Shown one piece after another: positions 1 to 64,000 of a stretch of 64,000 nt of DNA. The notes below the pieces were generated by a model that was not told the DNA's origin, did no database searches, and saw only the letters and a program-made list of their open reading frames with translations. Location of the stretch: positions 1 to 64,000 of the IMG/VR virus record IMGVR_UViG_3300032330_001692; one strand, written 5' to 3'. The position numbers were made by a program, and so were the translations under genes. The DNA is from a virus. Lineage: Duplodnaviria; Caudoviricetes. Numbering within the stretch: position 1 is the first letter of the stretch; each line of letters begins with the position of its first letter.

Positions 1-892
1 CTAGAGTGGTACCGCAAATATACGCAGAATTATCTGAAGCACTTAAATAAAATCCGGTTACAACGGTTTCACCCGGCCCTCCAATGTATAAACGATCGTA
101 GTACGCAGCAGTGGCTACATCCCAAGCCGTAGTTAAACGATATTCGTTTATGTCGTCACCAGTATTACCTACTACATACATTCTGGTTCCAGCAGAATTA
201 AATCCTAAACCACTAGGGTTACTTTCTTGATTGGCTACTGAAAATTGTTTTGTGTAAGTTGTAGTTGATACGTCATATGCAGTTGACACAGAGTATTGAT
301 ATACTGCGTCATTAGTAGATCCTAGCATATAGAACTGAGTGCCATCTGAGTTGAAACGTATAGCTACGGGACCGGTTTCTGCCACAGGTAGACCAGCATC
401 TGCAGCAGCAAAACGTCTAGAACCGCTCAATAATGTAGCCGTAGTTACGTCCCAAGGTGTAGACAAGCTATATTGATATACTCTATCTTCGCCGGCGGCG
501 CTACCCACAGTGGCATTTGCCACAGCATTAGTACCACAAACGAACATCTTGGTACCGTCTGGTTTAAAAAATAGCCCAGAGCATGCGGTATCTACAGAAG
601 TTGTGGACAGAAAAGTACCTGTACCAGCAGAGCTCAACAGCCACGGAGTGCTTAAAGTATATTGGTATACAGAGCTGGTCCTTACTACAAATAATTTAGT
701 ACCATCCGGCTTAAAAAATACATCATAAGGATCTGTGGCTACTGACACTGACGCATCCGGCGTCCAAGCAGCTACCGAGTCTGTTAACGCATCTTGATAC
801 TGTACAGGTACAGCCAAGTTAGTAAAATTGGCATCTAATTCCAAAATACTAAGCGGTGAGCCTTTGCCTGTACGGGTTACGATTGTTGCCAT
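1..892 (-). CDS. Tail fibre / receptor-binding protein with beta-propeller repeats (partial, runs off window start)
   Basis: ATG at 892 gives MATIVTRTGKGSPLSILELDANFTNL, a common phage fibre N-terminal motif. Repeats FFKPDGTK..YQYSLSTPWDV follow and the frame is open at position 1. Not in the supplied ORF track. Confidence 0.7.
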   Translation of the reverse strand, partial: MATIVTRTGKGSPLSILELDANFTNLAVPVQYQDALTDSVAAWTPDASVSVATDPYDVFFKPDGTKLFVVRTSSVYQYTLSTPWLLSSAGTGTFLSTTSVDTACSGLFFKPDGTKMFVCGTNAVANATVGSAAGEDRVYQYSLSTPWDVTTATLLSGSRRFAAADAGLPVAETGPVAIRFNSDGTQFYMLGSTNDAVYQYSVSTAYDVSTTTYTKQFSVANQESNPSGLGFNSAGTRMYVVGNTGDDINEYRLTTAWDVATAAYYDRLYIGGPGETVVTGFYLSASDNSAYICGTTL

Positions 893-900
893 AAAAATCC

Positions 901-1119
901 TTAAAAAATCTCTGCACCTGCAAAATAACCATATACCACATAGTCTGTTTCTACGGCTACTTGTTTACCTAAAAATAAGCCTTGTAAAATATTATCAACC
1001 GTATATTTGGAATTTATTGAAGTAGTTGCAGTATAATTAGTAGTGCCTGTAATACTGTTGACGACATAATTAGTAGTAGGAGTAATTGTGAGGATTAAGT
1101 TACCTTCTGATAAACTCAT
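901..1119 (-). CDS. Small virion/tail-associated protein
   Basis: 72-aa ORF coupled to the upstream gene in the tail module. Confidence 0.55.
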   Translation of the reverse strand: MSLSEGNLILTITPTTNYVVNSITGTTNYTATTSINSKYTVDNILQGLFLGKQVAVETDYVVYGYFAGAEIF

Positions 1120-1445
1120 GCTATGTCACCACGAATAACCAAACTTATCATGTCATATACAGTTTGACGAAGTCCTGTAGCAGAATAATACACTTCTACC
1201 TCTGCCTCATAATTACCAGCAGCCATTGCTAAATCGCCCTCTACCCAGTCAATATAAGCTACTCCTGTAGTAGGGGCTAATATTGTAGCTGTTTTTGTTA
1301 AACTTAAGGTGCTGGAACCAACTGCACGAATGTGCAAACGTACTGCAGCACCTGTTAGATCTAATACTTGGTCCGGGAGCAACGAGTCTTTTAAGGTTAA
1401 TTTTAACTGCGGAGCTGTATCACCTCTTACAAAATTAATAGCCAT
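1116..1445 (-). CDS. BppU-like (baseplate upper protein N-terminal) Ig-like adaptor
   Basis: GDT..L.L.L....DLTGA.V.L...G.YEAEVEV pattern; AGGAG RBS. Confidence 0.65.
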   Translation of the reverse strand: MAINFVRGDTAPQLKLTLKDSLLPDQVLDLTGAAVRLHIRAVGSSTLSLTKTATILAPTTGVAYIDWVEGDLAMAAGNYEAEVEVYYSATGLRQTVYDMISLVIRGDIA

Positions 1446-1490
1446 AACGGCTCCTTTGAAAAATTTCTGGTATCTGGGTTACGTGCATGA

Positions 1491-1519
1491 ATTATACCAC
1501 AAAGGTATAACCCATGCAA
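1491..1519 (-). promoter_or_regulatory. Late sigma70-type promoter
   Basis: Minus strand TTGCAT-N17-TATAAT. Confidence 0.6.
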
Positions 1520-1539
1520 GTGTAAAATTTTTCTGATGG

Positions 1540-2499
1540 TTAGACTTCTTCTAACTCAATCTGAGAGCTGTACATGTCCAGTGTGTGATAACTGATGCCA
1601 GGTGTTTGCATCAGCTTTCCGTAGATTTGATGTGCACGTTCCATTTCGTAATCGTTTGTAGTAGAACCATTATCTGGAAACAAACTTACAAATAAAGGTT
1701 TTGAGATGCCGTTGCCTAAGAGCAACTTTGTCATTTGTATGCGATCTGTAGGCGATAAATAAGCTAAATCAAAACTCAACGAATTAAATCGTGGCCCACG
1801 TTGAGTCACTAAATCGCCTGACTCAGTTCGGTCGTGTGCACTTAAATCTTTTATGGTAGCAGTCATACCATATCCAGTATTGTAGACCGGAGTCCAATAT
1901 CTACCTATGATTAAGCGACTGGCTTCAATATATTTTCCCAAAGTAACTGCTGTACTACTGTAGTAATCAGTAATCTTAATTACAAGATATCTGGCGCTTA
2001 AAGCTTGTATGGTAGAACTAAGCCATATTCTGGCGTATGTGCCTCCACCATACGCGTATGTGTTAGGAGAACCAGTGCTTAAGCCCAGTGTATTCCAAGG
2101 ACAGCAGGTACTGGTTTGCGAAAAGTTAGTTACTTGAGTTCCACCAGTAATAATGGCTTCTCCTGATACAGACAAAGCTATATTAGTAGGTGCTACACTA
2201 TATCCAATTACTTGAATAGTAGCAAATGCACTATTCAAGTTGGTAAAAGGCAGTACCACAGAGTGTATGCTTTGTGTGCTGCCTAAGTCTACTTGAATAA
2301 GAGCGTCAATACTATAACCAGCAGTAGGATTACTATTGTTTGTGGAACCTGCTGTGGTAGTAGGAGTTCTCCAAACACTACCCTTTGCGTCTTTTTGCAA
2401 ATTGCCAACCGGAGTACCAACAGGTGTGTTAGTGGGAGCAGTCAAAGTTGCAGAATCTGCCAAGTTCTGGTAGATGATGCGTAAGTTATTTAATGCCAT
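1540..2499 (-). CDS. Distal-tail/structural tail protein
   Basis: MALNNLRIIYQNLAD N-terminus and YIEASRLIIG..W.P.YN..YG / RTESGDL C-terminal motifs typical of siphophage tail-tip proteins. Confidence 0.55.
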   Translation of the reverse strand: MALNNLRIIYQNLADSATLTAPTNTPVGTPVGNLQKDAKGSVWRTPTTTAGSTNNSNPTAGYSIDALIQVDLGSTQSIHSVVLPFTNLNSAFATIQVIGYSVAPTNIALSVSGEAIITGGTQVTNFSQTSTCCPWNTLGLSTGSPNTYAYGGGTYARIWLSSTIQALSARYLVIKITDYYSSTAVTLGKYIEASRLIIGRYWTPVYNTGYGMTATIKDLSAHDRTESGDLVTQRGPRFNSLSFDLAYLSPTDRIQMTKLLLGNGISKPLFVSLFPDNGSTTNDYEMERAHQIYGKLMQTPGISYHTLDMYSSQIELEEV

Positions 2500-2507
2500 A
2501 GAATCCT

Positions 2508-3029
2508 TTAAGGCCAGGTGTACGCATAAAATTCAGTAACCGCAGTTAATGTAGCATTACCACTAACTAGTTTTACCGGCTCATGTTCTTGTAAAGTTGT
2601 AGTGTTAACTGTAGCTGTACCTTGAATAACAAACACAGTTTGGTTGACTTGTAGGTTGCAAGTTTCACCAACTTGCAATTTAATTACGTCAACATCTTCA
2701 CAGCCACGTTGATCAGTCCACAAACAACACCAATAATCTGTAGGAGAATCAAATACTCGTTTATAAATACCTGGATCCATTAAAAATTTATCATGACGAC
2801 TAATCCAACCGTGTTCCAAGTCAGGTAAAGAGCCGTTTATTTCTTTGGAAGTTCCATTTAAATGTAAATGTACTCCTTCTAAGTCCGAGTACCTGCACTG
2901 TTCTAGTACTCTTGTAGCTACCCATTCTCCTGGTTTGAACTTGGTACGCACAATGTATAGTCCATCAATTTTAAATATTTGAGCAGGTTCCGTGGAGCCT
3001 TGTCCCATATGTTGGTGTCTAAGCATCAA
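2508..3029 (-). CDS. Hypothetical protein (tail module)
   Basis: 173-aa ORF, translationally coupled. Confidence 0.55.
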   Translation of the reverse strand: MMLRHQHMGQGSTEPAQIFKIDGLYIVRTKFKPGEWVATRVLEQCRYSDLEGVHLHLNGTSKEINGSLPDLEHGWISRHDKFLMDPGIYKRVFDSPTDYWCCLWTDQRGCEDVDVIKLQVGETCNLQVNQTVFVIQGTATVNTTTLQEHEPVKLVSGNATLTAVTEFYAYTWP

Positions 3030-3421
3030 ATAGCCTTTGGAGTTAGATTGTTAGTAATAGCAGCAGGAACAGTATCTTTTGGATACTGATCTTTTATGAG
3101 TTTTATAGTAGTATAAAATTCATTGTCTTTTGGTAATTTGCCTGAATCCATTGCTTTCCAGATCAGCTCTAATTGGTCTAAAGCACTTGGATACAAGCTA
3201 CGACGTTTATCTGCATAAGAAAGGGGGCGAGGCCCTCGTTTAGGCCTGCCTCCTCGTACTACTTCTTTGGTTTTAGGGTCTACTGAATCATTATTAAGAT
3301 CTACTCGCCCTTCCAAGATATACTCTCCTGGAGCATTTACCTGCAACTCAAAATCTTCATCAGGTACTTGTCCGCTGCGAACAATTTCTCCCTGAGAATT
3401 ATAAATAATAAAATGTTTCAT
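3026..3421 (-). CDS. Tail fibre assembly/chaperone-like protein
   Basis: Directly follows the large fibre gene; RRSLYPS..DQL..IW motif. Confidence 0.55.
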   Translation of the reverse strand: MKHFIIYNSQGEIVRSGQVPDEDFELQVNAPGEYILEGRVDLNNDSVDPKTKEVVRGGRPKRGPRPLSYADKRRSLYPSALDQLELIWKAMDSGKLPKDNEFYTTIKLIKDQYPKDTVPAAITNNLTPKAI

Positions 3422-6400
3422 CTTTTTAATATTAAGACTGAAAGTCTTGCTGTTCCTTGAAAATATGACCTTTTTAGTTTAAAGGTATGAGTGCCTTGAG
3501 CAGGTGATAAAATAATAGCATTACATGGAGTACCATTATCTGTTAAACTCTCTAATAACGGACCTGTAACATATCCAGTTACACCACCACTGCTGTCTTT
3601 ACCAGTTCCTGAACTACTAGTAAATGCTACAGCAGTAGGCGGACCTAAATAATAATCTATTAGTATTGCAGAAGCACCTGCAGGTACTGTTACGGTTAAG
3701 GTAACTGTAGCTTTAGTTATTTGAGCAGCAGTATAAGCCTGTACTATAACTCCATCATATGCATCAGTAGCTTGGGAATAGCCAGTGGCTGCTGTACTTG
3801 CTGCCCCTCCCACAATTTGATCTGTGTTTACTATTGCGCTAGATAAAGTACCTGAAAAACTAGCTGAACCATTTTCAATTGAAAATCCTGGAGCGTAAAC
3901 GTTACCCTCACCAGTTATTTGAAAATACTTAGCATTAGTTCCATTTGCTGTGCCAAATAATAATCCACTAGCCCCTAAATAAAACCCGGTACCTCCTGCT
4001 GCAGGCCAAGCATACGAACTAGTATAACTACCGCCATATACTGCTCCGGTAAAGTTGCCTGATGCAGCAGATAATGAGCCAGAAAAAATAGCCTCACCAG
4101 CATTACTAATACTAACGGTGGCTTTGCCGTTTTTGGTTGCCACAATTCCTGTACTACCGATATAAAAACCATTTTTACCAGTTACAGAGTCTAAAGCAGG
4201 CGTTCCCACAGTTATAGCAGTTGGTGCTGTTAAAGTGATCGGCCCAACCATAGTATCGGCTGCAGATTTACTTAACTTTGAGTCGGCTGCTGTTTTGGCG
4301 GCTGCAGCCGCAGTTTGAGCATTAAATACTTCAGTTACTTCTTCAAAAGAAAAATCTTGAATTTCCCACCAACCTGGTGATCCTGAATAATTATCCAAAA
4401 ACTCAGGCTGTACAAAATTTACTCCAGTTTGCCAGTCCTCGCTACTCCAAGTATAAGAGTACTCCAACCATTTGTAACTGCCGCCAGCAGCTGCCTCATG
4501 CGTTGCACGACTGACTCCTGAAGGTTTGTACGGACTGCGTCCATTATTATCTGGTCCAGTAGTGCCAACTGCATCTTTAAATTGACGCAAACTGAAGTAT
4601 AGAAGACCTGTGGTACTAGCTGAAGGTCTAGCCCAAAATCTGGTACGGTAAACTTTACTTCGATCAATAGGTACATATATACTCATATTTGGATAACCAG
4701 CACCGCCACCATATAATTTTAGTATTTGTGAACCTACTTTGCCGTCTGTTACTGTGGTTAATACTTGCTCGTTTAAACTCCACTGAGAAAAAGGCAAAGC
4801 CAAGCTTTTTCCACTTGTGGCATTTAAGTCTCCGTTGTAGCCTATTCCACGTATGGTTACTTGACCACCACCAGCTCCTGCAAGCGAACCATCTGCGTTT
4901 ATTTTTATGCCGCCGATGTTGGTTAATGGGCCAAATTGAACATTGGTTAAAGAACTTCCAGTTTGATAAAAACTAGAGTCAAAGAAAAGGCTTGTGGTAA
5001 TGTTCGTGGTTACCGGAGTACCAATTACTGTGCCATTCTTCAAATACCGTACTGCAACTCCGTCATAAGTAACAGCTAAAATATCCCCTTCAACGTACGT
5101 TCCAATTTCTGCGTAATAAGTACCACTTCTATAGTCATATAATTTTCCTCGACCCTCAAGGTACAAAGCATAATCAATAGAAACCCAAGTGCGGTTTGTT
5201 TCAGGATCTGAATTTAAACCAAACATTATATCAGTCTTATTACTAGTGGCCTTAACAACGGCGTATGCACCTCCAACAAATGAATCTTTGCTGTATACAT
5301 CTGAATTCCAGTCATCAACCTCATTTGTTTTGGTTAAAGTTTTACCGTTTACAGTAACACCTCTACCTACAAAAGTAGTAGTACTTTGAGCATTGGCTGT
5401 ATATTGAGCTGCATCTGATAATACTTTAGCTGCTCCACTTATTACGTCTAATAATGCTTGTCTTGCAGTGTATACATTTTTAAAATTAGTTCTAAAGGTT
5501 TCACCTACAATGGTGGTATTTCCGTATAAATTATTCCAAGCTGAAGGGCTGTTAAGTGTTGCTAAATAATCGGTTAAATCACTGATAGTTTTATTGTAAG
5601 CGGTATTTTGAGCGATAACATTGTAGTTAGCTGCTTGAGCGTTAATTCCTGCTTTTTCCGCAATGATTACTTCGTAGTCTTGAATGATCTGAGGTTTTTC
5701 ATCTGGTGTTAACAGTGAGTCAGAACTAATATCTGCTATAGCTTGTACAGCTGTGGCTGCGGAAGCCTTAGCCGCATCAGCGTTACTTGTAGCTGTATTA
5801 GCAACAACAGCTGCAGCATCGGCTGCTGATTGCGCTGCTGAAATACTAGGCTCTAAGTTAATGTTCATGATGTCTTGAGGCGACGGCGTCCAAGAACTAG
5901 GCTGTGTGCCCAGCTCTACTTTTGGGCAACAAATATCAATAACAGAACCACTGGGCAAAGGTGTAGCGGAACCTTGCTGTACCACAGAAATGTATAGTTC
6001 TCCTTTAGAAGTATTGGCATTACTTAAAGGCACTCCACGAAAAACATATCTCTGCCAAGAACTTGTTAATGCAGGATTTTCTAATTCTGCACCATTGGTG
6101 AATCCCATGTTGCTGTAAAATCCATACATGCTCTTGCCCAGTGCACCAGCGCTGGCTTTAGCCCAAAAACTGATACAGTAAGTTTGAAGAGGTTCCCAAG
6201 ATTTAACAGAGTCTGCTATACCAGATACTACAGCAATACCAAGTGTAGTAGGTGTAGCCGCTCCTGCAATAATACGTACGTAATTTTGTCCAAACATTCC
6301 ACCTGATTGAACTGATGTAGTAGCAGCTATACTGGAATTGTTATATAAAAACCAGTTAGTAGGTAAAACATTATTGTGACGTAAAAAGCCGCTGTTGCCT

Positions 6401-8760
6401 ACTAAGTTTACCCCACCTGGACGTGCTGAGTCATTGTTTACAATTGTACCGCTGCCTGTACCAATACCTTCCAGTGCCCCTGTAGTGGCATTGATGGTAA
6501 CACCACCTACTTTGAAAGTGGTACCACTATAGGTAAGTTTATCACCAATAGAAAATTGATTCGTAGTTCCGTTAAACCCTATAAAAAATCCACCAGCTTC
6601 TCCGAAATCTTTACCGTAAGTTCTGATATTACCCTGTTCTGCAACGGTTAAATTGCCTACATTGGCTGTGATAGCACTTAGAGTACCTACTTTTAAATTG
6701 CTTAAGTAAGGGTTGCCCCAAGCAGTAATATTGCTACTTTTGCTGTAAATACCGTCTACTTGATACATGTATTCGCCAGCATTCAGATTGCTGGTAGCTG
6801 AAAAACTCCATGTACCTGCATCACTTGTGGGTACTACATCACCCTTAACCGCAGTAACTGCTCCAGGAGCTGTTCCACTAGTAGTTACCAAGTAAGCTGT
6901 ACGCGCAGAGTCTCCTTGAGCACCAACGGTTCCATCTTCGCGATAACCTATGCTGTTTCTGGAAGCAGCACTCCAGTTGAATGCTGTAGAAGTTGCAGAA
7001 GCATCTGCAGTTACTGTAACTGTTATTTGATAAAGAACATATCCGGTTGGACCCGGTGCAGCTCCCGCTGAGCTAGACCAACCAGTAGGATATTTGTCTA
7101 TACTATTATTAGTCCAGTCAAGTATAGCATCTTGACTGTAACTAGTAGGTACAATTGTTGACCATAAAAACGCACTAACCGGCAAGGCTTTCGTACCATT
7201 AACACCTGGAGTACCATCTGTGCCATTTTGAGCTACAATAACAGGAGTAGTCCAATTACTGTTGTCTTGTGAGTCTGCTGGTGCAACAACACTAAAAGCA
7301 CATGTTGTCATCCAAGTAGGAATAGTAGTGCTATTAGGTTTAGTTCTAGACCAATTACCTAAGCTACCATCACTTAATATACTAACTGTATCACTGCTAA
7401 AAGTATAGCGAGTTTTTGTGGGCAGTGCAGGAGCAGTGGCATTTTGCCAGTATAGTTCTACTCGATTTGCGCTAGTTCCCCCGATACCTGCGGCCCCTAC
7501 TGCATACGAAGTATTTGTAGCAGGCCAAGTACCAACAGTGGTATTACTAGTAGTGGTATTAACAATAAGAATTCTTGTAGCCCACAAAGTACTACCTGCT
7601 ATTGCTGCACCTGGTAATAAACTCCAACCATTAGCTATAACAGGGAGACCGAATTCTCCAGTACTCCAAGTATAGGTTGAAGTTCCTTCGGGAAAAGTAG
7701 TATTAGGAGAACTATTTGAGGGCTGACTGGTTGACCACTTGTAAACTTCTAAAACACCCGTTCTGGAACCGTTCGTGCCTGCTGATGAAATTGGTATGGC
7801 TGTACGGGTAGTCCATATCACGTCACTTGTTGAACTACTGCCTGTGTCTACATATACTTGACGAGCAAGGTATAGAGTTTGACCAGCTACAGGAGTACCT
7901 GGTGTTGGGACCCAAGAATTGTAAACAAAGGTAGGAGTTGTTTTTGCAGCAAATTGAGCTGTAGCCCACGTATAAACAGAAGTACCTGTGGGCCAAGCAC
8001 TGGCTGTATTAACATTAGGAGCAGTGGCTGACCATTTGTATAAGTCTAAAATGGCTGTTCTGGTTCCTGCTGTACCTGTTACTGTATCGATACGTACGTT
8101 CTGCCAAGTAGCTGCAGTTACTGTTTGGCTACTTGTACCTGTGAAGTTATACTCACAAGCCCAAGTCGGCGTTGTACTGGTAGCAGGCTGAGTAGCTTTC
8201 CACCAATTATCAGCAGTTGTACCCGAGGGGGCGGCTGGAGGTGTTAAAACACTGTTAGTAAAATTGAAAGTACCGCCTGTGGGCGCTGCTGGTGGGGTGC
8301 CTGCAGGATAATTAGCGCTTTGCAAGTATAAACTTGCAGTAAAAGTAGAGCTACCAGGAGAGGCTTGCAGTTTGATAAACGTAACATAGCCACTTATTTC
8401 ATCTATATCAGTTATACTAGCAGATACCCTTAAACTACTTAATCCAGCAGTATTAAATTCTGCTGGACGAATATAAACCACAGAGGTATCTGACGTACCA
8501 GAATCTGTAGTTATCTCAGCATTGTTTGCATCATATAATTTTACTCCACTATTGCTAGTAGACCATTTTACAGGAGCCACAGTGTTGAACTTGATAGCTG
8601 TAATCTCTAAAGTTTGATTTGGTATTAAAGTACCGGTACTGTCGTAGTTAACCACAGCCGTAGGCGATGTAACAGTCACAGATTTTTGATTGGAAACGGT
8701 TCTTATTGTAGTAGTAGAACCGTTCAACTGAGTATTACGTGAATTTTTTAAGTCTGCCAT
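3418..8760 (-). CDS. Large central tail fibre / host-specificity protein (1780 aa)
   Basis: T/W-rich repeated modules with GxxG linkers, LKVGTLSAITAN motif, CBM-like domain (NL..NSGF...KVELG..PS.W.P.P.D), coiled coil, lectin-like domain. Confidence 0.75.
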   Translation of the reverse strand: MADLKNSRNTQLNGSTTTIRTVSNQKSVTVTSPTAVVNYDSTGTLIPNQTLEITAIKFNTVAPVKWSTSNSGVKLYDANNAEITTDSGTSDTSVVYIRPAEFNTAGLSSLRVSASITDIDEISGYVTFIKLQASPGSSTFTASLYLQSANYPAGTPPAAPTGGTFNFTNSVLTPPAAPSGTTADNWWKATQPATSTTPTWACEYNFTGTSSQTVTAATWQNVRIDTVTGTAGTRTAILDLYKWSATAPNVNTASAWPTGTSVYTWATAQFAAKTTPTFVYNSWVPTPGTPVAGQTLYLARQVYVDTGSSSTSDVIWTTRTAIPISSAGTNGSRTGVLEVYKWSTSQPSNSSPNTTFPEGTSTYTWSTGEFGLPVIANGWSLLPGAAIAGSTLWATRILIVNTTTSNTTVGTWPATNTSYAVGAAGIGGTSANRVELYWQNATAPALPTKTRYTFSSDTVSILSDGSLGNWSRTKPNSTTIPTWMTTCAFSVVAPADSQDNSNWTTPVIVAQNGTDGTPGVNGTKALPVSAFLWSTIVPTSYSQDAILDWTNNSIDKYPTGWSSSAGAAPGPTGYVLYQITVTVTADASATSTAFNWSAASRNSIGYREDGTVGAQGDSARTAYLVTTSGTAPGAVTAVKGDVVPTSDAGTWSFSATSNLNAGEYMYQVDGIYSKSSNITAWGNPYLSNLKVGTLSAITANVGNLTVAEQGNIRTYGKDFGEAGGFFIGFNGTTNQFSIGDKLTYSGTTFKVGGVTINATTGALEGIGTGSGTIVNNDSARPGGVNLVGNSGFLRHNNVLPTNWFLYNNSSIAATTSVQSGGMFGQNYVRIIAGAATPTTLGIAVVSGIADSVKSWEPLQTYCISFWAKASAGALGKSMYGFYSNMGFTNGAELENPALTSSWQRYVFRGVPLSNANTSKGELYISVVQQGSATPLPSGSVIDICCPKVELGTQPSSWTPSPQDIMNINLEPSISAAQSAADAAAVVANTATSNADAAKASAATAVQAIADISSDSLLTPDEKPQIIQDYEVIIAEKAGINAQAANYNVIAQNTAYNKTISDLTDYLATLNSPSAWNNLYGNTTIVGETFRTNFKNVYTARQALLDVISGAAKVLSDAAQYTANAQSTTTFVGRGVTVNGKTLTKTNEVDDWNSDVYSKDSFVGGAYAVVKATSNKTDIMFGLNSDPETNRTWVSIDYALYLEGRGKLYDYRSGTYYAEIGTYVEGDILAVTYDGVAVRYLKNGTVIGTPVTTNITTSLFFDSSFYQTGSSLTNVQFGPLTNIGGIKINADGSLAGAGGGQVTIRGIGYNGDLNATSGKSLALPFSQWSLNEQVLTTVTDGKVGSQILKLYGGGAGYPNMSIYVPIDRSKVYRTRFWARPSASTTGLLYFSLRQFKDAVGTTGPDNNGRSPYKPSGVSRATHEAAAGGSYKWLEYSYTWSSEDWQTGVNFVQPEFLDNYSGSPGWWEIQDFSFEEVTEVFNAQTAAAAAKTAADSKLSKSAADTMVGPITLTAPTAITVGTPALDSVTGKNGFYIGSTGIVATKNGKATVSISNAGEAIFSGSLSAASGNFTGAVYGGSYTSSYAWPAAGGTGFYLGASGLLFGTANGTNAKYFQITGEGNVYAPGFSIENGSASFSGTLSSAIVNTDQIVGGAASTAATGYSQATDAYDGVIVQAYTAAQITKATVTLTVTVPAGASAILIDYYLGPPTAVAFTSSSGTGKDSSGGVTGYVTGPLLESLTDNGTPCNAIILSPAQGTHTFKLKRSYFQGTARLSVLILKR

Positions 8761-10868
8761 TAAATTAATACCTCTACTTCTACAGACCCTGTGGTCCAGT
8801 TGGGTGATAGTGAAACCACTTGGCCACTGCGGCCAGCACTTAGATTAAATCTTGAATGTGTTAAGGTAACTGCTTGGCCCAGCTGTAAACCCAACAGTTT
8901 TGGTGTACCTGTAAACTTGTATACTGTATGTTGTGTTTTATAGTAGTCTAGTCTATCTTGACACTCTGCTTCAGCTTCTGTGGAGTCTGTTAACTGAGTG
9001 TCTACTTGAGCTACTTCTGTGCTTAAACTGTATAGCCCTGCTGTGGCTTCGTCAATTTTTGTAACACTCAACCATTCTTCTGCAAAACTGTCTTTGTGAG
9101 TTTCAGGTATTGATGTTGTTAAATTATTTTGCACAGTATAATTTCTTGCATAACCTAGTTTAAAAGCTGCTTGTAATCCTGGACGAGAACTAATTGTAAG
9201 CGAGTTATATTTAATATCTTGTTCTGTGATTGCGGTAACCTGAACTGAGTTACTATCCGTGTATGGTACACCATATTCTAATAATTGCAATAACCCTGCT
9301 CGTGTAATAAATAACTGTGCCCACACACTACCTGCTAGAGCTCTGCAAAGAGTTAGTACATTTTGAGTATCTGCTACTACTGCACTTACAGCTTGTGGAT
9401 TCGCAGTATTAAAAGCGTTTAAATTTGTATAGTCTAGTTCGGATCTCAGTAGTCTAGCACTTGCTCTGGCTGCTGTTTTTACTTTTCCGTATTGAGTTAC
9501 TATGGTAGCAATTAAATCAGCAACAGTATTTACATACTTAAAAGGAAAATACTTAAATGAACTAACTGAAACATTGGACAGTTGTAGACTTAATTGTCCG
9601 TATAAAGCCATATTAGGTGATGCAGTTGTTTCATATACAGCAGTATCATCTACATACCAAGTTACTTTGTAGCCGTTATATTTAATTGCCAGTGTACTGG
9701 TAGTAGATAACCCTGACGAAATGCTCAAAACCAATACGCTGTTTAGGTATACTTGTAGAATTGTACCAGTGTCCATGAACGCATAGTTCATATTAGTGTA
9801 AGTTTGATAAGTGCTTGAGCTTAGTGTTAAACCAATAATACTTGGTACTTGACCAGTTGTCACTGGAGGTCCTGGTAAGGTGTACTGGGACCTTGTTATT
9901 TCTACACTAGCTCCGCCTGTGTATAGTGCAGTTGTACACCCACTTGCAGAATTCCAAGCATTATCTGCGGCGGTTTTAGTTATTACATTGCCTGTTTTAC
10001 TGTAGCTGGGGTGTAAGTCTAAATCAGGAGTATCATTTCCTGCAGCTAAATCCACAGAACTATGAATTCCCTGCACTGAGCAAGTTATTACACCTTTGGG
10101 TAGGGTATACAACACAAAAGTGCCAGATTCCAAATCCACGGTGATCTGAGAATTTGTAATTGTATCGTTGTAGATGGGCACACCATTATCACGAATTTCA
10201 ATCAACTGTTCTGAAACTCCGTTGTTGAACTGGTATCTGGGCCGATAATTTGAACCGTAGTTGGGATTTATTAAAAGAGGAGAAATATTAAAAACTTCTC
10301 CGAATATCAAAGGTTTAATAGAGTTTTCATTCTGCTGCCCCCCATAACCCCAATTTGCTACTACACCCAGTTTATCTTCAGTTACTGCAGTATTCAAACG
10401 CTCTAGCTTATCTCGTATTTTTAAGTTTAAGGAAATCCTTGATCTGCTGTCTACATCATCCGTTATACCGTTGAATATTGTTAAAAACTTAGTAGATAAA
10501 GCAGTACTAGTGCAAACCCAACGTGGGTCTCCGTAATAAATTTGCAGAGGCTTATTGCTCCAGATATATTTTGAGCTATCCAAGTATACATCCAGATCAC
10601 CATTTTGATTGTCCAGCTCAATATCGCCAAATGTCATGGCACCTACACCATCTGAACTCAAAGTTTCTGATAAGGTAACATTTCGTCTGATACGCGCATC
10701 AAAACTTATTAACCCATCACTGGTAACATATCCAGCATTACTGAAATAAAGGGTAGTAGTAGTGGCGGGAGTTGTGGTTAAGTTATAAACTTGTGCAACT
10801 ACTAAAACGATTTTAATAGAGTCTGGATCTTCTAACCAACTCTGGGAATACTGGGTGTATGTTGCCAT
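8760..10868 (-). CDS. Tail hub / tail-tip protein
   Basis: Directly downstream of the tape measure; G.IELDN.NG.LD, KPLIFGEVFNISP and LQLGQAVTLTHSRFNL motifs; start taken at MATYTQ. Confidence 0.6.
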   Translation of the reverse strand: MATYTQYSQSWLEDPDSIKIVLVVAQVYNLTTTPATTTTLYFSNAGYVTSDGLISFDARIRRNVTLSETLSSDGVGAMTFGDIELDNQNGDLDVYLDSSKYIWSNKPLQIYYGDPRWVCTSTALSTKFLTIFNGITDDVDSRSRISLNLKIRDKLERLNTAVTEDKLGVVANWGYGGQQNENSIKPLIFGEVFNISPLLINPNYGSNYRPRYQFNNGVSEQLIEIRDNGVPIYNDTITNSQITVDLESGTFVLYTLPKGVITCSVQGIHSSVDLAAGNDTPDLDLHPSYSKTGNVITKTAADNAWNSASGCTTALYTGGASVEITRSQYTLPGPPVTTGQVPSIIGLTLSSSTYQTYTNMNYAFMDTGTILQVYLNSVLVLSISSGLSTTSTLAIKYNGYKVTWYVDDTAVYETTASPNMALYGQLSLQLSNVSVSSFKYFPFKYVNTVADLIATIVTQYGKVKTAARASARLLRSELDYTNLNAFNTANPQAVSAVVADTQNVLTLCRALAGSVWAQLFITRAGLLQLLEYGVPYTDSNSVQVTAITEQDIKYNSLTISSRPGLQAAFKLGYARNYTVQNNLTTSIPETHKDSFAEEWLSVTKIDEATAGLYSLSTEVAQVDTQLTDSTEAEAECQDRLDYYKTQHTVYKFTGTPKLLGLQLGQAVTLTHSRFNLSAGRSGQVVSLSPNWTTGSVEVEVLI

Positions 10869-10914
10869 AACTCTCTCTCTTGAAAACACCCCCGTAAGGG
10901 GGTGTTTGGTTTAC

Positions 10915-13900
10915 TTAAAGTCCGTAACTACCATTTTCTACGGGGGCATTTCTTGCTGCATACTCTGCCATTTGTCTGCGTTCTTCTGCAGCTGCATTTA
11001 AGGCATCGGTTTGAGCTTGCATTGCTTTAGCGTTGCTTAGTAGTTGTGCTACTTGTGTGTTAATCTGTTCTTGTAGTAGTCTGTTGGTTTCTTTTTGTGC
11101 AGCAAGTTGAGTTTGTTGAGAAGCTACAAGATCACTTACTGTTGTTGTAGGTGCTTCAGAAGTGTTCTTGATTAGCGGTCCAATTGATTTTTGAGGAACG
11201 CCAGCATCTGGCGTAGCAGCATCGGCGCTAGCAGCAGCAGCTTTTTGGTACTCTATGAGTAAATCATGATTAGTAGTAGCAATGGTTTTTAAGTAGCCAT
11301 TGCTGGTCTCAATTTCTGTGATTGTTCTTTGAGCGTCTGTTTGAGCTGTTTCTATCTTGTCTGCAACACTAGCAGTTGCTGAAGCTACTTGATTAATGAT
11401 TTCTTGAGTTTTAGGTCCGCTGGCAAACATTGTTGTAGCTTGATCTACTACTTGTTGGCCATATTTAACTACGTCTTGAGCTGCGGCATCGGCTGCTTTA
11501 CGTTGATCTGCTGTATCGCGTGGACCTTTGGCTGCTTCAATGGCTTTGTCAAAAGATCGCTGTGAACTAGCTAGTTTTTCACCAGGACTTGTTAAACTTC
11601 CAGAACCAGTTAAAATTGAACCAGCAAAATCTCTGAGTGATTTAACAGATGTTTTAACGCCTTCAATGATATCAGTTAGAGCGGTGTGTAATTTATCGTA
11701 AGCTGTTTTTTCATCTTCTAGTGCATCGATTCTGCGTTTAATAGCAGCGTCTATATCACTTAAAGCAGCATACTCTTGTTTTCTACGAGCGGCTGTAGCC
11801 TCTGCTACGCGACCCTGTGCTTCCAATAGATCGACTTGTAAACCAGCTGTTTTTTGTTGTGCTTGATTTACCTTGTCGTAGGCAGGAGCTAGTTTCAATA
11901 AGTTGGCTAATTGAGCAGCTTGACCTGGATCATTAATGTTTAAAGAAGCAATTGCAGCTTTATACTGATCTAGAGTAAGTGTGGTGGTATATCCAATTTC
12001 TTTGAAACCGTTGGATAATTCAGTTGCGTAGTAAGCGTTTTTCTCTGTTTCTGTTTGGAAAGTGTCAAAATAAAACTGTACAGCTTCTGCACCTTTTGAT
12101 AAGTCTCCGCCAAACTTATCCAAGAAAGCTTTAGATACTTGTATTTTTTGTAAGGCTCCTGCAACACCTTCTACACCTGAAATGCCTTCTTTGCCCAACA
12201 TTCTCATGCCTTGGCTGATTGTGGCAGCTTCTTTGGTTAAGCGATTTGCAGCTTCGTAGTACTCTTCACCGATTTGTGTAAACTCTTTAATATAAGGCAT
12301 TGTGGCTAAGGTTGCCTGATTCATCTTTACGCTAAGTTCATTCATTACAGCTGTGGCGTATTCTGTTGCAGTCATTTCTCCGCGAACCACATCTAAAGTA
12401 ATTTTACCAATGTCTTTTAAAGCTGTTTCGACTCTTGCAGAGCCACCCTCTAGTCCTTTGGCAGTTAGCAACAGAGCGGCTTTCCAATTCTTGAATATAC
12501 CTTCTAGTGCTTCTCTGCCAGCAGCACCAAGATCTTGAGCAGTTCTATAAGAATTTGAGCTGCCAAAAAGTCCTGTGCCAAACAGACCGGTATCTTCTAC
12601 AGTTACGTTTGCATAAATTTCTGCAACTGCTCCGTTGATGCCTTCTGTTAATGAAGTTAACTGATCAAGGGTACCTTCTACATATAGTCCAGCTCTGTCA
12701 ATGGTAGTAGTAGTTTTACCAAATATAGCGCCTATCAGCCCTCCGCCATCAGTGCCTTCTTTGATTCCCAGAATATCACCGCCGGTAAAGAAACCTGCTT
12801 GTTCAAGCATGGCTTTTGCTAGCCCCTTGGTGTTGTCATCAATTGCTTTCAAGTATTTGATTAAGTTACTGCTTTCAGAGTCTAGAGAGTCGAAGAAAGT
12901 TTCACCCAATAAATCAATAGACTTTGAAAGCGACTCGGCTTTTGCCATGGGATCACCTACAACACCACCTTCACGAGCTACCAGCTTGTTGTCGCTGTTG
13001 TATTCCATGCCGGTTCCTGAGGCCTTGGCAAGACTTGCTTCACTTGGCCCTGAGTAGCCGCCACTTGCACCACCCATGCCTGCAATTGCCGCAACGACGG
13101 CCGCTGCTGCTGCCCAGCCCCAAGGTCCCATTATTTCACTAAACCTAGCAAAAATTCCAGGTGTTGCTGTTGCAGTGGTTTGTACCATTAAACCTTCGTT
13201 GATGGCCATTTCTGAGGCAGCGGCTGTTGCAGTTGCTGCAACGCCTGATTCTGCTGTAAAGATTTTGGCAAATAACTTTTTACCTTCAGTATATAAAGTA
13301 CTAATAAGTTCTTTGTTATCATCGTAAAGTTTCTTCAAGTGCATTACTTTTTCTACGGCTTCAATGGCTTTGTAACCTTTGGACTTTTCACTGAACAACT
13401 TCTTAGTGGAACCAAGAAGTTTTAAGTTCTTGTCCTCTTCGAGTTTAGCTGTTTTAGTGTTGTACTTGGTTTCTAGAGCTAGTTTTTCTCTGATGCCGTC
13501 TTCTTGTGCTTTGGCTACGTCTTCTTCGCTTCCTAAACTGGACATTGCATTTATTTGATCTGCTGTTTTAATTTCTAAGTCTAATTTATCTTTAGCGTAT
13601 TGTTTGTCAAGTTCAATTCTTTTATTAACGTTATCTTGAGTAACTTGGAGAATACCTACTAAACCATCTCCAAATCTCTTTCCAATATCACCAAATACTA
13701 TTCCTAAACTTTCTGCAGTGCTTATCAAAGAATCCATGGCTGTTTTTTGGCCTTCTAACAGCTTATTATGATCTGCTTGTTCTAGTTTTTGCTGTCTGGT
13801 GAGTTCAATGGCTCTGGTTCTTTGAACATTACCTTGAGCTAGCGCAGTGTTTTGTAAGTCGTAATAATCATTTTCTCTTTTTAATTCGGTTGTTTTATTT

Positions 13901-16900
13901 TTCTCAAGATCTGCTTTGCCAGTAGTATCTGTGGGTGCTAACAAACCTTTAGCTGATTCGTATTTATTTTCAATGCCGCTGGTAGCGCGAGCTCTTTCTA
14001 CAGCTATTTTAGCGGCTTCTTGAGCATAGGCTAATCTTTGTTGCTCAACTGCTATGTTAGCCTCTTCTTTTGCGTACAGCGATTCACTGATTCTGCCAAT
14101 GGCTTGCTTATAGTCTAATTCTGCTTTTAAACCTTCTAATCGCTGCTTTTGAATATCAACACCTAAAGCATCCATTTTCATGGTGTTGTCTTGATCTCTG
14201 ATTTGTTTATTCAGTACAAATGATCGAGTTTCTAAGTCTTGTTTGGCTTTTAGATTTTTTAACTGGTCTTCTCCATCGGCTACGCGTTTTCTTTCCAGTT
14301 CTTCCATTTTGGTTAATTCTGCTTTGGCATTCTTGTTGCCGGCGTCAGCAGATATTTTTTGTTTGTTGTATTCTTCTTGATACTTAACTCGTTCTTGTTC
14401 CAGTTTATTTATTAATAAACTTTCTTCTTTAGATTGTACTTGTTTAAGGTAACTATCATTTTCTAGACCAACCGCTTCTTTTAGTATCTGAGCTCTGGTT
14501 TTGGCAGTTTCTAAAGCTCGTGCTTTGGTGTTTAAGTCTTTAATTGCTCCCGCACTTTTTTCTCCTTCTTCACCTACAGCGTTTGTTTGCACAGCACCTT
14601 TTGCTCGTGCTCTTTGTTCGGCTTGAGCGGCAGCTACTCCTGCTAAAGCTTGCACAGACTTTAGTATGCCGCTTAGTCTTGCTGCATCCTCTCCGCCACC
14701 AGGCTTACCGGAAGCTTCAGTGATTTTTGCAACTATATCCGAGATCGTTTTTTCCGGATTTTTCTGAGCTGCAGCTAAAAATCCACTTCTTTCTTCTTGA
14801 ATTTTCTTGGCTTTTTCGTACGCGGTGTCTGCTTCTGATCTTGCGCGCGTGCCCTCAGCACTTTGACTAGCAAGCTGTTGTAGTCTAATTAAATTGGATT
14901 TTTCTTCTGTGTCTTTTAAATCATTTGTTGCTTGTATTAAACTTAACTGAACGTCTATTACCCGATTTTGTAGTGCAATATCTTGCATAGTAGTTCTAAA
15001 CTGTTCAGCTGCTACACCTTGTCCAGATGCTCCTATTATACGAGTCTGTTCCATGCTAAGGGCTGCTTTTGCAAAGGCTGTGCTTATAGAGCTTTGAATT
15101 TCTTTAGCACCTAGTTCCAAGCTTTTTATTAAACCTTCTGGAAGTGTTTTAGCAGCTAGTGTAGATGCGTCACTGTTTGCTTTTGCTAATATTGTTTCTA
15201 GCCTATCGCCCTCTTGTTTTAGTTTATCAAGGGTTTCTTGTGCTTTGAGTACACTTTCTTGCCCTGATCTAGTTCTTGCTCTTTGAATATCTTCTCTATA
15301 ACCGCTATCATTCTTTTTTTGTGCTAAATTTAAAGATGCTTCTTTTATTAATGCAGTATTTTTTGCTTGTTCAATAGTAGTTTGACCTATTACCTTATTA
15401 ATAGCTTCAAAATCTGCTCTGGCGTTAACTATAGCATCTCGGTCGCTGGGACTCAGCAGCGACAGTTTTTTGCTGTCTTGTAGAATTGCATTGATTTCTC
15501 TGAATTTTTCTAAAGGATCTTTCATTGCATCTGAAAAACCTATAGAAATATCTATAAGTAAAGTTCCTAGTTTTGCTATATTATCTTGCGGTAAAAAGTT
15601 ATTAGTTATAGTTTGCAGTATATCACCTGCTTGTTTAAAATTATCACTTAAAACAAGGGAAGTATCTGATGTACTTTTTATTTTTGTTTGTAGAGACGTA
15701 ATTATATTTGCTACTGCTTCTACATTACTTGGATTTATTTCAAACGCTTTCCTCAAGCTTTCTTTGTTAGTATCCGTTATATTCAGTATACGCATAACAT
15801 CAGCTTTAGCTGCTGCAGTTCTAGGATCACTTGCTGCTAACTCTAAACCAGTACTAACTGATTCAGACATGCTTTTAGCTAAATTTTTAACACTGCCACC
15901 GCCAAAGATTAAGGCTTTCAATCTATCTTTTTTATCATCCCAACTACCTGGAGCAGTTGCTTGTTTAAACTTATTATAATCTTGAATGGCAGTATTGGTA
16001 CTAGTAACTACGCCTTCCAAAGCATTTGATATTTGCTGTAAACTAGCAATTGATCCAACTTTTTCAGCAGGTTTATTTAAAATATTTTTTAGTGTAGCAG
16101 ACGCATTTTTTGCTGATTCATCTACGGCAACTAAAGAAGAATTAAGGGTATCTAATGCTTCGCCATTTTTTGACAGAAAAAGATCGAGCAGTGTTATGGC
16201 CCCTGTAACAATAGTAATCCAAATATTTAAATAACTTATAATTGAAGCTATAGTAGTTGTTAAAGCAATAAATGCCGCAGTACCTGCAGTTCTAAAAGCA
16301 TTTATACCTCTTACACCCTTTTCATCCATGTCTTTGTATACCTTGGACATGGCTGCTCCGAATCCTAAAGCTTGTGTAGTAGGTACTACATCTGATAGTA
16401 CAGTCAATCTAGCATCTTTGGCTGAAGCTTGAGAGTATTGTTTTGCTTGTCTAGCCTCTAAACTACCAAATCTTACTTTGGTATCCGCCTCTTCCTGTAC
16501 TTTGGCACGTGCATCTGCAAGTTGATTAGTAATTTTATTTCTTTCAACTAGCAATTGTTTGGATTTTTCTAAATTTGTTAAATCCATCTGATGAGCAGCT
16601 AAAGTTTTCTTACTTTGTTCATCAGTTGCGTTACCCATATCTTTTATGGCTTGCTGTTTGGCTTTGATAGCAGTCGTGAGTGAATTAGTACTTTTTAACT
16701 CTGCTACCCTACCTTCAGCTAATAATTTACCGGTTTTTGTAGCTTGTAGCTCTGGACTTACCGCGGTTTTATCTGCTAAACTTGTATTAATACCAGCCAG
16801 CTTTTCTTCTAGCTGCGGTACTTTAAATTTAGCCTCTCTTTTGGCTACAAAGTTTTCACCAAAAGAAGTTTTAAGTTCTTCTGCTGTTTTCTTTGCTTGA

Positions 16901-17937
16901 GCGGCTGCATCTTTAAGTCCCGATCTCCATTGACTTAAAGCAGGTAGAAGGCTTGGTATTAACTTTACACCAATAAGAGCAATAGCTCCTGACAGAAGGG
17001 TTGTGCTTTCCGAAAATACTTTTGCAATAGGAGCTATAAAAGTATTTGCAAAACTTAAACTAGTCTGTAAAATATTTGCCAAAGAAGCTGCCAGCTTAGC
17101 ATATGGATTAGACTCAATGGAAATAGCTCCATATTTATCATTAAGTTGACCTAGTGCCTCTTGTGCAAATGCTGCACGTTTTTGAACGTTAGTTAAAGAA
17201 TTAGCAGAAACGCCTAAAGATTTAGCATATTTTGCCGAAGCTTCATCAATGCTAATGAATAACCCTAATTCATCTAATAGTTCAGGCTCTAGTTTGGCAA
17301 CACCTCTGATTAATCTATTTAAAGCATCGCCCATGTCTAAACCTAGAGTTTGGCTGGCGCTTTTTGCTCCTTTGGTTAATGCTTCTAATGTTTTTGCTGA
17401 CATGCCTGAAGAAGCTGCTTTAGTGGTAGCCTCCATGGCTTGTCGCATGGAAATAGAGCCTTCTGTAATATCGTATATGCGTTTGCTTAGTGTACCTAAA
17501 TTTTTACCACTGGCTGCGCCTAGCTGATCTAAACCTTTGATCATGTTGGTGGTATTCATGGCATCGCTTAAAACTTTAAATGCGGCTGCTGCTGCATAAG
17601 TATTAGCGGCTAAGGTTGCATATAAACGTACTAGTCCGCCTAAACCTTGGGATTCGGCTGCAAAATTTCTGGCAGAGGCACCCGTAACTCCAGCCACTGC
17701 ACGCTGTGCAGCGTATTCTTGACCTGAAGCTCTTTCTGATACGGCTCGGCTGCCTGCAGTACCTCCTACAGACCCACGGCCGCCGGCAGCCCCACCCATG
17801 CCTGCAGAGCTGCCAGTTCGACCCATAGCAGAGCCAGCAGCGGTTAAATTATCTTTGATTGTTTGACTTTTCTGAACTGCAGGATCCATGCCCTGACTGG
17901 CTATTTGTAAGTCAATTTTTACTGTATTATCTGCCAT
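10915..17937 (-). CDS. Tape measure protein (2340 aa)
   Basis: Long Ala/Lys-rich helical protein; T5 pb2-like N-terminus (GLVRLYATLAAN, KLEPELLDELG); follows the tail chaperones. Confidence 0.9.
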   Translation of the reverse strand: MADNTVKIDLQIASQGMDPAVQKSQTIKDNLTAAGSAMGRTGSSAGMGGAAGGRGSVGGTAGSRAVSERASGQEYAAQRAVAGVTGASARNFAAESQGLGGLVRLYATLAANTYAAAAAFKVLSDAMNTTNMIKGLDQLGAASGKNLGTLSKRIYDITEGSISMRQAMEATTKAASSGMSAKTLEALTKGAKSASQTLGLDMGDALNRLIRGVAKLEPELLDELGLFISIDEASAKYAKSLGVSANSLTNVQKRAAFAQEALGQLNDKYGAISIESNPYAKLAASLANILQTSLSFANTFIAPIAKVFSESTTLLSGAIALIGVKLIPSLLPALSQWRSGLKDAAAQAKKTAEELKTSFGENFVAKREAKFKVPQLEEKLAGINTSLADKTAVSPELQATKTGKLLAEGRVAELKSTNSLTTAIKAKQQAIKDMGNATDEQSKKTLAAHQMDLTNLEKSKQLLVERNKITNQLADARAKVQEEADTKVRFGSLEARQAKQYSQASAKDARLTVLSDVVPTTQALGFGAAMSKVYKDMDEKGVRGINAFRTAGTAAFIALTTTIASIISYLNIWITIVTGAITLLDLFLSKNGEALDTLNSSLVAVDESAKNASATLKNILNKPAEKVGSIASLQQISNALEGVVTSTNTAIQDYNKFKQATAPGSWDDKKDRLKALIFGGGSVKNLAKSMSESVSTGLELAASDPRTAAAKADVMRILNITDTNKESLRKAFEINPSNVEAVANIITSLQTKIKSTSDTSLVLSDNFKQAGDILQTITNNFLPQDNIAKLGTLLIDISIGFSDAMKDPLEKFREINAILQDSKKLSLLSPSDRDAIVNARADFEAINKVIGQTTIEQAKNTALIKEASLNLAQKKNDSGYREDIQRARTRSGQESVLKAQETLDKLKQEGDRLETILAKANSDASTLAAKTLPEGLIKSLELGAKEIQSSISTAFAKAALSMEQTRIIGASGQGVAAEQFRTTMQDIALQNRVIDVQLSLIQATNDLKDTEEKSNLIRLQQLASQSAEGTRARSEADTAYEKAKKIQEERSGFLAAAQKNPEKTISDIVAKITEASGKPGGGEDAARLSGILKSVQALAGVAAAQAEQRARAKGAVQTNAVGEEGEKSAGAIKDLNTKARALETAKTRAQILKEAVGLENDSYLKQVQSKEESLLINKLEQERVKYQEEYNKQKISADAGNKNAKAELTKMEELERKRVADGEDQLKNLKAKQDLETRSFVLNKQIRDQDNTMKMDALGVDIQKQRLEGLKAELDYKQAIGRISESLYAKEEANIAVEQQRLAYAQEAAKIAVERARATSGIENKYESAKGLLAPTDTTGKADLEKNKTTELKRENDYYDLQNTALAQGNVQRTRAIELTRQQKLEQADHNKLLEGQKTAMDSLISTAESLGIVFGDIGKRFGDGLVGILQVTQDNVNKRIELDKQYAKDKLDLEIKTADQINAMSSLGSEEDVAKAQEDGIREKLALETKYNTKTAKLEEDKNLKLLGSTKKLFSEKSKGYKAIEAVEKVMHLKKLYDDNKELISTLYTEGKKLFAKIFTAESGVAATATAAASEMAINEGLMVQTTATATPGIFARFSEIMGPWGWAAAAAVVAAIAGMGGASGGYSGPSEASLAKASGTGMEYNSDNKLVAREGGVVGDPMAKAESLSKSIDLLGETFFDSLDSESSNLIKYLKAIDDNTKGLAKAMLEQAGFFTGGDILGIKEGTDGGGLIGAIFGKTTTTIDRAGLYVEGTLDQLTSLTEGINGAVAEIYANVTVEDTGLFGTGLFGSSNSYRTAQDLGAAGREALEGIFKNWKAALLLTAKGLEGGSARVETALKDIGKITLDVVRGEMTATEYATAVMNELSVKMNQATLATMPYIKEFTQIGEEYYEAANRLTKEAATISQGMRMLGKEGISGVEGVAGALQKIQVSKAFLDKFGGDLSKGAEAVQFYFDTFQTETEKNAYYATELSNGFKEIGYTTTLTLDQYKAAIASLNINDPGQAAQLANLLKLAPAYDKVNQAQQKTAGLQVDLLEAQGRVAEATAARRKQEYAALSDIDAAIKRRIDALEDEKTAYDKLHTALTDIIEGVKTSVKSLRDFAGSILTGSGSLTSPGEKLASSQRSFDKAIEAAKGPRDTADQRKAADAAAQDVVKYGQQVVDQATTMFASGPKTQEIINQVASATASVADKIETAQTDAQRTITEIETSNGYLKTIATTNHDLLIEYQKAAAASADAATPDAGVPQKSIGPLIKNTSEAPTTTVSDLVASQQTQLAAQKETNRLLQEQINTQVAQLLSNAKAMQAQTDALNAAAEERRQMAEYAARNAPVENGSYGL

Positions 17938-17991
17938 ATGTTCTCCTGGCGTTTCAGTACCGGAATTCGTGTACTCTTTGCTGACCCCACT

Positions 17992-18020
17992 ATTATAACA
18001 CTAAGGGTTTGTTGAGTCAA
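17992..18020 (-). promoter_or_regulatory. Late promoter upstream of tape measure
   Basis: TTGACT-N17-TATAAT on the minus strand. Confidence 0.7.
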
Positions 18021-18043
18021 CGGTGTATTTTTCATGCAGGCAC

Positions 18044-18070
18044 AAAAAAGCCCCCTTGCGGAGGCTTTTT
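18044..18070. terminator. Intrinsic terminator after tail chaperones
   Basis: AAAAAAGCCCCC-TTGC-GGAGGCTTTTT hairpin with A/T tails. Confidence 0.7.
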
Positions 18071-18449
18071 ATTTTTTGGGTTTTTTGTCTTGAATCTGCT
18101 TTGCACGCAGCTGGTCTATGTAAACTATGAGTTCGTATAAACGGCTCTGATCTTCCTGCGGAATTTGATACATTTGCAACACACTACCAAAGTAGCTCAA
18201 ATTTTTGCCAATGTAATTGCCTCCCATGTAGTCCCAAGAATCTTGCAGTGTATTATACAACTGCAAAGCTTCTTGTACTTCAAGTGGAAGATCCTCGTAT
18301 TCGACTGGAATTTCTTCCTCTACAGGCTCCGAACCCATCATTTCACACATTTCAAAATACTGTTGCTGAGTCATGCCCAAGCCAGTATTCAGAAAGTATG
18401 ATTTGAGTTGTTCGCTTACTTCTTCACGCTGCTGTTCTGAAAGTTTCCC
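18069..18449 (-). CDS. Tail assembly chaperone, frameshifted C-terminal part (gpT-like)
   Basis: Entered in the -1 frame at slippery heptamer GGGAAAC (18443-18449). Confidence 0.75.
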   Translation of the reverse strand, partial: GKLSEQQREEVSEQLKSYFLNTGLGMTQQQYFEMCEMMGSEPVEEEIPVEYEDLPLEVQEALQLYNTLQDSWDYMGGNYIGKNLSYFGSVLQMYQIPQEDQSRLYELIVYIDQLRAKQIQDKKPKK

Positions 18450-18841
18450 AGGTCGGTTACCTGTTCTGATACCCAAGAGTCAAAGTTAGCCGATGACTTC
18501 ATCAAGAAAAGGGCGTTGTCTTCTGAATATTCCAGTTCTGCGTCCATGTCTTTTTGTGCTGACAAATCAACAGGTGCTAGTTGTTCTAGGTAAGATAGCT
18601 TGAAGCCTTTCCAGCCCTTGATACATGCTTGCACGTATAGTTGCAGGAATAGTTCATCATTCAGTTCTTCGGTAGCCTGACGATTCTTAAACGAAGTTTT
18701 TGTAGCCTTTTTACGAATCGAGACCAAAGTCTCGCGGCTTAGGAAGCTTAGCTCTACAGTAAATCCTGGAAAACCAGGGAATTCTGCTTCAACGGTTTTG
18801 CTTGGAACTAAAAGTGACTTTAATGATAGGGAAACTGACAT
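18416..18841 (-). CDS. Tail assembly chaperone (gpG-like)
   Basis: Between major tail gene and tape measure; start MSVSLS with AAGGA RBS; ends DLGNF at the slippery site. Confidence 0.8.
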   Translation of the reverse strand: MSVSLSLKSLLVPSKTVEAEFPGFPGFTVELSFLSRETLVSIRKKATKTSFKNRQATEELNDELFLQLYVQACIKGWKGFKLSYLEQLAPVDLSAQKDMDAELEYSEDNALFLMKSSANFDSWVSEQVTDLGNFQNSSVKK

Positions 18842-18906
18842 GGATTTTATCCTTTTGTAATAGAGAAAAAGAGGAGGGGGGATCAATCCCCTCCTGGAAA
18901 ACTAGA

Positions 18907-20376
18907 TTAAGCTGCTGCGAAGTAGCGAACCAGCAAGTCCGAAGGCTTGGTTAGGTCGAATAAGTTGTTGGCAGCGGTAGCACTTGGAATGTATCCTTGT
19001 GCTGTAAAGTTAATTGTAGTAGATACGATCTGCTGAACGTCAATGGCAGGAATACCCAGAGTAATTGAAGGCATCTCTAGGGTTACTCTTGTAGAGCCCG
19101 CTCCACCGATGTTGATACTTAAAGCAAACATAGGTTCTACTGTGGTACCTGATTCAGCCAGCAAGTCAGCTAATAGTTCGCCGGTTTCTTTAACAGTACC
19201 AGTACGCAGATATGCGTTTAAAGTACCAGTAATAGCACGAGTACCAGTGTAGTAGGTAACAGGTGCATTTACAATACCCAAGTTAGCAGGAGTAATGTAG
19301 TTGATGTTGTTGTTTAAGGTGAAACTGCCACCTGTGATAGGAATAACATAAGCATCTGCAGCTGCAATGCTGTTGCCCAGAGCTTTAACTGCTGTTAGAG
19401 TAACAGTGCTCAACTTGTTTGTGATGTATTGAGCCGCAGTATCTTTGGCTTGATATGCTGCTGAGGTGCCTACGTCTGTGGTTGTACCATTTGAGAAAGC
19501 ACCGCCTGTGGCTGTTACAGCTGTTGAGAACTGACGCAGAGCCGTAGCTTGACCTGTCCACTGAGCTGTAGCAATTGAGTCTAAGCCAAAATCAACTGTT
19601 ACTTGGTTTAGGGCGCAGTTATCAACAGCATACAGTACGTTGTCTACTAAGAATAGTAGTCCGAATTTTTGTAGTTGATTTTTTTCACTGGTACCAGCAG
19701 AAGCTTGGCTAAATGTACTGTTTGATTCAACCCATGAAGATTTAGAGTACTTTACAGTGCTGGCAGTTCCCAAAGTAGCTGTTGCGGCTACAGCGGCATG
19801 ATTGTACAGCTGAATGGTAACACCACCTACAGCACTAGCAGTAACCACACCGGCTGAGCAAATGTACTTTTCTTGGCCGGTAACTGAAGTAGTGCCTGTG
19901 ATACCGCTCAGAGTGATAACATCACCTACAGCAGGCAGAGTACCTGAGATAGCTGTACCGGCAATAGTTACAATGCCAGTAGCGGCTAAAGTTACGCCAC
20001 TTACAGCAGTTAAACTCACAGGTGTAGTAATTGCTTGGTCGCTTAGTAGGGCATTCCACAAAACTGATTCTTCGGCAGTAATTTTTGTGCTTTGATTACG
20101 TGGACGAAGATAAGTAGAGAATGAGAAGTCAACAGGAGCCAGCGAGGTATTGAATGAGCGCTGACCGCGTACAGGACTACTACCTGCTTCTGTAATTGTG
20201 ATTGTTTCTGCGTTTACGTTCTGTGAGAAGGTAAACCCATCAAGAACTTGAATTTCTTGAGTATTAGTTGAAGAGAAAGGGTTTACACCTGCACCTGCAG
20301 CTAGAATAACCCCTGTGGTAGTATTTACATTGGTAGTAAAGAATACCTTACTATTACGTACTAAATTTAATGCCAT
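18907..20376 (-). CDS. Major tail tube protein (T5 pb6-like)
   Basis: L.RNSKVFFTT, VLDGFTFSQ, RGQRSFNTSLAP..FSFSTYLRP, NNNINYITP.NLG motifs. Confidence 0.85.
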   Translation of the reverse strand: MALNLVRNSKVFFTTNVNTTTGVILAAGAGVNPFSSTNTQEIQVLDGFTFSQNVNAETITITEAGSSPVRGQRSFNTSLAPVDFSFSTYLRPRNQSTKITAEESVLWNALLSDQAITTPVSLTAVSGVTLAATGIVTIAGTAISGTLPAVGDVITLSGITGTTSVTGQEKYICSAGVVTASAVGGVTIQLYNHAAVAATATLGTASTVKYSKSSWVESNSTFSQASAGTSEKNQLQKFGLLFLVDNVLYAVDNCALNQVTVDFGLDSIATAQWTGQATALRQFSTAVTATGGAFSNGTTTDVGTSAAYQAKDTAAQYITNKLSTVTLTAVKALGNSIAAADAYVIPITGGSFTLNNNINYITPANLGIVNAPVTYYTGTRAITGTLNAYLRTGTVKETGELLADLLAESGTTVEPMFALSINIGGAGSTRVTLEMPSITLGIPAIDVQQIVSTTINFTAQGYIPSATAANNLFDLTKPSDLLVRYFAAA

Positions 20377-20454
20377 GACATTTCCTTTTTTGGTTTTTTG
20401 GCATCTTGAATTGCGTTGCTAGACTTTTATCTGCAGTGCCTTTCGGTGCCGGAT

Positions 20455-20889
20455 TTACTGAAGTGCATAACGCACCTGTAAGTTTATTTCTCCAACAGCG
20501 TACGGTGCTAGGAGCCCTTCGTCTGTTGTAATTGAAGAGATTAAAATCTCTGTGGTTTCGTGGCCCAAGTCATCGTATTGCAACACACGATTTTGGTCTA
20601 TGCAAGTTTCTAAATCTTCTAGCAGGTTTTCTAAGAGCTGCTGCGCGTCTTCGCCTTTGCAGTACGCTTTGATAGAAACACCTAAATAAGCCCAAGTAAA
20701 GTCACCGGGCAGGTATTCTCGCGATTCTGAGCCGGGTGACATATATACTGCAGGAAAGTCTTGAACTTCGTCCCAGAATTTAAGCTTGGGGTAAGCATTG
20801 TTAGACAAGTTCGTCTTATACACACCAGTACCATTGATCAGTTTAAACTTTTCGGCTAAGGCTTTTACTATTGATGTTCTACGACTCAT
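20455..20889 (-). CDS. Tail terminator (T5 p142-like)
   Basis: LKFWDEV.DFP, SITTDEGLL.PY.VGEI motifs; synteny. Confidence 0.8.
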   Translation of the reverse strand: MSRRTSIVKALAEKFKLINGTGVYKTNLSNNAYPKLKFWDEVQDFPAVYMSPGSESREYLPGDFTWAYLGVSIKAYCKGEDAQQLLENLLEDLETCIDQNRVLQYDDLGHETTEILISSITTDEGLLAPYAVGEINLQVRYALQ

Positions 20890-22688
20890 GCTAATACAGC
20901 CCTTAAACGGTTGGTTACTTGTGTTGCTAAAACTTCACGAATGCTGCGGGCGATCAACAGCTTGGGATCCCGTGTGCGTGGATTTTCTTGTGCGCCGCCT
21001 TCGGAAAAAGTGCCGTACGGGTTGCGCTGGTAAGTGTAAAACGCTGTGATCATACCTTCGCGTGATTGCGACATGCTTGTAACTTGAGCACTCTCAGCAA
21101 GTCTGCCACTACGGTAGTTTAACACATTCTTACTGGTGCCGGTGCCCATGTTCTGTTGAATTTGTTGTGAGAGGGCCAGGTTCAGCATGGTCTGTAAACT
21201 GGCCAAGCTGGTGAATTTGCCTTGCTGAGTGCGTAATCTTTGTGTAGTTTTGCGTACACCAATTTTAGAGCTAATGCCAGTAAGTTTTGGTTTACTTAAT
21301 ACTGGTTTACTTATCTTAGGTTTAGCAACCGGTTTTGGTGTTTTATTACGCCCAGTTGCTTTTGAAGAGCCGCCAGATGGCAACTTTTCACCAGTCATAG
21401 TAGTAGTTAGTTTTTTACTAATAGCAGTTAATACGGAGTCAGAGCCTTCAGCGTTTAATAATATATCTCCAAACTTATCTGAACTCTCAACTATTTTTTG
21501 AGCGTATTTTTTAACTATATCGTTTTCAGCAGTACTCAACTTAGTAGCTAGTTGTTTTGATACTTCGGCTAATTTACCTATTTCACTAAATATATTTTCT
21601 AGCTGTTGTGCGAATTGAATAGACTTAGGATTTCTTACGGATACAGTACTGCCCGGTGGAGTTATAAAACTGACATTTTTCGTATCGGAAATTAACTTTT
21701 CCAACTTTTTTCCTGCTGATAGTAATAAACTTCCAATCTCACTATTATCAATAGCTATCTGTATTTCAGCAGCAGATTTTGGGTTTAAAGGATCTGTATA
21801 TACTTCTTTTGATAACTGTACAAAAATTTCAGGATTTGTTTTTAATGAAGACGATAAAAAATCTATATACTCTAATGTATTAAATACTGCTGAAAATGTA
21901 TTATTTAGTTTTTCTACTTTCTTTTCGTCTTCTTTTTCATTTATATCTATATTTTTAAATATATCAACAGAAAGTTCACCTAGGCCATATTCTGTTTCAT
22001 TGGCATTTGCTCCAAAAGCTCTGAATAATTTTTGATTAAAAATTCCCAATAAGTGTCCTGCATCAGTATTGGCAGAAATAAACTCAACTAGTACTTTGCT
22101 ATTTTTCTTAAAGATTAAATACTCACTAAACAAAGTATTTATTGTAGCATGTGGTAAACTTTTTATATAAAATACAGAGTCATTCGGTTTTTCAACAGAG
22201 ATATTCTTATCTGTAATAAATTTTAAAAAATTATCGTAAAGATCCGGATCTAGTAAAACTTTTTCTGCTTCTGTTGCGAGTTCTACTACAGCTCGCTGTA
22301 AAGATGCTAATTCATCTTGCAAACCTGCGTCCCTATCTTTTACTATATACGCTTTTAAATGCTTTTTAAGCTCAGCGTACCCTGCTTGTTTACTAATTTT
22401 ACCATCTTTTCCTATAACGCGATAGCCTACTTTGCTGCTATCTTTAGATATACTAGCAAAACCTTTTGCTATATCATTTAAACCTTCTTTACCGAAAATA
22501 CCGTTTTGTTTGACGTTTGTTAGTAACCTAGTCATGTTTGTTGTAGTTACATCACTAGGTACAAACGTATTTCCAAACTGTTTACCAGGGTTCAACAGTT
22601 TGGCTTTTTGTATATCTTCATCTATATTTTTTACTAGGCTATCCAGTATTTTTTGTTGCAAAGTGGCACTAAGTTTACTAACGCTCAT
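20886..22688 (-). CDS. Tail completion protein (T5 p143-like C-terminus) with long N-terminal extension
   Basis: C-terminal LNYRSGRLAES...RDP..LI..SIRE motif; synteny between head completion and terminator genes. Confidence 0.65.
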   Translation of the reverse strand: MSVSKLSATLQQKILDSLVKNIDEDIQKAKLLNPGKQFGNTFVPSDVTTTNMTRLLTNVKQNGIFGKEGLNDIAKGFASISKDSSKVGYRVIGKDGKISKQAGYAELKKHLKAYIVKDRDAGLQDELASLQRAVVELATEAEKVLLDPDLYDNFLKFITDKNISVEKPNDSVFYIKSLPHATINTLFSEYLIFKKNSKVLVEFISANTDAGHLLGIFNQKLFRAFGANANETEYGLGELSVDIFKNIDINEKEDEKKVEKLNNTFSAVFNTLEYIDFLSSSLKTNPEIFVQLSKEVYTDPLNPKSAAEIQIAIDNSEIGSLLLSAGKKLEKLISDTKNVSFITPPGSTVSVRNPKSIQFAQQLENIFSEIGKLAEVSKQLATKLSTAENDIVKKYAQKIVESSDKFGDILLNAEGSDSVLTAISKKLTTTMTGEKLPSGGSSKATGRNKTPKPVAKPKISKPVLSKPKLTGISSKIGVRKTTQRLRTQQGKFTSLASLQTMLNLALSQQIQQNMGTGTSKNVLNYRSGRLAESAQVTSMSQSREGMITAFYTYQRNPYGTFSEGGAQENPRTRDPKLLIARSIREVLATQVTNRLRAVLA

Positions 22689-22690
22689 AA

Positions 22691-23311
22691 TCAGTTATAA
22701 CTGGCAGTATACAAGTCCAACACACGCTTGATGTGTGCAGGCAGGTTGGTGGTGTTCACATACTCAATCTGCATGGTGTTAAATCCACCGGTTTTTGCAG
22801 TGTGAATTGCTGAGTCGTTGCGTAAGTAGTAGGTAATCAAATCCAGCACAGCCAGCTTTAAATCTTCGGGTAAAGTTTCGTAACCTGCGGTGTATGTTAC
22901 GCGGTAGCCGTTTACGCGTTTGGGGAATGTGGGAGTAGCTGTGCGCTTTACAATGCCATCCCAGTAATCCGGCTGATATCCTATTACCTGAAGCGGAACG
23001 ATGCTGTCGTTTTCCAAGTCTAACACGTAATCAGTGAACTCTGTCATTTCAGAGTATGTGGCACCGTAGTCCAAGCTGTACTCTACTGATTGCACTTGCA
23101 GCACAGGAGTTTCTTGCAGCACAAACTGATCACCGCCCTTAAAGTTTTCTACTTTTGAATCATCTACCCAATCCACAAAAGTTCTGCGGCAGATTGATTT
23201 TACCAGTGCGCTTACTCTTGGGATTAGGGCTGTGATAGCTGTATCTTGGGTGGTACTTGTGATACCCACATAGGCCTTATACTGTGCCAGAGTAACTAAG
23301 TCAATGCCCAT
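22691..23311 (-). CDS. Head completion / head-tail connector (T5 p144-like)
   Basis: LVTL..YK.Y.GI, VTYTAGY..LP.DLKLA..DLI.YY, PAHIKRVLDLY. Confidence 0.85.
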   Translation of the reverse strand: MGIDLVTLAQYKAYVGITSTTQDTAITALIPRVSALVKSICRRTFVDWVDDSKVENFKGGDQFVLQETPVLQVQSVEYSLDYGATYSEMTEFTDYVLDLENDSIVPLQVIGYQPDYWDGIVKRTATPTFPKRVNGYRVTYTAGYETLPEDLKLAVLDLITYYLRNDSAIHTAKTGGFNTMQIEYVNTTNLPAHIKRVLDLYTASYN

Positions 23312-23351
23312 GGTTTCTCCTTGTCTTTTTCTAAGAGTCTGCCCTTAGAAA

Positions 23352-23378
23352 AAGACAGGAACCGAAGTTCCTGTCTGT
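23352..23378 (-). terminator. Intrinsic terminator after major capsid gene
   Basis: AGACAGGAAC-TTCG-GTTCCTGTCT-TTTT on the minus strand. Confidence 0.8.
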
Positions 23379-23386
23379 TTTAAAAA

Positions 23387-24796
23387 TTAGCTTGCGTAGC
23401 GTAAGCTTACAACACCAGCACCATAAGCAGTGCTTAGTTGTTGGAAACCAGTACGCATACTGGCAACCATTACACGACGCTGAGTCTCAACTAACTCTTG
23501 AGTATCAACACGTAGACCACGCTGGCTACCAACTACGAAGTTGTTTGTGTAGATAGCAAAACCGCCTACGTTGGTGTCTGCAGCCCAAGCGTTTGATGAA
23601 GCAGCAGTACCAGTAGCTGGCTTTTCTGGTAGTTCGCCGGTAACTAGAACTGGTGAGTTACCAATCTGACCGATTTGACCAGTTAGTAAAGTAGCCTGAG
23701 GACCAACCTGGTTCATAGTCTGGAATGTAGTATCTTCTAGTAGATCGTAGTACACAGAGCTATTAACAACGAAGGTAACGTCAGCGGGATCAAGACCCAT
23801 TACACCTAGCTTGGCACGCATAGCACGCATGTTAGCAACAGTGATTGCTGTACCAACTGCTGCTGATACCGCAGTAGCTGTGGTAGATGCATAACGAGTT
23901 AGACCCTTAACTGGATCTGAGCCTGAACCAGCACCTTGCACGTAAGCGCGATCGATTGCACGAGCAATACGACGAACCATGGCTTCACGAATAAAAGGTA
24001 GAAGCACGATTAGTGAATCTTCTTCTTCTTCGTAGTTTAGGTATTCCTTGGTTGCTACCTTGTACGCATTCAGGGTGATTTCCTTGATTGCGTGTGGGCT
24101 ACCTGCACCAATGGTACCAGTACTAGTAGCAGTAGTACCACCAGCAGAAGCTGAAGCACCAAAGTCACTGTTCTGAGCCCATGAAGCTAAACCTGCATCT
24201 GGGTTTAGAGGAATGGTCATGACGTTGGTCTTCATGTCGATTGAGCGGAATAGAGGCGCTACAATCAGCTTGCGACGAATGTCTTGTTCCATGCTTAGTG
24301 AAACTTCTAGTTCCCAGGTAGCTGAGGGTAAGTGCTGACCGTACTTCTGAACTAGTTCTTGACCGAACTTGGTGTCGGCAATAGTCTTACGTGTGAAGTT
24401 GGCTAGTAGAACTGCCTTTTCTTTCTCAGCGTAAGTTGGGCCTGTGCTCTTGTTGTTGTCGCCGAAGCTCATCTTTGAAGCTTGTAGCTTGGCAAGTTCG
24501 TCAGCCTTTTCCTTCAGAACAGCTTCTAGACCAGCTAGGGCTGACTTTGATTCTTGGCTTTGGGCTTCTAGACGCTGAGTAACTTCAGCTAGTAGACGCT
24601 CTGCACCGGTATCCACAGTCTTTACTGAGGCAGCAACAGCGGCCTTTACCTTGGCGTCAAATTCTTCTTGAGCTTTGGCTTCTGCTTGGGCTTGAGCAGC
24701 TTGCTCGGCTTGTGCAGCTAGTAGTGACTTGGTGGCTTGCTCAGCAGCGCTCTTTGCGGCGTCAGCTAGCATTTGCTTGATTTCTTCTGGATTCAT
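23387..24796 (-). CDS. Major capsid protein from internal in-frame start (469 aa)
   Basis: AAAGGAATGGAAC-ATG RBS and start at 24796 (MNPEEIKQML). Confidence 0.7.
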   Translation of the reverse strand: MNPEEIKQMLADAAKSAAEQATKSLLAAQAEQAAQAQAEAKAQEEFDAKVKAAVAASVKTVDTGAERLLAEVTQRLEAQSQESKSALAGLEAVLKEKADELAKLQASKMSFGDNNKSTGPTYAEKEKAVLLANFTRKTIADTKFGQELVQKYGQHLPSATWELEVSLSMEQDIRRKLIVAPLFRSIDMKTNVMTIPLNPDAGLASWAQNSDFGASASAGGTTATSTGTIGAGSPHAIKEITLNAYKVATKEYLNYEEEEDSLIVLLPFIREAMVRRIARAIDRAYVQGAGSGSDPVKGLTRYASTTATAVSAAVGTAITVANMRAMRAKLGVMGLDPADVTFVVNSSVYYDLLEDTTFQTMNQVGPQATLLTGQIGQIGNSPVLVTGELPEKPATGTAASSNAWAADTNVGGFAIYTNNFVVGSQRGLRVDTQELVETQRRVMVASMRTGFQQLSTAYGAGVVSLRYAS

Positions 24797-25396
24797 GTTC
24801 CATTCCTTTGATGTTGTGCTGTTTGCCGTTGTGTTGGTTTCTAGCCCTTTAGCTACATTACCTGCAACTGCAAATTGCTTCTTAAACTCGTTGTACTCCT
24901 CGGCATGTGAGAACGCCTTGGCCAAACTAAAAATCGTATTTTGGTTGCAAGGAACCGACACAATCGAAATTTCGACTAGTTCCAGTTCTTTTACCATAAA
25001 TATTTCGCTTGCAGCATTATATTCAGCGTCAATTACTCGGAATCCGATACTGAACGCTGTTAATACTTTGTCTTTTACTAAATTAAAAATTTCAGCGGCT
25101 GCTGATACTCTTGCTTTAATCCATAAGCCCTTTGAGTCTATTCTGTAATCAACCATGCGTCCAACAGGGTCGTCATGGTCATGCTGAGCCAGAATAATAG
25201 GGTTCTTAAGATAGTTTTGAATTCCTTTTTCCCATACTTGAGTACTCACCACGTCGCCTGCGCGGTCTACGTCGTTTGTACTAGCATAGCCTTCAATGAA
25301 GATTGAATCAATCACATCTGTGGCTGAGGGTAAGGCATCTTTTGTATCTTTTATGGAAAAAGCACTATTTAAGTATAGTACTTTTGTTTTATCCAT
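23387..25396 (-). CDS. Prohead protease - major capsid protein in-frame fusion (HK97 fold)
   Basis: N-terminal HK97-type protease (IEGYAST..VDR.GDVV, FSIGF, L.EISIVSVP.N), then coiled-coil scaffold and T5 pb8-like capsid; start MDKTKV with GAAAGGA RBS. Confidence 0.9.
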   Translation of the reverse strand: MDKTKVLYLNSAFSIKDTKDALPSATDVIDSIFIEGYASTNDVDRAGDVVSTQVWEKGIQNYLKNPIILAQHDHDDPVGRMVDYRIDSKGLWIKARVSAAAEIFNLVKDKVLTAFSIGFRVIDAEYNAASEIFMVKELELVEISIVSVPCNQNTIFSLAKAFSHAEEYNEFKKQFAVAGNVAKGLETNTTANSTTSKEWNMNPEEIKQMLADAAKSAAEQATKSLLAAQAEQAAQAQAEAKAQEEFDAKVKAAVAASVKTVDTGAERLLAEVTQRLEAQSQESKSALAGLEAVLKEKADELAKLQASKMSFGDNNKSTGPTYAEKEKAVLLANFTRKTIADTKFGQELVQKYGQHLPSATWELEVSLSMEQDIRRKLIVAPLFRSIDMKTNVMTIPLNPDAGLASWAQNSDFGASASAGGTTATSTGTIGAGSPHAIKEITLNAYKVATKEYLNYEEEEDSLIVLLPFIREAMVRRIARAIDRAYVQGAGSGSDPVKGLTRYASTTATAVSAAVGTAITVANMRAMRAKLGVMGLDPADVTFVVNSSVYYDLLEDTTFQTMNQVGPQATLLTGQIGQIGNSPVLVTGELPEKPATGTAASSNAWAADTNVGGFAIYTNNFVVGSQRGLRVDTQELVETQRRVMVASMRTGFQQLSTAYGAGVVSLRYAS

Positions 25397-25406
25397 AATT
25401 TTCCTT

Positions 25407-26609
25407 TCACGCAGCTTGATCAGCTGCTGGGGGTTTCTTGGGCGCACCCCCTACACCTGGATCTACTGCAGACCCAGCAATATTAGCTGGAATTCTCAAG
25501 TCATCGGCTCCGGGTTTTGGGTCGTATCGTAGTTCAACACGCGCTTCGTTTGGTGATAAAATACCACCGTTTACTAAAGTTGTGTGATACGATGCAATGT
25601 CTTTTAAGTCTGGTTGCAAGGCGCTGACATTTGCTGTAATAGGCTGAATGTCATAGCCAAAATAGCGTTCAACTGCTGAAGTAAACTTCACTGCAATTGG
25701 CATTACTGTTTCTAAGTAAAACAAACGCAGGTTAGGATTAATATTGGCATTGTTGCCGCCGTCCAATAAAATAGGCGGCACACCTAAAGCCTTTAAAATC
25801 TTTGCATCGTGTGTTTTAATGGAGTTGTCAAAATCCATTTCAGAAAACGACTGCGTCATGCTTGAAAACGGTTTCAAACCCGAGTCCAAGATCATGGGCT
25901 TGCGAGCACCATTTTTAGGACTGTAACGAGTTTGCCAGTTTTGAATTGTTTTGTCTTTTGCAACCTGGCTCAACGTATTTTCTGAGGTTAAGATCAAACC
26001 TGTAACAGCACCATTTTCAAAGAACTGTTCTTGGAATGTTTGCATTTTGTACATGATCTTGATGTTGCGATCTGCACTTTGCAATCTGCTGATGCCTCGG
26101 TAAATGCTTTGAGAATTCAAGTCTTTTATGTGTAAAACTTCGTCCGGCTTGAACATTATCTGACCCATGTAACGGTAACCGCTTACAAAGGTTTTTGTAT
26201 CTGTTTCTATTGTTACTCGTGAAGCTGGCAAGTGGTATAAATGCACACCGTCCCAGTATAAGAATATGTTGCCTTCTAGTAAAAAGTCTGTGAATATGTT
26301 GTTTCGGAAGTCTTGAGCACTTTGATAGGGGTTGGCTGTAAAATTAAGCAAGTTATTTAACTGCTTTTGTCGTACACCTTGTACCACTCCGTCAATTTTC
26401 TTGTCTTTTACGTCGTAGTCTAAGCTACTGCAGGCGCTAACAATCATGTTAACACCGCGGTTCACACACTCTAAATTGTCAAAAGCCTGCGCATAAGTTA
26501 TTTGATAGCCGGAACCAATAAAAGTTCCTTCTTGGCGTGCGATAACTTCTTGAGCAGGGTTTAGCTTTTCAGACGGTGTGAACCAAGTTCTGGGATCATA
26601 CCAGGTCAT
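25407..26609 (-). CDS. Portal protein (T5 pb7 / HK97 family)
   Basis: EKLNPAQ, FFENGA, ALGVPPILL, NEAR motifs. Confidence 0.92.
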   Translation of the reverse strand: MTWYDPRTWFTPSEKLNPAQEVIARQEGTFIGSGYQITYAQAFDNLECVNRGVNMIVSACSSLDYDVKDKKIDGVVQGVRQKQLNNLLNFTANPYQSAQDFRNNIFTDFLLEGNIFLYWDGVHLYHLPASRVTIETDTKTFVSGYRYMGQIMFKPDEVLHIKDLNSQSIYRGISRLQSADRNIKIMYKMQTFQEQFFENGAVTGLILTSENTLSQVAKDKTIQNWQTRYSPKNGARKPMILDSGLKPFSSMTQSFSEMDFDNSIKTHDAKILKALGVPPILLDGGNNANINPNLRLFYLETVMPIAVKFTSAVERYFGYDIQPITANVSALQPDLKDIASYHTTLVNGGILSPNEARVELRYDPKPGADDLRIPANIAGSAVDPGVGGAPKKPPAADQAA

Positions 26610-27052
26610 GGTTTTCCTTTGTAAAATCGTGCAAAGGAACTCAAGCTCGTCCCAGGCTTTTTCTCCTGTGGTTCACCTAGAGCTTTTGCGCGTTGTTTTT
26701 CAATCCATGTACCCTGTTTTGCTGCAGTTGAAAGAGCTGGAGCTTTACCGTACACACTGTGTAAAGCTACGTGATGAGGGTTACACAGTGTAAACACATC
26801 ATCGTAGATTTCCTTGCGGTGTTGTTCAATAAACTCGTCTCGTACAGCTAAGATTCCGGAATCCGTGGAAATGTCATAGTGCATTTTTTCGGCCCAGTTG
26901 TTCAGCAGCAGAGTAATGGAGTGGGTGTGGTGTAATTCTAGGTCTTCATGCGTGCCACAGATGTGGCAATGATCCTGCTTGTCGTAAGCTGACTTTGCCC
27001 TGTCTCGTACCCACTTTACCGGAATACGATTATTACCTGTGTTCTTTGCCAT
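26606..27052 (-). CDS. HNH nicking endonuclease (T5-type)
   Basis: CHICG...LELHH...TLC..HH..LH..YG; lies between terL and portal as in T5. Confidence 0.8.
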   Translation of the reverse strand: MAKNTGNNRIPVKWVRDRAKSAYDKQDHCHICGTHEDLELHHTHSITLLLNNWAEKMHYDISTDSGILAVRDEFIEQHRKEIYDDVFTLCNPHHVALHSVYGKAPALSTAAKQGTWIEKQRAKALGEPQEKKPGTSLSSFARFYKGKP

Positions 27053-27079
27053 TTTTACACCGAATTTTTAAACTTTCTT

Positions 27080-27108
27080 ATTATAGCACCTAGGCAAGCC
27101 CACGTCAA
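27080..27108 (-). promoter_or_regulatory. Late promoter for head genes
   Basis: TTGACG-N17-TATAAT. Confidence 0.7.
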
Positions 27109-27152
27109 CCTGAAAATTTTTCCAACCACAAAGCCCAAACACACCTAAACTT

Positions 27153-28454
27153 TTACAGGGTATAGGTGTATAAAGCATAACGCAATGCATCTGCCATGTG
27201 CGAATGCTCATCGTGTTTGGGTTTTTCTTGTGTGAGCGTTTCACGGTCGTCCCATTTGTACTGGTCCAACATTTGCAGGGTTACAGCACAATGCGGAGCT
27301 ACTCTGAGCCGGTTTTGAGCCACTAAGGTCTGCACATAAGCAATGCCTGGTAGTCGGTCCTTTTTGGCCCGTATAGTAGCAATGTCGTAAGTGTAAGCTA
27401 AATCAGCTGCAAACTGTGCGGCGGCTGAATCAATGAAGATGGTTTCCAGCCCGTATTTGGTGACAAACTCTGACAGCTTTTCCGCATGCTTTGCAGTCAC
27501 AGCCTGAGCGTCCTGATATTCATCTACTACCCAGAACACATCTTCCAGGGGAGAATACGCCAGCACACAAAATGCAGTGGGATCACGGTAACCTGGGTCT
27601 AGTCCAGCAAAGTACTCGCAACCGTCGTGATGTGTGAACTCTTGCACTGAGGTCTCTTGAAAGTCAAAAATCTGACCTTCAAAGGTGTTGAATGAGGCCA
27701 TGTACTCTTGCTCGAATTCTGCAGGCGACATGGCTCGGCGTGCCTCCAGTACATCTGACTCTTGCATTCGTGTATTCTCCGTATAATCTGCATGCAAAGA
27801 AATCCACTCGGGATAGTCTGCTGAAAAACCACGCTGAAAAAACTTTGAAAACCAGTTGTTTTTGCCTCGCGGCGTTGAAATGAAAATGGCTTTTGATCCG
27901 GGCCGGTCTAGAGTAGGACGTAAACTCACGTTGAATGCATTTTCTGCGTCTGAGCCTAAAGCCGCTTCGTCGAATATAATCAAGTCGTATGAGCGGCCCA
28001 CACATGAATCTACTGTTGAAATAGAACCCATGCGGATGGTTGAACCATTCTCCAGCTCAATCACCTTGTCTTTGAGATTGTCCTTGGCTACTTCTAGGTC
28101 AAAGTGCTTGATGAAACGGCGTTGCAGCTCAAACGAGATTGAACTCAAGTTGTAGTTCGGCGACATGATCAAGACGTTCGATCCTGGGATCAAGGTAACC
28201 AGCTGTCCGATTACATTGGAGATGAACGTTTTGCCCAGTCGTCGTGATAAGGCAGCACAGATGAAACGGTACTGAGGTGAGTTGGCTGCGTTGATCAAGG
28301 CAATTTGCGGACGATTGAGCTCATCATAGACGTTTTGACCGTTGAAGTTTAAAAGCTTCAAGTATCCTGCAATAGGCAGCTTTATGAATCGTGAATCCGC
28401 TGGATAGTCCGTGATCAGCTCTGCGGAAATGTCTGAGCGTGAAACTTTAAGCAT
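27153..28454 (-). CDS. terL: Terminase large subunit
   Basis: Walker A SRRLGKT, Walker B IIFDEAA, ISTP, RNase H-like GLDPG and SHMADALRY. Confidence 0.95.
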   Translation of the reverse strand: MLKVSRSDISAELITDYPADSRFIKLPIAGYLKLLNFNGQNVYDELNRPQIALINAANSPQYRFICAALSRRLGKTFISNVIGQLVTLIPGSNVLIMSPNYNLSSISFELQRRFIKHFDLEVAKDNLKDKVIELENGSTIRMGSISTVDSCVGRSYDLIIFDEAALGSDAENAFNVSLRPTLDRPGSKAIFISTPRGKNNWFSKFFQRGFSADYPEWISLHADYTENTRMQESDVLEARRAMSPAEFEQEYMASFNTFEGQIFDFQETSVQEFTHHDGCEYFAGLDPGYRDPTAFCVLAYSPLEDVFWVVDEYQDAQAVTAKHAEKLSEFVTKYGLETIFIDSAAAQFAADLAYTYDIATIRAKKDRLPGIAYVQTLVAQNRLRVAPHCAVTLQMLDQYKWDDRETLTQEKPKHDEHSHMADALRYALYTYTL

Positions 28455-28920
28455 TGGACTTGACCAACCGTTCAATGAGTTGGTGGTAATTCGAACCACC
28501 AGTTTCATTAATCTGAATATTGGTTTGAGTGCGCAAGTTTGAACCCTTCAACTTTTCCAGCTGAATCTGCCGGTCTAGAGTTTCCATGGTCATTTTGTGT
28601 GAGAGTGCTAAAATCTCCAGAATATCCTTTGACGATCCCACGTCGGCTTCGTCTAGTTCCTGAAACTTTTTCTGAATGATGGCGTCCATGGCATCACGCA
28701 TGCGGAATCGATTGTTGAAGCCTGTGTCGAAAAACACTTGATCGATGTAAGCTTTGACTTCTCTGCGTGCTAAAATGTTTGTGACTAGTTCAGTGGACAC
28801 TGAGAGTTCATCAGCTACTTCTTGTGCCGACTGTTTTATGAGATAACAGTTGGCGATTTCGAGTGCTTCAGGTGAGATTTCCAAAACCTCAGCAGGATGT
28901 GTGGTGGGCAAGTTTTTCAT
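28447..28920 (-). CDS. terS: Terminase small subunit (T5-like)
   Basis: ISPE.LE.AN.YL, REVK.YID.VF.D.G.NNR, SSKDI motifs; directly upstream of terL. Confidence 0.8.
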   Translation of the reverse strand: MKNLPTTHPAEVLEISPEALEIANCYLIKQSAQEVADELSVSTELVTNILARREVKAYIDQVFFDTGFNNRFRMRDAMDAIIQKKFQELDEADVGSSKDILEILALSHKMTMETLDRQIQLEKLKGSNLRTQTNIQINETGGSNYHQLIERLVKSNA

Positions 28921-28949
28921 GGTGGTGTAAATTCAGTGGGGTTAGGGCA

Positions 28950-28978
28950 ATTATAACACGTGGGTTGGGTACTGGCAA
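28950..28978 (-). promoter_or_regulatory. Late promoter for terminase genes
   Basis: TTGCCA-N17-TATAAT. Confidence 0.65.
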
Positions 28979-29626
28979 GTTAAAAAATTTGTGGGGTTGT
29001 GCGGTGGTTGTGGTGGTTTGTGCAGTGCTGGGCACCCAAAAGTTTTGTGGAAAATTTCTGAAATAGGCCGTGTTGGTGGGCCCCAGACCTTAGGGTAAAC
29101 CCCTAGTCTGACAACCGGCCCTGGTAGGGTAAGTCCTAGTAGGGTCAACCCTACTAGGACTTCTACCTATTGCGCACTTTGCGCAACGCGCTGCGCAGCA
29201 TACGCGCGAAAAAGTGCGATAGCCTGGGCTTGCCTGGCGCGGTATTGTTGCTGTGTTTGCTGTGACATGCTGTAATTCTCGCTCAGAGTGTGAAGGGCAA
29301 CCATAGGGGTTTCCCCCTATGGCATTCAATCAATAATCACTCGGGTGATGTGATCGCCTTCAAAGAACACGTAATAGCTCACACGCCCACACACAACGCC
29401 CCAGCATCGATTGGCCGGGTAAACGTCGATGTTGCTGCCGAAGCGCGTGGTGATGGCTTGAAACTGAGCGGTGGTAAGGTCAGGCATGGTGCGTTCCTGT
29501 GTTGGTGTGAACAGAGTATAACGCATGTTCTGGACGACCTGGCAAAAGACCACACAAAATGTAGGTCTTGACGTGACTGGTTTTTCTGCTTTATACTACG
29601 TCATCGGATCAAAAAAGGAACGCAAC

Positions 29627-30337
29627 ATGTACGAAGTTTCAGCCCAAATGATTGACGACACCTGCCACCAGGTGCGGGTTACCGCGTCGAATTCCATGTT
29701 CGTGGAAGTGGGCGACGTGTGGAACATGCAGGAACTGGATCAGTTCTGTGAGCGTGAGATGATCGACTTGGTGATTTTCTAAAAAGGAACTGTGATGATT
29801 AAGCCTCTGGAATTGAACTACCTGCCCCTGGAAGCGCGCATGGCTGCTGCCGATGCTGCCCTGGTGTACGCTAACCGCTTGAGCGATCCGTGTGCCACTG
29901 GTTGGGAAATCGGCGAAGCACTGGACACCCTGCAAGCGGCGTGTTATCATCTCGTTACCCTGCAACTTAACAAGGATTGACGTGTCGAAATTGAGTGATT
30001 TGAGCACCCAGATTCAGGATATGCTGGAATCTGGCATGGAACCCGAAACTGTAGCGCGCGTGTTGGAAGTGCCTGTGTCATGGGTGTTTGTGGAAATTGA
30101 GCAGGATCAAGAAGATTCGGCAAACTGGTATAACCCGAATCCTCGGTTTGATTGGTAACAGAAACTAAAGGAGATAACATGCAGTTCTTTATGCTGGAAT
30201 GGTGGGACATGAATCAAGGTAAGTATCATCAAGAGTATTACCAAACCTTTGAGGCTTTGTCTGCCAGGTTTATCATGTTGCGTGATAACGTGCCCGACAG
30301 CCGCCCGGAAGTTACCACCTGTCTGATGGGCGACTAA
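29627..30337 (+). CDS. Cluster of four small pre-early hypothetical genes
   Basis: Short ORFs, most with AAGGA RBS, downstream of promoter TTGACG..TATACT at 29568-29597. Confidence 0.55.
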
Positions 30338-30495
30338 ATAATAAGGGGAAACCCTTATTATTTGCGCCGATATTATACCACCTAATATCGGGCCGCGTCA
30401 AGAACTTTCTTCTAGGTGTTTCCACCTATGAAATAGTTGGTTGTGGCCTGGTGGCTGGTGTATACTGTGTTCACTCACTCAAACAAGGAAATCAA

Positions 30496-30708
30496 ATGGA
30501 CTACGCTCTCTACTCCACTGACGAACTGGCAGGCATCTTTTCGGACTACTACAAAGACGTGCATGGCATCCGCCCTCGCTGGATTGACCACACTGATCGT
30601 GGGGTTTTGATGGCAGGGTTGACGGCGCTGGACGATTACATGGCACACATGCGCAGTACGCCCGAGGGACGTGAAGAACTGCGCGAGCAGGGCTGGGTGC
30701 TGGGCTGA
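30496..30708 (+). CDS. Pre-early hypothetical protein
   Basis: AAGGAAATCAA-ATG; SDYYKDVHG.RPR motif common in phage early proteins. Confidence 0.65.
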   Translation: MDYALYSTDELAGIFSDYYKDVHGIRPRWIDHTDRGVLMAGLTALDDYMAHMRSTPEGREELREQGWVLG

Positions 30709-30838
30709 CAAAAGACCCCACCAACTGTGGGTCTTTTTGGCGCCAAAATTATATCACTAATTTTGGGGCCGGGTCAAGAACTTTTTTCTAGGTGTTTTCA
30801 CCTATGTTAACCTGGCAGGCACTAAGCGAGAATACCGC

Positions 30839-31219
30839 ATGGATCAAAAAACACTTCTCGCACTGGCTCACAAAACCGTGGCTAAAACCTGGGGCAGCTT
30901 GGTCAGGGTTTACCCTGGGTTGACAGAACCCTGCCCCATAGTGATGCTTAACTCACGCTTGAAAACTACCGCAGGCCGCAGTTTTTACACTCAGAGAAAA
31001 ATTGATCTGTCAACACAATTGTTCACAGAACATCCGTTTCACTTTGTGCAGGACACCATCCCGCATGAAGTTTGCCATCAAGCGGCATGGGATTTATTTT
31101 CTGAACCCGGCCACGGCGAGCCGTGGCGGCGTGTTATGATCTCACTTGGCATCCAGCCTAATCGGTGCCATCAAATGACAAATACCCTATGGGAAGCTCA
31201 AAAAGCTAACCGCCGATAA
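30839..31219 (+). CDS. SprT-like zinc metalloprotease
   Basis: RL.TTAG, HEVCH, HG..W..VM motifs. Confidence 0.85.
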   Translation: MDQKTLLALAHKTVAKTWGSLVRVYPGLTEPCPIVMLNSRLKTTAGRSFYTQRKIDLSTQLFTEHPFHFVQDTIPHEVCHQAAWDLFSEPGHGEPWRRVMISLGIQPNRCHQMTNTLWEAQKANRR

Positions 31220-31632
31220 TATGAAAAATTTTCCCGGATTCTTGGCAGTGTGCGGCGCGTGGTTTTGTGCCCTGGGTTTTGTGCTGCCTGGCATCATGTG
31301 CTTTTTGGCCAGCTCGTTCTGGAGTATATTCTGTGATGAGGATTGCAGCGTGTATTCTCTGGCGTTTCTGTGTGCTAACATGGTGGCATTTTTCAGGCTG
31401 ACGTAATATGATCTGGAGCATGATTCTGGTATCTCTGCTGGCCAGCACGCCGCTGGTGCTTGTGTTCATTATGACTGAAAGTAGCTAATATGCTTAACTT
31501 GCTTAAAATTCTGTGGGCTATCTGGTGTATTATGTGGCTGCCCATTATGTGGTTGCTGGTGGGTGTAACCTACTTTGTGATATTGATTACCACAGGCAAA
31601 GCCGATGCCGACAGCTATATCGAGAACCTGTG

Positions 31633-31866
31633 ATGAAAAACTCCCGCGTGCGCTTGCGTTATGAAATTCTGGAAACTCCGGGCCTTAAACCCTGCACTGT
31701 ATCTGCGGAAGAATTCCGCAGAAAGTTTCAAGGATCTACGGCAAAACTAAATCCAAAACAATATACCGGCACTGAAATGCTGGGCGTGGCCACCATGCAC
31801 AAATCAAATGCAGTTCCGGTGTTTAACACCGACGCGGCCCGAGATATTTCAAACATGCGCAGATAA
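31633..31866 (+). CDS. Phage hypothetical protein (MHKSNAVPV family)
   Basis: YTG..MLG.ATMHKSNAVPV...A.DI..MRR motif. Confidence 0.7.
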   Translation: MKNSRVRLRYEILETPGLKPCTVSAEEFRRKFQGSTAKLNPKQYTGTEMLGVATMHKSNAVPVFNTDAARDISNMRR

Positions 31867-32177
31867 TAATAAGGGGAAACCCTTATTGGCGCCAAAATTA
31901 TATCACTAATTTTGGGGCCGCGTCAAGCGGGTGTGTGAAAATACCACACTGGTGCTTTCCCCTATACACCTGGTCTGCCAGGTGTGGTAGGCAATCAGTT
32001 TGCGCGGTTTTGGGGCGCCAAAATTATACCCGGTTTCTAAAACACTTGTCAATAGGTGTTTTCCCCTACTAGTGGGCCTGGCCGACCTGTGCTAGCAAAA
32101 GACCCTGCCTGGTGTATGGTGTTGCTCGCCTGGCCGACCTGTGCTATTATCGGTGCTTCACACAAACAAGGTTCAGC

Positions 32178-32651
32178 ATGAAAACAGTTTCTCGGGTTTC
32201 AGTTTATGACATGGATGGCACTATCGTTTGCAGTTTGCATCGTTATCGTACCATTACTGGTCCAGATAATATTGAACGAATTGATTTGCCATACTGGCGC
32301 GAAAATGAGTATCGTGCAGGCGACGATTCTCTTTTGCCACTGGCCATGCAATATAAACAAGATTTGCAGGATGAAAACTGCTATGTGATTATTGCCACTG
32401 CGCGAGTATTGAATTCTCCCGACCGTAAATTTATCCGGGAGATTTTGGGTCAACCCGATGCCATCGTCTCGCGTGCTGCAAATGATTCACGCTCGGGTGG
32501 TTTGCTCAAAGTATTGGGTTTGCGCAAGTATTATCAAGCATTCCAATCTGCGGATTGGTGCTTTTATGAAGATAATGCAACCTATCTCAAAACGGTTTGC
32601 GACTATTTCAATATCCGGGGCGTGTATGTGCCCAGCAAACAAGGCCACTAA
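32178..32651 (+). CDS. HAD-family phosphatase (possible nucleotidase)
   Basis: DMDGT motif I, TAR motif II, FYEDN motif IV. Confidence 0.8.
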   Translation: MKTVSRVSVYDMDGTIVCSLHRYRTITGPDNIERIDLPYWRENEYRAGDDSLLPLAMQYKQDLQDENCYVIIATARVLNSPDRKFIREILGQPDAIVSRAANDSRSGGLLKVLGLRKYYQAFQSADWCFYEDNATYLKTVCDYFNIRGVYVPSKQGH

Positions 32652-32762
32652 AATAGATTAAAAAGTTCTTGACAGCAGTATCTGATTCTGATATACTCTT
32701 TTTGTTGGGTTAGTAAACCCAACCCGCGATTATCCGGCGGCTCCGGTATAAAGGAAACTAAA

Positions 32763-33461
32763 ATGGCCAAAAAGCAATACTTTGCAATTCTCGACACCGA
32801 AACCACGATGGCAAATACCGTGGCTGATTTGGGTATTATTATCGTTGACCGTCAAGGCAAGATTTATAATCAAATGGCAGTTTTGATTAACGGTCAATAC
32901 GGCACGCATGAATTGTTCCATGACAAACATGCCAACGACGTTTGGGGTTATGGTGGACTGGAAAAGCGCAAACTGGCCTATACCAAAATGCTGGATTCAG
33001 GTTCGCGTATGCTGGCATCAGTTAATGCCATCAACCGTTGGATTCAGCAGGCCGTCGGCAAATACAATCCCGAATTGACTGCCTATAATCTGAGTTTCGA
33101 CCTGGACAAATGTGTGAATACTGAGATTGATTTGAGTGGATTTAATAGCTCATTCTGTTTGTGGCAAGCTGCCGTGGGTAACGTCTGCAATACCAAACAA
33201 TATAAACAGTTTGTGCTTGACAATCACGGTTTCAACGCTCCGACGGGCCACGGCAATATGTCCATGAAAACCACCGCAGAAATGGTTGCCGGGTTTATCT
33301 CGGGTGAGTTTAAGGCAGAACCGCATACTGCACTGGAAGATGCCCGAGATTTTGAATTGCCCATTCTGGTGGAGATTCTGAAAAAGAAAAAGTGGCGTGA
33401 AAAGATTACCCCTTATGTGTGGCGTGATTTTCAGGTGAAGAATCATTACTCGGTGAAATAA
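32763..33461 (+). CDS. DEDDh 3'-5' exonuclease
   Basis: LDTET (ExoI), AYN..FD (ExoII), HTALED (ExoIII); own promoter TTGACA-N17-TATACT. Confidence 0.85.
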   Translation: MAKKQYFAILDTETTMANTVADLGIIIVDRQGKIYNQMAVLINGQYGTHELFHDKHANDVWGYGGLEKRKLAYTKMLDSGSRMLASVNAINRWIQQAVGKYNPELTAYNLSFDLDKCVNTEIDLSGFNSSFCLWQAAVGNVCNTKQYKQFVLDNHGFNAPTGHGNMSMKTTAEMVAGFISGEFKAEPHTALEDARDFELPILVEILKKKKWREKITPYVWRDFQVKNHYSVK

Positions 33462-33462
33462 T

Positions 33463-33795
33463 ATGCACGACCTTATCCGTCAAACGATAGGGTTTCTCCA
33501 AATCGAGAAACCCTATAAAATCGTGCTCAAACCCGCACTAAAAGGTAATGCAGCAGAGTATTATGAAATGCGCAGAAAGGGTAAACTGGTTTCGCATTTA
33601 ATCCGGGTTTCAATCGACAATCTGCATACTGATTCCCGGTGCTTGAATACTTTGATCGTGCATGAGTTTATCCACGCCTGGCAAGCCGAGAATAACATTG
33701 TGGAGATTCACGGCCGTGAATTCAGGAAAATGGCTAAATCTCTGGGCAACATTTTGAATCTGGACAATATCTATATTAAGGGCACAGATGTTTAA
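33463..33795 (+). CDS. Second SprT-like metalloprotease
   Basis: HEFIH...HG..F motif. Confidence 0.75.
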   Translation: MHDLIRQTIGFLQIEKPYKIVLKPALKGNAAEYYEMRRKGKLVSHLIRVSIDNLHTDSRCLNTLIVHEFIHAWQAENNIVEIHGREFRKMAKSLGNILNLDNIYIKGTDV

Positions 33796-34418
33796 TATTC
33801 TAGAACTTAAACAAATCAAGGAAATTGTAGATGAAATCCTTGAGATTCATGACGCGCAAAATAATATTCATATACCAGAAAAGGGTTTTGAATATCTCAA
33901 TACTCAACGTGCCATGCTCGAAGATCGATTGCAAAAGATATTCGACGATTATTAACCAAACCGAATAAGGGTTTACCCTTATTCGGGCGCCAAAATTATA
34001 TCACTAATTTTGGGGCCGCGTCCAGCGGCCTGGTGATTGTTTTTTGCTATGGCCGCCTGGCAGACCATAGGCTGTGCCTATGGGCCGGGCGCCAAAATTA
34101 TACTATGCCTGCGAAAAAGCTGTCAATAGGTGAAAGCACCTAGTAGACCGCCTGGCGGAACTGTGCTAGCGAAAGACCCCACAAAAAGTAGGTGTTGCCT
34201 GGCGCGCTGGAATCGGTTATTATTCTTTTGTCGGTTGTTCGGACAGTTCTTTAAAAACCAGCGCGATTCAGGCCCTGCCGGGACGGCACTGCCAAAGACC
34301 CCTAAAAAAATAGGGGGTTGACACAGAATCGAAAGTGACTGATAATAGATTCATCGGTTCAGGAAACGCCGAGCAATCGCAAAAGTTTCCAAATTGTTCC
34401 CTAAAAGGATACTGAAAA

Positions 34419-34775
34419 ATGGCTCAAGCTAAAACCGTGGTTGTGAACTACACTGCCGAACAAACTGCCCAGGTGGTTGCCGACTATCAAGCCGGTGTTA
34501 CCGTGGAAACCATTGCGGAAAACATGGGCAAAACCGCCCGTTCGATTATCGCGAAACTGTCTCGCGAAGGTGTTTACAAGGCTAAGGTTTACAAAACCAA
34601 AACCGGCGAAACCGTGGAAAAGAAGGATCAAACCGCCGATGCCATCGGTGCAGTTCTGAAAATGTCGGAGTCGGAGATTGAATCTCTGACCAAGGCGAAC
34701 AAAACCGCCCTGCGCAAGATTTGGCAGGCGCTGGCTAATTCGCGGCCGATTACTCCGGAGGATGATTCCGAGTAA
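34419..34775 (+). CDS. T5 A2-like DNA-binding protein
   Basis: YT.EQT..V...Y....ETIA...GKT.RSI.AKLS..GVY...SL.KA; strong promoter and RBS; pre-early location. Confidence 0.7.
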   Translation: MAQAKTVVVNYTAEQTAQVVADYQAGVTVETIAENMGKTARSIIAKLSREGVYKAKVYKTKTGETVEKKDQTADAIGAVLKMSESEIESLTKANKTALRKIWQALANSRPITPEDDSE

Positions 34776-34863
34776 TTCACAAACCCCGAAAGGGGTTTTA
34801 ATAGTATCTTCACGGTACTATTAAAACCGTTTTCTCTCAACTGGCCTAGAAAGGGCATCCGTT

Positions 34864-35451
34864 ATGCGCAAAGATTCTGAAACTTTCATGAACTCGGGTT
34901 CGGGTTATCTGCGTGCCACCACCGCGGTGGAAGTCGTTGATATTTGGGGTCAGGTATCCTATCGAAAAGTGGTTATCGGCAAACTGCATGATGTTAGTTT
35001 GCACGATGCCCAGGATATTGTGGAAAAGGCTCGGCAAACTGCTGCCGACCGTGGGCAGAATATTCAGGCTGAATTCAAAATCTCTCTGTAAACCGAAAGG
35101 ATTAAAATGTCGAATACTAAACTCTCTGTGGCTCAGAAACAAGCCTTGAAAACTCTGCGTCAACTTTATCCCGACGTTGAAATTTTCCATTTTCCCGATA
35201 ATCGGGTTTGCGTGGGCATTCGGCGCACCGGCGAGAAAATGGGGGAATTTTCCGTGGCAATTTGCGCAGATACCGAAACCAAGTATCGCAAAAAGGTCGG
35301 CGAACTGCTGGTGCGTGAGCGCATGCAATATGGCGTGTGTTTGCCGGTGGAATTGGGCACTATTTACTCCGATGATGATGAAACCGAGTATATGGAAATG
35401 GTGGCTGATAGTATCGCCCAGGCAGTAACCGGATTATCGCCCAGGCAGTAA
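34864..35451 (+). CDS. Two pre-early hypothetical genes (34864-35091, 35107-35451)
   Basis: RBS-preceded ORFs. Confidence 0.6.
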
Positions 35452-35812
35452 CCGGATAATATCCAAAACCGAATAAGGGTAAACCCTTATTCGGGCGCCA
35501 TTTTATCATATAAAATGGGGCTGGGTCAAGGGCATGTGTGAAAATACAACGTAGGTGTTTTCACCTAGTCTGACGCGCAAAATTTCGTGTAGAATAGGGT
35601 AGGCGCCAAAAATGCACCACACTGGTGCACGCCTGGTGCACGCCTGGCAAAAGACCACACCGGCTCTAGGGTGTTGACGGCTGACGTGGACCCGGTGTAC
35701 ACTACGTCATCGGATCAAAAAACAAGGTAATAAATATGTGGATGCTTATCGGTTACATGGTGTTTATTGTGGCGGGGTTTGTGATTATGTTCACTGTAAC
35801 TAGGGAATGGTA

Positions 35813-36406
35813 ATGTTTCTGAAAACGTATGAACGGGTAGTAAATACCCTGCTGGCAGGTAATACCGGCAACACTCAAATAGTTTGCCGGTTTCGTGGTG
35901 GCAAACTGCTGCGCGGTACTGCCAGCAAACATAGAACCCACAGCGGGTGTATTTTTCGCAAATTCTTGAGGATGAAACATGCCAGGGTTTGATCGTGATT
36001 ACTTGGTGGCGGTTGGCGCTTACGGGCGTGATGCCACTGAGCAGGATTGGCAGGCCGGAAAAGATTTTCAGGTGAAAGGCGGCCCGTACTTTTCAATCCG
36101 TGATTGCGAAACCATCAAGCAGGATGGGGTTTCGCAAATCATTTTCTATAACCGCCAGGGTTATCTGGCTTTTGTAAAGGATCTATAATGCGGATTACTC
36201 GCGACCAGTTGGTGGACTACACCGATACTATACTCCATGATGCCAGCAGGCTGGGCTGGGATACTATTCGAGAATTGCAGGATCAGTATACGGTGAATCT
36301 GTGTGATGGTAATGACGAAACCTGGTTCGATTCAGACGAACTGCCCCAGGATCAGAACCTGACCATACTGTCAGAAGCCGAGTTTCTGGAAACCTACGTA
36401 TTCTAA
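35813..36406 (+). CDS. Three coupled pre-early hypothetical genes
   Basis: Overlapping start/stop; 35979-36188 has AYGRD...DW..GKDF motif. Confidence 0.6.
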
Positions 36407-36649
36407 AGGAAAGATTATGGAAACCGTTTTGATTTGGCTTGCAGGCGGAGTTATTACCTGGCTGGCCTTGGTGTTTTTGTTTCATGCTATTGTAATTGCG
36501 GGTGCATTTTATTTTATTTACAAAATTTGTAAATAACCAATACCAATAAGGGTAAACCCTTATTGGCGCCATTTTACCACGTAAAATGGGAGCGTGTCAA
36601 GCACTTTCGGAAAAACCCTGCTGGCTGTAGGGGTTCTGCGCCGAAACCG

Positions 36650-37065
36650 GAATCATTCGCATTTGCATTCGTGTTCCGGTGGCTGAAAGCAAATGCGAAT
36701 GATTCGCATTCAGCGCAGTAAACTGCGTAAAGTGTGTAAGGCCGGTAAAGCGCATAAAGTTGGTAAACCTCATAAACTGGGTAAACTGAGTAAACCACTC
36801 AAACCACTACCCCCCACCCCTATTGGCGCCAGTGCGAAATCAACAAGTGCAAAATCAACCAGTTTGCCGGCGCCAGTGCAAAAACAACACCAAATTTTCA
36901 GAGTCTGCCGGCGCCAAAATTATAAAGTGCAAAACCAATGCTTGTCAAGTGCAAATTTCAGAGCGTGACCCCAGCCGCGCCAGTGGGAAAACAACGGAAA
37001 TTTCAAGGGTGGTGGGCGCCAAAATTATAAAGTGGAAAACCAATGTGTGTCAAGTGCAAATTTTC
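36650..37065. repeat. Injection-stop-signal-like repeat block
   Basis: 17-bp inverted repeat, about ten 9-nt units (GTAAACTGN-like, 36718-36807), AGTG(C/G)AAA repeats and GGCGCC repeats. Confidence 0.6.
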
Positions 37066-37177
37066 ACACGGAAACAGTTACCGGAACCCATTACCGCAAA
37101 AAGACCACATAAATTTTTAATTTGCTCAAGTTTGCCTTTTGGGGTATAATGTTTTTATTCTAAACTCCGATACCGTT

Positions 37178-37480
37178 ATGGCTCAGCAACCTTATACTCC
37201 AGAACAAACCACCCAAGTGCTCCAACTATACGCCGCAGGCGTAGACCAGGAGACTATTGCGCTTACTCTAGAGCGCAGCACTCGCAGCATTATTAGCAAA
37301 CTGGTGCAGCTGGGCGTTTATCAAACTCCGGAACAGCGTCAGGCCAGACCCAAAAAAGCTGAGCTGATTCAGCAAATTGCAAGGCACCTGGACCTGGATG
37401 CAGCTCAGTTGAACTCTCTTGAAAAAGCCACACACGGCGCACTCACGCTCTTGCACAGCTCCATAACTCAACCCACCTAA
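37178..37480 (+). CDS. A2/D3-like DNA-binding paralogue
   Basis: YTPEQT..V..LY.AG...ETIA..L.RS.RSIISKL...GVY...SLEKA. Confidence 0.7.
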   Translation: MAQQPYTPEQTTQVLQLYAAGVDQETIALTLERSTRSIISKLVQLGVYQTPEQRQARPKKAELIQQIARHLDLDAAQLNSLEKATHGALTLLHSSITQPT

Positions 37481-37522
37481 TTTGGTTGCCGCGAAGGCGG
37501 CCAACTCTAGGGTCCAGAAACA

Positions 37523-37559
37523 AAAAAGCCCGTAAACTTCACAGTTTACGGGCTTTTTT
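37523..37559. terminator. Bidirectional intrinsic terminator
   Basis: AAAAAAGCCCGTAAAC..GTTTACGGGCTTTTT between convergent genes. Confidence 0.85.
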
Positions 37560-37574
37560 ACGTTTCAACACTTT

Positions 37575-37874
37575 TCACGGCTTTAAAGCCTTTTCCAAGA
37601 GCAAAAGCACGTTTTTGTTGGCTTTTTCAAGCGATTCCAGCAATTCCAAATTGCAATCCAGCAGTTTGGCAATCTTTTCGATCAAAACTTCCTTCTTTTC
37701 AGGCGGTTCACCGCGCTTGTTCAAGTAAGTTTTGCGCTGGTAAACACCCAAACTCGACAATTTTGCGATCACTGAGCGTTCAGGCACACCCAGAGTCCGG
37801 GCGAGTTCAGGCACAGGGACTCCGGCCAGGTGTTGGTTTAAAAGCTGTTGTGTGATTTCAGGAGTGTATTTCAT
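37575..37874 (-). CDS. A2/D3-like DNA-binding paralogue
   Basis: YTPEIT...RSVIAKLS.LGVY...ESLEKANK. Confidence 0.7.
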   Translation of the reverse strand: MKYTPEITQQLLNQHLAGVPVPELARTLGVPERSVIAKLSSLGVYQRKTYLNKRGEPPEKKEVLIEKIAKLLDCNLELLESLEKANKNVLLLLEKALKP

Positions 37875-38662
37875 TGCCAGGGTAGTTTCTGCAATTCTGG
37901 TTGAGGTTTAGCCTTGCGGCCCAATTTTTCTGTGGGTACATCAAATACTTCCGCATCCACTAAGGGTGGTGCTGGTTCGTCTAAGTCTTGCAGGTTAGTC
38001 CATGCTAAGGGATGACGTGTGGTGGGATGGTAAACCCACAGCTGACACAGCATGAGTTTAACCAGTCTGGGTAACTTTTTGAAGTCTGGATCTTTGATGC
38101 CATTTACTGAAGTGCACGACGTATAAGGAGTTTGGCGACCTTCGCGAGTTCCTGACTTGATGGTACGACCCAGTTCTCTGATTTCTAGGAGGTCTAGGTC
38201 TGGGAAGTCCTGACCAATGTACTGGATGACTTCTTGATTGTCTTTGTCTAAAAGCTGTAAAATTGCTGGGTCTGTGTAGTCCCAGCTCATGTAGCTTACA
38301 TTTCTGTACTCTTTGAAAGCACTCAAGAGTAAAGGTACCGAAGCAGCGTACCGCTGGTTTGACCCTAGAATTTGATTACCTGAAACGATTTGACCACGTG
38401 GAGAGTAGTTTGCAAATTGAAAGAGTGAGGTCAACTCTCGGCTGGTTGCTGCCCTGCCCGAGGGAAACTTGACCCTAGACTCCAGCAAATCTGCGTGCAG
38501 GGCACGCAAGGTTGCTGAGGCTGAGATCAGCTCACCTGTTCTACACAGCCGAACATTGTGGTTGAAAAAGGCTAAAACCTGAGGCAAAACCCAGCTGTGA
38601 TTGTCTTTTAAAAAGGGCTGATCTAGGGTGTTCCAGTCTAACAGACTAATATCCTTTTTCAA
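37871..38662 (-). CDS. Conserved T5-like protein (D2-like)
   Basis: SW.LPQ, VPLLL.AFK.Y..V.Y..W and MLCQLWV.HP motifs recalled from T5-like D2 proteins; TTG start with AGGAG. Confidence 0.45.
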   Translation of the reverse strand: MKKDISLLDWNTLDQPFLKDNHSWVLPQVLAFFNHNVRLCRTGELISASATLRALHADLLESRVKFPSGRAATSRELTSLFQFANYSPRGQIVSGNQILGSNQRYAASVPLLLSAFKEYRNVSYMSWDYTDPAILQLLDKDNQEVIQYIGQDFPDLDLLEIRELGRTIKSGTREGRQTPYTSCTSVNGIKDPDFKKLPRLVKLMLCQLWVYHPTTRHPLAWTNLQDLDEPAPPLVDAEVFDVPTEKLGRKAKPQPELQKLPWQ

Positions 38663-39154
38663 CGATGTGCTCCTAGTGCGGCGGGTAAGGGGTTTTGGGC
38701 GGTTGATCCGCTTTTTACTTTGAAATCTTTTTGCATTTAGAATTTTTTAAATATAGGTTTGGTCGTTTGCATCAGTTGATATCGTGTACAAACTTCCTGT
38801 GGCTGCAACAATTTTTCAATCTAGCGTTGTGGGTGCCATCGGTCGGCTGAGCTCGGTCAGTCACACACAACCCTATCTCTTATCGTTTTGCAACAGGGTT
38901 TGTACTCTAAGTTTTGTATCTTAGTATAATTATATCACAACTTTTTACAGAAGTCAAGTAGCTGGAGAAATTTATTTTTCTGCTGCCCTTTTAAGATGTG
39001 GTTTCTTTGTACAACTCGTAGTCGCCAGGCTCTAGAACTCTGTTAGCTTGAGGGCAGTAGTGGTCTGGATCCAAGTCTAGTGTTTGGTTGAAGAGCTCGT
39101 CGTAACGGTGAGTGTAAGAGTTGCGCTGATAAAAGGTTTCAGTGAGTTTGATTT

Positions 39155-39961
39155 TCATACTTGGTAGACTCTGGGAGTCCAAAAAGGGTTTTGATCTGGG
39201 TAACCGCGGGGATTGCACAACACCCTGGTTTCACCTATGGTGTAGTCTTGGTGTGTGTGCATGTGCCCGTGCAACCAGTATTCAGGTCGGTGGTCTAAGA
39301 TTAGTGCTTCTAGGTTGCTTGCGTATCCTCCGTTTAGTTCATGGTCAGTTTTGTATTCAGGCGAAATGCTCTGAAAGCTGGGAGCATGATGAGTTACCAC
39401 CACAGTTTTAGGGGTGATGTGGTTTTTGATGAACTGTTTAGTTTGCACATGCCGTTGCAGGGTATGCACTGGACGCAACTTGGTGTAGCCTGCTTGGTCA
39501 TTGGTGATGATCCTGTAGTCGTTCATGCCGTATTGCAGGGCGGTCATGGTTATGGGATCGTGACGGTTGCAGTCAGTCCACAGGGTGCCACCCAAGAATC
39601 GGACGTCTTCGACATCAACGTATGAATCCTCCAAGAAGTGCAGGTTGTTGTAGTGTGCACACTCCTGCTGCAGGGTTTGCAGTGTTTGGTTGAACTTGCC
39701 GTGGTAGAACTCGTGGTTGCCTGCAACATAAACTACATGTTGGTAGTGTTGAGTCACCTGGTCTAGAAACTCACGATAGCGTTGTGCCGATACACCTCGT
39801 GGTTGCTCGTGAGGCAACACCACGTCTTCACGTGTAAACCGGCGCAGGTCTTCTGCTACTAGCACATCACCGGCCAGCACAAGTACATCGGCATCTGGGA
39901 ATTGAATTGATTGGTGACCTGCAAATTCCAAGTGCAAGTCACTCATTAGGGTAAAGCGCAT
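39155..39961 (-). CDS. Calcineurin-like metallophosphoesterase
   Basis: SDLH, AGD, GNHE, HH.P, HGH.H motifs. Confidence 0.9.
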   Translation of the reverse strand: MRFTLMSDLHLEFAGHQSIQFPDADVLVLAGDVLVAEDLRRFTREDVVLPHEQPRGVSAQRYREFLDQVTQHYQHVVYVAGNHEFYHGKFNQTLQTLQQECAHYNNLHFLEDSYVDVEDVRFLGGTLWTDCNRHDPITMTALQYGMNDYRIITNDQAGYTKLRPVHTLQRHVQTKQFIKNHITPKTVVVTHHAPSFQSISPEYKTDHELNGGYASNLEALILDHRPEYWLHGHMHTHQDYTIGETRVLCNPRGYPDQNPFWTPRVYQV

Positions 39962-40217
39962 AGTATTGTCCGTTAAAAGATTATTATAACCCAAAACAAA
40001 AGGGCACTCAAGCTAAAATTTCTTAGCCTGAGTGCCCCTTTTCTTCATACTGCTAACACTCCGCGTTGGCGTTGAGACTCTTGATGCTCTTCTTGGGTAC
40101 GATTCACACACAAGCCTCCGTCGTAGAGTAAGGGCTGACCAATCCAAGCCAGCCATTCCAAGGCACTGGGCGTGAACTTGGTGCCAGTGGTATTCCAAGC
40201 CCTTTTAAATTCTTGGT

Positions 40218-41476
40218 TCAAGGTTCTACTCCGAAACTTTCCTTTAGATGTTCAACTGCACTGTCTATGGCATGGTGCCACAGGTGTGGGTAATTTTGAT
40301 TGTTTAAAGTTTGCCAGCTGTGCATTTCCGTTAAAGCAGTCACGCATTCCCTGACAATTTGTTCTGCAAAGAACTCTAGTTCCCGCCTGGTAACCTCACG
40401 GTTGTCATAGTCAATCCACAGGCCGCATTCAATCATTAATTCGTTGATACGATTCATAGTTCTTTAACTCCAAATTTCTCTTTGATGTTGTCTGCAATTT
40501 GCTTTGGCGTGGCATCGTACCAGCATTCTGCTAAACATTCTTGAACAATCAACTGGGCAAACAGTTCTTGACTGAACTGATAGGTTTCATAAGCCATGCC
40601 GTTGTAGTCATTGGTTTCAACAACTGGAACTGTGGCTTGTGCAATGAGTTCTTGAATTCGTGCGCTCATAGTTTTTACCATACAGATTTTTGTACTCGGC
40701 TTGCAGGCTGTTCCAATATTCTAGATCAACACTAGGATCAAATTGAGCATCCTGCATCATTTTGTCAAGATACGGTTTACACCATGCTAAAAATTTTTGG
40801 GATAAACTCACTTTACCACCAGTACAACACTAAGAGTTCAGGTTCTTGAGTTTGTTCGCACAGCCAGTGCAGTACATCTGCTTGGTTTTCGGAGTAGTAC
40901 TCCGCATAGCTGAAATCATCTGTATCAGCCCAGTTCCTGTACTCGTCCAAGTCTAGGTAAAAGTACGAGCCGTTGCTTCTGCAGTCGCTGTAAACTGAAA
41001 ACAGTTTGGTTTTGATGTTGAGGGGCAAGTCTTGACAGTCCAGTGTGGGAGTTTGTTTGATCAGCATATTAATAAGGATTTAAGAGTTGCAGGCCGTAGA
41101 CACGATCACGGTAAAGGTTGATTTCTGAGTAGTAAATACACACTTCATCGCCTGTGGCTTCGTGTGTTGCGTGAAAGTACTCTGGTTCACAGTAGTTTAC
41201 ACGGTAAACATCACCACAGTGAATTACCAGGTGTGCTTGTTCAATGAGTAGTCGGTGCATAGTTTAACCCGGTTGAAAGGCGAAGTGCCCTTGATTGTGA
41301 CCAGTGCCGTGCTTGATCCTGGCACGAATAATGTTGCCTGGAACCCAACCCAGCTCGTCGAGACTGGCTGTGGGCACCCAGAACGTAAAGTCTGCCTGTG
41401 TGCGTGTGTCGTAGGTTTTGTAGCAGTCTACCCTGGTTAGTGGTGTGCTTGTGGTTTGTTTGATGGTTTTGTACAT
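40218..41476 (-). CDS. Cluster of small early hypothetical genes (40218-40457, 40454-40669, 40813-41067, 41069-41260, 41264-41476)
   Basis: Coupled short ORFs; the first two are paralogues (RI.EL...FA..IV.EC...KE.FGV). Confidence 0.6.
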
Positions 41477-42140
41477 AAGAAACTTTCACAAGTTGTTCGA
41501 GCAGATGAACTGGATTTACTTGCAACCAAAAATCAGCAGCAGCAGCACGAGCAACAGCATCAGCAGCACGAGCAACAGCATAAACAGCATAAACAGCATA
41601 AGCAGCATCAGCACGAGCAACAGCATCAGCAGCATAAGCAGCAGCATCAGCAGCATAAGCAGCAGCATCAGCAGCATAAGCAGCAGCATCAGCAGCAGAA
41701 TAAGCAGCAGCATCAGCAGCATCAGCAGCAGAATAAGCAGCATCAGCAGTCTTTTCTGTGCACATAGTTTGCCAAGACTCGCCAAATCCCTGCGTATTGG
41801 CTGTTGACTGTAGCTGCGGCAAGACTTTACACCACATCCATTCTAAAATAATCTTAGATCGCTGAGTTTCATGGCTTCGTCCAGTGCCCGCTGCCTGGGG
41901 GAGCAAAGATTTCCACTCTCGACTATTACGTACAGAATCTGGCATAGAATCCTGAATTCTGATAATCCAATTGCCAATGACCTCACTCATACATTCGGGA
42001 ATATCATCAGTCAGACGCCCAGATAGAGCCAAATTGATTGCAGCAATGCTACAGGCACTTTCTTTGGTACCAACCCCTGAGCACAGTGTCATGCTGCTCA
42101 AAAGTTCAGAGATCTTGGTTTGTTCAGTTTGAGTAATCAT
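41241..42140 (-). CDS. Hypothetical protein with Ala-Asp-Tyr repeats
   Basis: Start MITQTEQ; L..GVG....ACS.AAIN, D.P.C.S.V; AADAAAY repeats. C-terminus uncertain. Confidence 0.6.
   Translation of the reverse strand: MITQTEQTKISELLSSMTLCSGVGTKESACSIAAINLALSGRLTDDIPECMSEVIGNWIIRIQDSMPDSVRNSREWKSLLPQAAGTGRSHETQRSKIILEWMWCKVLPQLQSTANTQGFGESWQTMCTEKTADAAYSAADAADAAAYSAADAAAYAADAAAYAADAAAYAADAVARADAAYAVYAVYAVARAADAVARAAAADFWLQVNPVHLLEQLVKVSYVQNHQTNHKHTTNQGRLLQNLRHTHTGRLYVLGAHSQSRRAGLGSRQHYSCQDQARHWSQSRALRLSTGLNYAPTTH
41535..41748. repeat. Low-complexity tandem repeat encoding AADAAAY
   Basis: GCAGCAGCATCAGCAGCATAA-type units. Confidence 0.9.
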
Positions 42141-42405
42141 GGTGGTTTCCGTGTTTTGATAAATCATTATAACCCAAAACAAAAAGCCATTCAACACAAT
42201 AATTACTGTGCTGAATGGCCTTGAGTTTAATCGTCCCAGCGATCCCGTTTGTTTTGCCGGCGCTGATCGCGCTGCTTCTTTTCTTGCGGATTGCGCTGTG
42301 GTTTGTCTACCAAAACTTCTTCTGTTAAGAACGTTTGTTCTTGAGTGATTTTGTCCCAATTTTCCAGTGTTTGCTGGTTGATGACGTGTTGATACTTGTT
42401 TTTGT

Positions 42406-42849
42406 TCATAGCTTTGTGCTGTAAAATACGTGATTGCCGATGTGGGCTACACGCTTGAGTTGCAGTCGCCAACGTGGTTTGACTGCTGTGGTGTGATAGT
42501 GAGTGGCCCCGAGCCCACGTAGTTGGTGACGGTGTGATAAGGCTACTCTGGCCAAGTACATGCTGCTGGCGTCTGTTGTGGGCCGGTGCCTGCGCTGATT
42601 GGTCCAAGAAAACTGATGGGGTTGATAAACTACCTCACATACGGTTCTGGGGTAGTCTTGGTGCTGAGTTCGGTTCAAGGTGACTACTGCAACTGCCAAT
42701 CCTCCTAGATAGCCCTCGCCACGAGCTTCGTGGTAAATGTTAGTGGCCAAGCATTTGACGTCTTGTTCGGTGTAACGTGGTCGGGGTATTCGTGCATCTG
42801 CTGTGGAGATTGACACTAGCAACAGTAGTATTGCTAGTAGTGCTTTCAT
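42406..42849 (-). CDS. SleB-like cell wall hydrolase
   Basis: CLA.NIYHEARGE, V..V.LNR, VVYQ..QFSW, ATHYH, IGNHVFY; N-terminal signal/TM segment. Confidence 0.9.
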   Translation of the reverse strand: MKALLAILLLLVSISTADARIPRPRYTEQDVKCLATNIYHEARGEGYLGGLAVAVVTLNRTQHQDYPRTVCEVVYQPHQFSWTNQRRHRPTTDASSMYLARVALSHRHQLRGLGATHYHTTAVKPRWRLQLKRVAHIGNHVFYSTKL

Positions 42850-43853
42850 GGTTTTTCCAGTGATAAAAAATCATTTTAGCACTAACGCAAAAGAAATTCA
42901 AGTGTAAAATTTTTAGGAGTATCGTTTCAGCAAATCCTGTTCGTTTTTGTCAAGCTGGTGCAGATGTTGATCCAGTTTCTCTTGCCACTCCCGAAGTTCC
43001 TTGTTGGGCAGCTGTTTCTGTGTGTTCTGGTACATTTCCAGTGCTTTGCTGTTGGGCATCAGCCAGCAATTTTTGTAGAAGACTGCGTTGCGCATCTAGT
43101 TCCTGTGTGGTTTGATTTAATTGTTGGGCCAGTGTTTGATTTGCACGTTCCAAGCCCTGACACACTTGTAAGAGCTCTTCCAGTGCACGTGCAGCTTGTA
43201 GGTTTAAGTTGGTAGGCGGTCTGGTAACGAAACTTTCTGTGTTGTCCGGCTGCACCTGGAAGTGCACAGTGCCGGCCCGCAGTTGTTGTATGATTTGCAT
43301 AATTTCCCCTTGTAGCCTAAATTATACTCCAACAACCTGTGCCTTGCAACAGAAAATTTTTAAATGTCTCACACAAACCCTGAAAATTTTTGTGTTGCAA
43401 CAAAGATGCCCGAGTGTTATAATTGTTGCAACTGAGGATGATTATATGAATACAGACCAAGAGTATATTACGCAGCTAGAAGCGCTGATCGTAAACGAGC
43501 TGCTTCCAGCACGTGAAAAGTATTACCAACTCTTGGGTGTTCAGCCACCAGACTTGGGTTTGAGTTTTGAATTTAAACTGCGACAAAGAACGCCTGCATT
43601 GTTCAAGCCCAAACCCAAAAAATAAAACGGGGTTTTCACGTTTACCCTGTACTGCCTCAGGCAAGAAAAAACTAAATCGGTGCACAATCTCATTTACAGA
43701 TTTGGCCTACAAACCAGATCCTAAACTTGAGATGAATGTATTGTAAGTCCTGTTGTAGCAGGCTGATACTTATGTTGGGAAACAGACTAGCCTAGAGGGT
43801 AATACTGGCACAGCAGGGTGAAAGACCCTGCTCCCTTAACCTAACCTATTATC

Positions 43854-44543
43854 ATGACAACATTTCCTTCAGAAGACTTCAAACAAGTATTTGGCAAATT
43901 CGATGCAGTAAACCTGCCCCCTGCCAGCGGTCGCACAGTGCACAGTACGCTTCCCAATACCACAGTTGCTCCAGCAAGTACTTATAACACTACTTGCGCT
44001 AATTTAGATTCAGGATTTTATGTAAATGCGGATGCTCACAGCAATGAAAAAGTTTTGGCTAACCTCCCGCTAGGAAGTATAACATACGGACCAACTCACA
44101 GCTGGCCAGAAAACATCATCACCACGCTTCCACTTCCATGCTCGCCTGTGGTAAATTTGACTCCAGCACAACAAAAGCATATAGATCAGCAGCGTGAGAA
44201 AGTATTAGAAGATCAGAAAAAATCTACCACAGCCATTCGTTATGATTCCGGCAAAGCAGACTGGAGCCTGATGCCTTGGGAAGCTGTAGAAGAAATCAAC
44301 AAGGTTTTGGAGTTTGGTGCCAAAAAGTACGCAAAACACAACTGGCAGCAGGGTGAAGGCTTCAGTTACACACGAGTGTTGAATTCACTGTTACGCCACG
44401 TATTCTCCTACATGCGCGGTGAGGATTTGGACCCTGAGAGCGGACTGTCACACATGGCACACGCAGGTTGCAATGTACTTTTCATACTCTACTACATCAA
44501 GAACAAGTCTCGTTACAAGAATGATGATCGCTATGTGCAATGA
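43854..44543 (+). CDS. dATP/dGTP diphosphohydrolase domain protein (DUF5664-like)
   Basis: RYD.GK..W.L.P..A...V..FGAKKY...NW..G...SLLRH...GED.DPESGL.H.AHA.CN. Confidence 0.85.
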   Translation: MTTFPSEDFKQVFGKFDAVNLPPASGRTVHSTLPNTTVAPASTYNTTCANLDSGFYVNADAHSNEKVLANLPLGSITYGPTHSWPENIITTLPLPCSPVVNLTPAQQKHIDQQREKVLEDQKKSTTAIRYDSGKADWSLMPWEAVEEINKVLEFGAKKYAKHNWQQGEGFSYTRVLNSLLRHVFSYMRGEDLDPESGLSHMAHAGCNVLFILYYIKNKSRYKNDDRYVQ

Positions 44544-44740
44544 ATGAATTAGAACAGGCGCTGTATAAAACGCGCAGTATCCTACCACATGTGTGTTTAG
44601 AGTTGGACTTAGACCCCAGCTATCCCAACTCATTACAAGAATGCTCAAGTTGCAGTATCTGGCTCAAGCCCACACAGCTGCAGCCGGACTTGGACGGCTT
44701 GCCTATTTGCAGAGACTGCTGGCAGTGGTACGGTGAATAA
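44540..44740 (+). CDS. Small zinc-finger protein
   Basis: CSSC...CRDC. Confidence 0.55.
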   Translation: MNELEQALYKTRSILPHVCLELDLDPSYPNSLQECSSCSIWLKPTQLQPDLDGLPICRDCWQWYGE

Positions 44741-45335
44741 AGTCATTCTTAGTTTATTTGATTACTCAGGCAACTGGCCACATGCTTATCGCGCAGCAGG
44801 CTATTCGGTATTTCAAGTAGATATTAAACATGACGTCAATATACTGGAACTAACGCCAGATGAGTTGCCTTTTGAACAAGTCTATGGCATCTTGGCAGCA
44901 CCGCCTTGTACGGACTTTGCTAGCTCAGGGGCGCAGTACTGGAAGGCCAAAGATCAGGACGGGCGCACAGCACACTCACTGGCTTTAGTAGACAAAGTAC
45001 TAGAGCTAGTAGACTACTTTGAACCAGAGTTCTGGGCGTTAGAAAATCCAGTAGGCAGGCTGAGCACACTACGCCCACAGCTGGGCAAACCTTGGTACTT
45101 CAATCCGCATGAATTTGCAGGTTGGTGTGATACTGCCGAGCAACAACAACACGAGCGTTACACCAAGAAAACTGGTTTGTGGGGGCGGTTTAACCCACCT
45201 GAAAAGCGTGATTTATTGAACAATCCAGAAAACAACTGGATGATGCGCTTGGGCGGCAAGTCAGAGCGTACCAAAGAACTGCGCTCAATGACACCCCGTG
45301 GATTTGCCCAAGCGTTTTACGAAGCCAATAAATAA
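44733..45335 (+). CDS. Short C5-cytosine DNA methyltransferase
   Basis: LSLF motif I, APPCT motif IV, ENP motif VI. Confidence 0.75.
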   Translation: MNKVILSLFDYSGNWPHAYRAAGYSVFQVDIKHDVNILELTPDELPFEQVYGILAAPPCTDFASSGAQYWKAKDQDGRTAHSLALVDKVLELVDYFEPEFWALENPVGRLSTLRPQLGKPWYFNPHEFAGWCDTAEQQQHERYTKKTGLWGRFNPPEKRDLLNNPENNWMMRLGGKSERTKELRSMTPRGFAQAFYEANK

Positions 45336-45390
45336 CATACTTGACACTCTTGCCCAGTTTTGATATAATTTGTGCTCACAAAGGATAACT

Positions 45391-46383
45391 ATGTTCGCAC
45401 AAACACTCAACCGCATTGGTTTTGCCTGCAAACCCACAGACGTAGGGTTGCCTCAGATTACCTCAACCACCATCAAGTGGCTGAGCTCTCAAACCCGTGA
45501 TGTGGCAGTCAGCCGACTGCGTTCACTCATGCAGCAGAATGTACAGACTCTGGAAAAGCATGTGCGCTGGCTGGGCACACTGCCCAACCACTTGCGCATG
45601 TATCGCATTTCAAGCGAACTGTGTACTGCGTACACGCATCCAGACTGGATGTGGTTCTACTTTGAGCCTGAAACTGTACAGTGGCTGGAAACCAATCTCT
45701 CACGTGTGGGTGAACTGGCTCGTACACTAGACGTGCGATTGAGCTTCCACCCCGGTCAGTTCTGTGTACTGGCCTCAGACAACCCTGAGATTGTAGAACG
45801 ATCCCTCATGGAGTTTGAGTATCACGTAGACATGATTCGCTACATGGGTTATGGCCGAGAATTTCAAGACTTCAAGTGCAACGTACACATCGGCGGCAAG
45901 CAAGGTCCCGCAGGCATCAAACGTGCTGTGCGTTCGCTTAGCCGTGAAGCACGCAATGTGTTGTGTATTGAGAATGCAGAGTTTTCCTGGGGCTTAGATG
46001 CCTCACTAGAATTGGTAGACACCTGTGCGCTAACACTGGACGTGCATCACCACTGGATTGCCACCGGTGAATACCTGAAACCCACAGACATTCGTGTTAG
46101 GCGGTTATGGGAATCATGGCGTGGTGTGCGTCCAGTAGTGCACTACTCTCAATCGCGCGAAGATGTAATCGGCGAAGACTGGGATCAAGATACTCTAGTA
46201 GACTTGCAACAAGTACTGGCACTAGGTTACACTCGTGCTCGTTTGCGTGCGCACTCAGAAATGTACTGGAATACTGCACAGAACACCTGGCTTGCAACCT
46301 TCGTTCCACACGCTGATGTAATGTGTGAGGCAAAACAGAAGAACCTGGCAGCACACACATTCGCAAATTCTGTGTTGCCGTAA
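45391..46383 (+). CDS. uvsE: UV DNA damage endonuclease
   Basis: RIGFAC, YRISS, RLSFHPGQF.VL, IEN, LDVHHH, HYSQSR, AHS, MCEAK.K motifs. Confidence 0.92.
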   Translation: MFAQTLNRIGFACKPTDVGLPQITSTTIKWLSSQTRDVAVSRLRSLMQQNVQTLEKHVRWLGTLPNHLRMYRISSELCTAYTHPDWMWFYFEPETVQWLETNLSRVGELARTLDVRLSFHPGQFCVLASDNPEIVERSLMEFEYHVDMIRYMGYGREFQDFKCNVHIGGKQGPAGIKRAVRSLSREARNVLCIENAEFSWGLDASLELVDTCALTLDVHHHWIATGEYLKPTDIRVRRLWESWRGVRPVVHYSQSREDVIGEDWDQDTLVDLQQVLALGYTRARLRAHSEMYWNTAQNTWLATFVPHADVMCEAKQKNLAAHTFANSVLP

Positions 46384-46701
46384 CAGCCCGATTTCGATAT
46401 AATTTGTATAACAAATCGGAGAACACACATGACACAACTTCCACCGCTGCCCCCGCCCAAAGACTACGGTCGCGGCTTGTACACCGCTGCACAGATGTTA
46501 GAGTACGCACGCATGGCAGTAGCTCCTCAGTCACACATCTGCGTGGTACCTGTGGCTGAAGTAGGTGATCTAGTCATTGAAGTACGTGAACGTGTTATGG
46601 TTACGGGCTTCAAGAGTCGCGATTCGCTGTACACATTAGCAAATTCTGTGTTGTAATCGCAACAGTTTTAGTCTATAATTGATTCTTCAATTGGAGAACA
46701 C

Positions 46702-47019
46702 ATGACCAAGCAAATGTACCTAATCAACTACGACTGCGCACACTGGTGTGGCGGTGACTCCCACTGCGTGGTGTGGGCAGAAGATGCCGTTGAGGCTGAG
46801 CTGGAAGCAGGCCTTTTCATGGAAGAGCACATGCGCGAACTGTTTCAAGATGAGTACAACGAATACTACGATGATGACAGCGAAACCAGCAACTACGATG
46901 ACGAGTCGGCCGTAAGCGTAATCTCAGTGGAACTTTTCAACGAAACTCACGAGCAGTGGCAATTCTTTCAAGACCCTAGTCAAAGTGAGTTTTACCCTGT
47001 GATTGGAACCCCAGAATGA
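46702..47019 (+). CDS. Acidic hypothetical protein
   Basis: Own promoter and GGAGAACAC-ATG leader; resembles 58312-58632. Confidence 0.6.
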   Translation: MTKQMYLINYDCAHWCGGDSHCVVWAEDAVEAELEAGLFMEEHMRELFQDEYNEYYDDDSETSNYDDESAVSVISVELFNETHEQWQFFQDPSQSEFYPVIGTPE

Positions 47020-47190
47020 GTCCAGCTACTTTTAACTACTACCAGGAGCTAGTAGCCGAACTGCAAGACTTCAGCACAGAAATCTTGCAAGGTGCCGTAG
47101 AAACCGGCAAACCCGCTGACGTGCGAGCTGTGTTTGACGAGTATCTACTGATTCCCTGGGGCGTTCTAAGCTCTGATTTCGAGTAAACCG

Positions 47191-47265
47191 CTGCCCTTAG
47201 TATAATGGACAATACACGAAGCTTCTACCTTCATGATGGGAGTTCGATTCTCTCAGGGCGGACCA
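47191..47265 (+). tRNA. tRNA-Arg(TCT)
   Basis: Cloverleaf, loop CT-TCT-AC, GTTCGATTC, CCA. Confidence 0.85.
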
Positions 47266-47422
47266 CTATGCAAGAATACCGCATTCAGTACGTAACCACT
47301 TACGGTAAGTTTACCACACTTGTACGTGCTGATTCACCAAACGAAGCACGAGACCGTCTCGTTGCTCAATTCAATCACGAAAACGAACTGCTGGAGATAA
47401 CATCAGTTCAGAGGACCACCTG

Positions 47423-47872
47423 ATGTTAGTAGACGACTTAAAAACCCTTTTAGCCACCAGCTTTTCATATTCCTTAAAAGCGGCAAACTACCACTGGAAC
47501 ATTGAAGGCGAAGACTTTATCGCTTTCCATCCTTGGCTTGGCGAGCTGTATGCAGACGTATACGGCACAGTAGACCCTCTGGCAGAGTACATTCGTACCT
47601 TGCAAGCATACACTCCGGCTTCGCTGACCCGCTTTCAAGAACTTTCACGCGTTTCAGATCAGCTGGAAGTGGTGCAGTTTCCCCAAATCTTTGAGCAGCT
47701 TTTAACTGATACTCTGTTGCTGATTGATTTGCTGAACACAACCTTTGACTCAGCCACAAAAGAACGCCAGCAAGGCATTGCTAACTTCATGGCAGAACGC
47801 CTAGACGCAATGCAAAAGTACGCTTGGCAGATTCGTGCCACACTCAAGGTGATTCCAGGAGACATGTCGTAA
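47423..47872 (+). CDS. dps: Dps/ferritin-like DNA protection protein
   Basis: HWNIEG..F...H....LY......D..AE.IR, K.AW..RA motifs. Confidence 0.9.
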   Translation: MLVDDLKTLLATSFSYSLKAANYHWNIEGEDFIAFHPWLGELYADVYGTVDPLAEYIRTLQAYTPASLTRFQELSRVSDQLEVVQFPQIFEQLLTDTLLLIDLLNTTFDSATKERQQGIANFMAERLDAMQKYAWQIRATLKVIPGDMS

Positions 47873-48370
47873 TGTGGTGGCTTTGCACAGTGTGGGTTGA
47901 CGGCGGCGAGTATTACCGTTGTGCTGTACGAGCAGGCAACGACTACTACGCCACCAAACTGGCCCGAGAGCATTACAAACAAGAAGGCGAGTTTGTAGTA
48001 GAAACAGAAGCTGAAATGTTCAACACTTTTGAGCACGGCGATCCAGAAGATTATGAAATTATCACTTGAACAGTGTGGTATTTTCCATTATAATTGATTC
48101 TTCAATGGAGAACACATGGCTGCTTACTCACGAGACTTTTTGATTTCAGCTTTTCTTAGCCGTTACGTAACGCTACCTGAAGCACAATTTGAGAGTTTGT
48201 GTGAAATGGCGTACCAGTTCTATGATCGAGCTGGACGAGATAAGTTTCGTGTGTATTGCTGTTTGGATGCTGAGGCCATTAAACTTTACCGTGAACAGCT
48301 TTAAAAATCCTGTGTTGCGGTTTAGAGTGTTTTAGTTTATAATTTGTATTCGGTTGGGAAATCAATCGAA

Positions 48371-48472
48371 TCCATATTTTAGCACATTAATTGACACTGG
48401 TGCCCCTTTTCTAGAGTGTCAGTAAACGTCGGCAGGGGAAATGTCGAGCAGGTTAGTGTGCTATACTATGGA
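48371..48472 (+). ncRNA. Unidentified structured RNA (possible kissing loop)
   Basis: TAGCACATTAA/TTAGTGTGCTA closing helix; two hairpins with complementary loops CCCC/GGGG; directly after a promoter. Confidence 0.5.
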
Positions 48473-48555
48473 GTTTTATACCGTTAAGGAGACGGTTCCG
48501 GCTGTAACCCGGACGCGCTTGCGCTCTGATGGATCGTTACCATCAAACTCCACCA
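48470..48555 (+). tRNA. tRNA-Tyr(GTA)
   Basis: Cloverleaf with long variable arm, atypical T-loop ATCGTTA, CCA. Confidence 0.85.
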
Positions 48556-48607
48556 CATCAAACAAGGAGTATATTATGTTATTTTAGATAAACTAAAGGA
48601 GCATGAT

Positions 48608-48961
48608 ATGTCTAGAACATACAAAGACAAGCCCTATAAATTCATGAATCCTGAACAGGACTGGGAATATAGGCATACTGGCACTCCACATACCCGCGAG
48701 TATCGTGTATACTCCGAGGGTTGCTGGAAGTGGGTAGAGTACGATAGGGTTTACTGGCTAAAAAAGCCCGGCGTACTAACCAAGAAAAAGAAGCACAAGG
48801 ACACTGAGCATCACTGGATGACTACTCCCAGCTGGTGGACACGTATGTATATGCGACGTCCGCAACGTGTTCGTGAGAATCAACAGCTTCGCAATATCCG
48901 TGATATTGACGAGTTTGACTTTGTGGATACTGGCCGCAAGCCACACATCTACTACTGGTAG
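48608..48961 (+). CDS. Basic hypothetical protein
   Basis: AAGGAG RBS; MSRTYK..P, TPSWW motifs. Confidence 0.65.
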   Translation: MSRTYKDKPYKFMNPEQDWEYRHTGTPHTREYRVYSEGCWKWVEYDRVYWLKKPGVLTKKKKHKDTEHHWMTTPSWWTRMYMRRPQRVRENQQLRNIRDIDEFDFVDTGRKPHIYYW

Positions 48962-49151
48962 GCTATGAAAACAAATAAAAAGAAATACTGGTGGTATGTG
49001 TGGCAAAAGGCCATTGGTGACAAAGCAAGTGTTAGTGCGCAGGTATCAGACCATGTGTCCATTGTACGTACCTTCTTGGTACTAAGCTACCTGTTCACTA
49101 ACTTCATAATCATACTAGGTGTGTGGCATCATTGGTAAACGAAAGGTAAAA

Positions 49152-50010
49152 ATGTCTGTGTGGCGTGTGGCTCCGGCCAAAGAACATCCTGAAGCTGTGC
49201 TGGTTTCTTGGCGAGTATTTGAACTTGAAAACGGTGATCGACACTTTTGTGGCCGCGAAACTCTATATCGCGAAGGCCGAGTCACCAGCCGTGTAGTAAG
49301 CTTTGATCCCAAATCTCGGCAGGGCATCACTCGTTCAAGCCGGTGCTATGAGCTGCAAGGCCCTCCAGGCCACAACGCAGATGCACTGTATGTGTGGGAC
49401 TACTGGTGCCGCGTAAACGGCATTACACAGTGCACAGACGTCACAGATCAGGTGTACGAAGAATTTACCCATTAAATTTTACACTTGCCGGCATGTTGCT
49501 TTTCAGTTATAATAATTCTTTGAAAATACAAACACACCATGAAATTTCGTGAAAAAACGGTTGAGATAGAAGCCATTGAATTTGTTTATACCGGAGGCGG
49601 ACTTCAAGCTTTGCGCGAATTTTGTGGTGATGCCCTGGGTTACGTAAACAAGGCCAGGCACATCAATGCCAAAGCAGAAGCTGAGATTAAAAATGTCTAC
49701 TCAGGCATAACATACGTTGCCGTAGAAGGTGACTGGATCGTCAAAAATGGCTCCGGTCATTTTCACAACTGTGATCCTCAAACATTTTGGAAAACCTATG
49801 AGCCAGTATGATCGTTTTGAGCATGAACAGCAACTCATGCGTTGTTGGCAAATCACTGATGACCTACAAGTGTTGGCAGAAGGTGTTCTAGAAGGCAGCA
49901 TGACCACTGATGATGTGGCAAATGTACTGCAGGGACTGCAACAGCTGTATGCACTAAAGTTTGACTCCCTGTGGAACAGCTTTGAAGCATCAATTCAAAT
50001 CCGCGACTGA
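49152..50010 (+). CDS. Three early hypothetical genes (49152-49475, 49539-49811, ~49798-50010)
   Basis: RBS-preceded ORFs; 49539 has GDWIVK..G.F..C....F.KTYE motif. Confidence 0.6.
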
Positions 50011-50074
50011 GTGTGATGGAAGCACGCTAGGCTCATAACCTAGAGGACCTGTTCGATTCAGGAGTTCGCAACCA
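50002..50074 (+). tRNA. tRNA-Met(CAT), initiator-like
   Basis: CT-CAT-AA loop, C1:A72 mismatch, CCA; irregular acceptor stem. Confidence 0.7.
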
Positions 50075-50080
50075 GTTAAT

Positions 50081-50167
50081 CCGAGTGTAGGCTAGCCTGG
50101 TCAAGTCACTCCGTTTGGGGCGGAGAGCGTAACTGCATCGCAGGTTCGAATCCTGCTACTCGGACCA
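50081..50167 (+). tRNA. tRNA-Pro(TGG) with enlarged variable region
   Basis: Cloverleaf TT-TGG-GG, 14-nt variable region, CCA. Confidence 0.85.
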
Positions 50168-50259
50168 ATTAAAAAAGCAGCATAAGCAGCCTTAGCATAA
50201 CAACACAGTCTATCTGCGCATAGTCTAAGTTCCGCTGTATCTAGGCTGCTTTTTTAATT
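50167..50259 (+). ncRNA. Unidentified helix-closed spacer RNA
   Basis: 15-bp AATTAAAAAAGCAGC/GCTGCTTTTTTAATT. Confidence 0.4.
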
Positions 50260-50267
50260 GTGTTATT

Positions 50268-50341
50268 CTCTCCTAAGTGTTCCGGTAGCACAAGTGACTC
50301 CAAACCACTTGGACGCGGTTCGATTCCGTGAGGAGAGGCCA
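50268..50341 (+). tRNA. tRNA-Trp(CCA)
   Basis: Cloverleaf CT-CCA-AA, CCA end. Confidence 0.85.
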
Positions 50342-50486
50342 ATAATTAAGTACTATCAAGGTATCGTGTGCAGACGTGTACACTACTCGGGCGCAACTGG
50401 CGAGGAAAGCGTCCTGATATAACTGATTAGTCGCTGTGGGATGAAAGCATCAGACCCCTAAATAGATCAGATAGTATTTAATTATT
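50341..50486 (+). ncRNA. Unidentified helix-closed RNA between tRNA-Trp and tRNA-Ala
   Basis: 17-bp AATAATTAAGTACTATC/GATAGTATTTAATTATT enclosing ~110 nt. Confidence 0.55.
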
Positions 50487-50560
50487 GGGCGTGTAGTATA
50501 ATGGGATTACGGCGGCTTTGCAAGCCGTTTATGGGAGTTCGATCCTCCCCATGTCCACCA
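50487..50560 (+). tRNA. tRNA-Ala(TGC)
   Basis: TT-TGC-AA loop, G3:U70 pair, CCA. Confidence 0.88.
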
Positions 50561-50685
50561 CCATTTTCAGTCAGCTTCAGCTCACAAGGCTAAGCTGATT
50601 TTTCTGTCTCTAAATTTTAACAACTGCATTCAGGCTATTAAACAATGATGTAAAAATCTAGTTAGTACCATACAGGGAGCCGATT

Positions 50686-50907
50686 ATGGCCGAAAATGAC
50701 ATCGCACTTGCAACCGCTGTTACCGTAGCCGTCTTGCAAGAAAAAATCTCAGCGTTGGAAGACCATCTCCATCGCAGTGACTCTAAAATCAAAGCCCTAG
50801 AAAAAGATCGAGACAACGCCATCAAGTGGGGTCTCATGATCCTAGGAACCGCGGTAGTTTCCATGGCTTCGTGGATATTCAAGTTGATTACAGTGAAAGC
50901 ACCGTAA
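50686..50907 (+). CDS. Small coiled-coil plus C-terminal TM protein (holin/XhlA-like)
   Basis: GGGAG RBS, heptad region followed by a hydrophobic helix. Confidence 0.5.
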   Translation: MAENDIALATAVTVAVLQEKISALEDHLHRSDSKIKALEKDRDNAIKWGLMILGTAVVSMASWIFKLITVKAP

Positions 50908-51120
50908 TTTTTCTCTTGAACCTCGACCCTAAATCACTTACAATAATCTCTTAGAAATCGAAATCAAGCGTGCCCCACAGGGCACGCTACCCTGAGGTAC
51001 TACTATGAAACCCCGTAATTTTGTAACCAAGCACATGCAGCGCACTGGCGATGGCTCACATCGCAAAACAAACAAACAGCTGCGTCAAAAACAGAAACGC
51101 GAGCTGTTCCAGTAGACGCT

Positions 51121-51194
51121 GGGCTCGTAACTTAAAGGTAAAGTAACTGGCTTTTAACCAGTAAAAGAAGGATCGTTACCTTCCGGGCCTACCA
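51121..51194 (+). tRNA. tRNA-Lys(TTT)
   Basis: CT-TTT-AA loop, atypical T-loop ATCGTTA, CCA. Confidence 0.88.
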
Positions 51195-51199
51195 ATGTA

Positions 51200-51320
51200 T
51201 GTATATGTGAATTTCTCCACCACACCGGCTCACGACCACCGTGGTTCAGCGCAAAAGTTCGTGAGACCGATGCGTGGTATACAAGGGCTTGAAACCCCAA
51301 GTGGGATCTTCACATATGCA
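51200..51320 (+). ncRNA. Unidentified helix-closed RNA between tRNA-Lys and tRNA-Gln
   Basis: TGTATATGTGAA/TTCACATATGCA outer helix, inner CTCACGA/TCGTGAG. Confidence 0.5.
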
Positions 51321-51326
51321 CACAGT

Positions 51327-51400
51327 TGGGGGTTAGTTAAATGGTATAACCACGGATTTTGATTCCGTTGTCAAAGGTTCGATTCCTTTACCCTCTGCCA
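51327..51400 (+). tRNA. tRNA-Gln(TTG)
   Basis: TT-TTG-AT loop, CCA. Confidence 0.88.
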
Positions 51401-51585
51401 GAAATATTCACTTGATTCAACCGGTGTTTTAGTTTATAATCTTTTCCTAACAGGAAAACTATGTATTTCAAAGAACGTGAATCAGATCCACGAGCAAATC
51501 AAGAACACAACAAGCGTGAGCGCGAGCTCAGTGCAGAACGCATGAAGCGGGTTGCTGCACTCCGCAAGTCTAAGCGGTAATCTCC

Positions 51586-51661
51586 ACCCGATTAGCTCAG
51601 CTGGTAGAGCACACGCTTGATAAGCGTTAGGTCGCTGGTTCAAGTCCAGCATCGGGTACCA
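51586..51661 (+). tRNA. tRNA-Ile(GAT)
   Basis: Canonical cloverleaf, CCA. Confidence 0.9.
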
Positions 51662-51742
51662 ATATGGGTGTTTCAAGGTTGCGCAGATGGGCGCAGATAA
51701 AAACTTAATCTAGAGTGAATCGTCTTTTCTCTAGGCCCACCC

Positions 51743-51883
51743 TCCATTAGAGTACACATAGGCGCACACCTTATATAGTGCGGTCGTGCTAGCACACGGC
51801 AACAAACATTGCTAGATGGGGTACTTATAGCCTGAATTTATAGTAGGGCATATCGACCCAAGACCTGTGTGTACTCTAATGGA
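51743..51883 (+). ncRNA. Unidentified helix-closed RNA
   Basis: 20-bp TCCATTAGAGTACACATAGG/CCTGTGTGTACTCTAATGGA. Confidence 0.55.
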
Positions 51884-51982
51884 AGAGTTGCTAATGTTGG
51901 CCTTAGGGAGACCCTTATAAAGTCTTTAAGCCCTCACCAGATAAGTGAGTGTACGTGGGTTCGATTCCCACCTCTTCTACCA
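51881..51982 (+). tRNA. Atypical 102-nt tRNA, anticodon TAT (Ile-AUA?), very long variable arm
   Basis: GGAAGAG/CTCTTCT acceptor, GTGGGTTCGATTCCCAC T-arm, CT-TAT-AA loop, ~28-nt extra arm, CCA. Confidence 0.7.
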
Positions 51983-51990
51983 GATTTAAT

Positions 51991-52074
51991 GCGCGAGTGG
52001 TGTAATGGTAGCCACGCTGGTCTTAGAAGCCAGTGCCGTGAGGCGTGAGAGTTCGAGTCTCTCCTTGCGCACCA
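51991..52074 (+). tRNA. tRNA-Leu(TAG)
   Basis: Class II cloverleaf, CCA. Confidence 0.9.
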
Positions 52075-52084
52075 CCCTAATAAG

Positions 52085-52159
52085 GGCCTATTCGTCTAGT
52101 GGTCAGGACGCCGGGTTTTCATCCCGTAAAGAAGAGTTCGATTCTCTTATAGGCTACCA
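52085..52159 (+). tRNA. tRNA-Glu(TTC)
   Basis: TT-TTC-AT loop, CCA. Confidence 0.88.
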
Positions 52160-52226
52160 ACCAAAATATTGATTTGATTTCAGTGTTAAAACACTCTATA
52201 ATTGTTTTAACAAATCAGGAAATCAG

Positions 52227-52535
52227 TTGAGTAAAAAGTACACAATCACTGCCGTTATCTACGACAAGCGGGGCAACGTGCTTAGTCTAGGAAAGAATAG
52301 TTATCACAAGACTCATCCACTGCAAGCACACTACGCAGCGGTGGCCGGAGAACCGCATAAAATGTTTCTTCACGCTGAAATTGATGCCATTATCAAGTGC
52401 CAGGATTTAACTCGGGCTCACAAACTTGTTGTCTTTCGGTATCGTGAAGACGGTTCTCCGGCCTTGGCCCGGCCGTGCAGAGTGTGTCAGGCTGCTATTC
52501 AGAAAACTCCCATTAAAATCATCGAGCATACTTAA
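52227..52535 (+). CDS. Zinc-dependent cytidine/dCMP-type deaminase
   Basis: HAE...PCRVC zinc motif. Confidence 0.85.
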   Translation: MSKKYTITAVIYDKRGNVLSLGKNSYHKTHPLQAHYAAVAGEPHKMFLHAEIDAIIKCQDLTRAHKLVVFRYREDGSPALARPCRVCQAAIQKTPIKIIEHT

Positions 52536-52771
52536 TGTACGATTCGGCACATCAAACTTACAAAATTGAATTGACCATCTACGACGACTTTCGATTGCCT
52601 CCAGCACACGAGCTGGAACGTTGGATCCGTTACATGGTTGAAAGCGCAGGCAAGATTGGCTGTGACTGTTCGGTGACTGCACAGCCACGAGAAATTAACA
52701 TGCAGGAACGTGTACAGCGCGCTGGACCACGCAAATTTAAACCATACAATTCCGGAGTAGCACAGCGGTAG
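52535..52771 (+). CDS. Hypothetical protein
   Basis: TAATG coupling; 3' end overlaps tRNA-Asn. Confidence 0.45.
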   Translation: MYDSAHQTYKIELTIYDDFRLPPAHELERWIRYMVESAGKIGCDCSVTAQPREINMQERVQRAGPRKFKPYNSGVAQR

Positions 52772-52825
52772 TGCAGTTGACTGTTAATCAATTGGTCGTA
52801 GGTTCGATCCCTGCCTCCGGAGCCA
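52751..52825 (+). tRNA. tRNA-Asn(GTT)
   Basis: Canonical cloverleaf, CCA. Confidence 0.92.
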
Positions 52826-52831
52826 CGTAAC

Positions 52832-52906
52832 GCGTCCCTAGTATAGTGGAAAATATCCAAAGCTACGAACTTTGAGACGGGAGTTCGATTCTCTCGGGAC
52901 GTACCA
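52832..52906 (+). tRNA. tRNA-Arg(ACG)
   Basis: CT-ACG-AA loop, CCA. Confidence 0.9.
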
Positions 52907-52920
52907 CACAGAAAGCAACT

Positions 52921-53136
52921 ATGAGTTTTGATGCCTGGAGTCTAAACTGTCCCCGCTGCGGGCCAGCTCATAAATTGGTTCCTGACTCTACAGCATGTGC
53001 TGAGATTGCCGGCGACTGTTACCAGTGGTGCTGGTATGAGTGCGCAGTTTGCAAGTTTGAAACTGAAAGTGAACAAGCCATAAACGGCGATGCCCAAGTT
53101 TGGGAACTGCTTTATAAAAAATACCTGGTAGAATAG
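52921..53136 (+). CDS. Small zinc-ribbon protein
   Basis: CPRC...CAVC. Confidence 0.55.
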   Translation: MSFDAWSLNCPRCGPAHKLVPDSTACAEIAGDCYQWCWYECAVCKFETESEQAINGDAQVWELLYKKYLVE

Positions 53137-53201
53137 CACAGCGGTAGTGCACGGCTCTCATACGGCTGGGGTCGTAGGTTCGAATCCTACTTTTACCACC
53201 A
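53127..53201 (+). tRNA. tRNA(CAT), elongator Met or Ile2
   Basis: CT-CAT-AC loop, CCA. Confidence 0.85.
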
Positions 53202-53213
53202 CACATACTAATC

Positions 53214-53513
53214 ATGCGAAACACACTAATCATCAACGGTTGCACTCTGGAGCGTACTTGCTATGCTTGTCCTGAGCAGTACGATGTTTTCTTTCAGGAC
53301 TTTCAGATCGGTTACCTGCGTTTGCGTCACGGTAGATTTACCGCTGATTATCCAGACTACGGAGGTACTACAGCATATCATGGTTACCCCAAAGGTGACG
53401 GCATTTTTGAAGACGACGAGCGTTTCTTCTTTTTGCGTGAAGCGGTAGACTCCTTAATTCAAACGCACAACACACAGCTCATAGAGCGCATGGATGCTCC
53501 TGCGTACGATTGA
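53214..53513 (+). CDS. Phage hypothetical protein (ACPEQYD family)
   Basis: TC.ACPEQYDV...GYLRLRHG, GDG.F..DER. Confidence 0.7.
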   Translation: MRNTLIINGCTLERTCYACPEQYDVFFQDFQIGYLRLRHGRFTADYPDYGGTTAYHGYPKGDGIFEDDERFFFLREAVDSLIQTHNTQLIERMDAPAYD

Positions 53514-53628
53514 AATTTTTATCTTGAATTCTTCGCAAATTCCTGTATAATAATGTAATGGGTTGAGAGATCGATCCAGAGCTTCACTAGCGTAATTAGT
53601 GGTAATGACTGTGATACTTAATCAGTCA

Positions 53629-53792
53629 ATTAAGTTAAGCGTCTGCTGTAGCGAGGCGATCAGTTACTTCATACTATAGAGAAAGGTTAATCCTTGTGGT
53701 TAACCAAAGCGGTAAAATAATTCGGCGTGCCGCGATAGACAAAACCCGATAAAACCTGAGAACACACATTCTCAGCGGACGCTTAACTTAAT
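53629..53792 (+). ncRNA. Y RNA-like (Yrl) RNA upstream of Ro60
   Basis: 20-bp closing helix, CAGTTACTTC motif, internal hairpins. Confidence 0.65.
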
Positions 53793-53817
53793 CTTTTTAA
53801 CTACGAAAGAAACCAAA

Positions 53818-55140
53818 ATGTCTAGCCTAAACAAGCGCGTGTATGCTCCTCAAGCCCGTGCTGTAAACCATGCTGGTACTGCTGTGCGCGCTATCACTCC
53901 AGAAAAGCAACTGGTGCGCATGACCCTAGCTAATATGCTTTGGGAAAACCAATTCTACGTCAACGGAGAAAAATCCGCTGACGTGATCGCCAAGTTGGTG
54001 CAACAGTGCGATGCCCAGTTTGTTTCAAACTTGGCCATCATGGCACGTACGCAATTCAAACTGCGTCACGTTCCACTACTGTTGACCCGAGAACTGGCAC
54101 GCACTGGCCGCCTTGCGGCACATGTGCTCAACGCTGTAATCCAGCGTCCGGACGAAATGTCCGAGTTCCTGTCAATCTACTGGCGGGACGGCAAGACCCC
54201 TATCGGCAATCAAGTCAAGCGGGGTCTTGCAACTGCTTTTGCAAAGTTTTCGGAATACGCACTTGCAAAGTGGGATAAGAACAGCAGCGCAGTCCGGATG
54301 CGTGATGTAATGTTCTTGGTGCATCCGAAGCCTGAGAGCCCTGCTCAGGCTGCACTGTTTAAGCGCGTTGCCGATAACGCGCTCAAAACCCCAGATACCT
54401 GGGAATCGGAACTCTCAGCTGGAGCCGATAAACGTGAAACGTTTACTCGACTGATGCAAGAGAAGAAGCTGGGAGCTTTGGCATTTTTGCGTAATCTGCG
54501 CAACATGACCCAAAGCGGCGTTCAGGACTCTCAGATTCGTGAGTACGCACAGACTCTAGATGTCACAAAGGTTCTGCCTTTCCGTTACATCGCAGCAGCC
54601 CGTATTGTTCCCGAATATGAGGATATGCTGGAACAGCTGATGTTTCGCAGCCTAGAGTCACACGAAAAGCTGCCTGGTGTAACCAAGTTGTATGTGGATG
54701 TATCAGGCTCCATGTTTGGTACTAAGATTTCTCAGAAGTCAGACTTGGAGCGTTTCGACGCTGCTGCTGCTTTAGCCGTGCTGTGCAGAGAAATCTGCGA
54801 AACGGTTGAAATCTACAGTTTCTCGGATCGTGCTGTGCGTGTACCACCTCGCCGTGGTTTTGCCCTAGTTGAAGCAATTCGCCAGTCACAAGCACACAAC
54901 GGTACCAACTTGGGGCGTTCGCTAAACTCCACTGGATCGCCTTGCGATCGAGTGATTGTGTTTACCGATGAACAGTCACACGACCGTCCGGGTAAGCCCG
55001 GGTTCGGTGCTAAGGGATACATTGTTAACGTAGCAGCCTATGAAAATGGTGTAAATCACGACCACTGGCTGACTATTTCAGGATTCTCTGAAGCCATCGT
55101 TGACTATATTCAAGCCGTTGAAAAGGACGTAAGTCCTTAA
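53818..55140 (+). CDS. rsr: Ro60/TROVE domain RNA-binding protein with vWA domain
   Basis: LRHVP, F.KFSEY.LAKW, LRNLRN, LPFRY, MIDAS DVSGSM, VFTDEQ, I.GFSE. Confidence 0.92.
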   Translation: MSSLNKRVYAPQARAVNHAGTAVRAITPEKQLVRMTLANMLWENQFYVNGEKSADVIAKLVQQCDAQFVSNLAIMARTQFKLRHVPLLLTRELARTGRLAAHVLNAVIQRPDEMSEFLSIYWRDGKTPIGNQVKRGLATAFAKFSEYALAKWDKNSSAVRMRDVMFLVHPKPESPAQAALFKRVADNALKTPDTWESELSAGADKRETFTRLMQEKKLGALAFLRNLRNMTQSGVQDSQIREYAQTLDVTKVLPFRYIAAARIVPEYEDMLEQLMFRSLESHEKLPGVTKLYVDVSGSMFGTKISQKSDLERFDAAAALAVLCREICETVEIYSFSDRAVRVPPRRGFALVEAIRQSQAHNGTNLGRSLNSTGSPCDRVIVFTDEQSHDRPGKPGFGAKGYIVNVAAYENGVNHDHWLTISGFSEAIVDYIQAVEKDVSP

Positions 55141-55221
55141 CTGGAGCAAGGCGATAAGCAAGAGCTCGTACTAATATTTAGCGGTATACCTTATCATTAC
55201 TAACGCTAAATTACCTTAGTA

Positions 55222-55425
55222 CTGCCGCGGTGGCAGTGTCCATCCACCAAGTAGTGCGAAAACTACTAAAAAATCCACGCTAGGAACCGCAAGCAGCCGG
55301 TCAGAGCAAGAGAGTGGTCAGGACGAATATGTACAAGAGTAGCATGTAGAGTTGCGTACACAACTCGAGGGCTTGAATTCTCTTGCCGGCGACACCGGCT
55401 ATGTCCTCTAAACTGCAAGGTTTAG
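55222..55425 (+). ncRNA. Unidentified multi-helix RNA downstream of Ro60
   Basis: Nested AGCCGGT/ACCGGCT, GCAAGAGA/TCTCTTGC and GAGTTG/CAACTC helices plus flanking hairpins; no ORF. Confidence 0.45.
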
Positions 55426-55499
55426 AAAAGTGTATGTTGTCGGATGCGGTTACTTCTTTAGGCGAAAAAACACCGCATCAATTTGTTACTACACTTTTC
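55425..55499 (+). ncRNA. Minimal Yrl-like RNA
   Basis: GAAAAGTGTA/TACACTTTTC, internal loop, GATGCGGT/ACCGCATC, loop starting TACTTC. Confidence 0.7.
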
Positions 55500-55500
55500 C

Positions 55501-55608
55501 AAGCCTTGACGCTGTTATTGGTTACTTCATAGGTTCGATTCCTATATGCGGTTACATACTGCGTATAGCTGCAATGGCGCAGCACACCAATACAAATTTT
55601 TCAGGCTT
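55501..55608 (+). ncRNA. yrlA: YrlA-like RNA with circularly permuted tRNA-like domain
   Basis: Stem, GGTTACTTC, T-arm ATAGGTTCGATTCCTAT, closed acceptor-like hairpin, D-arm TAGCTGCAATGGCGCAGC. Confidence 0.8.
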
Positions 55609-55616
55609 CCATTTAC

Positions 55617-55718
55617 GTCTTAGTGTTTTACACAGTTACTTCTCTTACCATAAAATTCTGGCCTTACAGCTTGAATCAAGAAATGCCGCATAGGCGCTCT
55701 GTGTTTTTTGTTCTAGAC
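55617..55718 (+). ncRNA. Yrl-like RNA
   Basis: GTCT(T)AG/CTAGAC and ACACAG/CTGTGT stems, CAGTTACTTC motif. Confidence 0.6.
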
Positions 55719-55740
55719 TCCTTTAACTACCACCATTACC

Positions 55741-56089
55741 ATGACCATACGAGTAATCAAAGCAGCAGTTCGTGAAGTAGCCTGCCAACATTGTGGCTCT
55801 CTGTTAGAGTACAGTCCCAGTGACGTGCAAGAAGCTTGGCATGAAGACTACTTAAACGACGGTACCTGGGTACCGTATATTGAGTGCCCTGAATGTGAAA
55901 AACATGTCCGACTCACACACTGACCTAGTTTATCGACTGCAAACTCGTGCAGAAATTCGCCGGCAGATTCCAACCAGAAAGTCTGTTCAGGAAAACAAAC
56001 CTGACCGTATAGCAGACTTACTGGAAGAAGCTGCTCAGCGCATTCAACAACTGGAAGCTGCGTTGCAAGGTGCAACAAGGGCTTGCTAA
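55741..56089 (+). CDS. Zinc-ribbon protein (55741-55923) and small helical protein (55904-56089)
   Basis: CQHC...CPEC; RAEIRRQI..RKSV...DRIADLLEEAA. Confidence 0.6.
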
Positions 56090-56096
56090 GCCACAT

Positions 56097-56193
56097 AGAG
56101 TGATGGGTGAGCTGGTTTAAACCACCTTCCTGCTAAGAAGACGTTTCGGGCACAAACTCGGGGCCGAGGGTTCGAATCCCTCTCACTCTGCCA
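56097..56193 (+). tRNA. tRNA-Ser(GCT)
   Basis: Class II cloverleaf, G73, CCA. Confidence 0.9.
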
Positions 56194-56216
56194 AAAGGCA
56201 TCGTTTATATATCAAA

Positions 56217-56308
56217 GGAAAGTTGGCAGAGTCCGGCTTATTGCACTAGTCTTGAAAACTAGCGGATCAGCGATGGTCCCGATGGGTTCGAATCCCTCAC
56301 TTTCCGCC
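56217..56308 (+). tRNA. tRNA-Ser(TGA)
   Basis: Class II cloverleaf, G73, CCA. Confidence 0.9.
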
Positions 56309-56324
56309 ACTAAAAGGAGTTAAC

Positions 56325-56803
56325 ATGCCTTGCATGAAATGTTCAAATGGCAAATACAAGTATGGTGAACATGGTAAATGTGTGTTTGATACCCTAACAG
56401 CCTGCAAACGTGCTGCTGCTGCTGCTATTCACGTGCAAGACAAGTCTATAGACAGCGTAGAAGTCGCTACAAAAGATAGTTTTACAAAACTCTCCGGAAG
56501 TGTAACCCAACTGGGCCCCTCAAACTTGGCTTAAAAAGCGTTAACATGAGCTATCACCTGTACAAAGAATTCCTGGAAAAGCACTACGAAAGCTTAGGTG
56601 AAAACAAAACCTTTGTGGTAGCTTGTTTCAGTGCACACAGCGGAGAGCTACAACAAGCTGTAGTGTACGCAAAAACAGAGCTACAGGCATTTTGCACATT
56701 TCTGAAAACAGACTATGCAAATACAACTGCATTACAAGAAAGTTTAGCCGGTGCAGATATGTGGATTTCTGCACTAGAAATCAATAACACGTTGACCGAG
56801 TGA
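56325..56803 (+). CDS. Two hypothetical genes (56325-56534, 56546-56803)
   Basis: AGGAG RBS; MPC.KC.NGK.K.G..G.C motif. Confidence 0.6.
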
Positions 56804-56859
56804 CTAGGTGGTTGGCTGCAACCCTTCCCAGACTGGTTGAAATCCAGTACGTGTTTCCA
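56786..56859 (+). tRNA. tRNA-Cys(GCA), weak anticodon stem
   Basis: CT-GCA-AC loop, U73, CCA; two T:T mismatches. Confidence 0.7.
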
Positions 56860-57113
56860 GAAAGACTACTATGAAAACAAACTTGTTTAATGCTCGTCAT
56901 CGTGGGCGGCACGGCCCAGGCGGCTGGCGCTGTCACTGTTGTGGCCCTGCTCCCAGTCACCGAGCAAGTTTTGCACGCTTGCACAAGCGTTTCATTTATC
57001 GTGTTTTGGATCGCCTGGAACACGAATGATTGTACTGTTTCCAGAACCCGTACCACACTACTTGGTGTGGTATTTCGACAATCACGGTTTCGTGCATTGT
57101 TTTCAACTTTAAT

Positions 57114-57189
57114 GCGTGTGTAGCTCAATTGGTAGAGCAGCTCGTTGCCAACGAGCAGGTTGCAGGTTCGAGACCTGTCGCCCGCACCA
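57114..57189 (+). tRNA. tRNA-Gly(GCC)
   Basis: TT-GCC-AA loop, CCA. Confidence 0.88.
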
Positions 57190-57192
57190 TCT

Positions 57193-57269
57193 GCGTGGTT
57201 AGTGTTCAACGGCTAGCATCTTTGGTTTCCACCCAAAAGGAAAGGGTTCGAATCCCTTACCCCGCACCA
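57193..57269 (+). tRNA. tRNA-Gly(TCC)
   Basis: TT-TCC-AC loop, CCA. Confidence 0.85.
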
Positions 57270-57277
57270 CTTACGAG

Positions 57278-57352
57278 AGTTCCTTAGCTCAGAGGCAGAG
57301 CAACGCTTTTACACGGCGAAGGTCGGGATCTCGGAATTCCCAGGAACTACCA
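57278..57352 (+). tRNA. tRNA-Val(TAC)
   Basis: TT-TAC-AC loop, atypical T-loop, CCA. Confidence 0.82.
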
Positions 57353-57353
57353 T

Positions 57354-57971
57354 ATGTTAACTGATGACAACTCTGCTTGGCTGACCTTTCCACAACACAG
57401 GCTGTGGTTCAACAAACTGTGGCTCAGCGAAACTCTGGGCTACGATTGCGGGCCAGGCGGCGTTCCAGTAACCAAACCGGGGGTTTATGTTGTGCGGCCT
57501 GTGTACAACTTGCGCGGCATGGGCTTAGGCGCACGGCTAAAGTACCTGACTCCACACGACACTCACACTGTGCCTCCAGGCTATTTTTGGTGTGAGCAGT
57601 TTTTGGGTACACAACACAGCATTGACTACACATGGGATAAGGGTTGGCAGCAAACGCAAGCCTTTGAGGGCTGCAACGAGCCAGATCAGCTATACCGATT
57701 TACCAGCTGGACTCGTTCCAGTCACCAAATCGAGTTGCCGGCTGCATTTGATGTGTTGCAAGACTGTGAACACATCAACGTTGAGTTTGTTGGCGGCAAG
57801 ATCATAGAAGTACACTTGCGTGTATCTCCTGATCCTCAAGACTACCATCACTTGATACCTGTGTGGAGCGACGAACTTTTGTTGATGCCACCAGGCTACA
57901 CTTGGATCGCCAGTGAGGACAGTGCAGACGGCTTGCTGCCCAGCACACGACTAGGATTTTATGTAAAATGA
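57354..57971 (+). CDS. ATP-grasp-like phage protein
   Basis: YVVRP.YNL.GMG.GA, W.E.F.G...SID, INVEF.G.KIIEVHLR. Confidence 0.55.
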   Translation: MLTDDNSAWLTFPQHRLWFNKLWLSETLGYDCGPGGVPVTKPGVYVVRPVYNLRGMGLGARLKYLTPHDTHTVPPGYFWCEQFLGTQHSIDYTWDKGWQQTQAFEGCNEPDQLYRFTSWTRSSHQIELPAAFDVLQDCEHINVEFVGGKIIEVHLRVSPDPQDYHHLIPVWSDELLLMPPGYTWIASEDSADGLLPSTRLGFYVK

Positions 57972-58632
57972 GCATCAAATTCACCAGAATTAAAAAGTGC
58001 CTGGAACTAGATGACAAACTCGCCTTTGGTGCTCACTCCGGTAAAAGCATCAGCTACATGCTGGAGTTTGAGCCGGAGTACTTGTTTTGGGCAACAAAAC
58101 AACCAAACTTGATTTTTCTGTGCCACACAGCAGCCATAAGACTTGAAGAAAAAGCCACCCGCGCCAAACAGGAAAAAGAAAAGCACAAAGCAAAAGCCTA
58201 CTATTACGCAGACACTGACCAAGACTCTTGGTTTGATGACGTGCCGTTTTAAAGGCTTGAAACTCAACTCAATTTCGGATATAATTTATCTTTAGATAAA
58301 TAGGAAATCAAATGCGCAAAATGATTGTTCACCTGAGTGTTGGCTTTGCAGGCATGGATGCCTATGAAGCACTTCTAGTTGAAGACGATGCCACTGAAGA
58401 CGAGATTGCACAAGAAGCCTGGCACATGGCCTTAGATCACGCTGAACGTTACGGCTACTATCCCACAGACGATTACAGCGAAGACGGCGAAGACGAAGAT
58501 GATGGCGGCTGGGACCGGGATCATTACTCTCACAACATCGAAGGCTGTGCTGAAGACTACGATCCTGATCGTCACGACATGAAGCGTGCAGGCGGCGGCA
58601 GTTTCGAACTAGACTTTGCAGGCATGATGTAA
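57968..58632 (+). CDS. Two hypothetical genes (57968-58252; acidic 58312-58632)
   Basis: L.FG.H.GK.I......P.YL.W motif; RBS and promoter support. Confidence 0.6.
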
Positions 58633-58639
58633 TTGTAGT

Positions 58640-58715
58640 CCAACTTTAGCTGATGTGGTCATAGCGCTGGTTTGAAGCTCCAGTGAACTTGGTTCGATTC
58701 CAAGAGGTTGGGCCA
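58640..58715 (+). tRNA. tRNA-Phe(GAA)
   Basis: TT-GAA-GC loop, GGTTCGATTCC, CCA. Confidence 0.8.
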
Positions 58716-58821
58716 TAAGTTTAGTATACGGTATAGCTCAGTTGAATAGAGCGAGTGATAAAATACTAGTTAGCACGTAGCGCGTCGGGTAAGAGCCGAC
58801 TACCGTTTACTAAACTTATGG
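58713..58821 (+). ncRNA. tRNA-like RNA with extended closed acceptor helix, no CCA
   Basis: 14-bp outer helix plus ACGGTA/TACCGT, D-arm TAGCTCAGTTGAATAGAGC, T-like arm GTCGG/CCGAC. Confidence 0.6.
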
Positions 58822-58894
58822 TGCGTTCGTATAGAGGTTATTACTGCGGATTGTCTATCCGCTTACGCGAGTTCGATTCTCGCACGCATCGCCA
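58820..58894 (+). tRNA. tRNA-Asp(GTC)
   Basis: TT-GTC-TA loop, G73, CCA. Confidence 0.9.
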
Positions 58895-58963
58895 AAATTT
58901 TGATCTTGAAGTGGAATCAAAATCTGTTTATAATTGAATCTTACAAACTGAAAAATCAACAAA

Positions 58964-59374
58964 ATGTCAGCACAACACTACGTTAATGCCATGCTTCCCT
59001 TTCAACATACAGCAATGTGGCCTTTTGCAGCAATGAGTGCAATTGCTCAGGACATTCAGCAAGAATGGGCCACGGCCGATGCATTGGACATCGGTGCTCT
59101 GGCTCAAGCAGAAAACATTCGCATTTGTCACAGTTTCGAGCCTGATGTTCCAGGCGGATTTACCCTTGCTTACCGCAAAGCCAATGAGTTCAATAACTGT
59201 CGCATGGTAGAAGTTGCTGTTGCCTACTGCTCACCTCACGATGTGTTCAGCAAGAAAGTAGGTGCTCGGCGTGCACTAGACAACTTCCTGGACGGTGCAA
59301 CAGTGCTGGTACCTGCACGCACTGAAGGCGACCACAGCATTGTGTGGAACCTGCGCAGGATGTTTACCATTTAA
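58964..59374 (+). CDS. Hypothetical protein
   Basis: A.CSP.D.FSKK.G...AL motif. Confidence 0.6.
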   Translation: MSAQHYVNAMLPFQHTAMWPFAAMSAIAQDIQQEWATADALDIGALAQAENIRICHSFEPDVPGGFTLAYRKANEFNNCRMVEVAVAYCSPHDVFSKKVGARRALDNFLDGATVLVPARTEGDHSIVWNLRRMFTI

Positions 59375-59379
59375 TCACC

Positions 59380-59464
59380 GCCCCGATGGTGGAATAGGTA
59401 GTCACAGGAGACTTAAAATCTCCCGCTTTCGGGTGTGCCGGTTCGAGTCCGGCTCGGGGTACCA
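59380..59464 (+). tRNA. tRNA-Leu(TAA)
   Basis: Class II cloverleaf, CCA. Confidence 0.92.
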
Positions 59465-59490
59465 ACTAATTTAACTCAATCTAACCTAAA

Positions 59491-59922
59491 ATGAATCGCC
59501 TATTTACTGCTGTGACCCTAGCCGCTGCACTAACCTTGGCCGCCTGCGGCCCAGATCGTGCTCCACAAGACATTGTGGACACCAACATGACCATTTCGCG
59601 TTTGAATGCTCAAAAGAACGCAAACAGCTACTTTCCTCAAGCCTGGCCAGAAGGCACTGTACACCCTGTGTGGAATGCAAAGCCTACTCGTATTTTAATG
59701 CAGTCAGACTCCAGCATTACCCCACAATGCCGTTACGGTGACGGCTGGGCCAGTGGCGATCTACAATTTGACAACGGCAAGTCAATCAAGATCAAGTGCC
59801 AAACCAATGGTGTTGGCAAAGGCATCAACGGCTGCATGCAAGAAGTGGAATTCCAAACCAAGTCGTACAAAGACGAAGACGGCAAGTGTGCCAATCTCAA
59901 CAAGCTGGAGAAGTTCCAGTGA
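59491..59922 (+). CDS. Lipoprotein
   Basis: Signal peptide with LAAC lipobox; additional Cys residues. Confidence 0.75.
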   Translation: MNRLFTAVTLAAALTLAACGPDRAPQDIVDTNMTISRLNAQKNANSYFPQAWPEGTVHPVWNAKPTRILMQSDSSITPQCRYGDGWASGDLQFDNGKSIKIKCQTNGVGKGINGCMQEVEFQTKSYKDEDGKCANLNKLEKFQ

Positions 59923-60024
59923 TGGGTGATTTAGCAGCAGCTCTTGTATTCTTATTCGGTATTCTAGTGGGAACAGGCCTGGGCTGGTTTGCACGCTACA
60001 TCCGCAGCAAGTTCCACTAACAGT

Positions 60025-60098
60025 GGTGAGGATAGTGTAATGGGAGCACCGTTGTCTGTGAAACAACTAGACTGAGATCGAAACTCAACCTCACACCA
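60025..60098 (+). tRNA. tRNA-His(GTG)
   Basis: CT-GTG-AA loop, atypical T-arm, CCA; followed by a terminator at 60103-60125. Confidence 0.75.
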
Positions 60099-60198
60099 CA
60101 CAAGCCACCTCAGGGTGGCTTTTTGTTTTGAAAATTTTAACTTGAACCCGCGGCCTCTTTAGGCTATAATAGATCTTTCACCCACAACAACCACAACA

Positions 60199-60516
60199 AT
60201 GAACGAAACAACCTATCAATTTTACTTTGGCCCTGTTACACCTGAAAATTCAGAAGACCTTGAAAATTACTTTCAAGACAAAAACGGAAACAGTTTTTAC
60301 TACAAGATTGTGGTAGAAGAAGACATGTTTTACATCTACGATACTTGCAGCCGCATGATTCCAATTGACCGTGAGTTTGTGCAGAGCTTTGGCACCGCAA
60401 TGTTTGGTGTAGAGGGTGTGTACAGTGCAGCCAGCGAAGCCGAACAGCTTTTCAACAAGCGTATTCGTGAAGTCGAGGCGCTGGTAGACTACTGGAACAC
60501 CGAGGACGGTGAATGA
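60199..60516 (+). CDS. Hypothetical protein
   Basis: Own promoter; coupled to thyX. Confidence 0.6.
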   Translation: MNETTYQFYFGPVTPENSEDLENYFQDKNGNSFYYKIVVEEDMFYIYDTCSRMIPIDREFVQSFGTAMFGVEGVYSAASEAEQLFNKRIREVEALVDYWNTEDGE

Positions 60517-61169
60517 GCACAGTTGTTTTAGTAGGTGTGACTCAACCACGGTTGCCAGGCGTTGAATCTGTGGAAGACTTGGTGGCGTATGCTGCCAGAG
60601 TCTCAAATCCAAGCAATCAAATGAATTCCGAAACAGCTCCAAAGCTGCTCCGTTACCTGATGAAGAATCAACACTGGAGTCCGTTTGAGATGGTTTCCCT
60701 AACCATGGAAATCAACACAACCCGAGACATTGCACGTCAAATCTTGCGTCACCGCAGTTTCGCATTTCAGGAGTTTTCTCAGCGGTATGCCAGTGCTGAA
60801 TCGCTGGGCTTTGAAACTCGTGAGGCACGTATGCAAGATTCAAAAAACCGCCAAGCCAGCTTGGAGACTACGGATCATGAGCTGCAGGACATGTGGCAGG
60901 AAAAGCAGCTTGAATTGTTGCGCAAAACTCGCGAAACATATACTTGGGCGCTCACAAACGGCATTGCAAAAGAACAAGCACGTGCTGTACTGCCTGAAGG
61001 CAACACTCAAAGCCGGCTGTACATGGCGGGTACTCTGCGCAGCTGGCTTCACTATTGTTTGCTGCGTACTGAGCTGGGAACACAAAAAGAGCATCGTGTG
61101 GTAGCAGAACAGTGTTTTGAGATCATCAAGCTGGAGTTTCCCAGTATTGCAGAACTGTTGGCAGCATGA
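60513..61169 (+). CDS. thyX: Flavin-dependent thymidylate synthase
   Basis: HWSPFE, RHR.F.FQE.SQRY, E.AR.VLP. Confidence 0.95.
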   Translation: MSTVVLVGVTQPRLPGVESVEDLVAYAARVSNPSNQMNSETAPKLLRYLMKNQHWSPFEMVSLTMEINTTRDIARQILRHRSFAFQEFSQRYASAESLGFETREARMQDSKNRQASLETTDHELQDMWQEKQLELLRKTRETYTWALTNGIAKEQARAVLPEGNTQSRLYMAGTLRSWLHYCLLRTELGTQKEHRVVAEQCFEIIKLEFPSIAELLAA

Positions 61170-62396
61170 AATTCACCAAAAGCAGTTACAATCCACTGGC
61201 AGAGATACTGGAACTGTTTCCTACATACGCTCCTATGTTTGTGACTACTTTTGGCTTTGAGCAATTCAACAAATTGCTTCGGCAAGGAGGCGTTCACTGC
61301 CACTCCCAATCAGAAATGCTCCAATGTTTGGAAGTTTTAGAGTCACTGGGCGTATTAGAAGTAGAACAAGTTACACATAGTGGCAGCAACTACCTTAAAA
61401 TAGGAAATAAATTAAATGGCAAAGACTCGCAGCAAAACAGCTGAAAATAACGCTCAAGTCTACAAGAGCTCACGTCGCTGGGAAACCAATCGCAAGCGCA
61501 GACTTGCTCGCGCACTCAAACGCAATCCAGAAAACACGCAAATTGAAACAGCCATGAAAAACATGGTTTATCGGCGCAAAACTCCCACAAATCGCGTGTG
61601 GTCACATTCCATGCGACGTCAAGCTGAACTGTTTCAACGATTTGTAGGCCGAGTGTATTCAGACATGTTTTCTAGCAATGAAAAGCTGAGCGGGCCTGCA
61701 CTCACCAGACCAGGCACAGCACAAAAACAAAAACCTTTTGATCAAAGCCGTATGTTCTCCCTAGGCACGCGTGCTCACAACGGTGCAGGTGTAGCAGTAT
61801 GGAGTTGATTGGGTGGTATGGGGTGTTTGCAGTTACCACCTGCATAGTTGCAGGCTTTGAACTATTCTGGCCTGTGCTTCGAAGTCTGCGCATAACACAT
61901 CCAGAGTTGCTGATTGTAGAGAATGTATGGCTCAGCATGCTGGTATTCCTGACCATGGCCTTAGTCTTGGCTCCACTAACCATTTTGCCTTGCGTTTGGC
62001 CACCCAGCGGTGAACGATTTCGCAAAAAGCTGTGGGAATCACTCTTAAAAGAGTGAAATTTTGCAGTTGCAGAGTGTGGGTGTTTCGTTTATAATATTTA
62101 CTTACTCGGAGATCATTCAAATGAAGTTCGCAGCGTTTAAATATACTGACACCAAAGGCAAAATCTCTCAGCGTAAACTGCTGGTGCTGGATCAGCCCTC
62201 AAACAAACTCACTGGCATCGACGTCACGGAACTGGAACCAGTTCAAGCACAGCAACTGGCTCGTGAGTACGATCGACTGCTGGATGCATTCCGCCAGTCA
62301 GTGCTGGAATTGTACACCGACTTTGATGTTGAGCACAACTACCGTCAGTTCTTGCAAGCCAAGATTGAAAGCCTGGAAGTCGTTCAGGCTTATTGA
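61166..62396 (+). CDS. Four hypothetical genes (61166-61444, basic 61416-61808, membrane 61799-62056, 62121-62396)
   Basis: Coupled ORFs. Confidence 0.55.
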
Positions 62397-62466
62397 AAAA
62401 CTAGGGTCAGCACGGTGGGACGTGCAGGTAGACAATACTGCATACAAGGTTCGAATCCAAACTCTA

Positions 62467-62770
62467 GGCACGATGGTTGTAATTCCCCTGAAACGAATGT
62501 GAGCAAGACGCGGGTTCGACTCCCGCCAGGTCCACCAGAAGTACTTTTGTCCATGGAGTTGGGAACGGATAGATAAACCGTGAAAGTATTTCTGATGGGC
62601 CTGCCCAGGTTTCGATTGCGCAAGCTAGTGGATGGAGCAACTCGGTAGGCGATGACCGTAAATCAAGCAAAACACAATAAATGCAAACGATAGCATTTTT
62701 GCTGTAGCGGCCTAAAAAACTTGCACAGCTGAGGTTTTGGCCGGTTCCTTATCAAAGAATACCGGCCCTT
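62467..62770 (+). ncRNA. ssrA: Circularly permuted (two-piece) tmRNA
   Basis: 3' piece ...GACGCGGGTTCGACTCCCGCCAGGTCCACCA (ends 62537) precedes an intervening hairpin and the 5' piece GGGCCTG (62597). Tag ANDSIFAVAA* at 62683-62715. Outer ends approximate. Confidence 0.9.
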
Positions 62771-62890
62771 TAGAATAACGCTAATGTGAAGGGACTCCGT
62801 GCACGGTGAGCCTGGATCTGAGTCAGCGAGTTGATAGTTGGAGTGGACTGACCCACAAAGAGTAACTATCGAATTGGCGTTATTCTAAAG
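62768..62890 (+). ncRNA. Unidentified helix-closed RNA between tmRNA and tRNA-Thr
   Basis: 18-bp CTTTAGAATAACGCTAAT/ATTGGCGTTATTCTAAAG. Confidence 0.55.
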
Positions 62891-62892
62891 AA

Positions 62893-62968
62893 GCCCACTT
62901 AGCTCAGCAGGTAGAGCACCGCCCTTGTAACGCGGAGGCAGTCCGTTCGAGTCGGACAGTGGGCACCA
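62893..62968 (+). tRNA. tRNA-Thr(TGT)
   Basis: CT-TGT-AA loop, CCA. Confidence 0.9.
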
Positions 62969-62983
62969 CAACCAAGGAGTAGC

Positions 62984-63571
62984 ATGCAAGAACTAGAACT
63001 AAAACCACGATATAACTTTTCCAAAACAGCTGCTCAAGTTCACGAGTTCTATATTTCAGGGGAAATCAAAGAACCCCTAGAGTATACAGAATGGTTTGAC
63101 ATTATCAGAAACGCAGGCGAAGACGACACCGTTAAACTGTACATCAATTCAGGCGGTGGCAGCGTAGACACAGCAGTACAGTTTATGCACTTGCTGCGTA
63201 CTACCCAAGCATTTGTGGTGTGTGCTGTAGAAGGTGCCTGCATGAGCGCAGCCACCATGATCTTTCTACAAGGTCATGCTTTGGAAATCTGCGAACACAG
63301 CCTATTCATGTTTCACAACTACGCTGGCGGCGTTTTCGGCAAAGGCGGAGAACTCTACGATCAAATCAGCTTTGAACGTGCTTGGAGCCGTCAGCTCTTA
63401 GAAGATGTATATAAGGACTTCTTGACTCAGGCTGAAATTAACCAGATGCTGGACAACAAAGACATTTGGCTGAGCGGAGACGAAGTAAAAAAGCGGGCTG
63501 TAGCCTTAGCTGAGCTGCGCAATCAGCAAGCAGAGGCCGCCGCAGCGGCAACTGCAGAAATTTCCGCTTGA
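62984..63571 (+). CDS. clpP: ClpP-family serine protease
   Basis: YINS.GG.V, SAAT (catalytic Ser), FMFH (His), D.WL...E. Confidence 0.85.
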   Translation: MQELELKPRYNFSKTAAQVHEFYISGEIKEPLEYTEWFDIIRNAGEDDTVKLYINSGGGSVDTAVQFMHLLRTTQAFVVCAVEGACMSAATMIFLQGHALEICEHSLFMFHNYAGGVFGKGGELYDQISFERAWSRQLLEDVYKDFLTQAEINQMLDNKDIWLSGDEVKKRAVALAELRNQQAEAAAAATAEISA

Positions 63572-63602
63572 ATTTGCTGCTTAATCATGTCATAATACTC
63601 TC

Positions 63603-63863
63603 ATGAATTCAAAAAAGCAGCGCAAGTTCAGAGTCTGGGATAACAGGCTGTTATACGAAACCTTACAAAAAGTCATACAAATAACCAACACAGTAGAAAC
63701 AAAGTGTGGAGACAAACTCAGTCCAGGCGACTTGCCTCAAAGCATAGTGCCCACTGATACCTTATATGAAATTTGCTTGTGCTATCAATCGCTGTATGAA
63801 AAGCTGGAAACAGAAGAACTGCTGCAAAGTGGCTATCCAAAGGGTAAGCCCACCACGCATTAA
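63603..63863 (+). CDS. Hypothetical protein
   Basis: 86-aa ORF after a promoter. Confidence 0.55.
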   Translation: MNSKKQRKFRVWDNRLLYETLQKVIQITNTVETKCGDKLSPGDLPQSIVPTDTLYEICLCYQSLYEKLETEELLQSGYPKGKPTTH

Positions 63864-63932
63864 ATTTTGTACTTGAGCTATCAGCTAAAACGCTCTATAA
63901 TAATATCTTTCAATCACTAAAGGAAACACAAC

Positions 63933-64000
63933 ATGGCATGGACCGAAGACCAAAAGACCCAAGTAATCGCTGCCTACGAGGCTGCTGGCCCCACCCCTGA
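63933..64000 (+). CDS. T5 D3-like DNA-binding protein (partial)
   Basis: AAGGA RBS; MAWTEDQKTQVIAAYEAAGPTP. Confidence 0.55.
   Translation, partial: MAWTEDQKTQVIAAYEAAGPTP

Follow-up and report, generated by a model that had tools for sequence, protein, structure and literature searches.

An array of antisense sigma-70-type promoter-hairpin cassettes in the predicted terminal repeat of a T5-like phage

Small antisense units at gene 3′ ends are known from temperate phages, where lambda oop and P22 sar give RNAs of 69-77 nt. GC-rich 'stringent' discriminators mark rRNA and tRNA promoters such as rrnB P1 (TATAAT-GCGCC...) and tyrT, and at the minus-strand origin of filamentous phages the reading of a double hairpin by RNA polymerase yields a primer of roughly 20 nt. 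A synthetic promoter regulated by a cruciform was reportedly engineered by Horwitz and Loeb in 1988. T4-like phages carry promoter-early stem-loops (PeSLs), which combine a stem-loop with a sigma-70-type early promoter (PMC2839356, PMC4122927). T5 separates its temporal promoter classes by the discriminator, gpT5.026 being named in this context (PMC7472727), and carries single-strand interruptions at R^GCGCRGG (AY543070 annotation; PMC3517423).

The antisense cassettes that we describe here have their nearest described kin in the PeSLs. Both are short composite repeats between small accessory genes of a plastic early region, are conserved across related phages and are found where insertions, deletions and replacements begin or end. 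However, a Shine-Dalgarno sequence and start codon follow the PeSL promoter, which faces the downstream gene, whereas the cassette promoter faces back to the stop codon of the upstream gene and meets its own terminator at once; moreover, the 18-bp spacer, the GGCGC discriminator and the palindrome over spacer and -10 are foreign to PeSLs. The view of the initial annotation that no such element had been described thus stands for the orientation but not for the general kind. Like oop and sar, the cassettes have a host-type promoter that faces a gene end or leader and would give a short terminated RNA, but oop and sar are single-copy RNAs overlapping their target mRNA, while the predicted cassette RNA holds little beyond the terminator and is encoded in 5-13 copies per genome. 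With the T5 promoter classes the cassettes share the T5-like family, predicted use of the host sigma-70 holoenzyme throughout and a class-marking discriminator, which is ATATT in T5 early promoters (PMC7472727) and GGCGC here; the T5 classes drive genes, however, and a GC-rich discriminator with an 18-bp spacer is not described for T5. What is new is a conserved cassette family with hairpins kept in structure, a mirrored spacer, a span matching the predicted terminal repeat and indel borders at the cassettes.

The initial annotation had described ten antisense promoters facing + strand genes at 30336-37053. We ran the pattern TTGACN-N15-20-TAnnnT-N0-8-GGCGC/GCGCC over the window (the whole 64-kb stretch analysed) and over the complete 93,828-bp record, and identified nine matches, all on the minus strand and inside the cassette region, with -35 5′ ends at 30401, 30777, 31926, 32052, 34126, 35529, 36600, 36948 and 37053. 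No match was found outside this region in the window or the whole record; 40 Markov-1 genomes gave a mean of 0.15 matches and a maximum of 2. Together with the tenth cassette at 34024, which carries the one degenerate -35 (TGGACG) that had been reported, the full set was recovered in one 6.7-kb block, where the strand is the same for all pattern matches. The spacer was 18 bp in 10/10 cassettes. In a strong-promoter scan of the whole record, 19 sites matched at least 11 of the 12 consensus positions: all eight with an 18-bp spacer were cassettes, and none of the 11 with 17 bp was, the late-gene promoters at 18020, 27108 and 28978 being among these 11, in agreement with the distinction first drawn between late promoters and cassettes. 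The best consensus matches in the record are cassettes, and the cassettes are a separate promoter class in this record. We found no hidden sense promoter and no Rfam family match.

Read along the minus strand, the consensus unit opens with a small hairpin (H3) upstream of TTGACA; an 18-bp spacer with TGn at its end leads to TATAAT, and after 0-4 nt come GGCGC(A/C/G), a hairpin (H1) and a U-rich run. Type A copies also have a palindrome (H2) over the spacer and -10; type B copies lack it as well as the immediate hairpin, yet retain the -35, the spacing and the -10. All ten lie on the minus strand. Cassette 1 (type A, 30336-30401) has its -35 TTGACG at 30396-30401, -10 TATAAT at 30372-30377, GGCGCA at 30363-30368 and H2 at 30367-30391, and its H1 (30336-30363) shares nucleotides with the stop codon of the + gene that ends at 30337. 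Cassette 2 (type A, 30712-30777; -35 TTGACC at 30772-30777, -10 at 30748-30753, GGCGCC at 30739-30744, H2 at 30743-30766, H1 at about 30712-30737) is the sole copy whose hairpin doubles as a good + strand terminator. In cassette 3 (type A, 31868-31926; -35 TTGACG, -10 at 31897-31902, GGCGCC at 31888-31893, H2 at 31892-31915), H1 at 31868-31887 lies 1 nt past the stop codon at 31866. Cassette 4 (type B, 32014-32052) is a perfect TTGACA-18-TATAAT followed by GGCGCC at 32014-32019, without palindrome or immediate hairpin, and its predicted RNA of about 150 nt would end at H1 of cassette 3. Cassette 5 (type A, 33961-34024), the copy with the degenerate -35, has its -10 at 33995-34000, GGCGCC at 33986-33991, H2 at 33990-34013 and H1 at 33961-33986, followed on the minus strand by TTTGGTT. 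Cassette 6 (type B, 34065-34126; perfect TTGACA-18-TATAAT, GGCGCC at 34088-34093) is a seventh copy with a nearby hairpin (34065-34083), but without a U tract. Two type A variants have the -10 TAAAAT: cassette 7 (35469-35529; -35 TTGACC), in which the -10 at 35500-35505 abuts GGCGCC at 35494-35499, H2 at 35498-35518 has compensated arms and H1 at 35469-35494 is followed by TTTT (minus strand), and cassette 8 (36543-36600; TTGACA-18-TAAAAT, GGCGCC at 36565-36570, H2 at 36569-36589, H1 at 36543-36566). Cassettes 9 (36910-36948) and 10 (37015-37053) are type B copies of perfect consensus; cassette 9 lies within a non-coding repeat block and has a DnaA-box-like TTTTGCACT in its spacer, and cassette 10 is its 105-bp direct-repeat partner.

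All genes opposite the cassettes are on the + strand, and these genes are genuine: SprT-like Pfam matches lie at 30839-31219 and 33463-33795, and a + strand homologue of the T5 pre-early gene dmp, a HAD-type phosphatase, at 32178-32651 (32% identity over 126 aa, E 6e-13), which suggests that the block is the counterpart of the T5 first-step-transfer DNA. As in T5, a minus-strand terminase is followed by a divergent promoter, small + genes and finally the repeat. The right edge of the cassette region is occupied by a non-coding repeat block (36600-37100) with six GTAAA repeats in 9-nt phase, a 21-nt inverted repeat, five DnaA-box-like sites and additional GGCGCC copies at 36825 and 36869; it is analogous in position and character to the T5 injection-stop region (10.1101/866236), without sequence similarity. 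One relative's contig begins at the repeat-rich non-coding block. Given the T5 gene order, the Dmp homologue, the right-edge block and this contig start, the cassettes probably span exactly the predicted terminal repeat (about 30.3-37.1 kb), which is the probable first-injected end, and we are highly confident that the genes they oppose belong to a block matching the T5 terminal repeat and pre-early region.

We then compared 80 relative loci, retrieved via the neighbouring exonuclease gene and not via the motif. Cassettes were found in 78 of the 80 (median 6 per locus), and relative to the exonuclease gene 424 were antisense and 0 sense. The carriers are an uncultured clade of freshwater T5-like phages. 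An 18-bp spacer was present in 249/289 motif-seeded and 312/342 unbiased cassettes, while the distance from -10 to GGCGC drifts between 0 and 4 nt, indicating that the conserved quantity is the promoter geometry. In T5's own terminal repeat no antisense consensus array was found, so the function of the cassettes would not be one general to two-step injection. The cassette is a conserved family, and relatives carry the antisense promoter-terminator design in hundreds of copies. We consider it very probable that these are selected, self-contained units recognized by the primary sigma factor of the host. A selfish or neutral repeat of the REP, MITE or Correia kind, with an outward promoter and no benefit to the phage, would also be multi-copy, intergenic, palindromic and placed at indel borders, and the cassette barely differs between phages that share 40-77% protein identity. 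However, such a repeat would hardly keep one orientation (424 to 0), stay confined to one block and preserve its promoter geometry through variants; we saw neither a transposase nor a target duplication, nor any copies in other parts of the genomes, and in 596 Gb of prokaryotic genomes the motif occurred on 5 small MAG contigs only. We regard this origin as highly improbable.

The hairpin that follows the promoter is a constant of the type A copies. In six copies (30401, 30777, 31926, 34024, 35529 and 36600) it starts from +1 to +5, has an RNA folding energy of -12 to -19 kcal/mol and lies 0-18 nt past the stop codon of the opposing + gene, the position that the initial annotation had noted; five of the six are AATAAGGG-N4-CCCTTATT. 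Among relatives, a hairpin of at least 7 bp starting no more than 12 nt from GGCGCC was found in 172/231 copies, compared with 6/231 after shuffling and 16/228 control positions. The 8 nt after the hairpin contain 3.1 T in the promoter direction against 0.8 in the opposite one, U-richness being confined to the promoter direction, and the far end of H1 lies 26-37 nt from GGCGCC. The predicted RNA is about 30-45 nt; no ORF is served, and the hairpin would end any RNA after a few tens of nucleotides, both as first proposed. H3 is seen as TAGGTG-N4-CACCTA at 30413-30428, directly upstream of the antisense -35, and again at 30789-30804, with variants at other cassettes; its stem varies with compensation in relatives (TAGGGG/CCCCTA, TAGGG/CCCTA).

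These features raise the question of whether the tiny RNA itself is the product, made as many copies of a 30-45-nt 5′-triphosphate hairpin with a U tail that would act generically, for example by titrating host proteins that recognise terminator hairpins and U tails (Hfq, ProQ, 3′ exonucleases) or by diverting a defence sensor as a decoy. A strong promoter with a defined terminator would give a discrete RNA, there are many cassettes per genome, and the H1 stems of relatives comprise 140 distinct sequences with the structure kept, as for a structure-only ligand. We nevertheless consider this product unlikely, because a GC-rich discriminator and an 18-bp spacer are not what maximal output would call for, G-U pairs are avoided in the stems, no more than about one half to three quarters of copies have the immediate hairpin, and different RNAs would come from type B copies. 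The position right after stop codons would also suit 3′ stabilisers or processing sites of the + mRNAs, with the promoter likeness incidental: the sense transcript would contain two stable hairpins, and sense read-through is probable as H1 lacks a U tract in that direction. This is scarcely credible, since exact TTGACA and TATAAT at 18 bp, kept where hairpins or palindromes are absent, are not incidental, and the sense strand shows no G-U tolerance.

The upstream spacer mirrors the -10 and discriminator exactly in about 70% of copies, and the H2 arms co-vary with each -10/discriminator variant, matched indels included. The stems of H1 and H2 are Watson-Crick on both strands without G-U bias. 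This is not usual in a terminator that works on RNA alone, and it points to a role at the level of DNA. Each of the six type A copies folds into two abutting hairpins, with z-scores from -5.1 to -6.5. Taken with the absence of wobble bias, the arm co-variation and the indel breakpoints at cassettes, this is consistent with a DNA-structure element, in which H2 and H1, extruded as a double cruciform joined at GGCGC, would sense or absorb supercoils (on when relaxed, off when supercoiled) or form a target for recombination or resolution, and the promoter would serve mainly DNA opening or readout of the DNA state. However, type B copies, about 30% of cassettes, keep the promoter without the palindrome, and template-switch correction can maintain functionless palindromes; we think this reading improbable. 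The cruciform-regulated promoter likewise reportedly has a palindrome over the -10 that could hide it on extrusion, and the filamentous-phage origin shares two abutting hairpins and a very short polymerase product, although it works on single-stranded DNA and its stems contain the promoter elements; neither of the two forms an array of antisense repeats in the DNA of a double-stranded phage. H2 is also a two-fold symmetric site over the -10, a candidate operator for dimers of small D5-like helix-turn-helix (HTH) proteins that would time the antisense promoters off or on. Such HTH genes (phrog_323, 'transcriptional regulator, D5-like') lie at 34419-34775 and 37139-37480 of the same block, and the paralogues, 3-5 per relative, are expanded in the cassette block of every relative examined. 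But half-site sequence and arm length vary freely inside one genome provided that the arms pair, which fits base-pairing better than protein recognition, and an operator role, though compatible with our preferred reading, appears distinctly unlikely.

The discriminator is equally restricted. GGCGCC occurs 12 times in the record, every time between 30739 and 37015, and zero times outside the cassette region, where base composition predicts 10 and a Markov model 2. In five near-complete relatives it clusters in a single 6-10-kb block, and the sites outside that block lie in coding DNA. Relatives conserve a GGCGC core with A, C or G as the next base, so the GGCGC(C) originally reported after the -10 holds as GGCGC and not as GGCGCC itself. 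The minus strand reads G^GCGC(A/C), in agreement with positions one to six of the T5 nick consensus, and the purine-preceded GCGC core is on the late-gene strand, as in T5, where two of four distinct major nicks adjoin hairpins or terminators and some nicks lie beside palindromes. GGCGC could be a T5-type nick site, or the short RNA could prime DNA synthesis, either of which would aid duplication or recombination of the terminal repeat. Both are very unlikely: the RGG part is unmatched in most copies, full T5-consensus sites occur three per strand elsewhere in the record and nowhere in the block, GGCGCA is common outside it, T5 nick sites have no promoter-like context, and a terminator hairpin disfavours a stable primer hybrid. 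The consensus-like -10 followed by GCGC(C), the non-optimal spacer and, in some copies, an upstream A-tract resemble rRNA and tRNA promoters, but those have 16-bp spacers, a weak -35 and long productive transcripts, and a kinetic similarity is only inferred.

Our preferred reading, with a probability of roughly 45%, is that the cassettes are self-terminating sigma-70 units whose output is occupancy and which also serve as recombination joints. The consensus -35, extended -10, consensus -10 and, in some copies, A-tract would maximise binding, while the off-optimal 18-bp spacer, the GC-rich discriminator and the terminator at about +30 would hinder opening or output. That an immediate terminator was apparently selected suggests a cost of antisense RNA that extends into the gene and a benefit of binding or initiation at this spot. 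With these elements the design seems to fit polymerase docking or a trap better than shut-off by long antisense transcription; traps and shut-off by collision had both been proposed. We tentatively propose that the selected output might be the occupancy of each module's 3′ border by polymerase engaged in short futile cycles. The cassette would then be a boundary element: sense read-through would be hindered where H1 lacks a sense-direction U tract, any leftward transcription would be stopped, and polymerase would be held, on DNA that has just been injected, near the sense promoter that follows. A promoter-bound polymerase is usually dislodged by an elongating one, as in the transcriptional interference of coliphage 186, so a roadblock role is not assured. 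H2 would most likely be a DNA hairpin or cruciform able to hide the -10, a supercoil-dependent off-switch that is the weakest step of the model. The boundary model does not need H2, the invariant GGCGC or the 18-bp spacer, which were fitted afterwards, and covers only partly the DNA-level role suggested by the stems.

As recombination joints, the repeated cassettes would allow modules to be gained, lost, duplicated and re-ordered, as with PeSLs in T4-like phages. Gene order varies among the relatives, with cassettes at the borders. Between two of them (G001 and G003), indels and one duplication start and stop at cassettes; one example is a 503-bp insertion that contains one cassette and begins 22 nt past GGCGCC.

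The initial annotation had placed ten near-consensus sigma-70 promoters on the minus strand at 30336-37053, opposite to genes that all run on the + strand, and this antisense array was borne out in every particular. Nine of the ten cassettes fit TTGACN-spacer-TAnnnT-GGCGC, with -35 ends from 30401 to 37053, and the pattern occurs nowhere else in the record against 0.15 expected; the tenth carries TGGACG, the degenerate -35 that had been described. All ten scored 10-12 of 12 against the consensus, four of them with perfect TTGACA and TATAAT hexamers, and with a spacer of 16-19 bp allowed they qualify as predicted sigma-70 promoters. Nineteen sites in the record reach at least 11/12; an 18-bp spacer is found in eight, each of them a cassette, and the other eleven, late-operon promoters included, have the 17-bp spacers that had been noted for late promoters. 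In six copies a hairpin begins at most 5 nt from the predicted start, directly 3' of the stop codon of the opposing gene, and no ORF is served by any cassette. The motif is confined to one block in one orientation rather than spread over the genome, and all 12 GGCGCC hexamers of the record lie inside this block, with 0 outside. The cassette array is real, statistically overwhelming and conserved.

Read along the minus strand, a cassette consists of the -35 TTGACA, an 18-bp spacer and the -10 TATAAT or TAAAAT; in palindromic copies the 3' end of the spacer is TGn (an extended -10), and two window copies have an A6 tract at about -45. Across relatives the -35/-10 spacing is constant, whereas 0 to 4 nt separate the -10 from GGCGC, a pattern that fits a promoter rather than a fixed composite protein site. 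GGCGC falls at about -5 to +3 and makes the discriminator and start region rich in GC, a feature shared by no other strong promoter of the record. The GGCGC(C) of the initial annotation thus stands in its core but not as the palindrome GGCGCC, since the next base in relatives is A, C or G and never T.

We then analyzed the hairpin after the predicted start (H1). In 172/231 copies a hairpin with a stem of 7 bp or more starts no further than 12 nt from GGCGCC, compared with 6 after shuffling and 16/228 control positions, and the stems comprise 140 different sequences. H1 ends 26-37 nt from GGCGCC. The sequence beyond it is T-rich only when read in the promoter direction, with a mean among relatives of 3.1 T per 8 nt versus 0.8 in the gene direction, where the "tail" of the hairpin is GGCGC itself. 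In the minus direction, six window copies have a GC-containing hairpin followed by a U-rich tract, as in an intrinsic terminator, with U tracts that are short or interrupted in several copies. The placement of the hairpin and its one-sided tail indicate that H1 is primarily the putative terminator of the cassette's own promoter, and any RNA would be about 30-45 nt long.

A second inverted repeat (H2), missed in the initial annotation, occurs in roughly 70% of copies, here called type A. In these the upstream half of the spacer exactly mirrors the -10 together with the T's after it and the leading G's of GGCGC. All of its variants are compensated, changes in T number included: TATAAT-TTT-GG is paired with CCAAAATTATA, TAAAAT-T-GG with CCAATTTTA, TAAAAT-GG with CCATTTTA and TACAAT with ATTGTA. 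As single strands, the six type A copies of the window fold into two abutting hairpins with GGCGC at their junction (z-scores -5.1 to -6.5). A small hairpin upstream of the antisense -35 (H3) also varies with compensation and is biased towards G-T on the promoter-sense strand (18 vs 5); a G-U wobble test of which strand's RNA folds gave no bias for H1 or H2. Type B copies lack H2, often lack an immediate H1 and keep the promoter, so the hairpins cannot account for the promoter likeness. Where a B and an A copy stand in tandem, B is the upstream one, and an RNA from B would stop at H1 of A. We also considered a hidden sense promoter; palindromic copies do contain a sense TATAAT, but no conserved -35 accompanies it, and as no sense promoter of comparable quality was found in the cassette, this candidate was rejected.

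To assess conservation, we used the 15-mer GGCGCCAAAATTATA, which matched at least 119 stretches of IMG/VR contigs, many of them with 2-6 copies; GTCAA follows at -35 spacing in 165 of 190 occurrences. This sample is motif-seeded, and a second, motif-independent one was drawn from 80 loci (773 kb) retrieved through the neighbouring exonuclease gene (68-93% amino acid identity), with orientation measured against that gene in place of a noisy ORF-based test. Cassettes were present in 78 of the 80 loci at a median of six per locus; 424 were antisense to the exonuclease gene and 0 sense, and 312 of 342 non-identical copies had the 18-bp spacer. In five near-complete relatives GGCGCC is likewise concentrated beside the terminase genes, in a single block of 6-10 kb, the few outliers being ordinary coding sequence. 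Together, these comparisons show that the cassettes form a selected, strictly oriented class of predicted, self-terminated promoters confined to one block. The proposed motif search in other T5-like phages was thus positive for these exonuclease-anchored relatives but negative for T5, whose own repeat has no antisense consensus array. The block had no megablast match among 50,697 cultured phage records, a distant search with one cassette returned chance 18-19-mers only, and the family is so far known from uncultured contigs only.

In 596 Gb of prokaryotic genomes the motif (20 specified bases) was found only in five small MAG contigs (L137-L141), assigned to Nanopelagicaceae, Crocinitomicaceae, Saccharibacteria, Gamma- and Alphaproteobacteria; these are probably mis-binned phage DNA from lake metagenomes. 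Mimicry of a host promoter was rejected, as the pattern is limited to these contigs of unrelated phyla. A REP- or MITE-like mobile repeat is also very unlikely, given the single orientation, the single block and the same five contigs, and Rfam covariance models found nothing in or near any cassette at E<=1.

We examined where the block lies in the genome. The record of 93,828 bp is classed as linear and 89% complete, and the window is its first 64 kb. The large terminase (27153-28508, minus strand) has about 48% identity to terminases of Vibrio T5-like phages, with no closer cultured phage. Late genes run leftward from about 28.9 kb and are followed by small + strand genes; an array of 23 tRNA genes lies at 47-63 kb, within which ARAGORN predicted a permuted tmRNA-like gene (62445-62806, + strand, tag ANDSIFAVAA). 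In T5 (AY543070) the terminase comes first, on the minus strand, and more genes of that strand follow; next come two divergent promoters, five small + genes and, 42 bp on, the right terminal repeat. The gene layout around the cassettes mirrors this order: the last small + gene runs to 30337, and 30336 is the start of the first cassette. Among the genes of the block is one homologous to the pre-early dmp of T5 (32% identity, E 6e-13), and the right edge of the block is a 500-bp non-coding stretch in the same place as the T5 injection-stop region, rich in direct and inverted repeats and DnaA-box-like sites. This stretch (36600-37100) contains a 21-nt inverted repeat (36650-36705), six GTAAAnnnn repeats phased at 9 nt (36718-36794), GGCGCCAGTGCAAAA repeats and five DnaA-box-like TTTTGCACT sites. 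The stretch resembles a counterpart of the injection-stop region, without sequence similarity to it; nucleotide matches to the T5 left repeat were chance 13-14-mers (E>=0.34), and a ATTCGCATTCAG motif seemingly in common with the T5 injection-stop region was dropped for that reason. The contig of one relative starts exactly at the counterpart stretch.

The block thus has the position of first-step-transfer DNA, with small + genes on its terminase side and the early genes on the other, together with a pre-early marker and a repeat-rich right edge. Based on the T5-like layout, the dmp homologue, this edge and the contig start in the relative, we consider it probable that the block is the pre-early region and terminal repeat, bounded at about 30.34 and about 37.1 kb. 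In the assembly the block is present as a single copy. A homologue of T5 A1 was not found at E<=0.01 in the record, which is 89% complete, and the comparison with A2 reached a non-significant E of 0.03. Unlike the T5 pre-early genes, those of the block include two proteins with SprT-like metalloprotease domains (30839-31219 and 33463-33795, + strand) and a DEDD-type exonuclease (phrog_20187; 32763-33461, + strand). Small D5-like helix-turn-helix proteins (phrog_323) are encoded at 34419-34775 (+), 37139-37480 (+) and about 37575-37874 (-), and the cassette block of each relative examined has 3-5 paralogues; as candidate regulators, they may act on the cassettes or on the sense promoters. Searching the Protein Data Bank with the sequences of the helix-turn-helix and exonuclease proteins returned nothing useful.

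We also compared the cassettes with T5-type nick sites. T5 is nicked on the late-gene strand at R^GCGCRGG, and the cassettes carry R^GCGC(A/C), matching the first six positions only; the full consensus is absent from the block but occurs three times per strand elsewhere in the record, and GGCGCA is common outside the block, leaving nicking a minor alternative. GGCGCC might also reflect restriction avoidance. Strong depletion of several GC-rich palindromic hexamers in the record (CTCGAG, 1 vs 16 expected; CCCGGG, 1 vs 10, both from composition) suggests such avoidance. For GGCGCC, with 0 outside the block against 10 expected from composition, this signal is suggestive only, since a Markov model expects just 2 and the core in relatives is GGCGC(A/C/G).

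The initial annotation knew of no described element of this kind. The nearest described relatives are the promoter-early stem-loop (PeSL) cassettes of T4-like phages (PMC2839356, PMC4122927), which likewise combine a stem-loop with an early promoter and are repeated, with indels and replacements, in a hyperplastic early region. However, a PeSL promoter reads into the downstream gene and is followed by a Shine-Dalgarno sequence and a start codon, whereas the cassette promoter faces the stop codon of the upstream gene; the cassettes are set apart from PeSLs by orientation, self-termination, spacer, discriminator and the self-complementary -10. As in PeSL regions, homologous genes stand in different order between relatives, with cassettes at the module borders. 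Between two relatives of about 90% identity we found a replacement, a 503-bp insertion and a tandem duplication, all with their edges at cassettes, which gives direct comparative support for a second role of the cassettes as putative recombination joints. The PeSL idea, in which regulatory cassettes of T4-like phages double as recombination joints, would thereby apply to T5-like phages as well, with the promoter reversed.

What the promoters do can be approached from their design. Selection for an immediate terminator suggests that antisense RNA extending into the gene is disfavoured by selection, and that polymerase binding or initiation is favoured. An over-long spacer and a GC-rich discriminator accompany the full set of binding elements, which suggests that occupancy is high and productive output low, an unusual logic in which the tightest polymerase binding would go with the least transcription. 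A polymerase-occupied boundary would be a reasonable role at module ends, because most of them lack a proper sense-direction terminator, yet most modules start with their own sense promoter. In T5 it is mainly the discriminator that distinguishes the temporal promoter classes, and this contact is the target of a phage protein (PMC7472727); by analogy, the class-specific GGCGC could render the whole array switchable. The palindrome H2 and the Watson-Crick-only stems of H1 and H2 may reflect a further property at the DNA level, such as a cruciform whose extrusion would hide the -10.

A further reading, to which we give a probability of only about one in eight, is that the array is a cis device peculiar to the first-step-transfer DNA. 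The cassettes would be supercoil- or cruciform-gated parking sites for polymerase, occupied only while the injected end is relaxed, and their occupancy would time pre-early expression and shut-off, or would hold and gate the DNA mechanically in two-step injection. If so, a self-folding promoter would provide a protein-free temporal switch. To our knowledge, control of the first 8% of the DNA in T5-like phages, namely the injection stop, pre-early shut-off and protection of the free end, is still open after 50 years, and the cassettes of this clade are a conserved cis element that can be counted and that covers exactly the probable terminal-repeat DNA. We also know of no described natural example of a promoter whose spacer is a co-varying mirror of its own -10; should it work as a switch, synthetic biology would gain a useful compact part.

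The sense promoters of the block have an upstream stem-loop of their own, AAAGACCCC...loop...GGGGT abutting the -35 (32100-32165, 34170-34350 and 35640-35705). These units are PeSL-like in the usual orientation and adjoin the antisense cassettes. Two words are over-represented in a strand-specific way at 30300-37100: GCCTGGC has 8 copies on the + strand and none on the minus strand, with 4 in the rest of the record, and CGCCTGGC has 5 on the + strand versus one on the minus strand. Both lie mostly in or around the sense promoters, beside the cassettes. Finally, a stretch at 30433-30450 includes GCTGGTG, which matches E. coli Chi at 7 of its 8 bases.

What the first reader, a model, noticed from the sequence alone, without database searches (positions are those of the whole stretch)
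48371..62890. Set of unidentified ncRNA candidates closed by 11-20 bp helices and punctuated by tRNAs
Seen: at least seven spacers (48371-48472, 50167-50259, 50341-50486, 51200-51320, 51743-51883, 58713-58821, 62768-62890) have unrelated interiors but the same design. Each has a long, near-perfect terminal helix with G:U wobbles on the + strand, and in most the ends abut or overlap the upstream CCA and/or the downstream tRNA's first base. Inference: tRNA processing (RNase P and 3' trimming) releases them as stable, exonuclease-resistant RNAs, giving a cassette library of phage RNA effectors or decoys and possibly extra Ro60 ligands.
Basis: partly seen in the sequence, partly recalled or inferred. 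Interest (0 to 1): 0.8.

Follow-up and report, generated by a model that had tools for sequence, protein, structure and literature searches.

The report
Stem-clamped small RNAs between phage tRNAs
Seven small RNA genes sit between the tRNA genes of an uncultured T5-like phage, each closed by a long RNA stem around a different insert; they resemble the unexplained "stable RNAs" of phage T5, are swapped like cassettes between related phages, and do not depend on the phage's Ro60 protein.

Summary
All seven spacers fold with a long terminal helix. Six helices of at least 15 bp lie in the 16-kb tRNA array, against 0.05 expected, and they run from an upstream CCA to the first bases of the next tRNA.

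The helices are selected as + strand RNA. Mismatches inside them are G:U 34 times and A:C 7 times, and orthologues keep pairing through compensatory changes.

In 22 related loci I found 131 such elements. Helix length peaks at 19-20 bp, many share a CCAUAUUUWAGYA arm, and the inserts fall into 91 unrelated groups. Near-identical genomes hold different elements in the same slot, so they are exchanged as cassettes.

The closest known things are phage T5's annotated "stable RNAs with unknown functions". With its flanks, T5 RNAIII has the same CCA-to-tRNA 20-bp helix. T4 RNAC and RNAD are a looser match.

The Ro60-ligand idea is not supported. Sister phages without the Ro60 module keep the cassettes, and the GUUACUUC motif of the Ro60-flanking Y-like RNAs is absent from all seven.

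Release by tRNA processing is inferred by analogy, and the function is unknown. This scan has noted the same cassette family before on other phage genomes.

The parts
48371..48472 (+). S1: stem-clamped cassette between a promoter-like site and tRNA-Tyr, with a 6+13 bp helix and arms CCAUAUUUUAGCACAUUAAUU / GGUUAGUGUGCUAUACUAUGG
   Evidence: Fold z -2.9. Its arms match the family consensus shared by elements in L005, L006, L007, L011 and L012. The slot holds other elements in L082.
50166..50260 (+). S2: cassette from the CCA of tRNA-Pro to 8 nt before tRNA-Trp, with a 16-bp perfect helix
   Evidence: It is 99% identical in L082.
50339..50488 (+). S3: cassette from the CCA of tRNA-Trp to G1G2 of tRNA-Ala, with a 19-bp helix and a conserved 3' domain of about 70 nt
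   Evidence: Orthologues in L082 and L008 show 3 compensatory pairs in the helix, none broken, and a nearly invariant 3' domain.
51196..51324 (+). S4: cassette filling the tRNA-Lys/tRNA-Gln gap, with a 12-bp helix (16 bp with one A.C mismatch)
   Evidence: In L082 the same slot holds an unrelated 84-nt element with a 19-bp helix.
51743..51883 (+). S5: cassette with a 20-bp helix and a multi-hairpin interior, abutting a tRNA-like element
   Evidence: Fold z -7.0. It is 85% identical in L082, with two compensatory pairs in hairpin 1.
51881..51985 (+). tRNA-like cloverleaf with a long variable arm and anticodon loop CUUAUAA, not called by ARAGORN
   Evidence: Fold. Sub-threshold Rfam tmRNA hit of 21.6 bits. 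ARAGORN calls a 92-nt tRNA-Ile(tat) in relative L100.
58712..58822 (+). S6: cassette from the CCA of tRNA-Phe to G1G2 of tRNA-Asp, with a 15+6 bp helix and a cloverleaf-shaped interior that has a D-arm-like hairpin
   Evidence: The L082 orthologue keeps the outer stem with two G:U transitions, but its interior is cut to 40 nt.
62768..62890 (+). S7: cassette between the permuted tmRNA and tRNA-Thr, with an 18-bp helix
   Evidence: In L082 the flanks are 100% identical, but only the outer 6 bp (CUUUAG/CUAAAG) are shared and the rest is a different 79-nt element.
53629..53792 (+). Context, a different class: Y-RNA-like element upstream of Ro60, with a 20-bp covarying helix and conserved UAGCGA...CAGUUACUUC
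53818..55140 (+). Context: Ro60/TROVE + vWA gene
   Evidence: PF05731 at E 9.6e-13.
55425..55718 (+). Context: three further GUUACUUC-bearing RNA units downstream of Ro60
62418..62778 (+). Context: permuted two-piece tmRNA whose end borders S7
   Evidence: RF01850 131 bits and RF04321 131.7 bits.

Best explanation
The seven spacers are small non-coding RNA genes built as 'stem-clamped cassettes' inside the early tRNA operons of an uncultured T5-like phage. Each is transcribed on the + strand together with its neighbouring tRNAs. A helix of about 15-21 bp, typically 19-20 bp in the family, joins its two ends. The helix often starts on the CCA of the upstream tRNA and ends in the first bases of the downstream tRNA. 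Inferred steps: RNase P cleavage of the downstream tRNA and 3'-end maturation of the upstream tRNA free the cassette, possibly after a first cut by host RNase III. Its paired, nearly blunt ends should then protect it from exonucleases and from 5'-end-dependent RNase E, so it accumulates as a stable RNA, as reported for T5 RNAIII and RNAIV. The helix is the common 'handle' and the interior is a variable cargo. Whole cassettes are exchanged between phages and between slots, probably by recombination at the shared helix base and tRNA ends. The cargo's function is unknown. Some cargoes are conserved structured RNAs, so at least those are probably trans-acting RNAs of host take-over or phage-host conflict. 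They work independently of the phage Ro60.
For: Real and non-random: 6 helices of at least 15 bp against 0.05 in shuffles, with z from -2.9 to -7.0. RNA-level selection on the tRNA strand: from strand-neutral Watson-Crick seeds, mismatches inside helices are G:U 34 and A:C 7, p 2.5e-5. Covariation: in the S3 orthologues 3 of the 19 helix pairs changed on both sides and none is broken. A related cassette family has 31 pairs all paired, 14 of them with double changes against 4.3 in shuffles, 0 of 500 shuffles as high, and 0-2 in slid controls. Family: 131 distinct elements in 22 loci, helix mode 19-20 bp, 53 abutting a tRNA, and 52 starting CCAU, 22 of these without an upstream tRNA. Cassette exchange: in the S1, S4 and S7 slots L082 differs from the window despite 90-100% identical flanks. 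L097 and L100 have identical tRNA-Lys and tRNA-Ser flanks but different cassettes, while the L097 cassette matches L011's although their flanking tRNAs have diverged. Precedent: the T5 record annotates 8 'stable RNA with unknown functions' in its tRNA region. With its flanks, T5 RNAIII forms a 20-bp helix from the upstream GCCA into the first 6 nt of tRNA-His. Functional cargo: the 3' domain of S3 is nearly invariant against L008, and the tRNA-Asp-linked family has conserved loops. Independence from Ro60.
Against: There are no expression or end-mapping data for this phage, so stability and processing are inferred from T5 annotation and general RNase knowledge. With the helix removed, the interiors are no more stable than shuffles (mean z -0.69 against -0.56 for controls, p 0.81). 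The S6 interior loses about 40 nt in L082, and 71 of 91 interior clusters are singletons, so many cargoes may be unconstrained. I found no sequence homology to the T5 RNAs. Many tRNAs in the array are joined by gaps of only 3-23 nt without a helix, so the helix is not needed for tRNA processing, which leaves its purpose open. The conserved arm sequence has no identified reader.
Confidence: 0.6

Rival explanations
1. The helices are only RNase III processing stalks, or punctuation, for the polycistronic tRNA transcripts. The enclosed sequence is a passenger loop with no function and is degraded after cleavage.
For: Helix length peaks at 19-20 bp, about two turns of A-form RNA and the size class of RNase III substrates, and the helices are AU-rich and near-perfect. 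Interiors are thermodynamically unremarkable, mostly unrelated, and can shrink. The phage encodes no RNase III of its own, so a host enzyme would have to act.
Against: Many adjacent tRNAs in the same array need no helix. T5 RNAIII is annotated as a stable RNA that keeps 12 bp of its helix up to the tRNA boundary rather than ending in mid-helix. S3 and the tRNA-Asp-linked family have conserved interior loops and covarying interior hairpins. Loops of 40-220 nt are needlessly long for a cleavage site.
Confidence: 0.2
2. The seven RNAs are additional Y-RNA-like ligands of the phage Ro60, which binds the conserved stem while the variable interior tethers different partners.
For: A Ro60/TROVE gene lies in the middle of the array. 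A conserved stem with a variable interior is the general Y RNA design, and phage Ro60 proteins bind locally encoded Y-like RNAs (PMC4201824, PMC12135203).
Against: L097 (100 kb, 95% complete, no Ro60 or TROVE match, tRNA-Met and tRNA-Trp adjacent where the module would sit) and L100 keep 5-9 cassettes, several homologous to those of Ro60-bearing L011. GUUACUUC occurs in 21 helix-closed elements, all flanking Ro60, and in none of S1-S7 or L097. No significant GNCGAA-type motif is present, since GCGAR is common by chance. No Rfam match was found at E up to 5. T5 has analogous RNAs, and none of the 98 phage records matching Ro60 was reported as T5.
Confidence: 0.07
3. These are DNA-level elements, such as miniature inverted-repeat transposable elements or recombination hot spots, whose inverted repeats matter as DNA. 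Any RNA fold is incidental.
For: Terminal inverted repeats have a loose shared consensus, the elements are small and non-coding, and they are replaced as units between near-identical genomes and found in different slots.
Against: Mismatches are strongly strand-asymmetric, G:U 34 against A:C 7 on the tRNA strand. All elements share the tRNA orientation. No target-site duplication was seen in the flanks. There are no near-identical multi-copy bursts, with 71 of 91 interior clusters singletons. The ends coincide with tRNA processing sites.
Confidence: 0.05
4. They are decayed or remodelled tRNA genes, pseudo-tRNAs with an over-extended acceptor stem and no function of their own.
For: The S6 interior is cloverleaf-shaped with a D-arm-like hairpin. 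T5 annotates RNA1, RNA2 and RNA3 as tRNA-like. The T-loop word GGTTCGA occurs in 5 interior clusters.
Against: The Rfam tRNA model does not hit any of the seven at E up to 5. The interiors are very diverse. Decay would not maintain 15-25 bp helices by compensatory change.
Confidence: 0.05

Closest known systems
Phage T5 small stable RNAs of the tRNA region (RNAIII, RNAIV, RNAI, RNA2H, RNA1-3, RNAX; record NC_005859, annotated 'stable RNA with unknown functions')
   Same: They sit among the tRNA genes of a T5-type genome on the tRNA strand, and their 5' and 3' ends pair in a terminal helix. With its flanks, RNAIII forms a 20-bp helix from the upstream CCA into the first bases of tRNA-His, the same junction design as S2, S3 and S6. 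T5 also has an unannotated 14-bp-closed element between a promoter and tRNA-Tyr, like S1. Their function is unknown.
   Different: No sequence homology was detected. Here the helices are longer and near-perfect, many share an arm consensus, and the elements are far more numerous and diverse, with documented cassette turnover. This phage clade also carries a Ro60 module, a gene that no T5 record was reported to match.
Phage T4 RNAC and RNAD (species 1 and 2 RNAs of the T4 tRNA region)
   Same: They are small RNAs transcribed from a phage tRNA cluster whose biological roles remain unknown (PMC3014915, PMC9697503).
   Different: They come from a different phage family. I did not compare sequence or fold here.
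RNase III processing stalks (leader-trailer helices around 16S/23S rRNA; phage T7 early-RNA sites)
   Same: A long helix formed by the sequences flanking an RNA that is to be excised from a polycistronic transcript, about 20 bp (established knowledge).
   Different: Cleavage is untested here. The T5 analogue appears to keep its helix. The helix here carries a shared sequence and bridges tRNA ends.
Bacterial and phage Y RNAs (YrlA type) with Ro60/Rsr
   Same: A terminal stem closes a variable module, and they are encoded near a Ro60 gene (PMC4201824, PMC12135203).
   Different: S1-S7 lack the local Ro60-linked motif and persist without Ro60. In this window the Y-like RNAs are the separate GUUACUUC units at 53629-53792 and 55425-55718.
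PeSL mobile regulatory cassettes of T4-type phages
   Same: Short conserved repeated modules that mediate modular shuffling between closely related phage genomes (PMC2839356).
   Different: PeSLs are promoter plus terminator units flanking ORFs. Here the repeats are the two arms of one RNA helix around an RNA cargo.

Membership tests
T5-type stable RNAs of the tRNA region | Encoded inside a phage tRNA gene array, on the same strand as the tRNAs | tested here: met
   24 + strand tRNAs lie at 47191-62968 with the elements between them. There are + strand promoter-like sites with perfect TATAAT and one clear terminator. TerL is closest to T5-like phages, at 48% identity.
T5-type stable RNAs of the tRNA region | Ends paired in a terminal helix that reaches the neighbouring tRNA or CCA boundaries | tested here: met
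   for the window. for T5 RNAIII, RNAIV and RNA2H.
T5-type stable RNAs of the tRNA region | Accumulates as a discrete stable RNA in infected cells | not testable with these tools
   The phage is uncultured and no RNA data exist.
T5-type stable RNAs of the tRNA region | Sequence homology to the T5 RNAs | tested here: not met
   blastn of 8 T5 RNAs against the window and 21 related loci gave only one 18-nt T-arm-like hit.
Y RNA / YrlA (Ro60 ligands) | Co-occurrence with a Ro60 gene across genomes | tested here: not met
   Ro60-less L097 and L100 keep the cassettes.
Y RNA / YrlA (Ro60 ligands) | Ro60-binding motif: GNCGAAN0-1G in bacteria (PMC4201824), or the local GUUACUUC/UAGCGA core of the Ro60-flanking RNAs | tested here: not met
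   GTTACTTC occurs only at 53663, 55449, 55521 and 55635 in the array and only in Ro60-flanking elements elsewhere. GCGAR is not enriched.
Y RNA / YrlA (Ro60 ligands) | Match to a catalogued Y RNA model | tested here: not met
   No Rfam match for any spacer at E up to 5.
RNase III processing stalk | Double-stranded helix of about two turns formed by the flanks of the excised RNA | tested here: met
   The helix-length mode is 19-20 bp over 131 elements.
RNase III processing stalk | Cleavage by RNase III within the helix | not testable with these tools
   No RNase III gene is present in the 93.8-kb record, so a host enzyme would be needed.
MITE-like inverted-repeat DNA element | Strand-neutral inverted repeats, target-site duplication and near-identical multiple copies | tested here: not met
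   G:U 34 against A:C 7. No duplication is visible in the flanks. 71 of 91 interior clusters are singletons.
tRNA (RF00005) | Match to the tRNA covariance model | tested here: not met
   None of S1-S7 is hit at E up to 5.

The most novel reading that the evidence does not exclude
The tRNA arrays of a clade of T5-like phages, and per earlier scan notes other lake phages, host an exchangeable library of stem-clamped RNA cassettes. A conserved helix 'handle' serves as processing signal, stability clamp and recombination handle at once. The cargoes number more than 90 sequence families in 22 loci and are trans-acting RNAs under diversifying selection in phage-host conflict, for example decoys or sponges for host nucleases or defence sensors. 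This would make them an RNA counterpart of accessory-gene cassettes, and it would explain the T5 stable RNAs and perhaps T4 RNAC and RNAD.
Probability: 0.3. Interest if true: 0.8.

Novelty: new variant of a known kind. Interest (0 to 1): 0.6.

Why it matters
Small stable RNAs in phage tRNA clusters have been annotated or reported for T4 (RNAC, RNAD) and T5 (RNAI, RNAIII, RNAIV and others), and the sources I read still list their function as unknown. Here the same design appears as a large natural series: 131 elements with a common helix handle, unrelated cargoes, and cassette swaps between near-identical genomes.

That gives the question a comparative handle. It shows which parts are constrained: the helix, on the RNA strand, and some cargoes. 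It shows that the elements move as units. It also separates them from the Ro60/Y-RNA module next door. Phage tRNA arrays are now known to counter tRNA-cleaving defence systems (PMC11464382, PMC11555353), so non-tRNA residents of the same arrays are natural candidates for related roles.

Tried and rejected
- **Rfam:** searches at gathering threshold and at E up to 5 matched none of the spacers.
- **Cultured phages:** blastn of the array against 50,697 phage records hit only tRNAs.
- **First relatives:** the spacers had no similarity in loci with 47-68% Ro60 identity. Closer relatives had to be fetched.
- **Shared Ro60-type motif:** GCGAR and AGCGARNNRAT are at or below chance frequency, so I rejected it.
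- **Interior stability:** with the helix removed, the interiors fold no better than controls. The thermodynamic signal lies in the helix.
- **14-mer scans:** searches for one arm in viral and bacterial collections were dominated by chance. Only 2 of 113 viral and 0 of 121 bacterial matches have a partner arm. They say nothing reliable about spread or about absence from bacteria.
- **Phage enzymes:** no RNase III or RtcB gene is present in the 93.8-kb record.
- **Small ORFs in the array:** Pfam gave nothing informative and no homing endonuclease.
- **T5 RNAs:** no sequence homology to this clade.
- **Literature:** full-text searches found no description of such cassettes, but the old T5 papers are not in the library.

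Full report
**Setting**

The window is the first 64 kb of a 93.8-kb IMG/VR virus record, 89% complete by CheckV. Its large terminase is closest to T5-like phages of Vibrio, Salmonella and Escherichia, at 48% identity, and portal, head and tail genes lie upstream.

From 47191 to 62968 the + strand carries 24 tRNA genes by ARAGORN, two more by Rfam, and a permuted tmRNA. Small ORFs are interleaved with them, among them a Dps-like protein, a deaminase-like protein, ThyX and ClpP. A Ro60/TROVE gene lies at 53818-55140. Promoter-like sites with a perfect TATAAT recur on the + strand, so the region is a mosaic of short early transcription units.

- All seven spacers fold with their ends paired, with z-scores from -2.9 to -7.0.
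- A scan of my own for uninterrupted helices (G:U allowed, loop of at least 30-40 nt) found six of at least 15 bp in the 16.2-kb array. Shuffles gave 0.05, with a maximum of 1 in 40.
- S1 and S4 have shorter, interrupted helices.
- The scan also found an eighth element, 53629-53792, directly upstream of Ro60.
The outermost C-G pairs are often made by the CC of the upstream CCA and by G1G2 of the downstream tRNA.
- No spacer matches any Rfam family, even at E up to 5.

**It is RNA on the tRNA strand**

I started from strand-neutral Watson-Crick seeds and extended them through isolated mismatches. The mismatches inside 77 helices of the clade are G:U 34 times and A:C 7 times, p 2.5e-5. DNA-level repeats would give equal numbers.

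Orthologues keep pairing through compensatory change:
- In S3 (window, L082, L008), 3 of the 19 helix pairs changed on both sides and none is broken.
- S5 has two compensatory pairs in its first hairpin.
- A cassette family next to tRNA-Asp in six relatives has 31 pairs, all paired in every sequence. Fourteen changed on both sides, against 4.3 in shuffles (0 of 500 as high) and 0-2 when the partners are slid.

**It is a large family with a common handle and unrelated cargoes**

Ro60-based searches gave 79 viral and 8 metagenome loci. Long-helix elements recur in the close clade, at 3-10 per locus, and in one distant lineage. Other Ro60 phages with 24-29 tRNAs have almost none.

Across 22 loci I counted 131 distinct elements:
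- Helix length is peaked: 12, 12, 18, 18, 25, 22, 8, 6 and 8 elements for 15 to 23 bp, plus 2 at 25 bp.
- Median element length is 103 nt.
- 53 abut a tRNA on at least one side.
- 52 begin CCAU, with consensus CCAUAUUUWAGYAYAYU, and 22 of these have no upstream tRNA, so the CCA-like start belongs to the element.

In the S1-like group the two arms are conserved across phages and slots, while the interior cannot be aligned and ranges from about 25 to 90 nt. The 129 interiors fall into 91 BLAST clusters, 71 of them singletons. The only enriched word is GTTACTTCA, which belongs to a different class described below. With the helix removed, the interiors are no more stable than controls.

Some cargoes are clearly constrained. 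The 3' 70 nt of S3 are nearly invariant against L008, whose Ro60 is only 63% identical. The tRNA-Asp-linked family keeps two single-stranded motifs and covarying hairpins.

**Cassettes are exchanged as units**

L082 (Ro60 85% identical, flanks 90-96% identical in DNA) was compared slot by slot with the window:

| Slot | L082 compared with the window |
|---|---|
| S2 | kept, 99% identical |
| S3 | kept, 98% identical |
| S5 | kept, 85% identical |
| S1 | different helix-closed elements |
| S4 | different helix-closed element |
| S6 | same outer stem, interior cut by about 40 nt |
| S7 | different helix-closed element |

At S7 the flanks are 100% identical. Only the outer 6 bp of the helix are shared, and the rest is a different 79-nt element with its own 16-bp helix. 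This also places the working end of the tmRNA at or before 62773.

L097 and L100 have identical tRNA-Lys and tRNA-Ser genes but different cassettes between them. The L097 cassette matches that of L011, although their flanking tRNAs have diverged far more. One family lies upstream of tRNA-Asp in some phages and downstream of it in others.

The likeliest cause is recombination at the shared helix base and tRNA ends. This is an inference. PeSL-mediated shuffling in T4-type phages is an analogy (PMC2839356).

**Ro60 is not involved**

Every helix-closed element that contains GUUACUUC, 21 in all, directly flanks a Ro60 gene. In the window these are 53629-53792 and three units at 55425-55718. Their helices covary around a conserved UAGCGA...CAGUUACUUC core. 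These are the Y-RNA-like partners, and an earlier scan note gave me the motif.

S1-S7 lack the motif. L097 lies in a 100-kb record that is 95% complete and has no match to Ro60 or to the TROVE model. Its tRNA-Met and tRNA-Trp are 5 nt apart, exactly where relatives carry 'element-Ro60-element'. It still has nine long-helix cassettes, several homologous to those of L011. L100 shows the same pattern.

**Closest known**

The T5 record annotates eight 'stable RNA with unknown functions' in its tRNA region.
- These RNAs fold with terminal helices.
- With its flanks, RNAIII forms a perfect 20-bp helix that begins on the GCCA end of RNAI and ends in the first 6 nt of tRNA-His.
- RNAIV has 13+8 bp.
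- An unannotated 14-bp-closed element sits between promoter P14a and tRNA-Tyr, as S1 does here.
- There is no detectable sequence homology to the window's clade.

T4 RNAC and RNAD, also from a tRNA region, are still of unknown role (PMC3014915, PMC9697503).

**Mechanism: what is shown and what is inferred**

Shown: strand, helix, covariation, junction geometry, cassette turnover, and independence from Ro60.

Inferred from T5 annotation and general knowledge of bacterial RNases: co-transcription with the tRNAs; release by RNase P at the 3' side and by tRNA 3'-end maturation at the 5' side, perhaps after a host RNase III cut; and stability due to paired ends.

Pure punctuation is less likely. 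Many neighbouring tRNAs are only 3-23 nt apart without any helix, and some cargoes are conserved. The function of the cargoes is unknown.

**Earlier notes of this scan**

The scan has reported the same kind of cassette on several other phage genomes. I treat those notes as leads, not as evidence. My T5 comparison and my Ro60 test were run here.

Noticed in passing
window 51881-51985: A tRNA-shaped element not called by ARAGORN. It has a 7-bp acceptor stem, a T arm with GGUUCGAUUCC, a long variable arm, anticodon loop CUUAUAA (UAU) and an ACCA end. ARAGORN calls a 92-nt tRNA-Ile(tat) in relative L100 at 6856-6947.
   Followed up: partly
window 53629-53792 and 55425-55718: RNAs flanking Ro60 share GUUACUUC. 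The unit at 55501-55608 also has T-loop-like and D-arm-like hairpins. In relatives L097 and L100 the whole module (RNA, Ro60, RNA) is missing and tRNA-Met and tRNA-Trp are adjacent, so Ro60 and its RNAs behave as one insertable module.
   Followed up: partly
window 55138-55432: A non-coding stretch of about 295 nt between Ro60 and the downstream Y-like units. It folds better than shuffles (z -2.95), is partly conserved in L082, and lacks GUUACUUC.
   Followed up: no
L081 (phage T5 record 35433-35527, - strand): An unannotated 95-nt element closed by a 14-bp helix between promoter P14a and tRNA-Tyr. Its interior contains GCGAGUUACUUU, which resembles the UAGCGA...GUUACUUC core of the Ro60-linked RNAs, although no T5 record was reported among the phage matches to Ro60.
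   Followed up: no
L005 1948-2076, L006 6598-6725, L007 5084-5173: Three related cassettes keep an A.C mismatch at the same helix position (ACCAUAUAAAAA...). A conserved mismatch may be a recognition feature.
   Followed up: no
L071 6203-6793 and 8639-9101: A distant Ro60 phage (Ro60 39% identical, 156-kb contig) carries tandem, abutting arrays of four and three helix-closed elements. Their stems are GC-richer and unrelated, and the arrays lie near its tmRNA and Ro60.
   Followed up: no
window 52343-52463: A perfect 13-bp inverted repeat (GGCCGGAGAACCG / CGGTTCTCCGGCC) 95 nt apart inside the deaminase-like ORF 52227-52535.
   Followed up: no
window 50003-50070 and 57278-57349: Two further tRNA matches found by Rfam only (37.9 and 43.6 bits) and missed by ARAGORN.
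   Followed up: no
window 62418-62778 and 62984-63571: A permuted two-piece tmRNA (tag ANDSIFAVAA) lies about 200 nt upstream of a ClpP-like protease gene. Relatives carry tmRNAs with similar tags, bordered by cassettes on one or both sides.
   Followed up: partly

What the first reader, a model, noticed from the sequence alone, without database searches (positions are those of the whole stretch)
55501..55608. Circularly permuted tRNA mimic lacking both anticodon and CCA
Seen: after GTTACTTC the order is T-arm (ATAGG-TTCGATT-CCTAT), a hairpin in place of the acceptor stem (ATGCGG-TTACATA-CTGCGT), then TA plus D-arm (GCTGC-AATGGC-GCAGC), all closed by TATTGGT/ACCAATA. This matches YrlA topology. 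It presents a tRNA elbow while the putative Ro-binding stem replaces the anticodon arm. Inference: an uncharged elbow decoy with no anticodon to cleave.
Basis: partly seen in the sequence, partly recalled or inferred. Interest (0 to 1): 0.75.

Follow-up and report, generated by a model that had tools for sequence, protein, structure and literature searches.

The report
Phage Y RNA that mimics tRNA
This 108-base stretch is a small non-coding RNA gene shaped like a tRNA written in rotated order, lying just after a phage gene for a Ro60-type ring protein; it is a divergent example of the known "YrlA" class of Y RNAs, not a new kind of element.

Summary
At 55516-55592 (+) a 7-bp helix encloses, in order, a UACUUC loop, a canonical T arm, a closed 7-bp acceptor-like hairpin, A-UA, and a D arm with GG. 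All 24 pairs are standard. My descriptor of this fold hit 7 times in about 0.33 Mb of rsr loci and once in 4.25 Mb of unrelated viral DNA.

The ORF 360 nt upstream (53818-55140, same strand) is an Rsr/Ro60 orthologue: TROVE plus Ro60 vWA, and E 1.4e-21 to Thermus phage phiLo Ro60.

Covariance models built without the window score the element at 26 and 34 bits (E about 1e-6 to 1e-8). They also find 23 similar modules beside rsr in diverse phages (92.8% of cells paired; 20 of 22 pairs with double changes). Rfam YrlA hits several of those below its threshold, but not the window element.

The element is therefore a divergent YrlA-type Y RNA. It is the only tRNA-like unit among four UUACUUC-bearing units flanking rsr, and it is missing from the closest relative (85% Rsr identity).

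Likely role: an Rsr partner RNA acting as tether or gate. The "decoy" reading is untested. The scan has reported this kind of locus before on other genomes. I class it as a new member of a known kind, of modest interest.

The parts
55501..55608 (+). Whole Y2 unit: outer pairing, internal loop, inner helix and tRNA-like domain
   Evidence: About 55497-55612 has no counterpart in the closest relative L259, where Y1 and Y3 are adjacent.
55501..55509 (+). 5' strand of the outer pairing (AAGCCUUGA), partner 55601-55608. 55501-55508 also belongs to the 3' strand of the Y1 stem.
   Evidence: Same position as the outer stem GAGCCG/CGGCUC of module L127:6073-6175.
55508..55514 (+). GACGCUG in the 5' internal loop: degenerate counterpart of the Rsr-site motif GNCGAAN0-1G
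   Evidence: Read. Layout compared with the Rfam YrlA consensus and with PMC4201824.
55516..55522 (+). Inner helix, 5' strand (UAUUGGU), equivalent to the anticodon stem; pairs with 55586-55592
   Evidence: pair probabilities 0.5-1.0.
55522..55528 (+). UUACUUC: YUAY-type motif (UUAC) opening the variable loop, which ends in a pyrimidine
   Evidence: NUACUUC is about 7-fold enriched on the rsr strand beside rsr in 24 loci.
55529..55545 (+). T arm: 5-bp stem AUAGG/CCUAU and loop UUCGAUU
   Evidence: The GG/CC pairs and the T loop are invariant in the family alignment.
55546..55564 (+). Closed acceptor-like hairpin: 7 bp AUGCGGU/ACUGCGU, loop UACAU
   Evidence: pair probabilities 0.97-1.0.
55565..55567 (+). 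Linker A-UA (UA equivalent to U8-A9, plus one extra A)
   Evidence: Alignment to model R1.
55568..55583 (+). D arm: GCUGC/GCAGC with loop AAUGGC. G18-G19 are kept; positions 14 and 21 are C and G instead of A and A.
55586..55592 (+). Inner helix, 3' strand (ACCAAUA)
55593..55608 (+). 3' internal loop CAAAUUUUU and outer 3' strand UCAGGCUU. Resembles the 3' 'UUGUUCUC' stretch of sister modules.
   Evidence: By eye against L127, L040, L026 and L259.
53818..55140 (+). rsr: Ro60 orthologue, 440 aa (TROVE plus Ro60 vWA)
   Evidence: Pfam TROVE E 9.6e-13. PDB 9KOP/9L5Y, phiLo Ro60, E 1.4e-21 over residues 27-435. 98 phage records carry homologues.
53630..53791 (+). Y0: Y-RNA-like unit upstream of rsr (14-bp terminal stem, GUUACUUC at 53663); not tRNA-like
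   Evidence: z = -4.7. Homologue in L259.
55416..55508 (+). Y1: long-hairpin Y-RNA-like unit (19-bp stem, GUCGGAUG at 55439-46, GUUACUUC at 55449)
   Evidence: z = -4.7. Conserved, with compensatory changes, in L002, L003 and L259.
55617..55718 (+). Y3: third downstream unit (GUUACUUC at 55635; inner pairing 55630-35 / 55699-704)
   Evidence: About 88% identical to L259. The fold alone is not significant (z = 0.2).
53524..53551 (+). Sigma-70-like promoter TTGAAT-16-TATAAT ahead of Y0 and rsr
   Evidence: 10 of 12 matches. A consensus match only.

Best explanation
The element is the gene for a YrlA-type Y RNA, the non-coding RNA partner of the phage's own Ro60 orthologue (Rsr), which is encoded just upstream.

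Shown: the RNA can fold so that its two ends pair (inner helix 55516-22/55586-92, possibly extended by 55501-09/55601-08). Between them sits a circularly permuted tRNA core: variable loop, T arm, loop-closed 7-bp acceptor-like stem, U8-A9-like linker, and D arm. It keeps the T-loop UUCGA and the D-loop GG that form the tRNA elbow. It has no anticodon loop and no 3' CCA.

Inferred: the end-paired stem with its internal loop (GACGCUG ... UUAC) docks on the outer face of the Rsr ring. The tRNA-like domain is the effector module. It stabilises the RNA and presents a tRNA elbow to a tRNA-binding host factor. It thereby tethers or gates Rsr, as in the Rsr-Y RNA-PNPase particles of Deinococcus and Salmonella and of Thermus phage phiLo.

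It is one of four modular Y-like units around rsr (Y0 upstream; Y1, Y2, Y3 downstream) that share a UUACUUC-containing handle but carry different inserts. It is probably transcribed with rsr from the promoter-like site at 53524-51 and then processed.
For: (1) Adjacency. A TROVE plus Ro60-vWA ORF ends 360 nt upstream on the same strand, and it matches the solved phiLo Ro60 at E 1.4e-21.

(2) Fold. There are four helices with 24 standard pairs and no mismatch. The tRNA-like fold is within 1 kcal/mol of the minimum free energy.

(3) Specificity. Descriptor hits are concentrated in rsr loci: 7 in about 0.33 Mb against 1 in 4.25 Mb.

(4) Independent models.
- R1, built from two other phages only, gives 26 bits, full length, E 2e-8 to 2e-6.
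- R2, built from 23 modules without the window, gives 34.2 bits, E 2.5e-8, the best hit in the window.

(5) The family is real. 92.8% of cells are paired, against 61% when shuffled and 34-47% when slid, and 20 of 22 pairs show double changes.

(6) Bridge to the known family. Rfam YrlA (RF02553) matches the same modules in Xanthomonas phage Tenjo, CcrColossus, Rhizobium, Streptomyces and Brevundimonas phages and in one uncultured IMG/VR viral contig, at 27-56 bits, E down to 6e-10.

(7) Layout. GACGCUGU, then a helix strand, UUAC, V loop and T arm. This parallels the Rfam consensus of GGCGAAUGCUU, helix strand, CUAC, V loop and T arm.

(8) Literature.
- YrlA RNAs lie within 4 kb of rsr on the same strand in 254 bacteria and 22 phages (PMC4201824).
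- They form a tRNA-like L shape with a closed acceptor stem (10.1101/312249).
- Phage Ro60 binds phage Y-like RNAs and host PNPase (PMC12135203).
Against: - Rfam YrlA does not match the element, even at E up to 10 in a 501-nt search.
- The published Rsr-site motif GNCGAAN0-1G is degenerate (GACGCUG).
- A14 and A21, conserved in all but one of the 23 other family members and part of the U8-A14-A21 triple in the YrlA crystal structure, are C and G here.
- No close homologue of this particular unit was found. The 11 closest rsr loci lack it at this position, so there is no covariation for this exact sequence.
- The covariance models also score tRNA-tRNA junctions up to 32.5 bits, so the score alone is not decisive.
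- The outer stem competes with the Y1 stem for 55501-08.
- There are no expression, binding or modification data.
Confidence: 0.8

Rival explanations
1. It is a tRNA-like processing or punctuation signal. The module is recognised by RNase P (and 3' processing enzymes) to cut the rsr-Y RNA-tRNA polycistron, or it is itself cleaved in the acceptor loop into a two-piece, CCA-tailed tRNA-like RNA. Under this reading Rsr binding is secondary or absent.
For: - The acceptor-like stem is exactly 7 bp, with U at the -1 position of the loop.
- A 7-bp stem is the feature that makes M. smegmatis YrlA an RNase P substrate that then receives CCA (PMC4201824).
- The element sits in a tRNA array that is probably transcribed as polycistrons.
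- In D. radiodurans, Yrn2 is co-transcribed with a tRNA and Yrn1 (PMC4201824).
Against: - This is not exclusive of the Y-RNA reading, because in M. smegmatis both halves remain Rsr-bound.
- The other three units next to rsr have the same handle without any tRNA-like part, so the common denominator is the handle and rsr, not tRNA processing.
- No CCA-adding enzyme is encoded in the record.
Confidence: 0.1
2. It is a decoy for tRNA-targeting host defences or other elbow-binding proteins. The RNA would soak up anticodon nucleases or tRNA-binding factors because it shows an elbow but has nothing to cleave.
For: - The elbow-forming nucleotides are kept (T-loop UUCGA, D-loop GG).
- The phage invests heavily in translation RNAs: ARAGORN tRNAs and a permuted tmRNA. 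This fits with pressure from tRNA-directed defences.
- The ligand of the YrlA tRNA-like domain is unknown (10.1101/312249).
Against: - No evidence here or in the papers read supports it.
- Most anticodon nucleases recognise the anticodon loop, which is absent.
- The strict linkage to rsr across phages and bacteria points to a function through Rsr (PMC4201824).
- Close relatives do without this unit at this site.
Confidence: 0.06
3. It is a non-functional remnant: a decaying duplicate of a YrlA module, or leftovers of two neighbouring tRNA genes, kept only by chance.
For: - It is unique to this phage among the close relatives sampled.
- It deviates at A14/A21 and in the Rsr-site motif.
- It shares a 10-nt direct repeat, ATGCGGTTAC, with Y1 (55444 and 55546), which suggests local recombination.
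- TTCCA is present at both edges of the indel (55497-501 and 55607-11).
Against: - All four helices are perfectly paired (24 of 24), including the two (acceptor-like and closing) that would be non-complementary in a junction of two different tRNAs.
- It is not a copy of any tRNA in the window.
- It is the only tRNA-like module near rsr in this phage, in line with the pattern of one tRNA-like Y RNA in each characterised species (PMC4201824).
Confidence: 0.04

Closest known systems
[quoted passage not shown] 2014 (PMC4201824); crystal structure 6CU1, Wang et al. 2018 (10.1101/312249)
   Same: - Encoded beside rsr on the same strand.
- The 5' and 3' ends pair.
- Between the ends lies a circularly permuted tRNA core in the same order: V loop opened by YUAY, T arm with UUCGA, loop-closed acceptor-like stem, UA, D arm with GG.
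- No anticodon loop and no CCA.
- Accompanied by at least one non-tRNA-like long-hairpin Y RNA (here Y1, comparable to YrlB).
   Different: - Not matched by RF02553.
- The GNCGAAN0-1G motif is degenerate.
- A14/A21 are replaced by a C-G pair, and 13:22 is G:C.
- There is one extra A before U8.
- UUACUUC directly forms the V loop.
- It lies downstream of rsr, in a four-unit array inside a phage tRNA cluster.
- Its outer stem shares a strand with the neighbouring unit.
M. smegmatis YrlA (RNase P-cleaved, CCA-tailed form; PMC4201824)
   Same: The acceptor-like stem is 7 bp, the determinant the authors give for RNase P cleavage.
   Different: Cleavage and CCA addition are untested here. The loop is only 5 nt, and the phage record encodes no CCA-adding enzyme.
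Thermus phage phiLo Ro60 with Yrl1/Yrl2 (PMC12135203; PDB 9KOP, 9L5Y)
   Same: A phage-encoded Ro60 (nearest solved structure to the window's Rsr, E 1.4e-21) with several Y-like RNAs encoded next to it. It was shown to bind them and host PNPase.
   Different: In the passages I read, Yrl1 and Yrl2 are described as stem-bulge-stem RNAs with a CGAA motif, and the terms 'tRNA-like' and 'YrlA' do not occur in the paper. They lie upstream of the gene.
Permuted tRNA genes and two-piece (permuted) tmRNA
   Same: The order of tRNA parts in the gene is rotated. The same window holds a permuted tmRNA (62418-62778).
   Different: Those are processed into aminoacylatable molecules with a free CCA end. Here the acceptor end is closed by a loop and there is no anticodon or tag-coding part.

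Membership tests
YrlA-type Y RNA (Chen et al. 2014) | Encoded within about 4 kb of an rsr/Ro60 (TROVE) gene, on the same strand | tested here: met
   rsr lies at 53818-55140 (+) and the unit starts at 55501 (+).
YrlA-type Y RNA (Chen et al. 2014) | tRNA-like T stem-loop (5-bp stem, 7-nt loop with U54 U55 C56 R57 A58) | tested here: met
   AUAGG-UUCGAUU-CCUAU at 55529-45.
YrlA-type Y RNA (Chen et al. 2014) | tRNA-like D stem-loop with the two guanines that contact the T loop, and conserved A14/A21 | tested here: inconclusive
   GG is present, the arm has the same length as the consensus, and U8-A9 is present. Positions 14 and 21 are C and G, unlike nearly every other member of the alignment.
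YrlA-type Y RNA (Chen et al. 2014) | Loop-closed acceptor-like stem between the T and D arms; no CCA, no anticodon loop | tested here: met
   A 7-bp hairpin at 55546-64. The 5' and 3' flanks pair in place of an anticodon arm.
YrlA-type Y RNA (Chen et al. 2014) | YUAY at the start of the variable loop, and a pyrimidine at its last position | tested here: met
   UUAC at 55522-25; C at 55528.
YrlA-type Y RNA (Chen et al. 2014) | GNCGAAN0-1G motif near the 5' end (presumed Rsr contact) | tested here: not met
   The best candidate, GACGCUG (55508-14), has CU where AA is expected. The neighbouring unit Y1 has GUCGGAUG, one mismatch (layout).
YrlA-type Y RNA (Chen et al. 2014) | Bound and stabilised by Rsr; Psi55 and dihydrouridine made by TruB and DusA | not testable with these tools
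   Needs immunoprecipitation and modification mapping.
Rfam RF02553 (YrlA) as curated | Score at or above the gathering threshold of 69 bits | tested here: not met
   No match at E up to 10. Related phage modules reach only 27-56 bits, so the model is too narrow for phage members.
   R1: 26 bits, E 2e-8 to 2e-6. R2: 34.2 bits, E 2.5e-8. Caveat: tRNA-tRNA junctions also score.
Canonical tRNA | Cloverleaf with anticodon arm and open acceptor end | tested here: not met
   ARAGORN gives no call. Rfam tRNA gives only 17.2 bits (gathering 29), using ACCGCAU of unit Y1 as the acceptor strand and lacking D and anticodon arms.

The most novel reading that the evidence does not exclude
The phage Rsr may use a set of exchangeable RNA cassettes. 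All four units carry the same handle (helix, UUACUUC, ..., UUGUUCU-like return strand), which would be the true Rsr docking site in phages in place of the published GNCGAA motif. Inserts are gained, lost and moved between closely related phages. The tRNA-like cassette would aim the Rsr ring at a tRNA-elbow-binding host factor (RNase P, a modification enzyme or a tRNA-directed defence nuclease) to protect or police the phage's own tRNA pool. The strand shared between Y1 and Y2 (55501-08) would act as a switch between two alternative RNPs.
Probability: 0.12. Interest if true: 0.6.

Novelty: new member of a known kind. Interest (0 to 1): 0.3.

Why it matters
The element adds a divergent, unannotated member to the YrlA class. 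It also shows that the curated Rfam model misses phage members altogether. In the loci examined here, rsr is typically flanked by 3-7 handle-sharing Y-like units, often inside tRNA arrays. The tRNA-like unit can change position or be absent between phages with 85% identical Rsr.

This makes such phages convenient natural material for two open questions:
- What is the ligand of the YrlA tRNA-like domain?
- Which part of bacterial-type Y RNAs does Rsr actually read?

For this window taken alone, the result is an annotation, not a discovery.

Tried and rejected
- **Rfam scans.** The scan at gathering thresholds and at E up to 10 gave no YrlA hit on the element.
- **blastn.** A search of 55300-55800 against 50,697 phage records gave no match.
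- **Pattern GTCGAAAGGCTTTG in IMG/VR.** 117 stretches matched. tblastn found an rsr relative in only one of them, L169, which is the contig of L002 again.
- **Pattern TAGCTGCAATGGCGCAGC (the D arm) in IMG/VR.** 52 stretches matched. About 50 lie in one conserved coding region of unrelated phages, and none is a Y2-like unit.
- **Re-permuting the element.** I rearranged it into normal tRNA order and ran ARAGORN. It called a tRNA, but in a wrong register that used the D-arm strand as acceptor, so the test is uninformative.
- **Canonical tRNA with acceptor ACCGCAU (55472-78) / AUGCGGU (55546-52).** Rejected. It scores 17 bits and has no D or anticodon arm. ACCGCAU belongs to the inner helix of Y1, which is conserved with compensatory changes in L259.
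- **Artefact of two adjacent tRNA genes.** Rejected, because no tRNA lies on either side. Such junctions do fool the covariance models elsewhere, for example L250 5739-5817 and window 57152-57216.
- **A single Y RNA of about 250 nt closed by 55368-76 / 55600-08.** Not favoured by folding.
- **RtcB and CCA-adding enzyme.** Neither was found in the 93.8-kb record.
- **MAFFT alignments.** A multiple alignment of seven modules misaligned the variable acceptor-like region, and a pairwise alignment with L259 placed L259's Y1 against the window's Y2. Both were replaced by model-based and affine-gap alignments.

Full report
**What is there.**
The window comes from a 93.8-kb uncultured virus record (IMG/VR). 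Between 47 and 63 kb, ARAGORN tRNA genes and a permuted tmRNA.

An inner 7-bp helix, UAUUGGU/ACCAAUA (55516-22 / 55586-92), encloses these parts in order:
- UACUUC;
- a T arm, AUAGG-UUCGAUU-CCUAU;
- a hairpin, best read as 7 bp AUGCGGU/ACUGCGU with loop UACAU;
- a D arm, GCUGC-AAUGGC-GCAGC;
- AC.

An outer pairing, AAGCCUUGA/UCAGGCUU (55501-09 / 55601-08), can extend the structure across an internal loop.

All 24 pairs of the four inner helices are standard. The unit folds at -32 kcal/mol, z = -3.2. The tRNA-like four-way fold is within 0.4-0.9 kcal/mol of the minimum-free-energy structure, which instead lengthens the hairpin to 10 bp at the expense of the T stem.

**More than chance.**
I wrote a strict descriptor of the permuted fold: closing helix, V loop, 5-bp T stem with a T[TG]C[AG]A loop, adjoining hairpin, 2-3-nt linker, D arm with GG, and return strand. 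It hit once in the window (this element) and six more times in other loci that carry an rsr gene. No tRNA gene lies between 53201 and 56097, so the T arm and D arm do not belong to two neighbouring tRNAs.

**The neighbour decides the identity.**
The 440-aa ORF at 53818-55140, same strand and ending 360 nt before the unit, has a TROVE domain (E 9.6e-13) and weaker Ro60-vWA and VWA_2 matches. It aligns over residues 27-435 with the solved Ro60 of Thermus phage phiLo (PDB 9KOP/9L5Y, E 1.4e-21). It is therefore an Rsr (Ro sixty-related) protein.

Homologues occur in 98 deposited phage genomes. These include Ralstonia RsoM2USA (53% identity), Xanthomonas, Microcystis, Brevundimonas, Caulobacter CcrColossus, crAss001, Rhizobium, Streptomyces and Gordonia phages, usually next to tRNA genes.

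**Link to the known RNA class.**
Chen et al. 2014 (PMC4201824) defined YrlA RNAs. They are encoded within 4 kb of rsr on the same strand in 254 bacteria and 22 phages. They have a GNCGAAN0-1G motif near the 5' end, YUAY opening a variable loop, near-invariant T and D stem-loops, and a closed acceptor-like stem between them. Wang et al. 2018 (10.1101/312249) solved the domain: an L-shaped tRNA mimic, 'circularly permuted', without CCA or anticodon loop.

The Rfam model RF02553 does not match the window element, even at E up to 10. It is a narrow model and reached its 69-bit threshold in none of the phage loci either.

I therefore built a covariance model (R1) from only two modules found beside rsr in other phages: Streptomyces phage Kela and an IMG/VR contig.
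- R1 finds the window element full-length at 26 bits, E 2e-8 to 2e-6.
- It also finds 23 modules beside rsr in the Rhizobium, Brevundimonas, CcrColossus, Xanthomonas Tenjo and Gordonia Neville loci, and in IMG/VR and metagenome loci.

On the 24-sequence alignment, 92.8% of cells are paired, against 61% after shuffling and 34-47% after sliding the partners. 20 of 22 pairs show changes on both sides. The alignment is fitted to the model, so these figures lean towards the structure.

RF02553 does give significant sub-threshold matches (27-56 bits, E down to 6e-10) on exactly these modules. This ties the R1 family to YrlA.

A second model (R2), built from the 23 modules without the window, scores the element at 34.2 bits (E 2.5e-8), the best hit in the window.

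A caveat applies. Both models also score junctions of adjacent tRNA genes (up to 32.5 bits in the window), because T and D arms dominate the score. What separates the element from such junctions is the perfect complementarity of its acceptor-like and closing helices and the absence of flanking tRNAs.

**How it deviates.**
Aligned to the family, the D arm has the consensus length. However, it carries C and G where A14 and A21 stand in all but one of the other members, and G:C at 13:22. This creates a fifth base pair and would remove the U8-A14-A21 triple seen in the crystal structure.

There is one extra A before the UA linker.

UUACUUC directly forms the variable loop. The same is true in one relative, L127:6087-6160, whereas in the canonical members UUACUUC lies further 5'.

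The layout GACGCUGU, UAUUGG, UUAC, UUC, T arm parallels the Rfam consensus GGCGAAUGCUU, helix strand, CUAC, V loop, T arm. The GNCGAA motif itself is degenerate here.

**Context: a four-unit array.**
GTTACTTC occurs five times in the window. Four of these lie within 2 kb around rsr on its strand.
- **Y0** (53630-53791, upstream) has a 14-bp terminal stem (z = -4.7) and follows a TTGAAT-16-TATAAT site.
- **Y1** (55416-55508) is a long hairpin with a 19-bp stem (z = -4.7). It carries GUCGGAUG, one mismatch from the published motif. Its stem is conserved with compensatory changes in L002, L003 and L259.
- **Y2** is the finding.
- **Y3** (55617-55718) is about 88% identical to its L259 counterpart.

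Across 24 rsr loci, NUACUUC occurs 98 times in 42.4 kb of flanks on the rsr strand (2.3 per kb) against 0.31 per kb in background loci. This agrees with the published picture of several Y RNAs per species, one of them tRNA-like and one a long hairpin (PMC4201824).

**The unit is an indel.**
The closest relative is metagenome contig L259, with 85% identical Rsr. It has Y1 and Y3 directly adjacent. About 55497-55612 of the window has no counterpart there, and TTCCA is present at both edges. L259 instead carries two tRNA-like modules upstream of rsr (2215-2283 and 2359-2432). L002 and L004 also carry one upstream. L003, L261 and L262 show none within the DNA fetched.

I found no close homologue of this cassette, so its own helices have no covariation support.

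**An unresolved point.**
Bases 55501-08 serve both as the 3' strand of the conserved Y1 stem and as the 5' strand of the Y2 outer pairing. When Y1 is present, folding favours the Y1 stem and leaves Y2 closed by its inner helix only. By eye, a similar competing pairing exists downstream of Y1 in L002 and L003. I cannot tell whether this reflects alternative folds, processing, or coincidence.

**Mechanism.**
Shown: the fold potential, the linkage to rsr, and membership of an rsr-linked, covarying RNA family matched by Rfam YrlA.

Inferred from the literature: the end-paired stem binds the outer face of the Rsr ring. The tRNA-like domain stabilises the RNA and presents a tRNA elbow to a still unknown factor. 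The RNP gates or tethers Rsr, for example to host PNPase, as shown for phiLo Ro60 with its own Y-like RNAs (PMC12135203).

The 7-bp acceptor-like stem predicts possible RNase P cleavage, as in M. smegmatis (PMC4201824).

The record encodes no RtcB and no CCA-adding enzyme.

**Verdict.**
The YrlA-type reading is supported, and the decoy inference is untested. The element is a divergent new member of a known class. Earlier notes of this scan describe the same kind of locus (a phage Ro60-like gene with a row of handle-sharing RNAs, one a permuted tRNA) on many other genomes, and the four-unit array on this genome.

Noticed in passing
window 53630-53791, 55416-55508, 55617-55718: Three further Y-RNA-like units (Y0, Y1, Y3) share the GUUACUUC handle with the finding but have no tRNA-like insert. 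Y1 is a 19-bp-stem hairpin carrying GUCGGAUG, one mismatch from the published Rsr-site motif.
   Followed up: partly
24 rsr loci (window, L002-L004, L026, L040, L101, L127, L248-L261, L263, L265): NUACUUC is about 7-fold enriched on the rsr strand within 1 kb upstream and 0.8 kb downstream of rsr. This holds in phages as different as crAss001, Gordonia Neville, Microcystis Mvi-JY20 and CcrColossus, typically with 3-7 copies per locus.
   Followed up: partly
window 55141-55415: This stretch of about 275 nt between rsr and Y1 is non-coding. Part of it (roughly 55280-55345) is clearly conserved in L259 (about 3985-4050) and contains GUGGUCAGGACGAAU. It may be another structured RNA.
   Followed up: no
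window 55444-55453 and 55546-55555; 55472-55553: A 10-nt direct repeat, ATGCGGTTAC, links the inner helix of Y1 and the acceptor-like stem of Y2. ACCGCAU (55472-78) could therefore pair with either copy, which gives a weak Rfam tRNA hit (17 bits) that looks like an acceptor-T minihelix.
   Followed up: partly
window 62418-62778: A phage-encoded permuted (two-piece) tmRNA, about 131 bits to both the tmRNA_permuted and beta_tmRNA models, with tag ANDSIFAVAA. A similar one is present in relative L260 (4967-5337) and in Brevundimonas phage Kabachok (L251 7791-8046).
   Followed up: no
window 57278-57349 and 50003-50070: Two Rfam tRNA matches (43.6 and 37.9 bits) that ARAGORN did not call. ARAGORN's gene strings for most tRNAs in the array end in CCA.
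   Followed up: no
window 51945-52021 and 58679-58758: Model R2 scores 32.5 and 25.8 bits here, next to or overlapping tRNA genes. These are probably tRNA-junction artefacts. The best, insignificant RF02553 match in the genome also falls at 58668-58779.
   Followed up: no
L253 (crAss001) 5557-5760: Downstream of the crAss001 rsr gene there is a 144-nt Rfam tRNA match (46.6 bits) and four UUACUUC motifs in an unannotated gap. This is a likely Y-RNA array in a cultured crAss-like phage.
   Followed up: no
L252 (CcrColossus) 3128-3195: The annotated tRNA-Gln overlaps an R1/RF02553 YrlA-like match (3161-3259) in a row of three such modules upstream of the TROVE gene. The annotation may be a misread Y RNA.
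   Followed up: no
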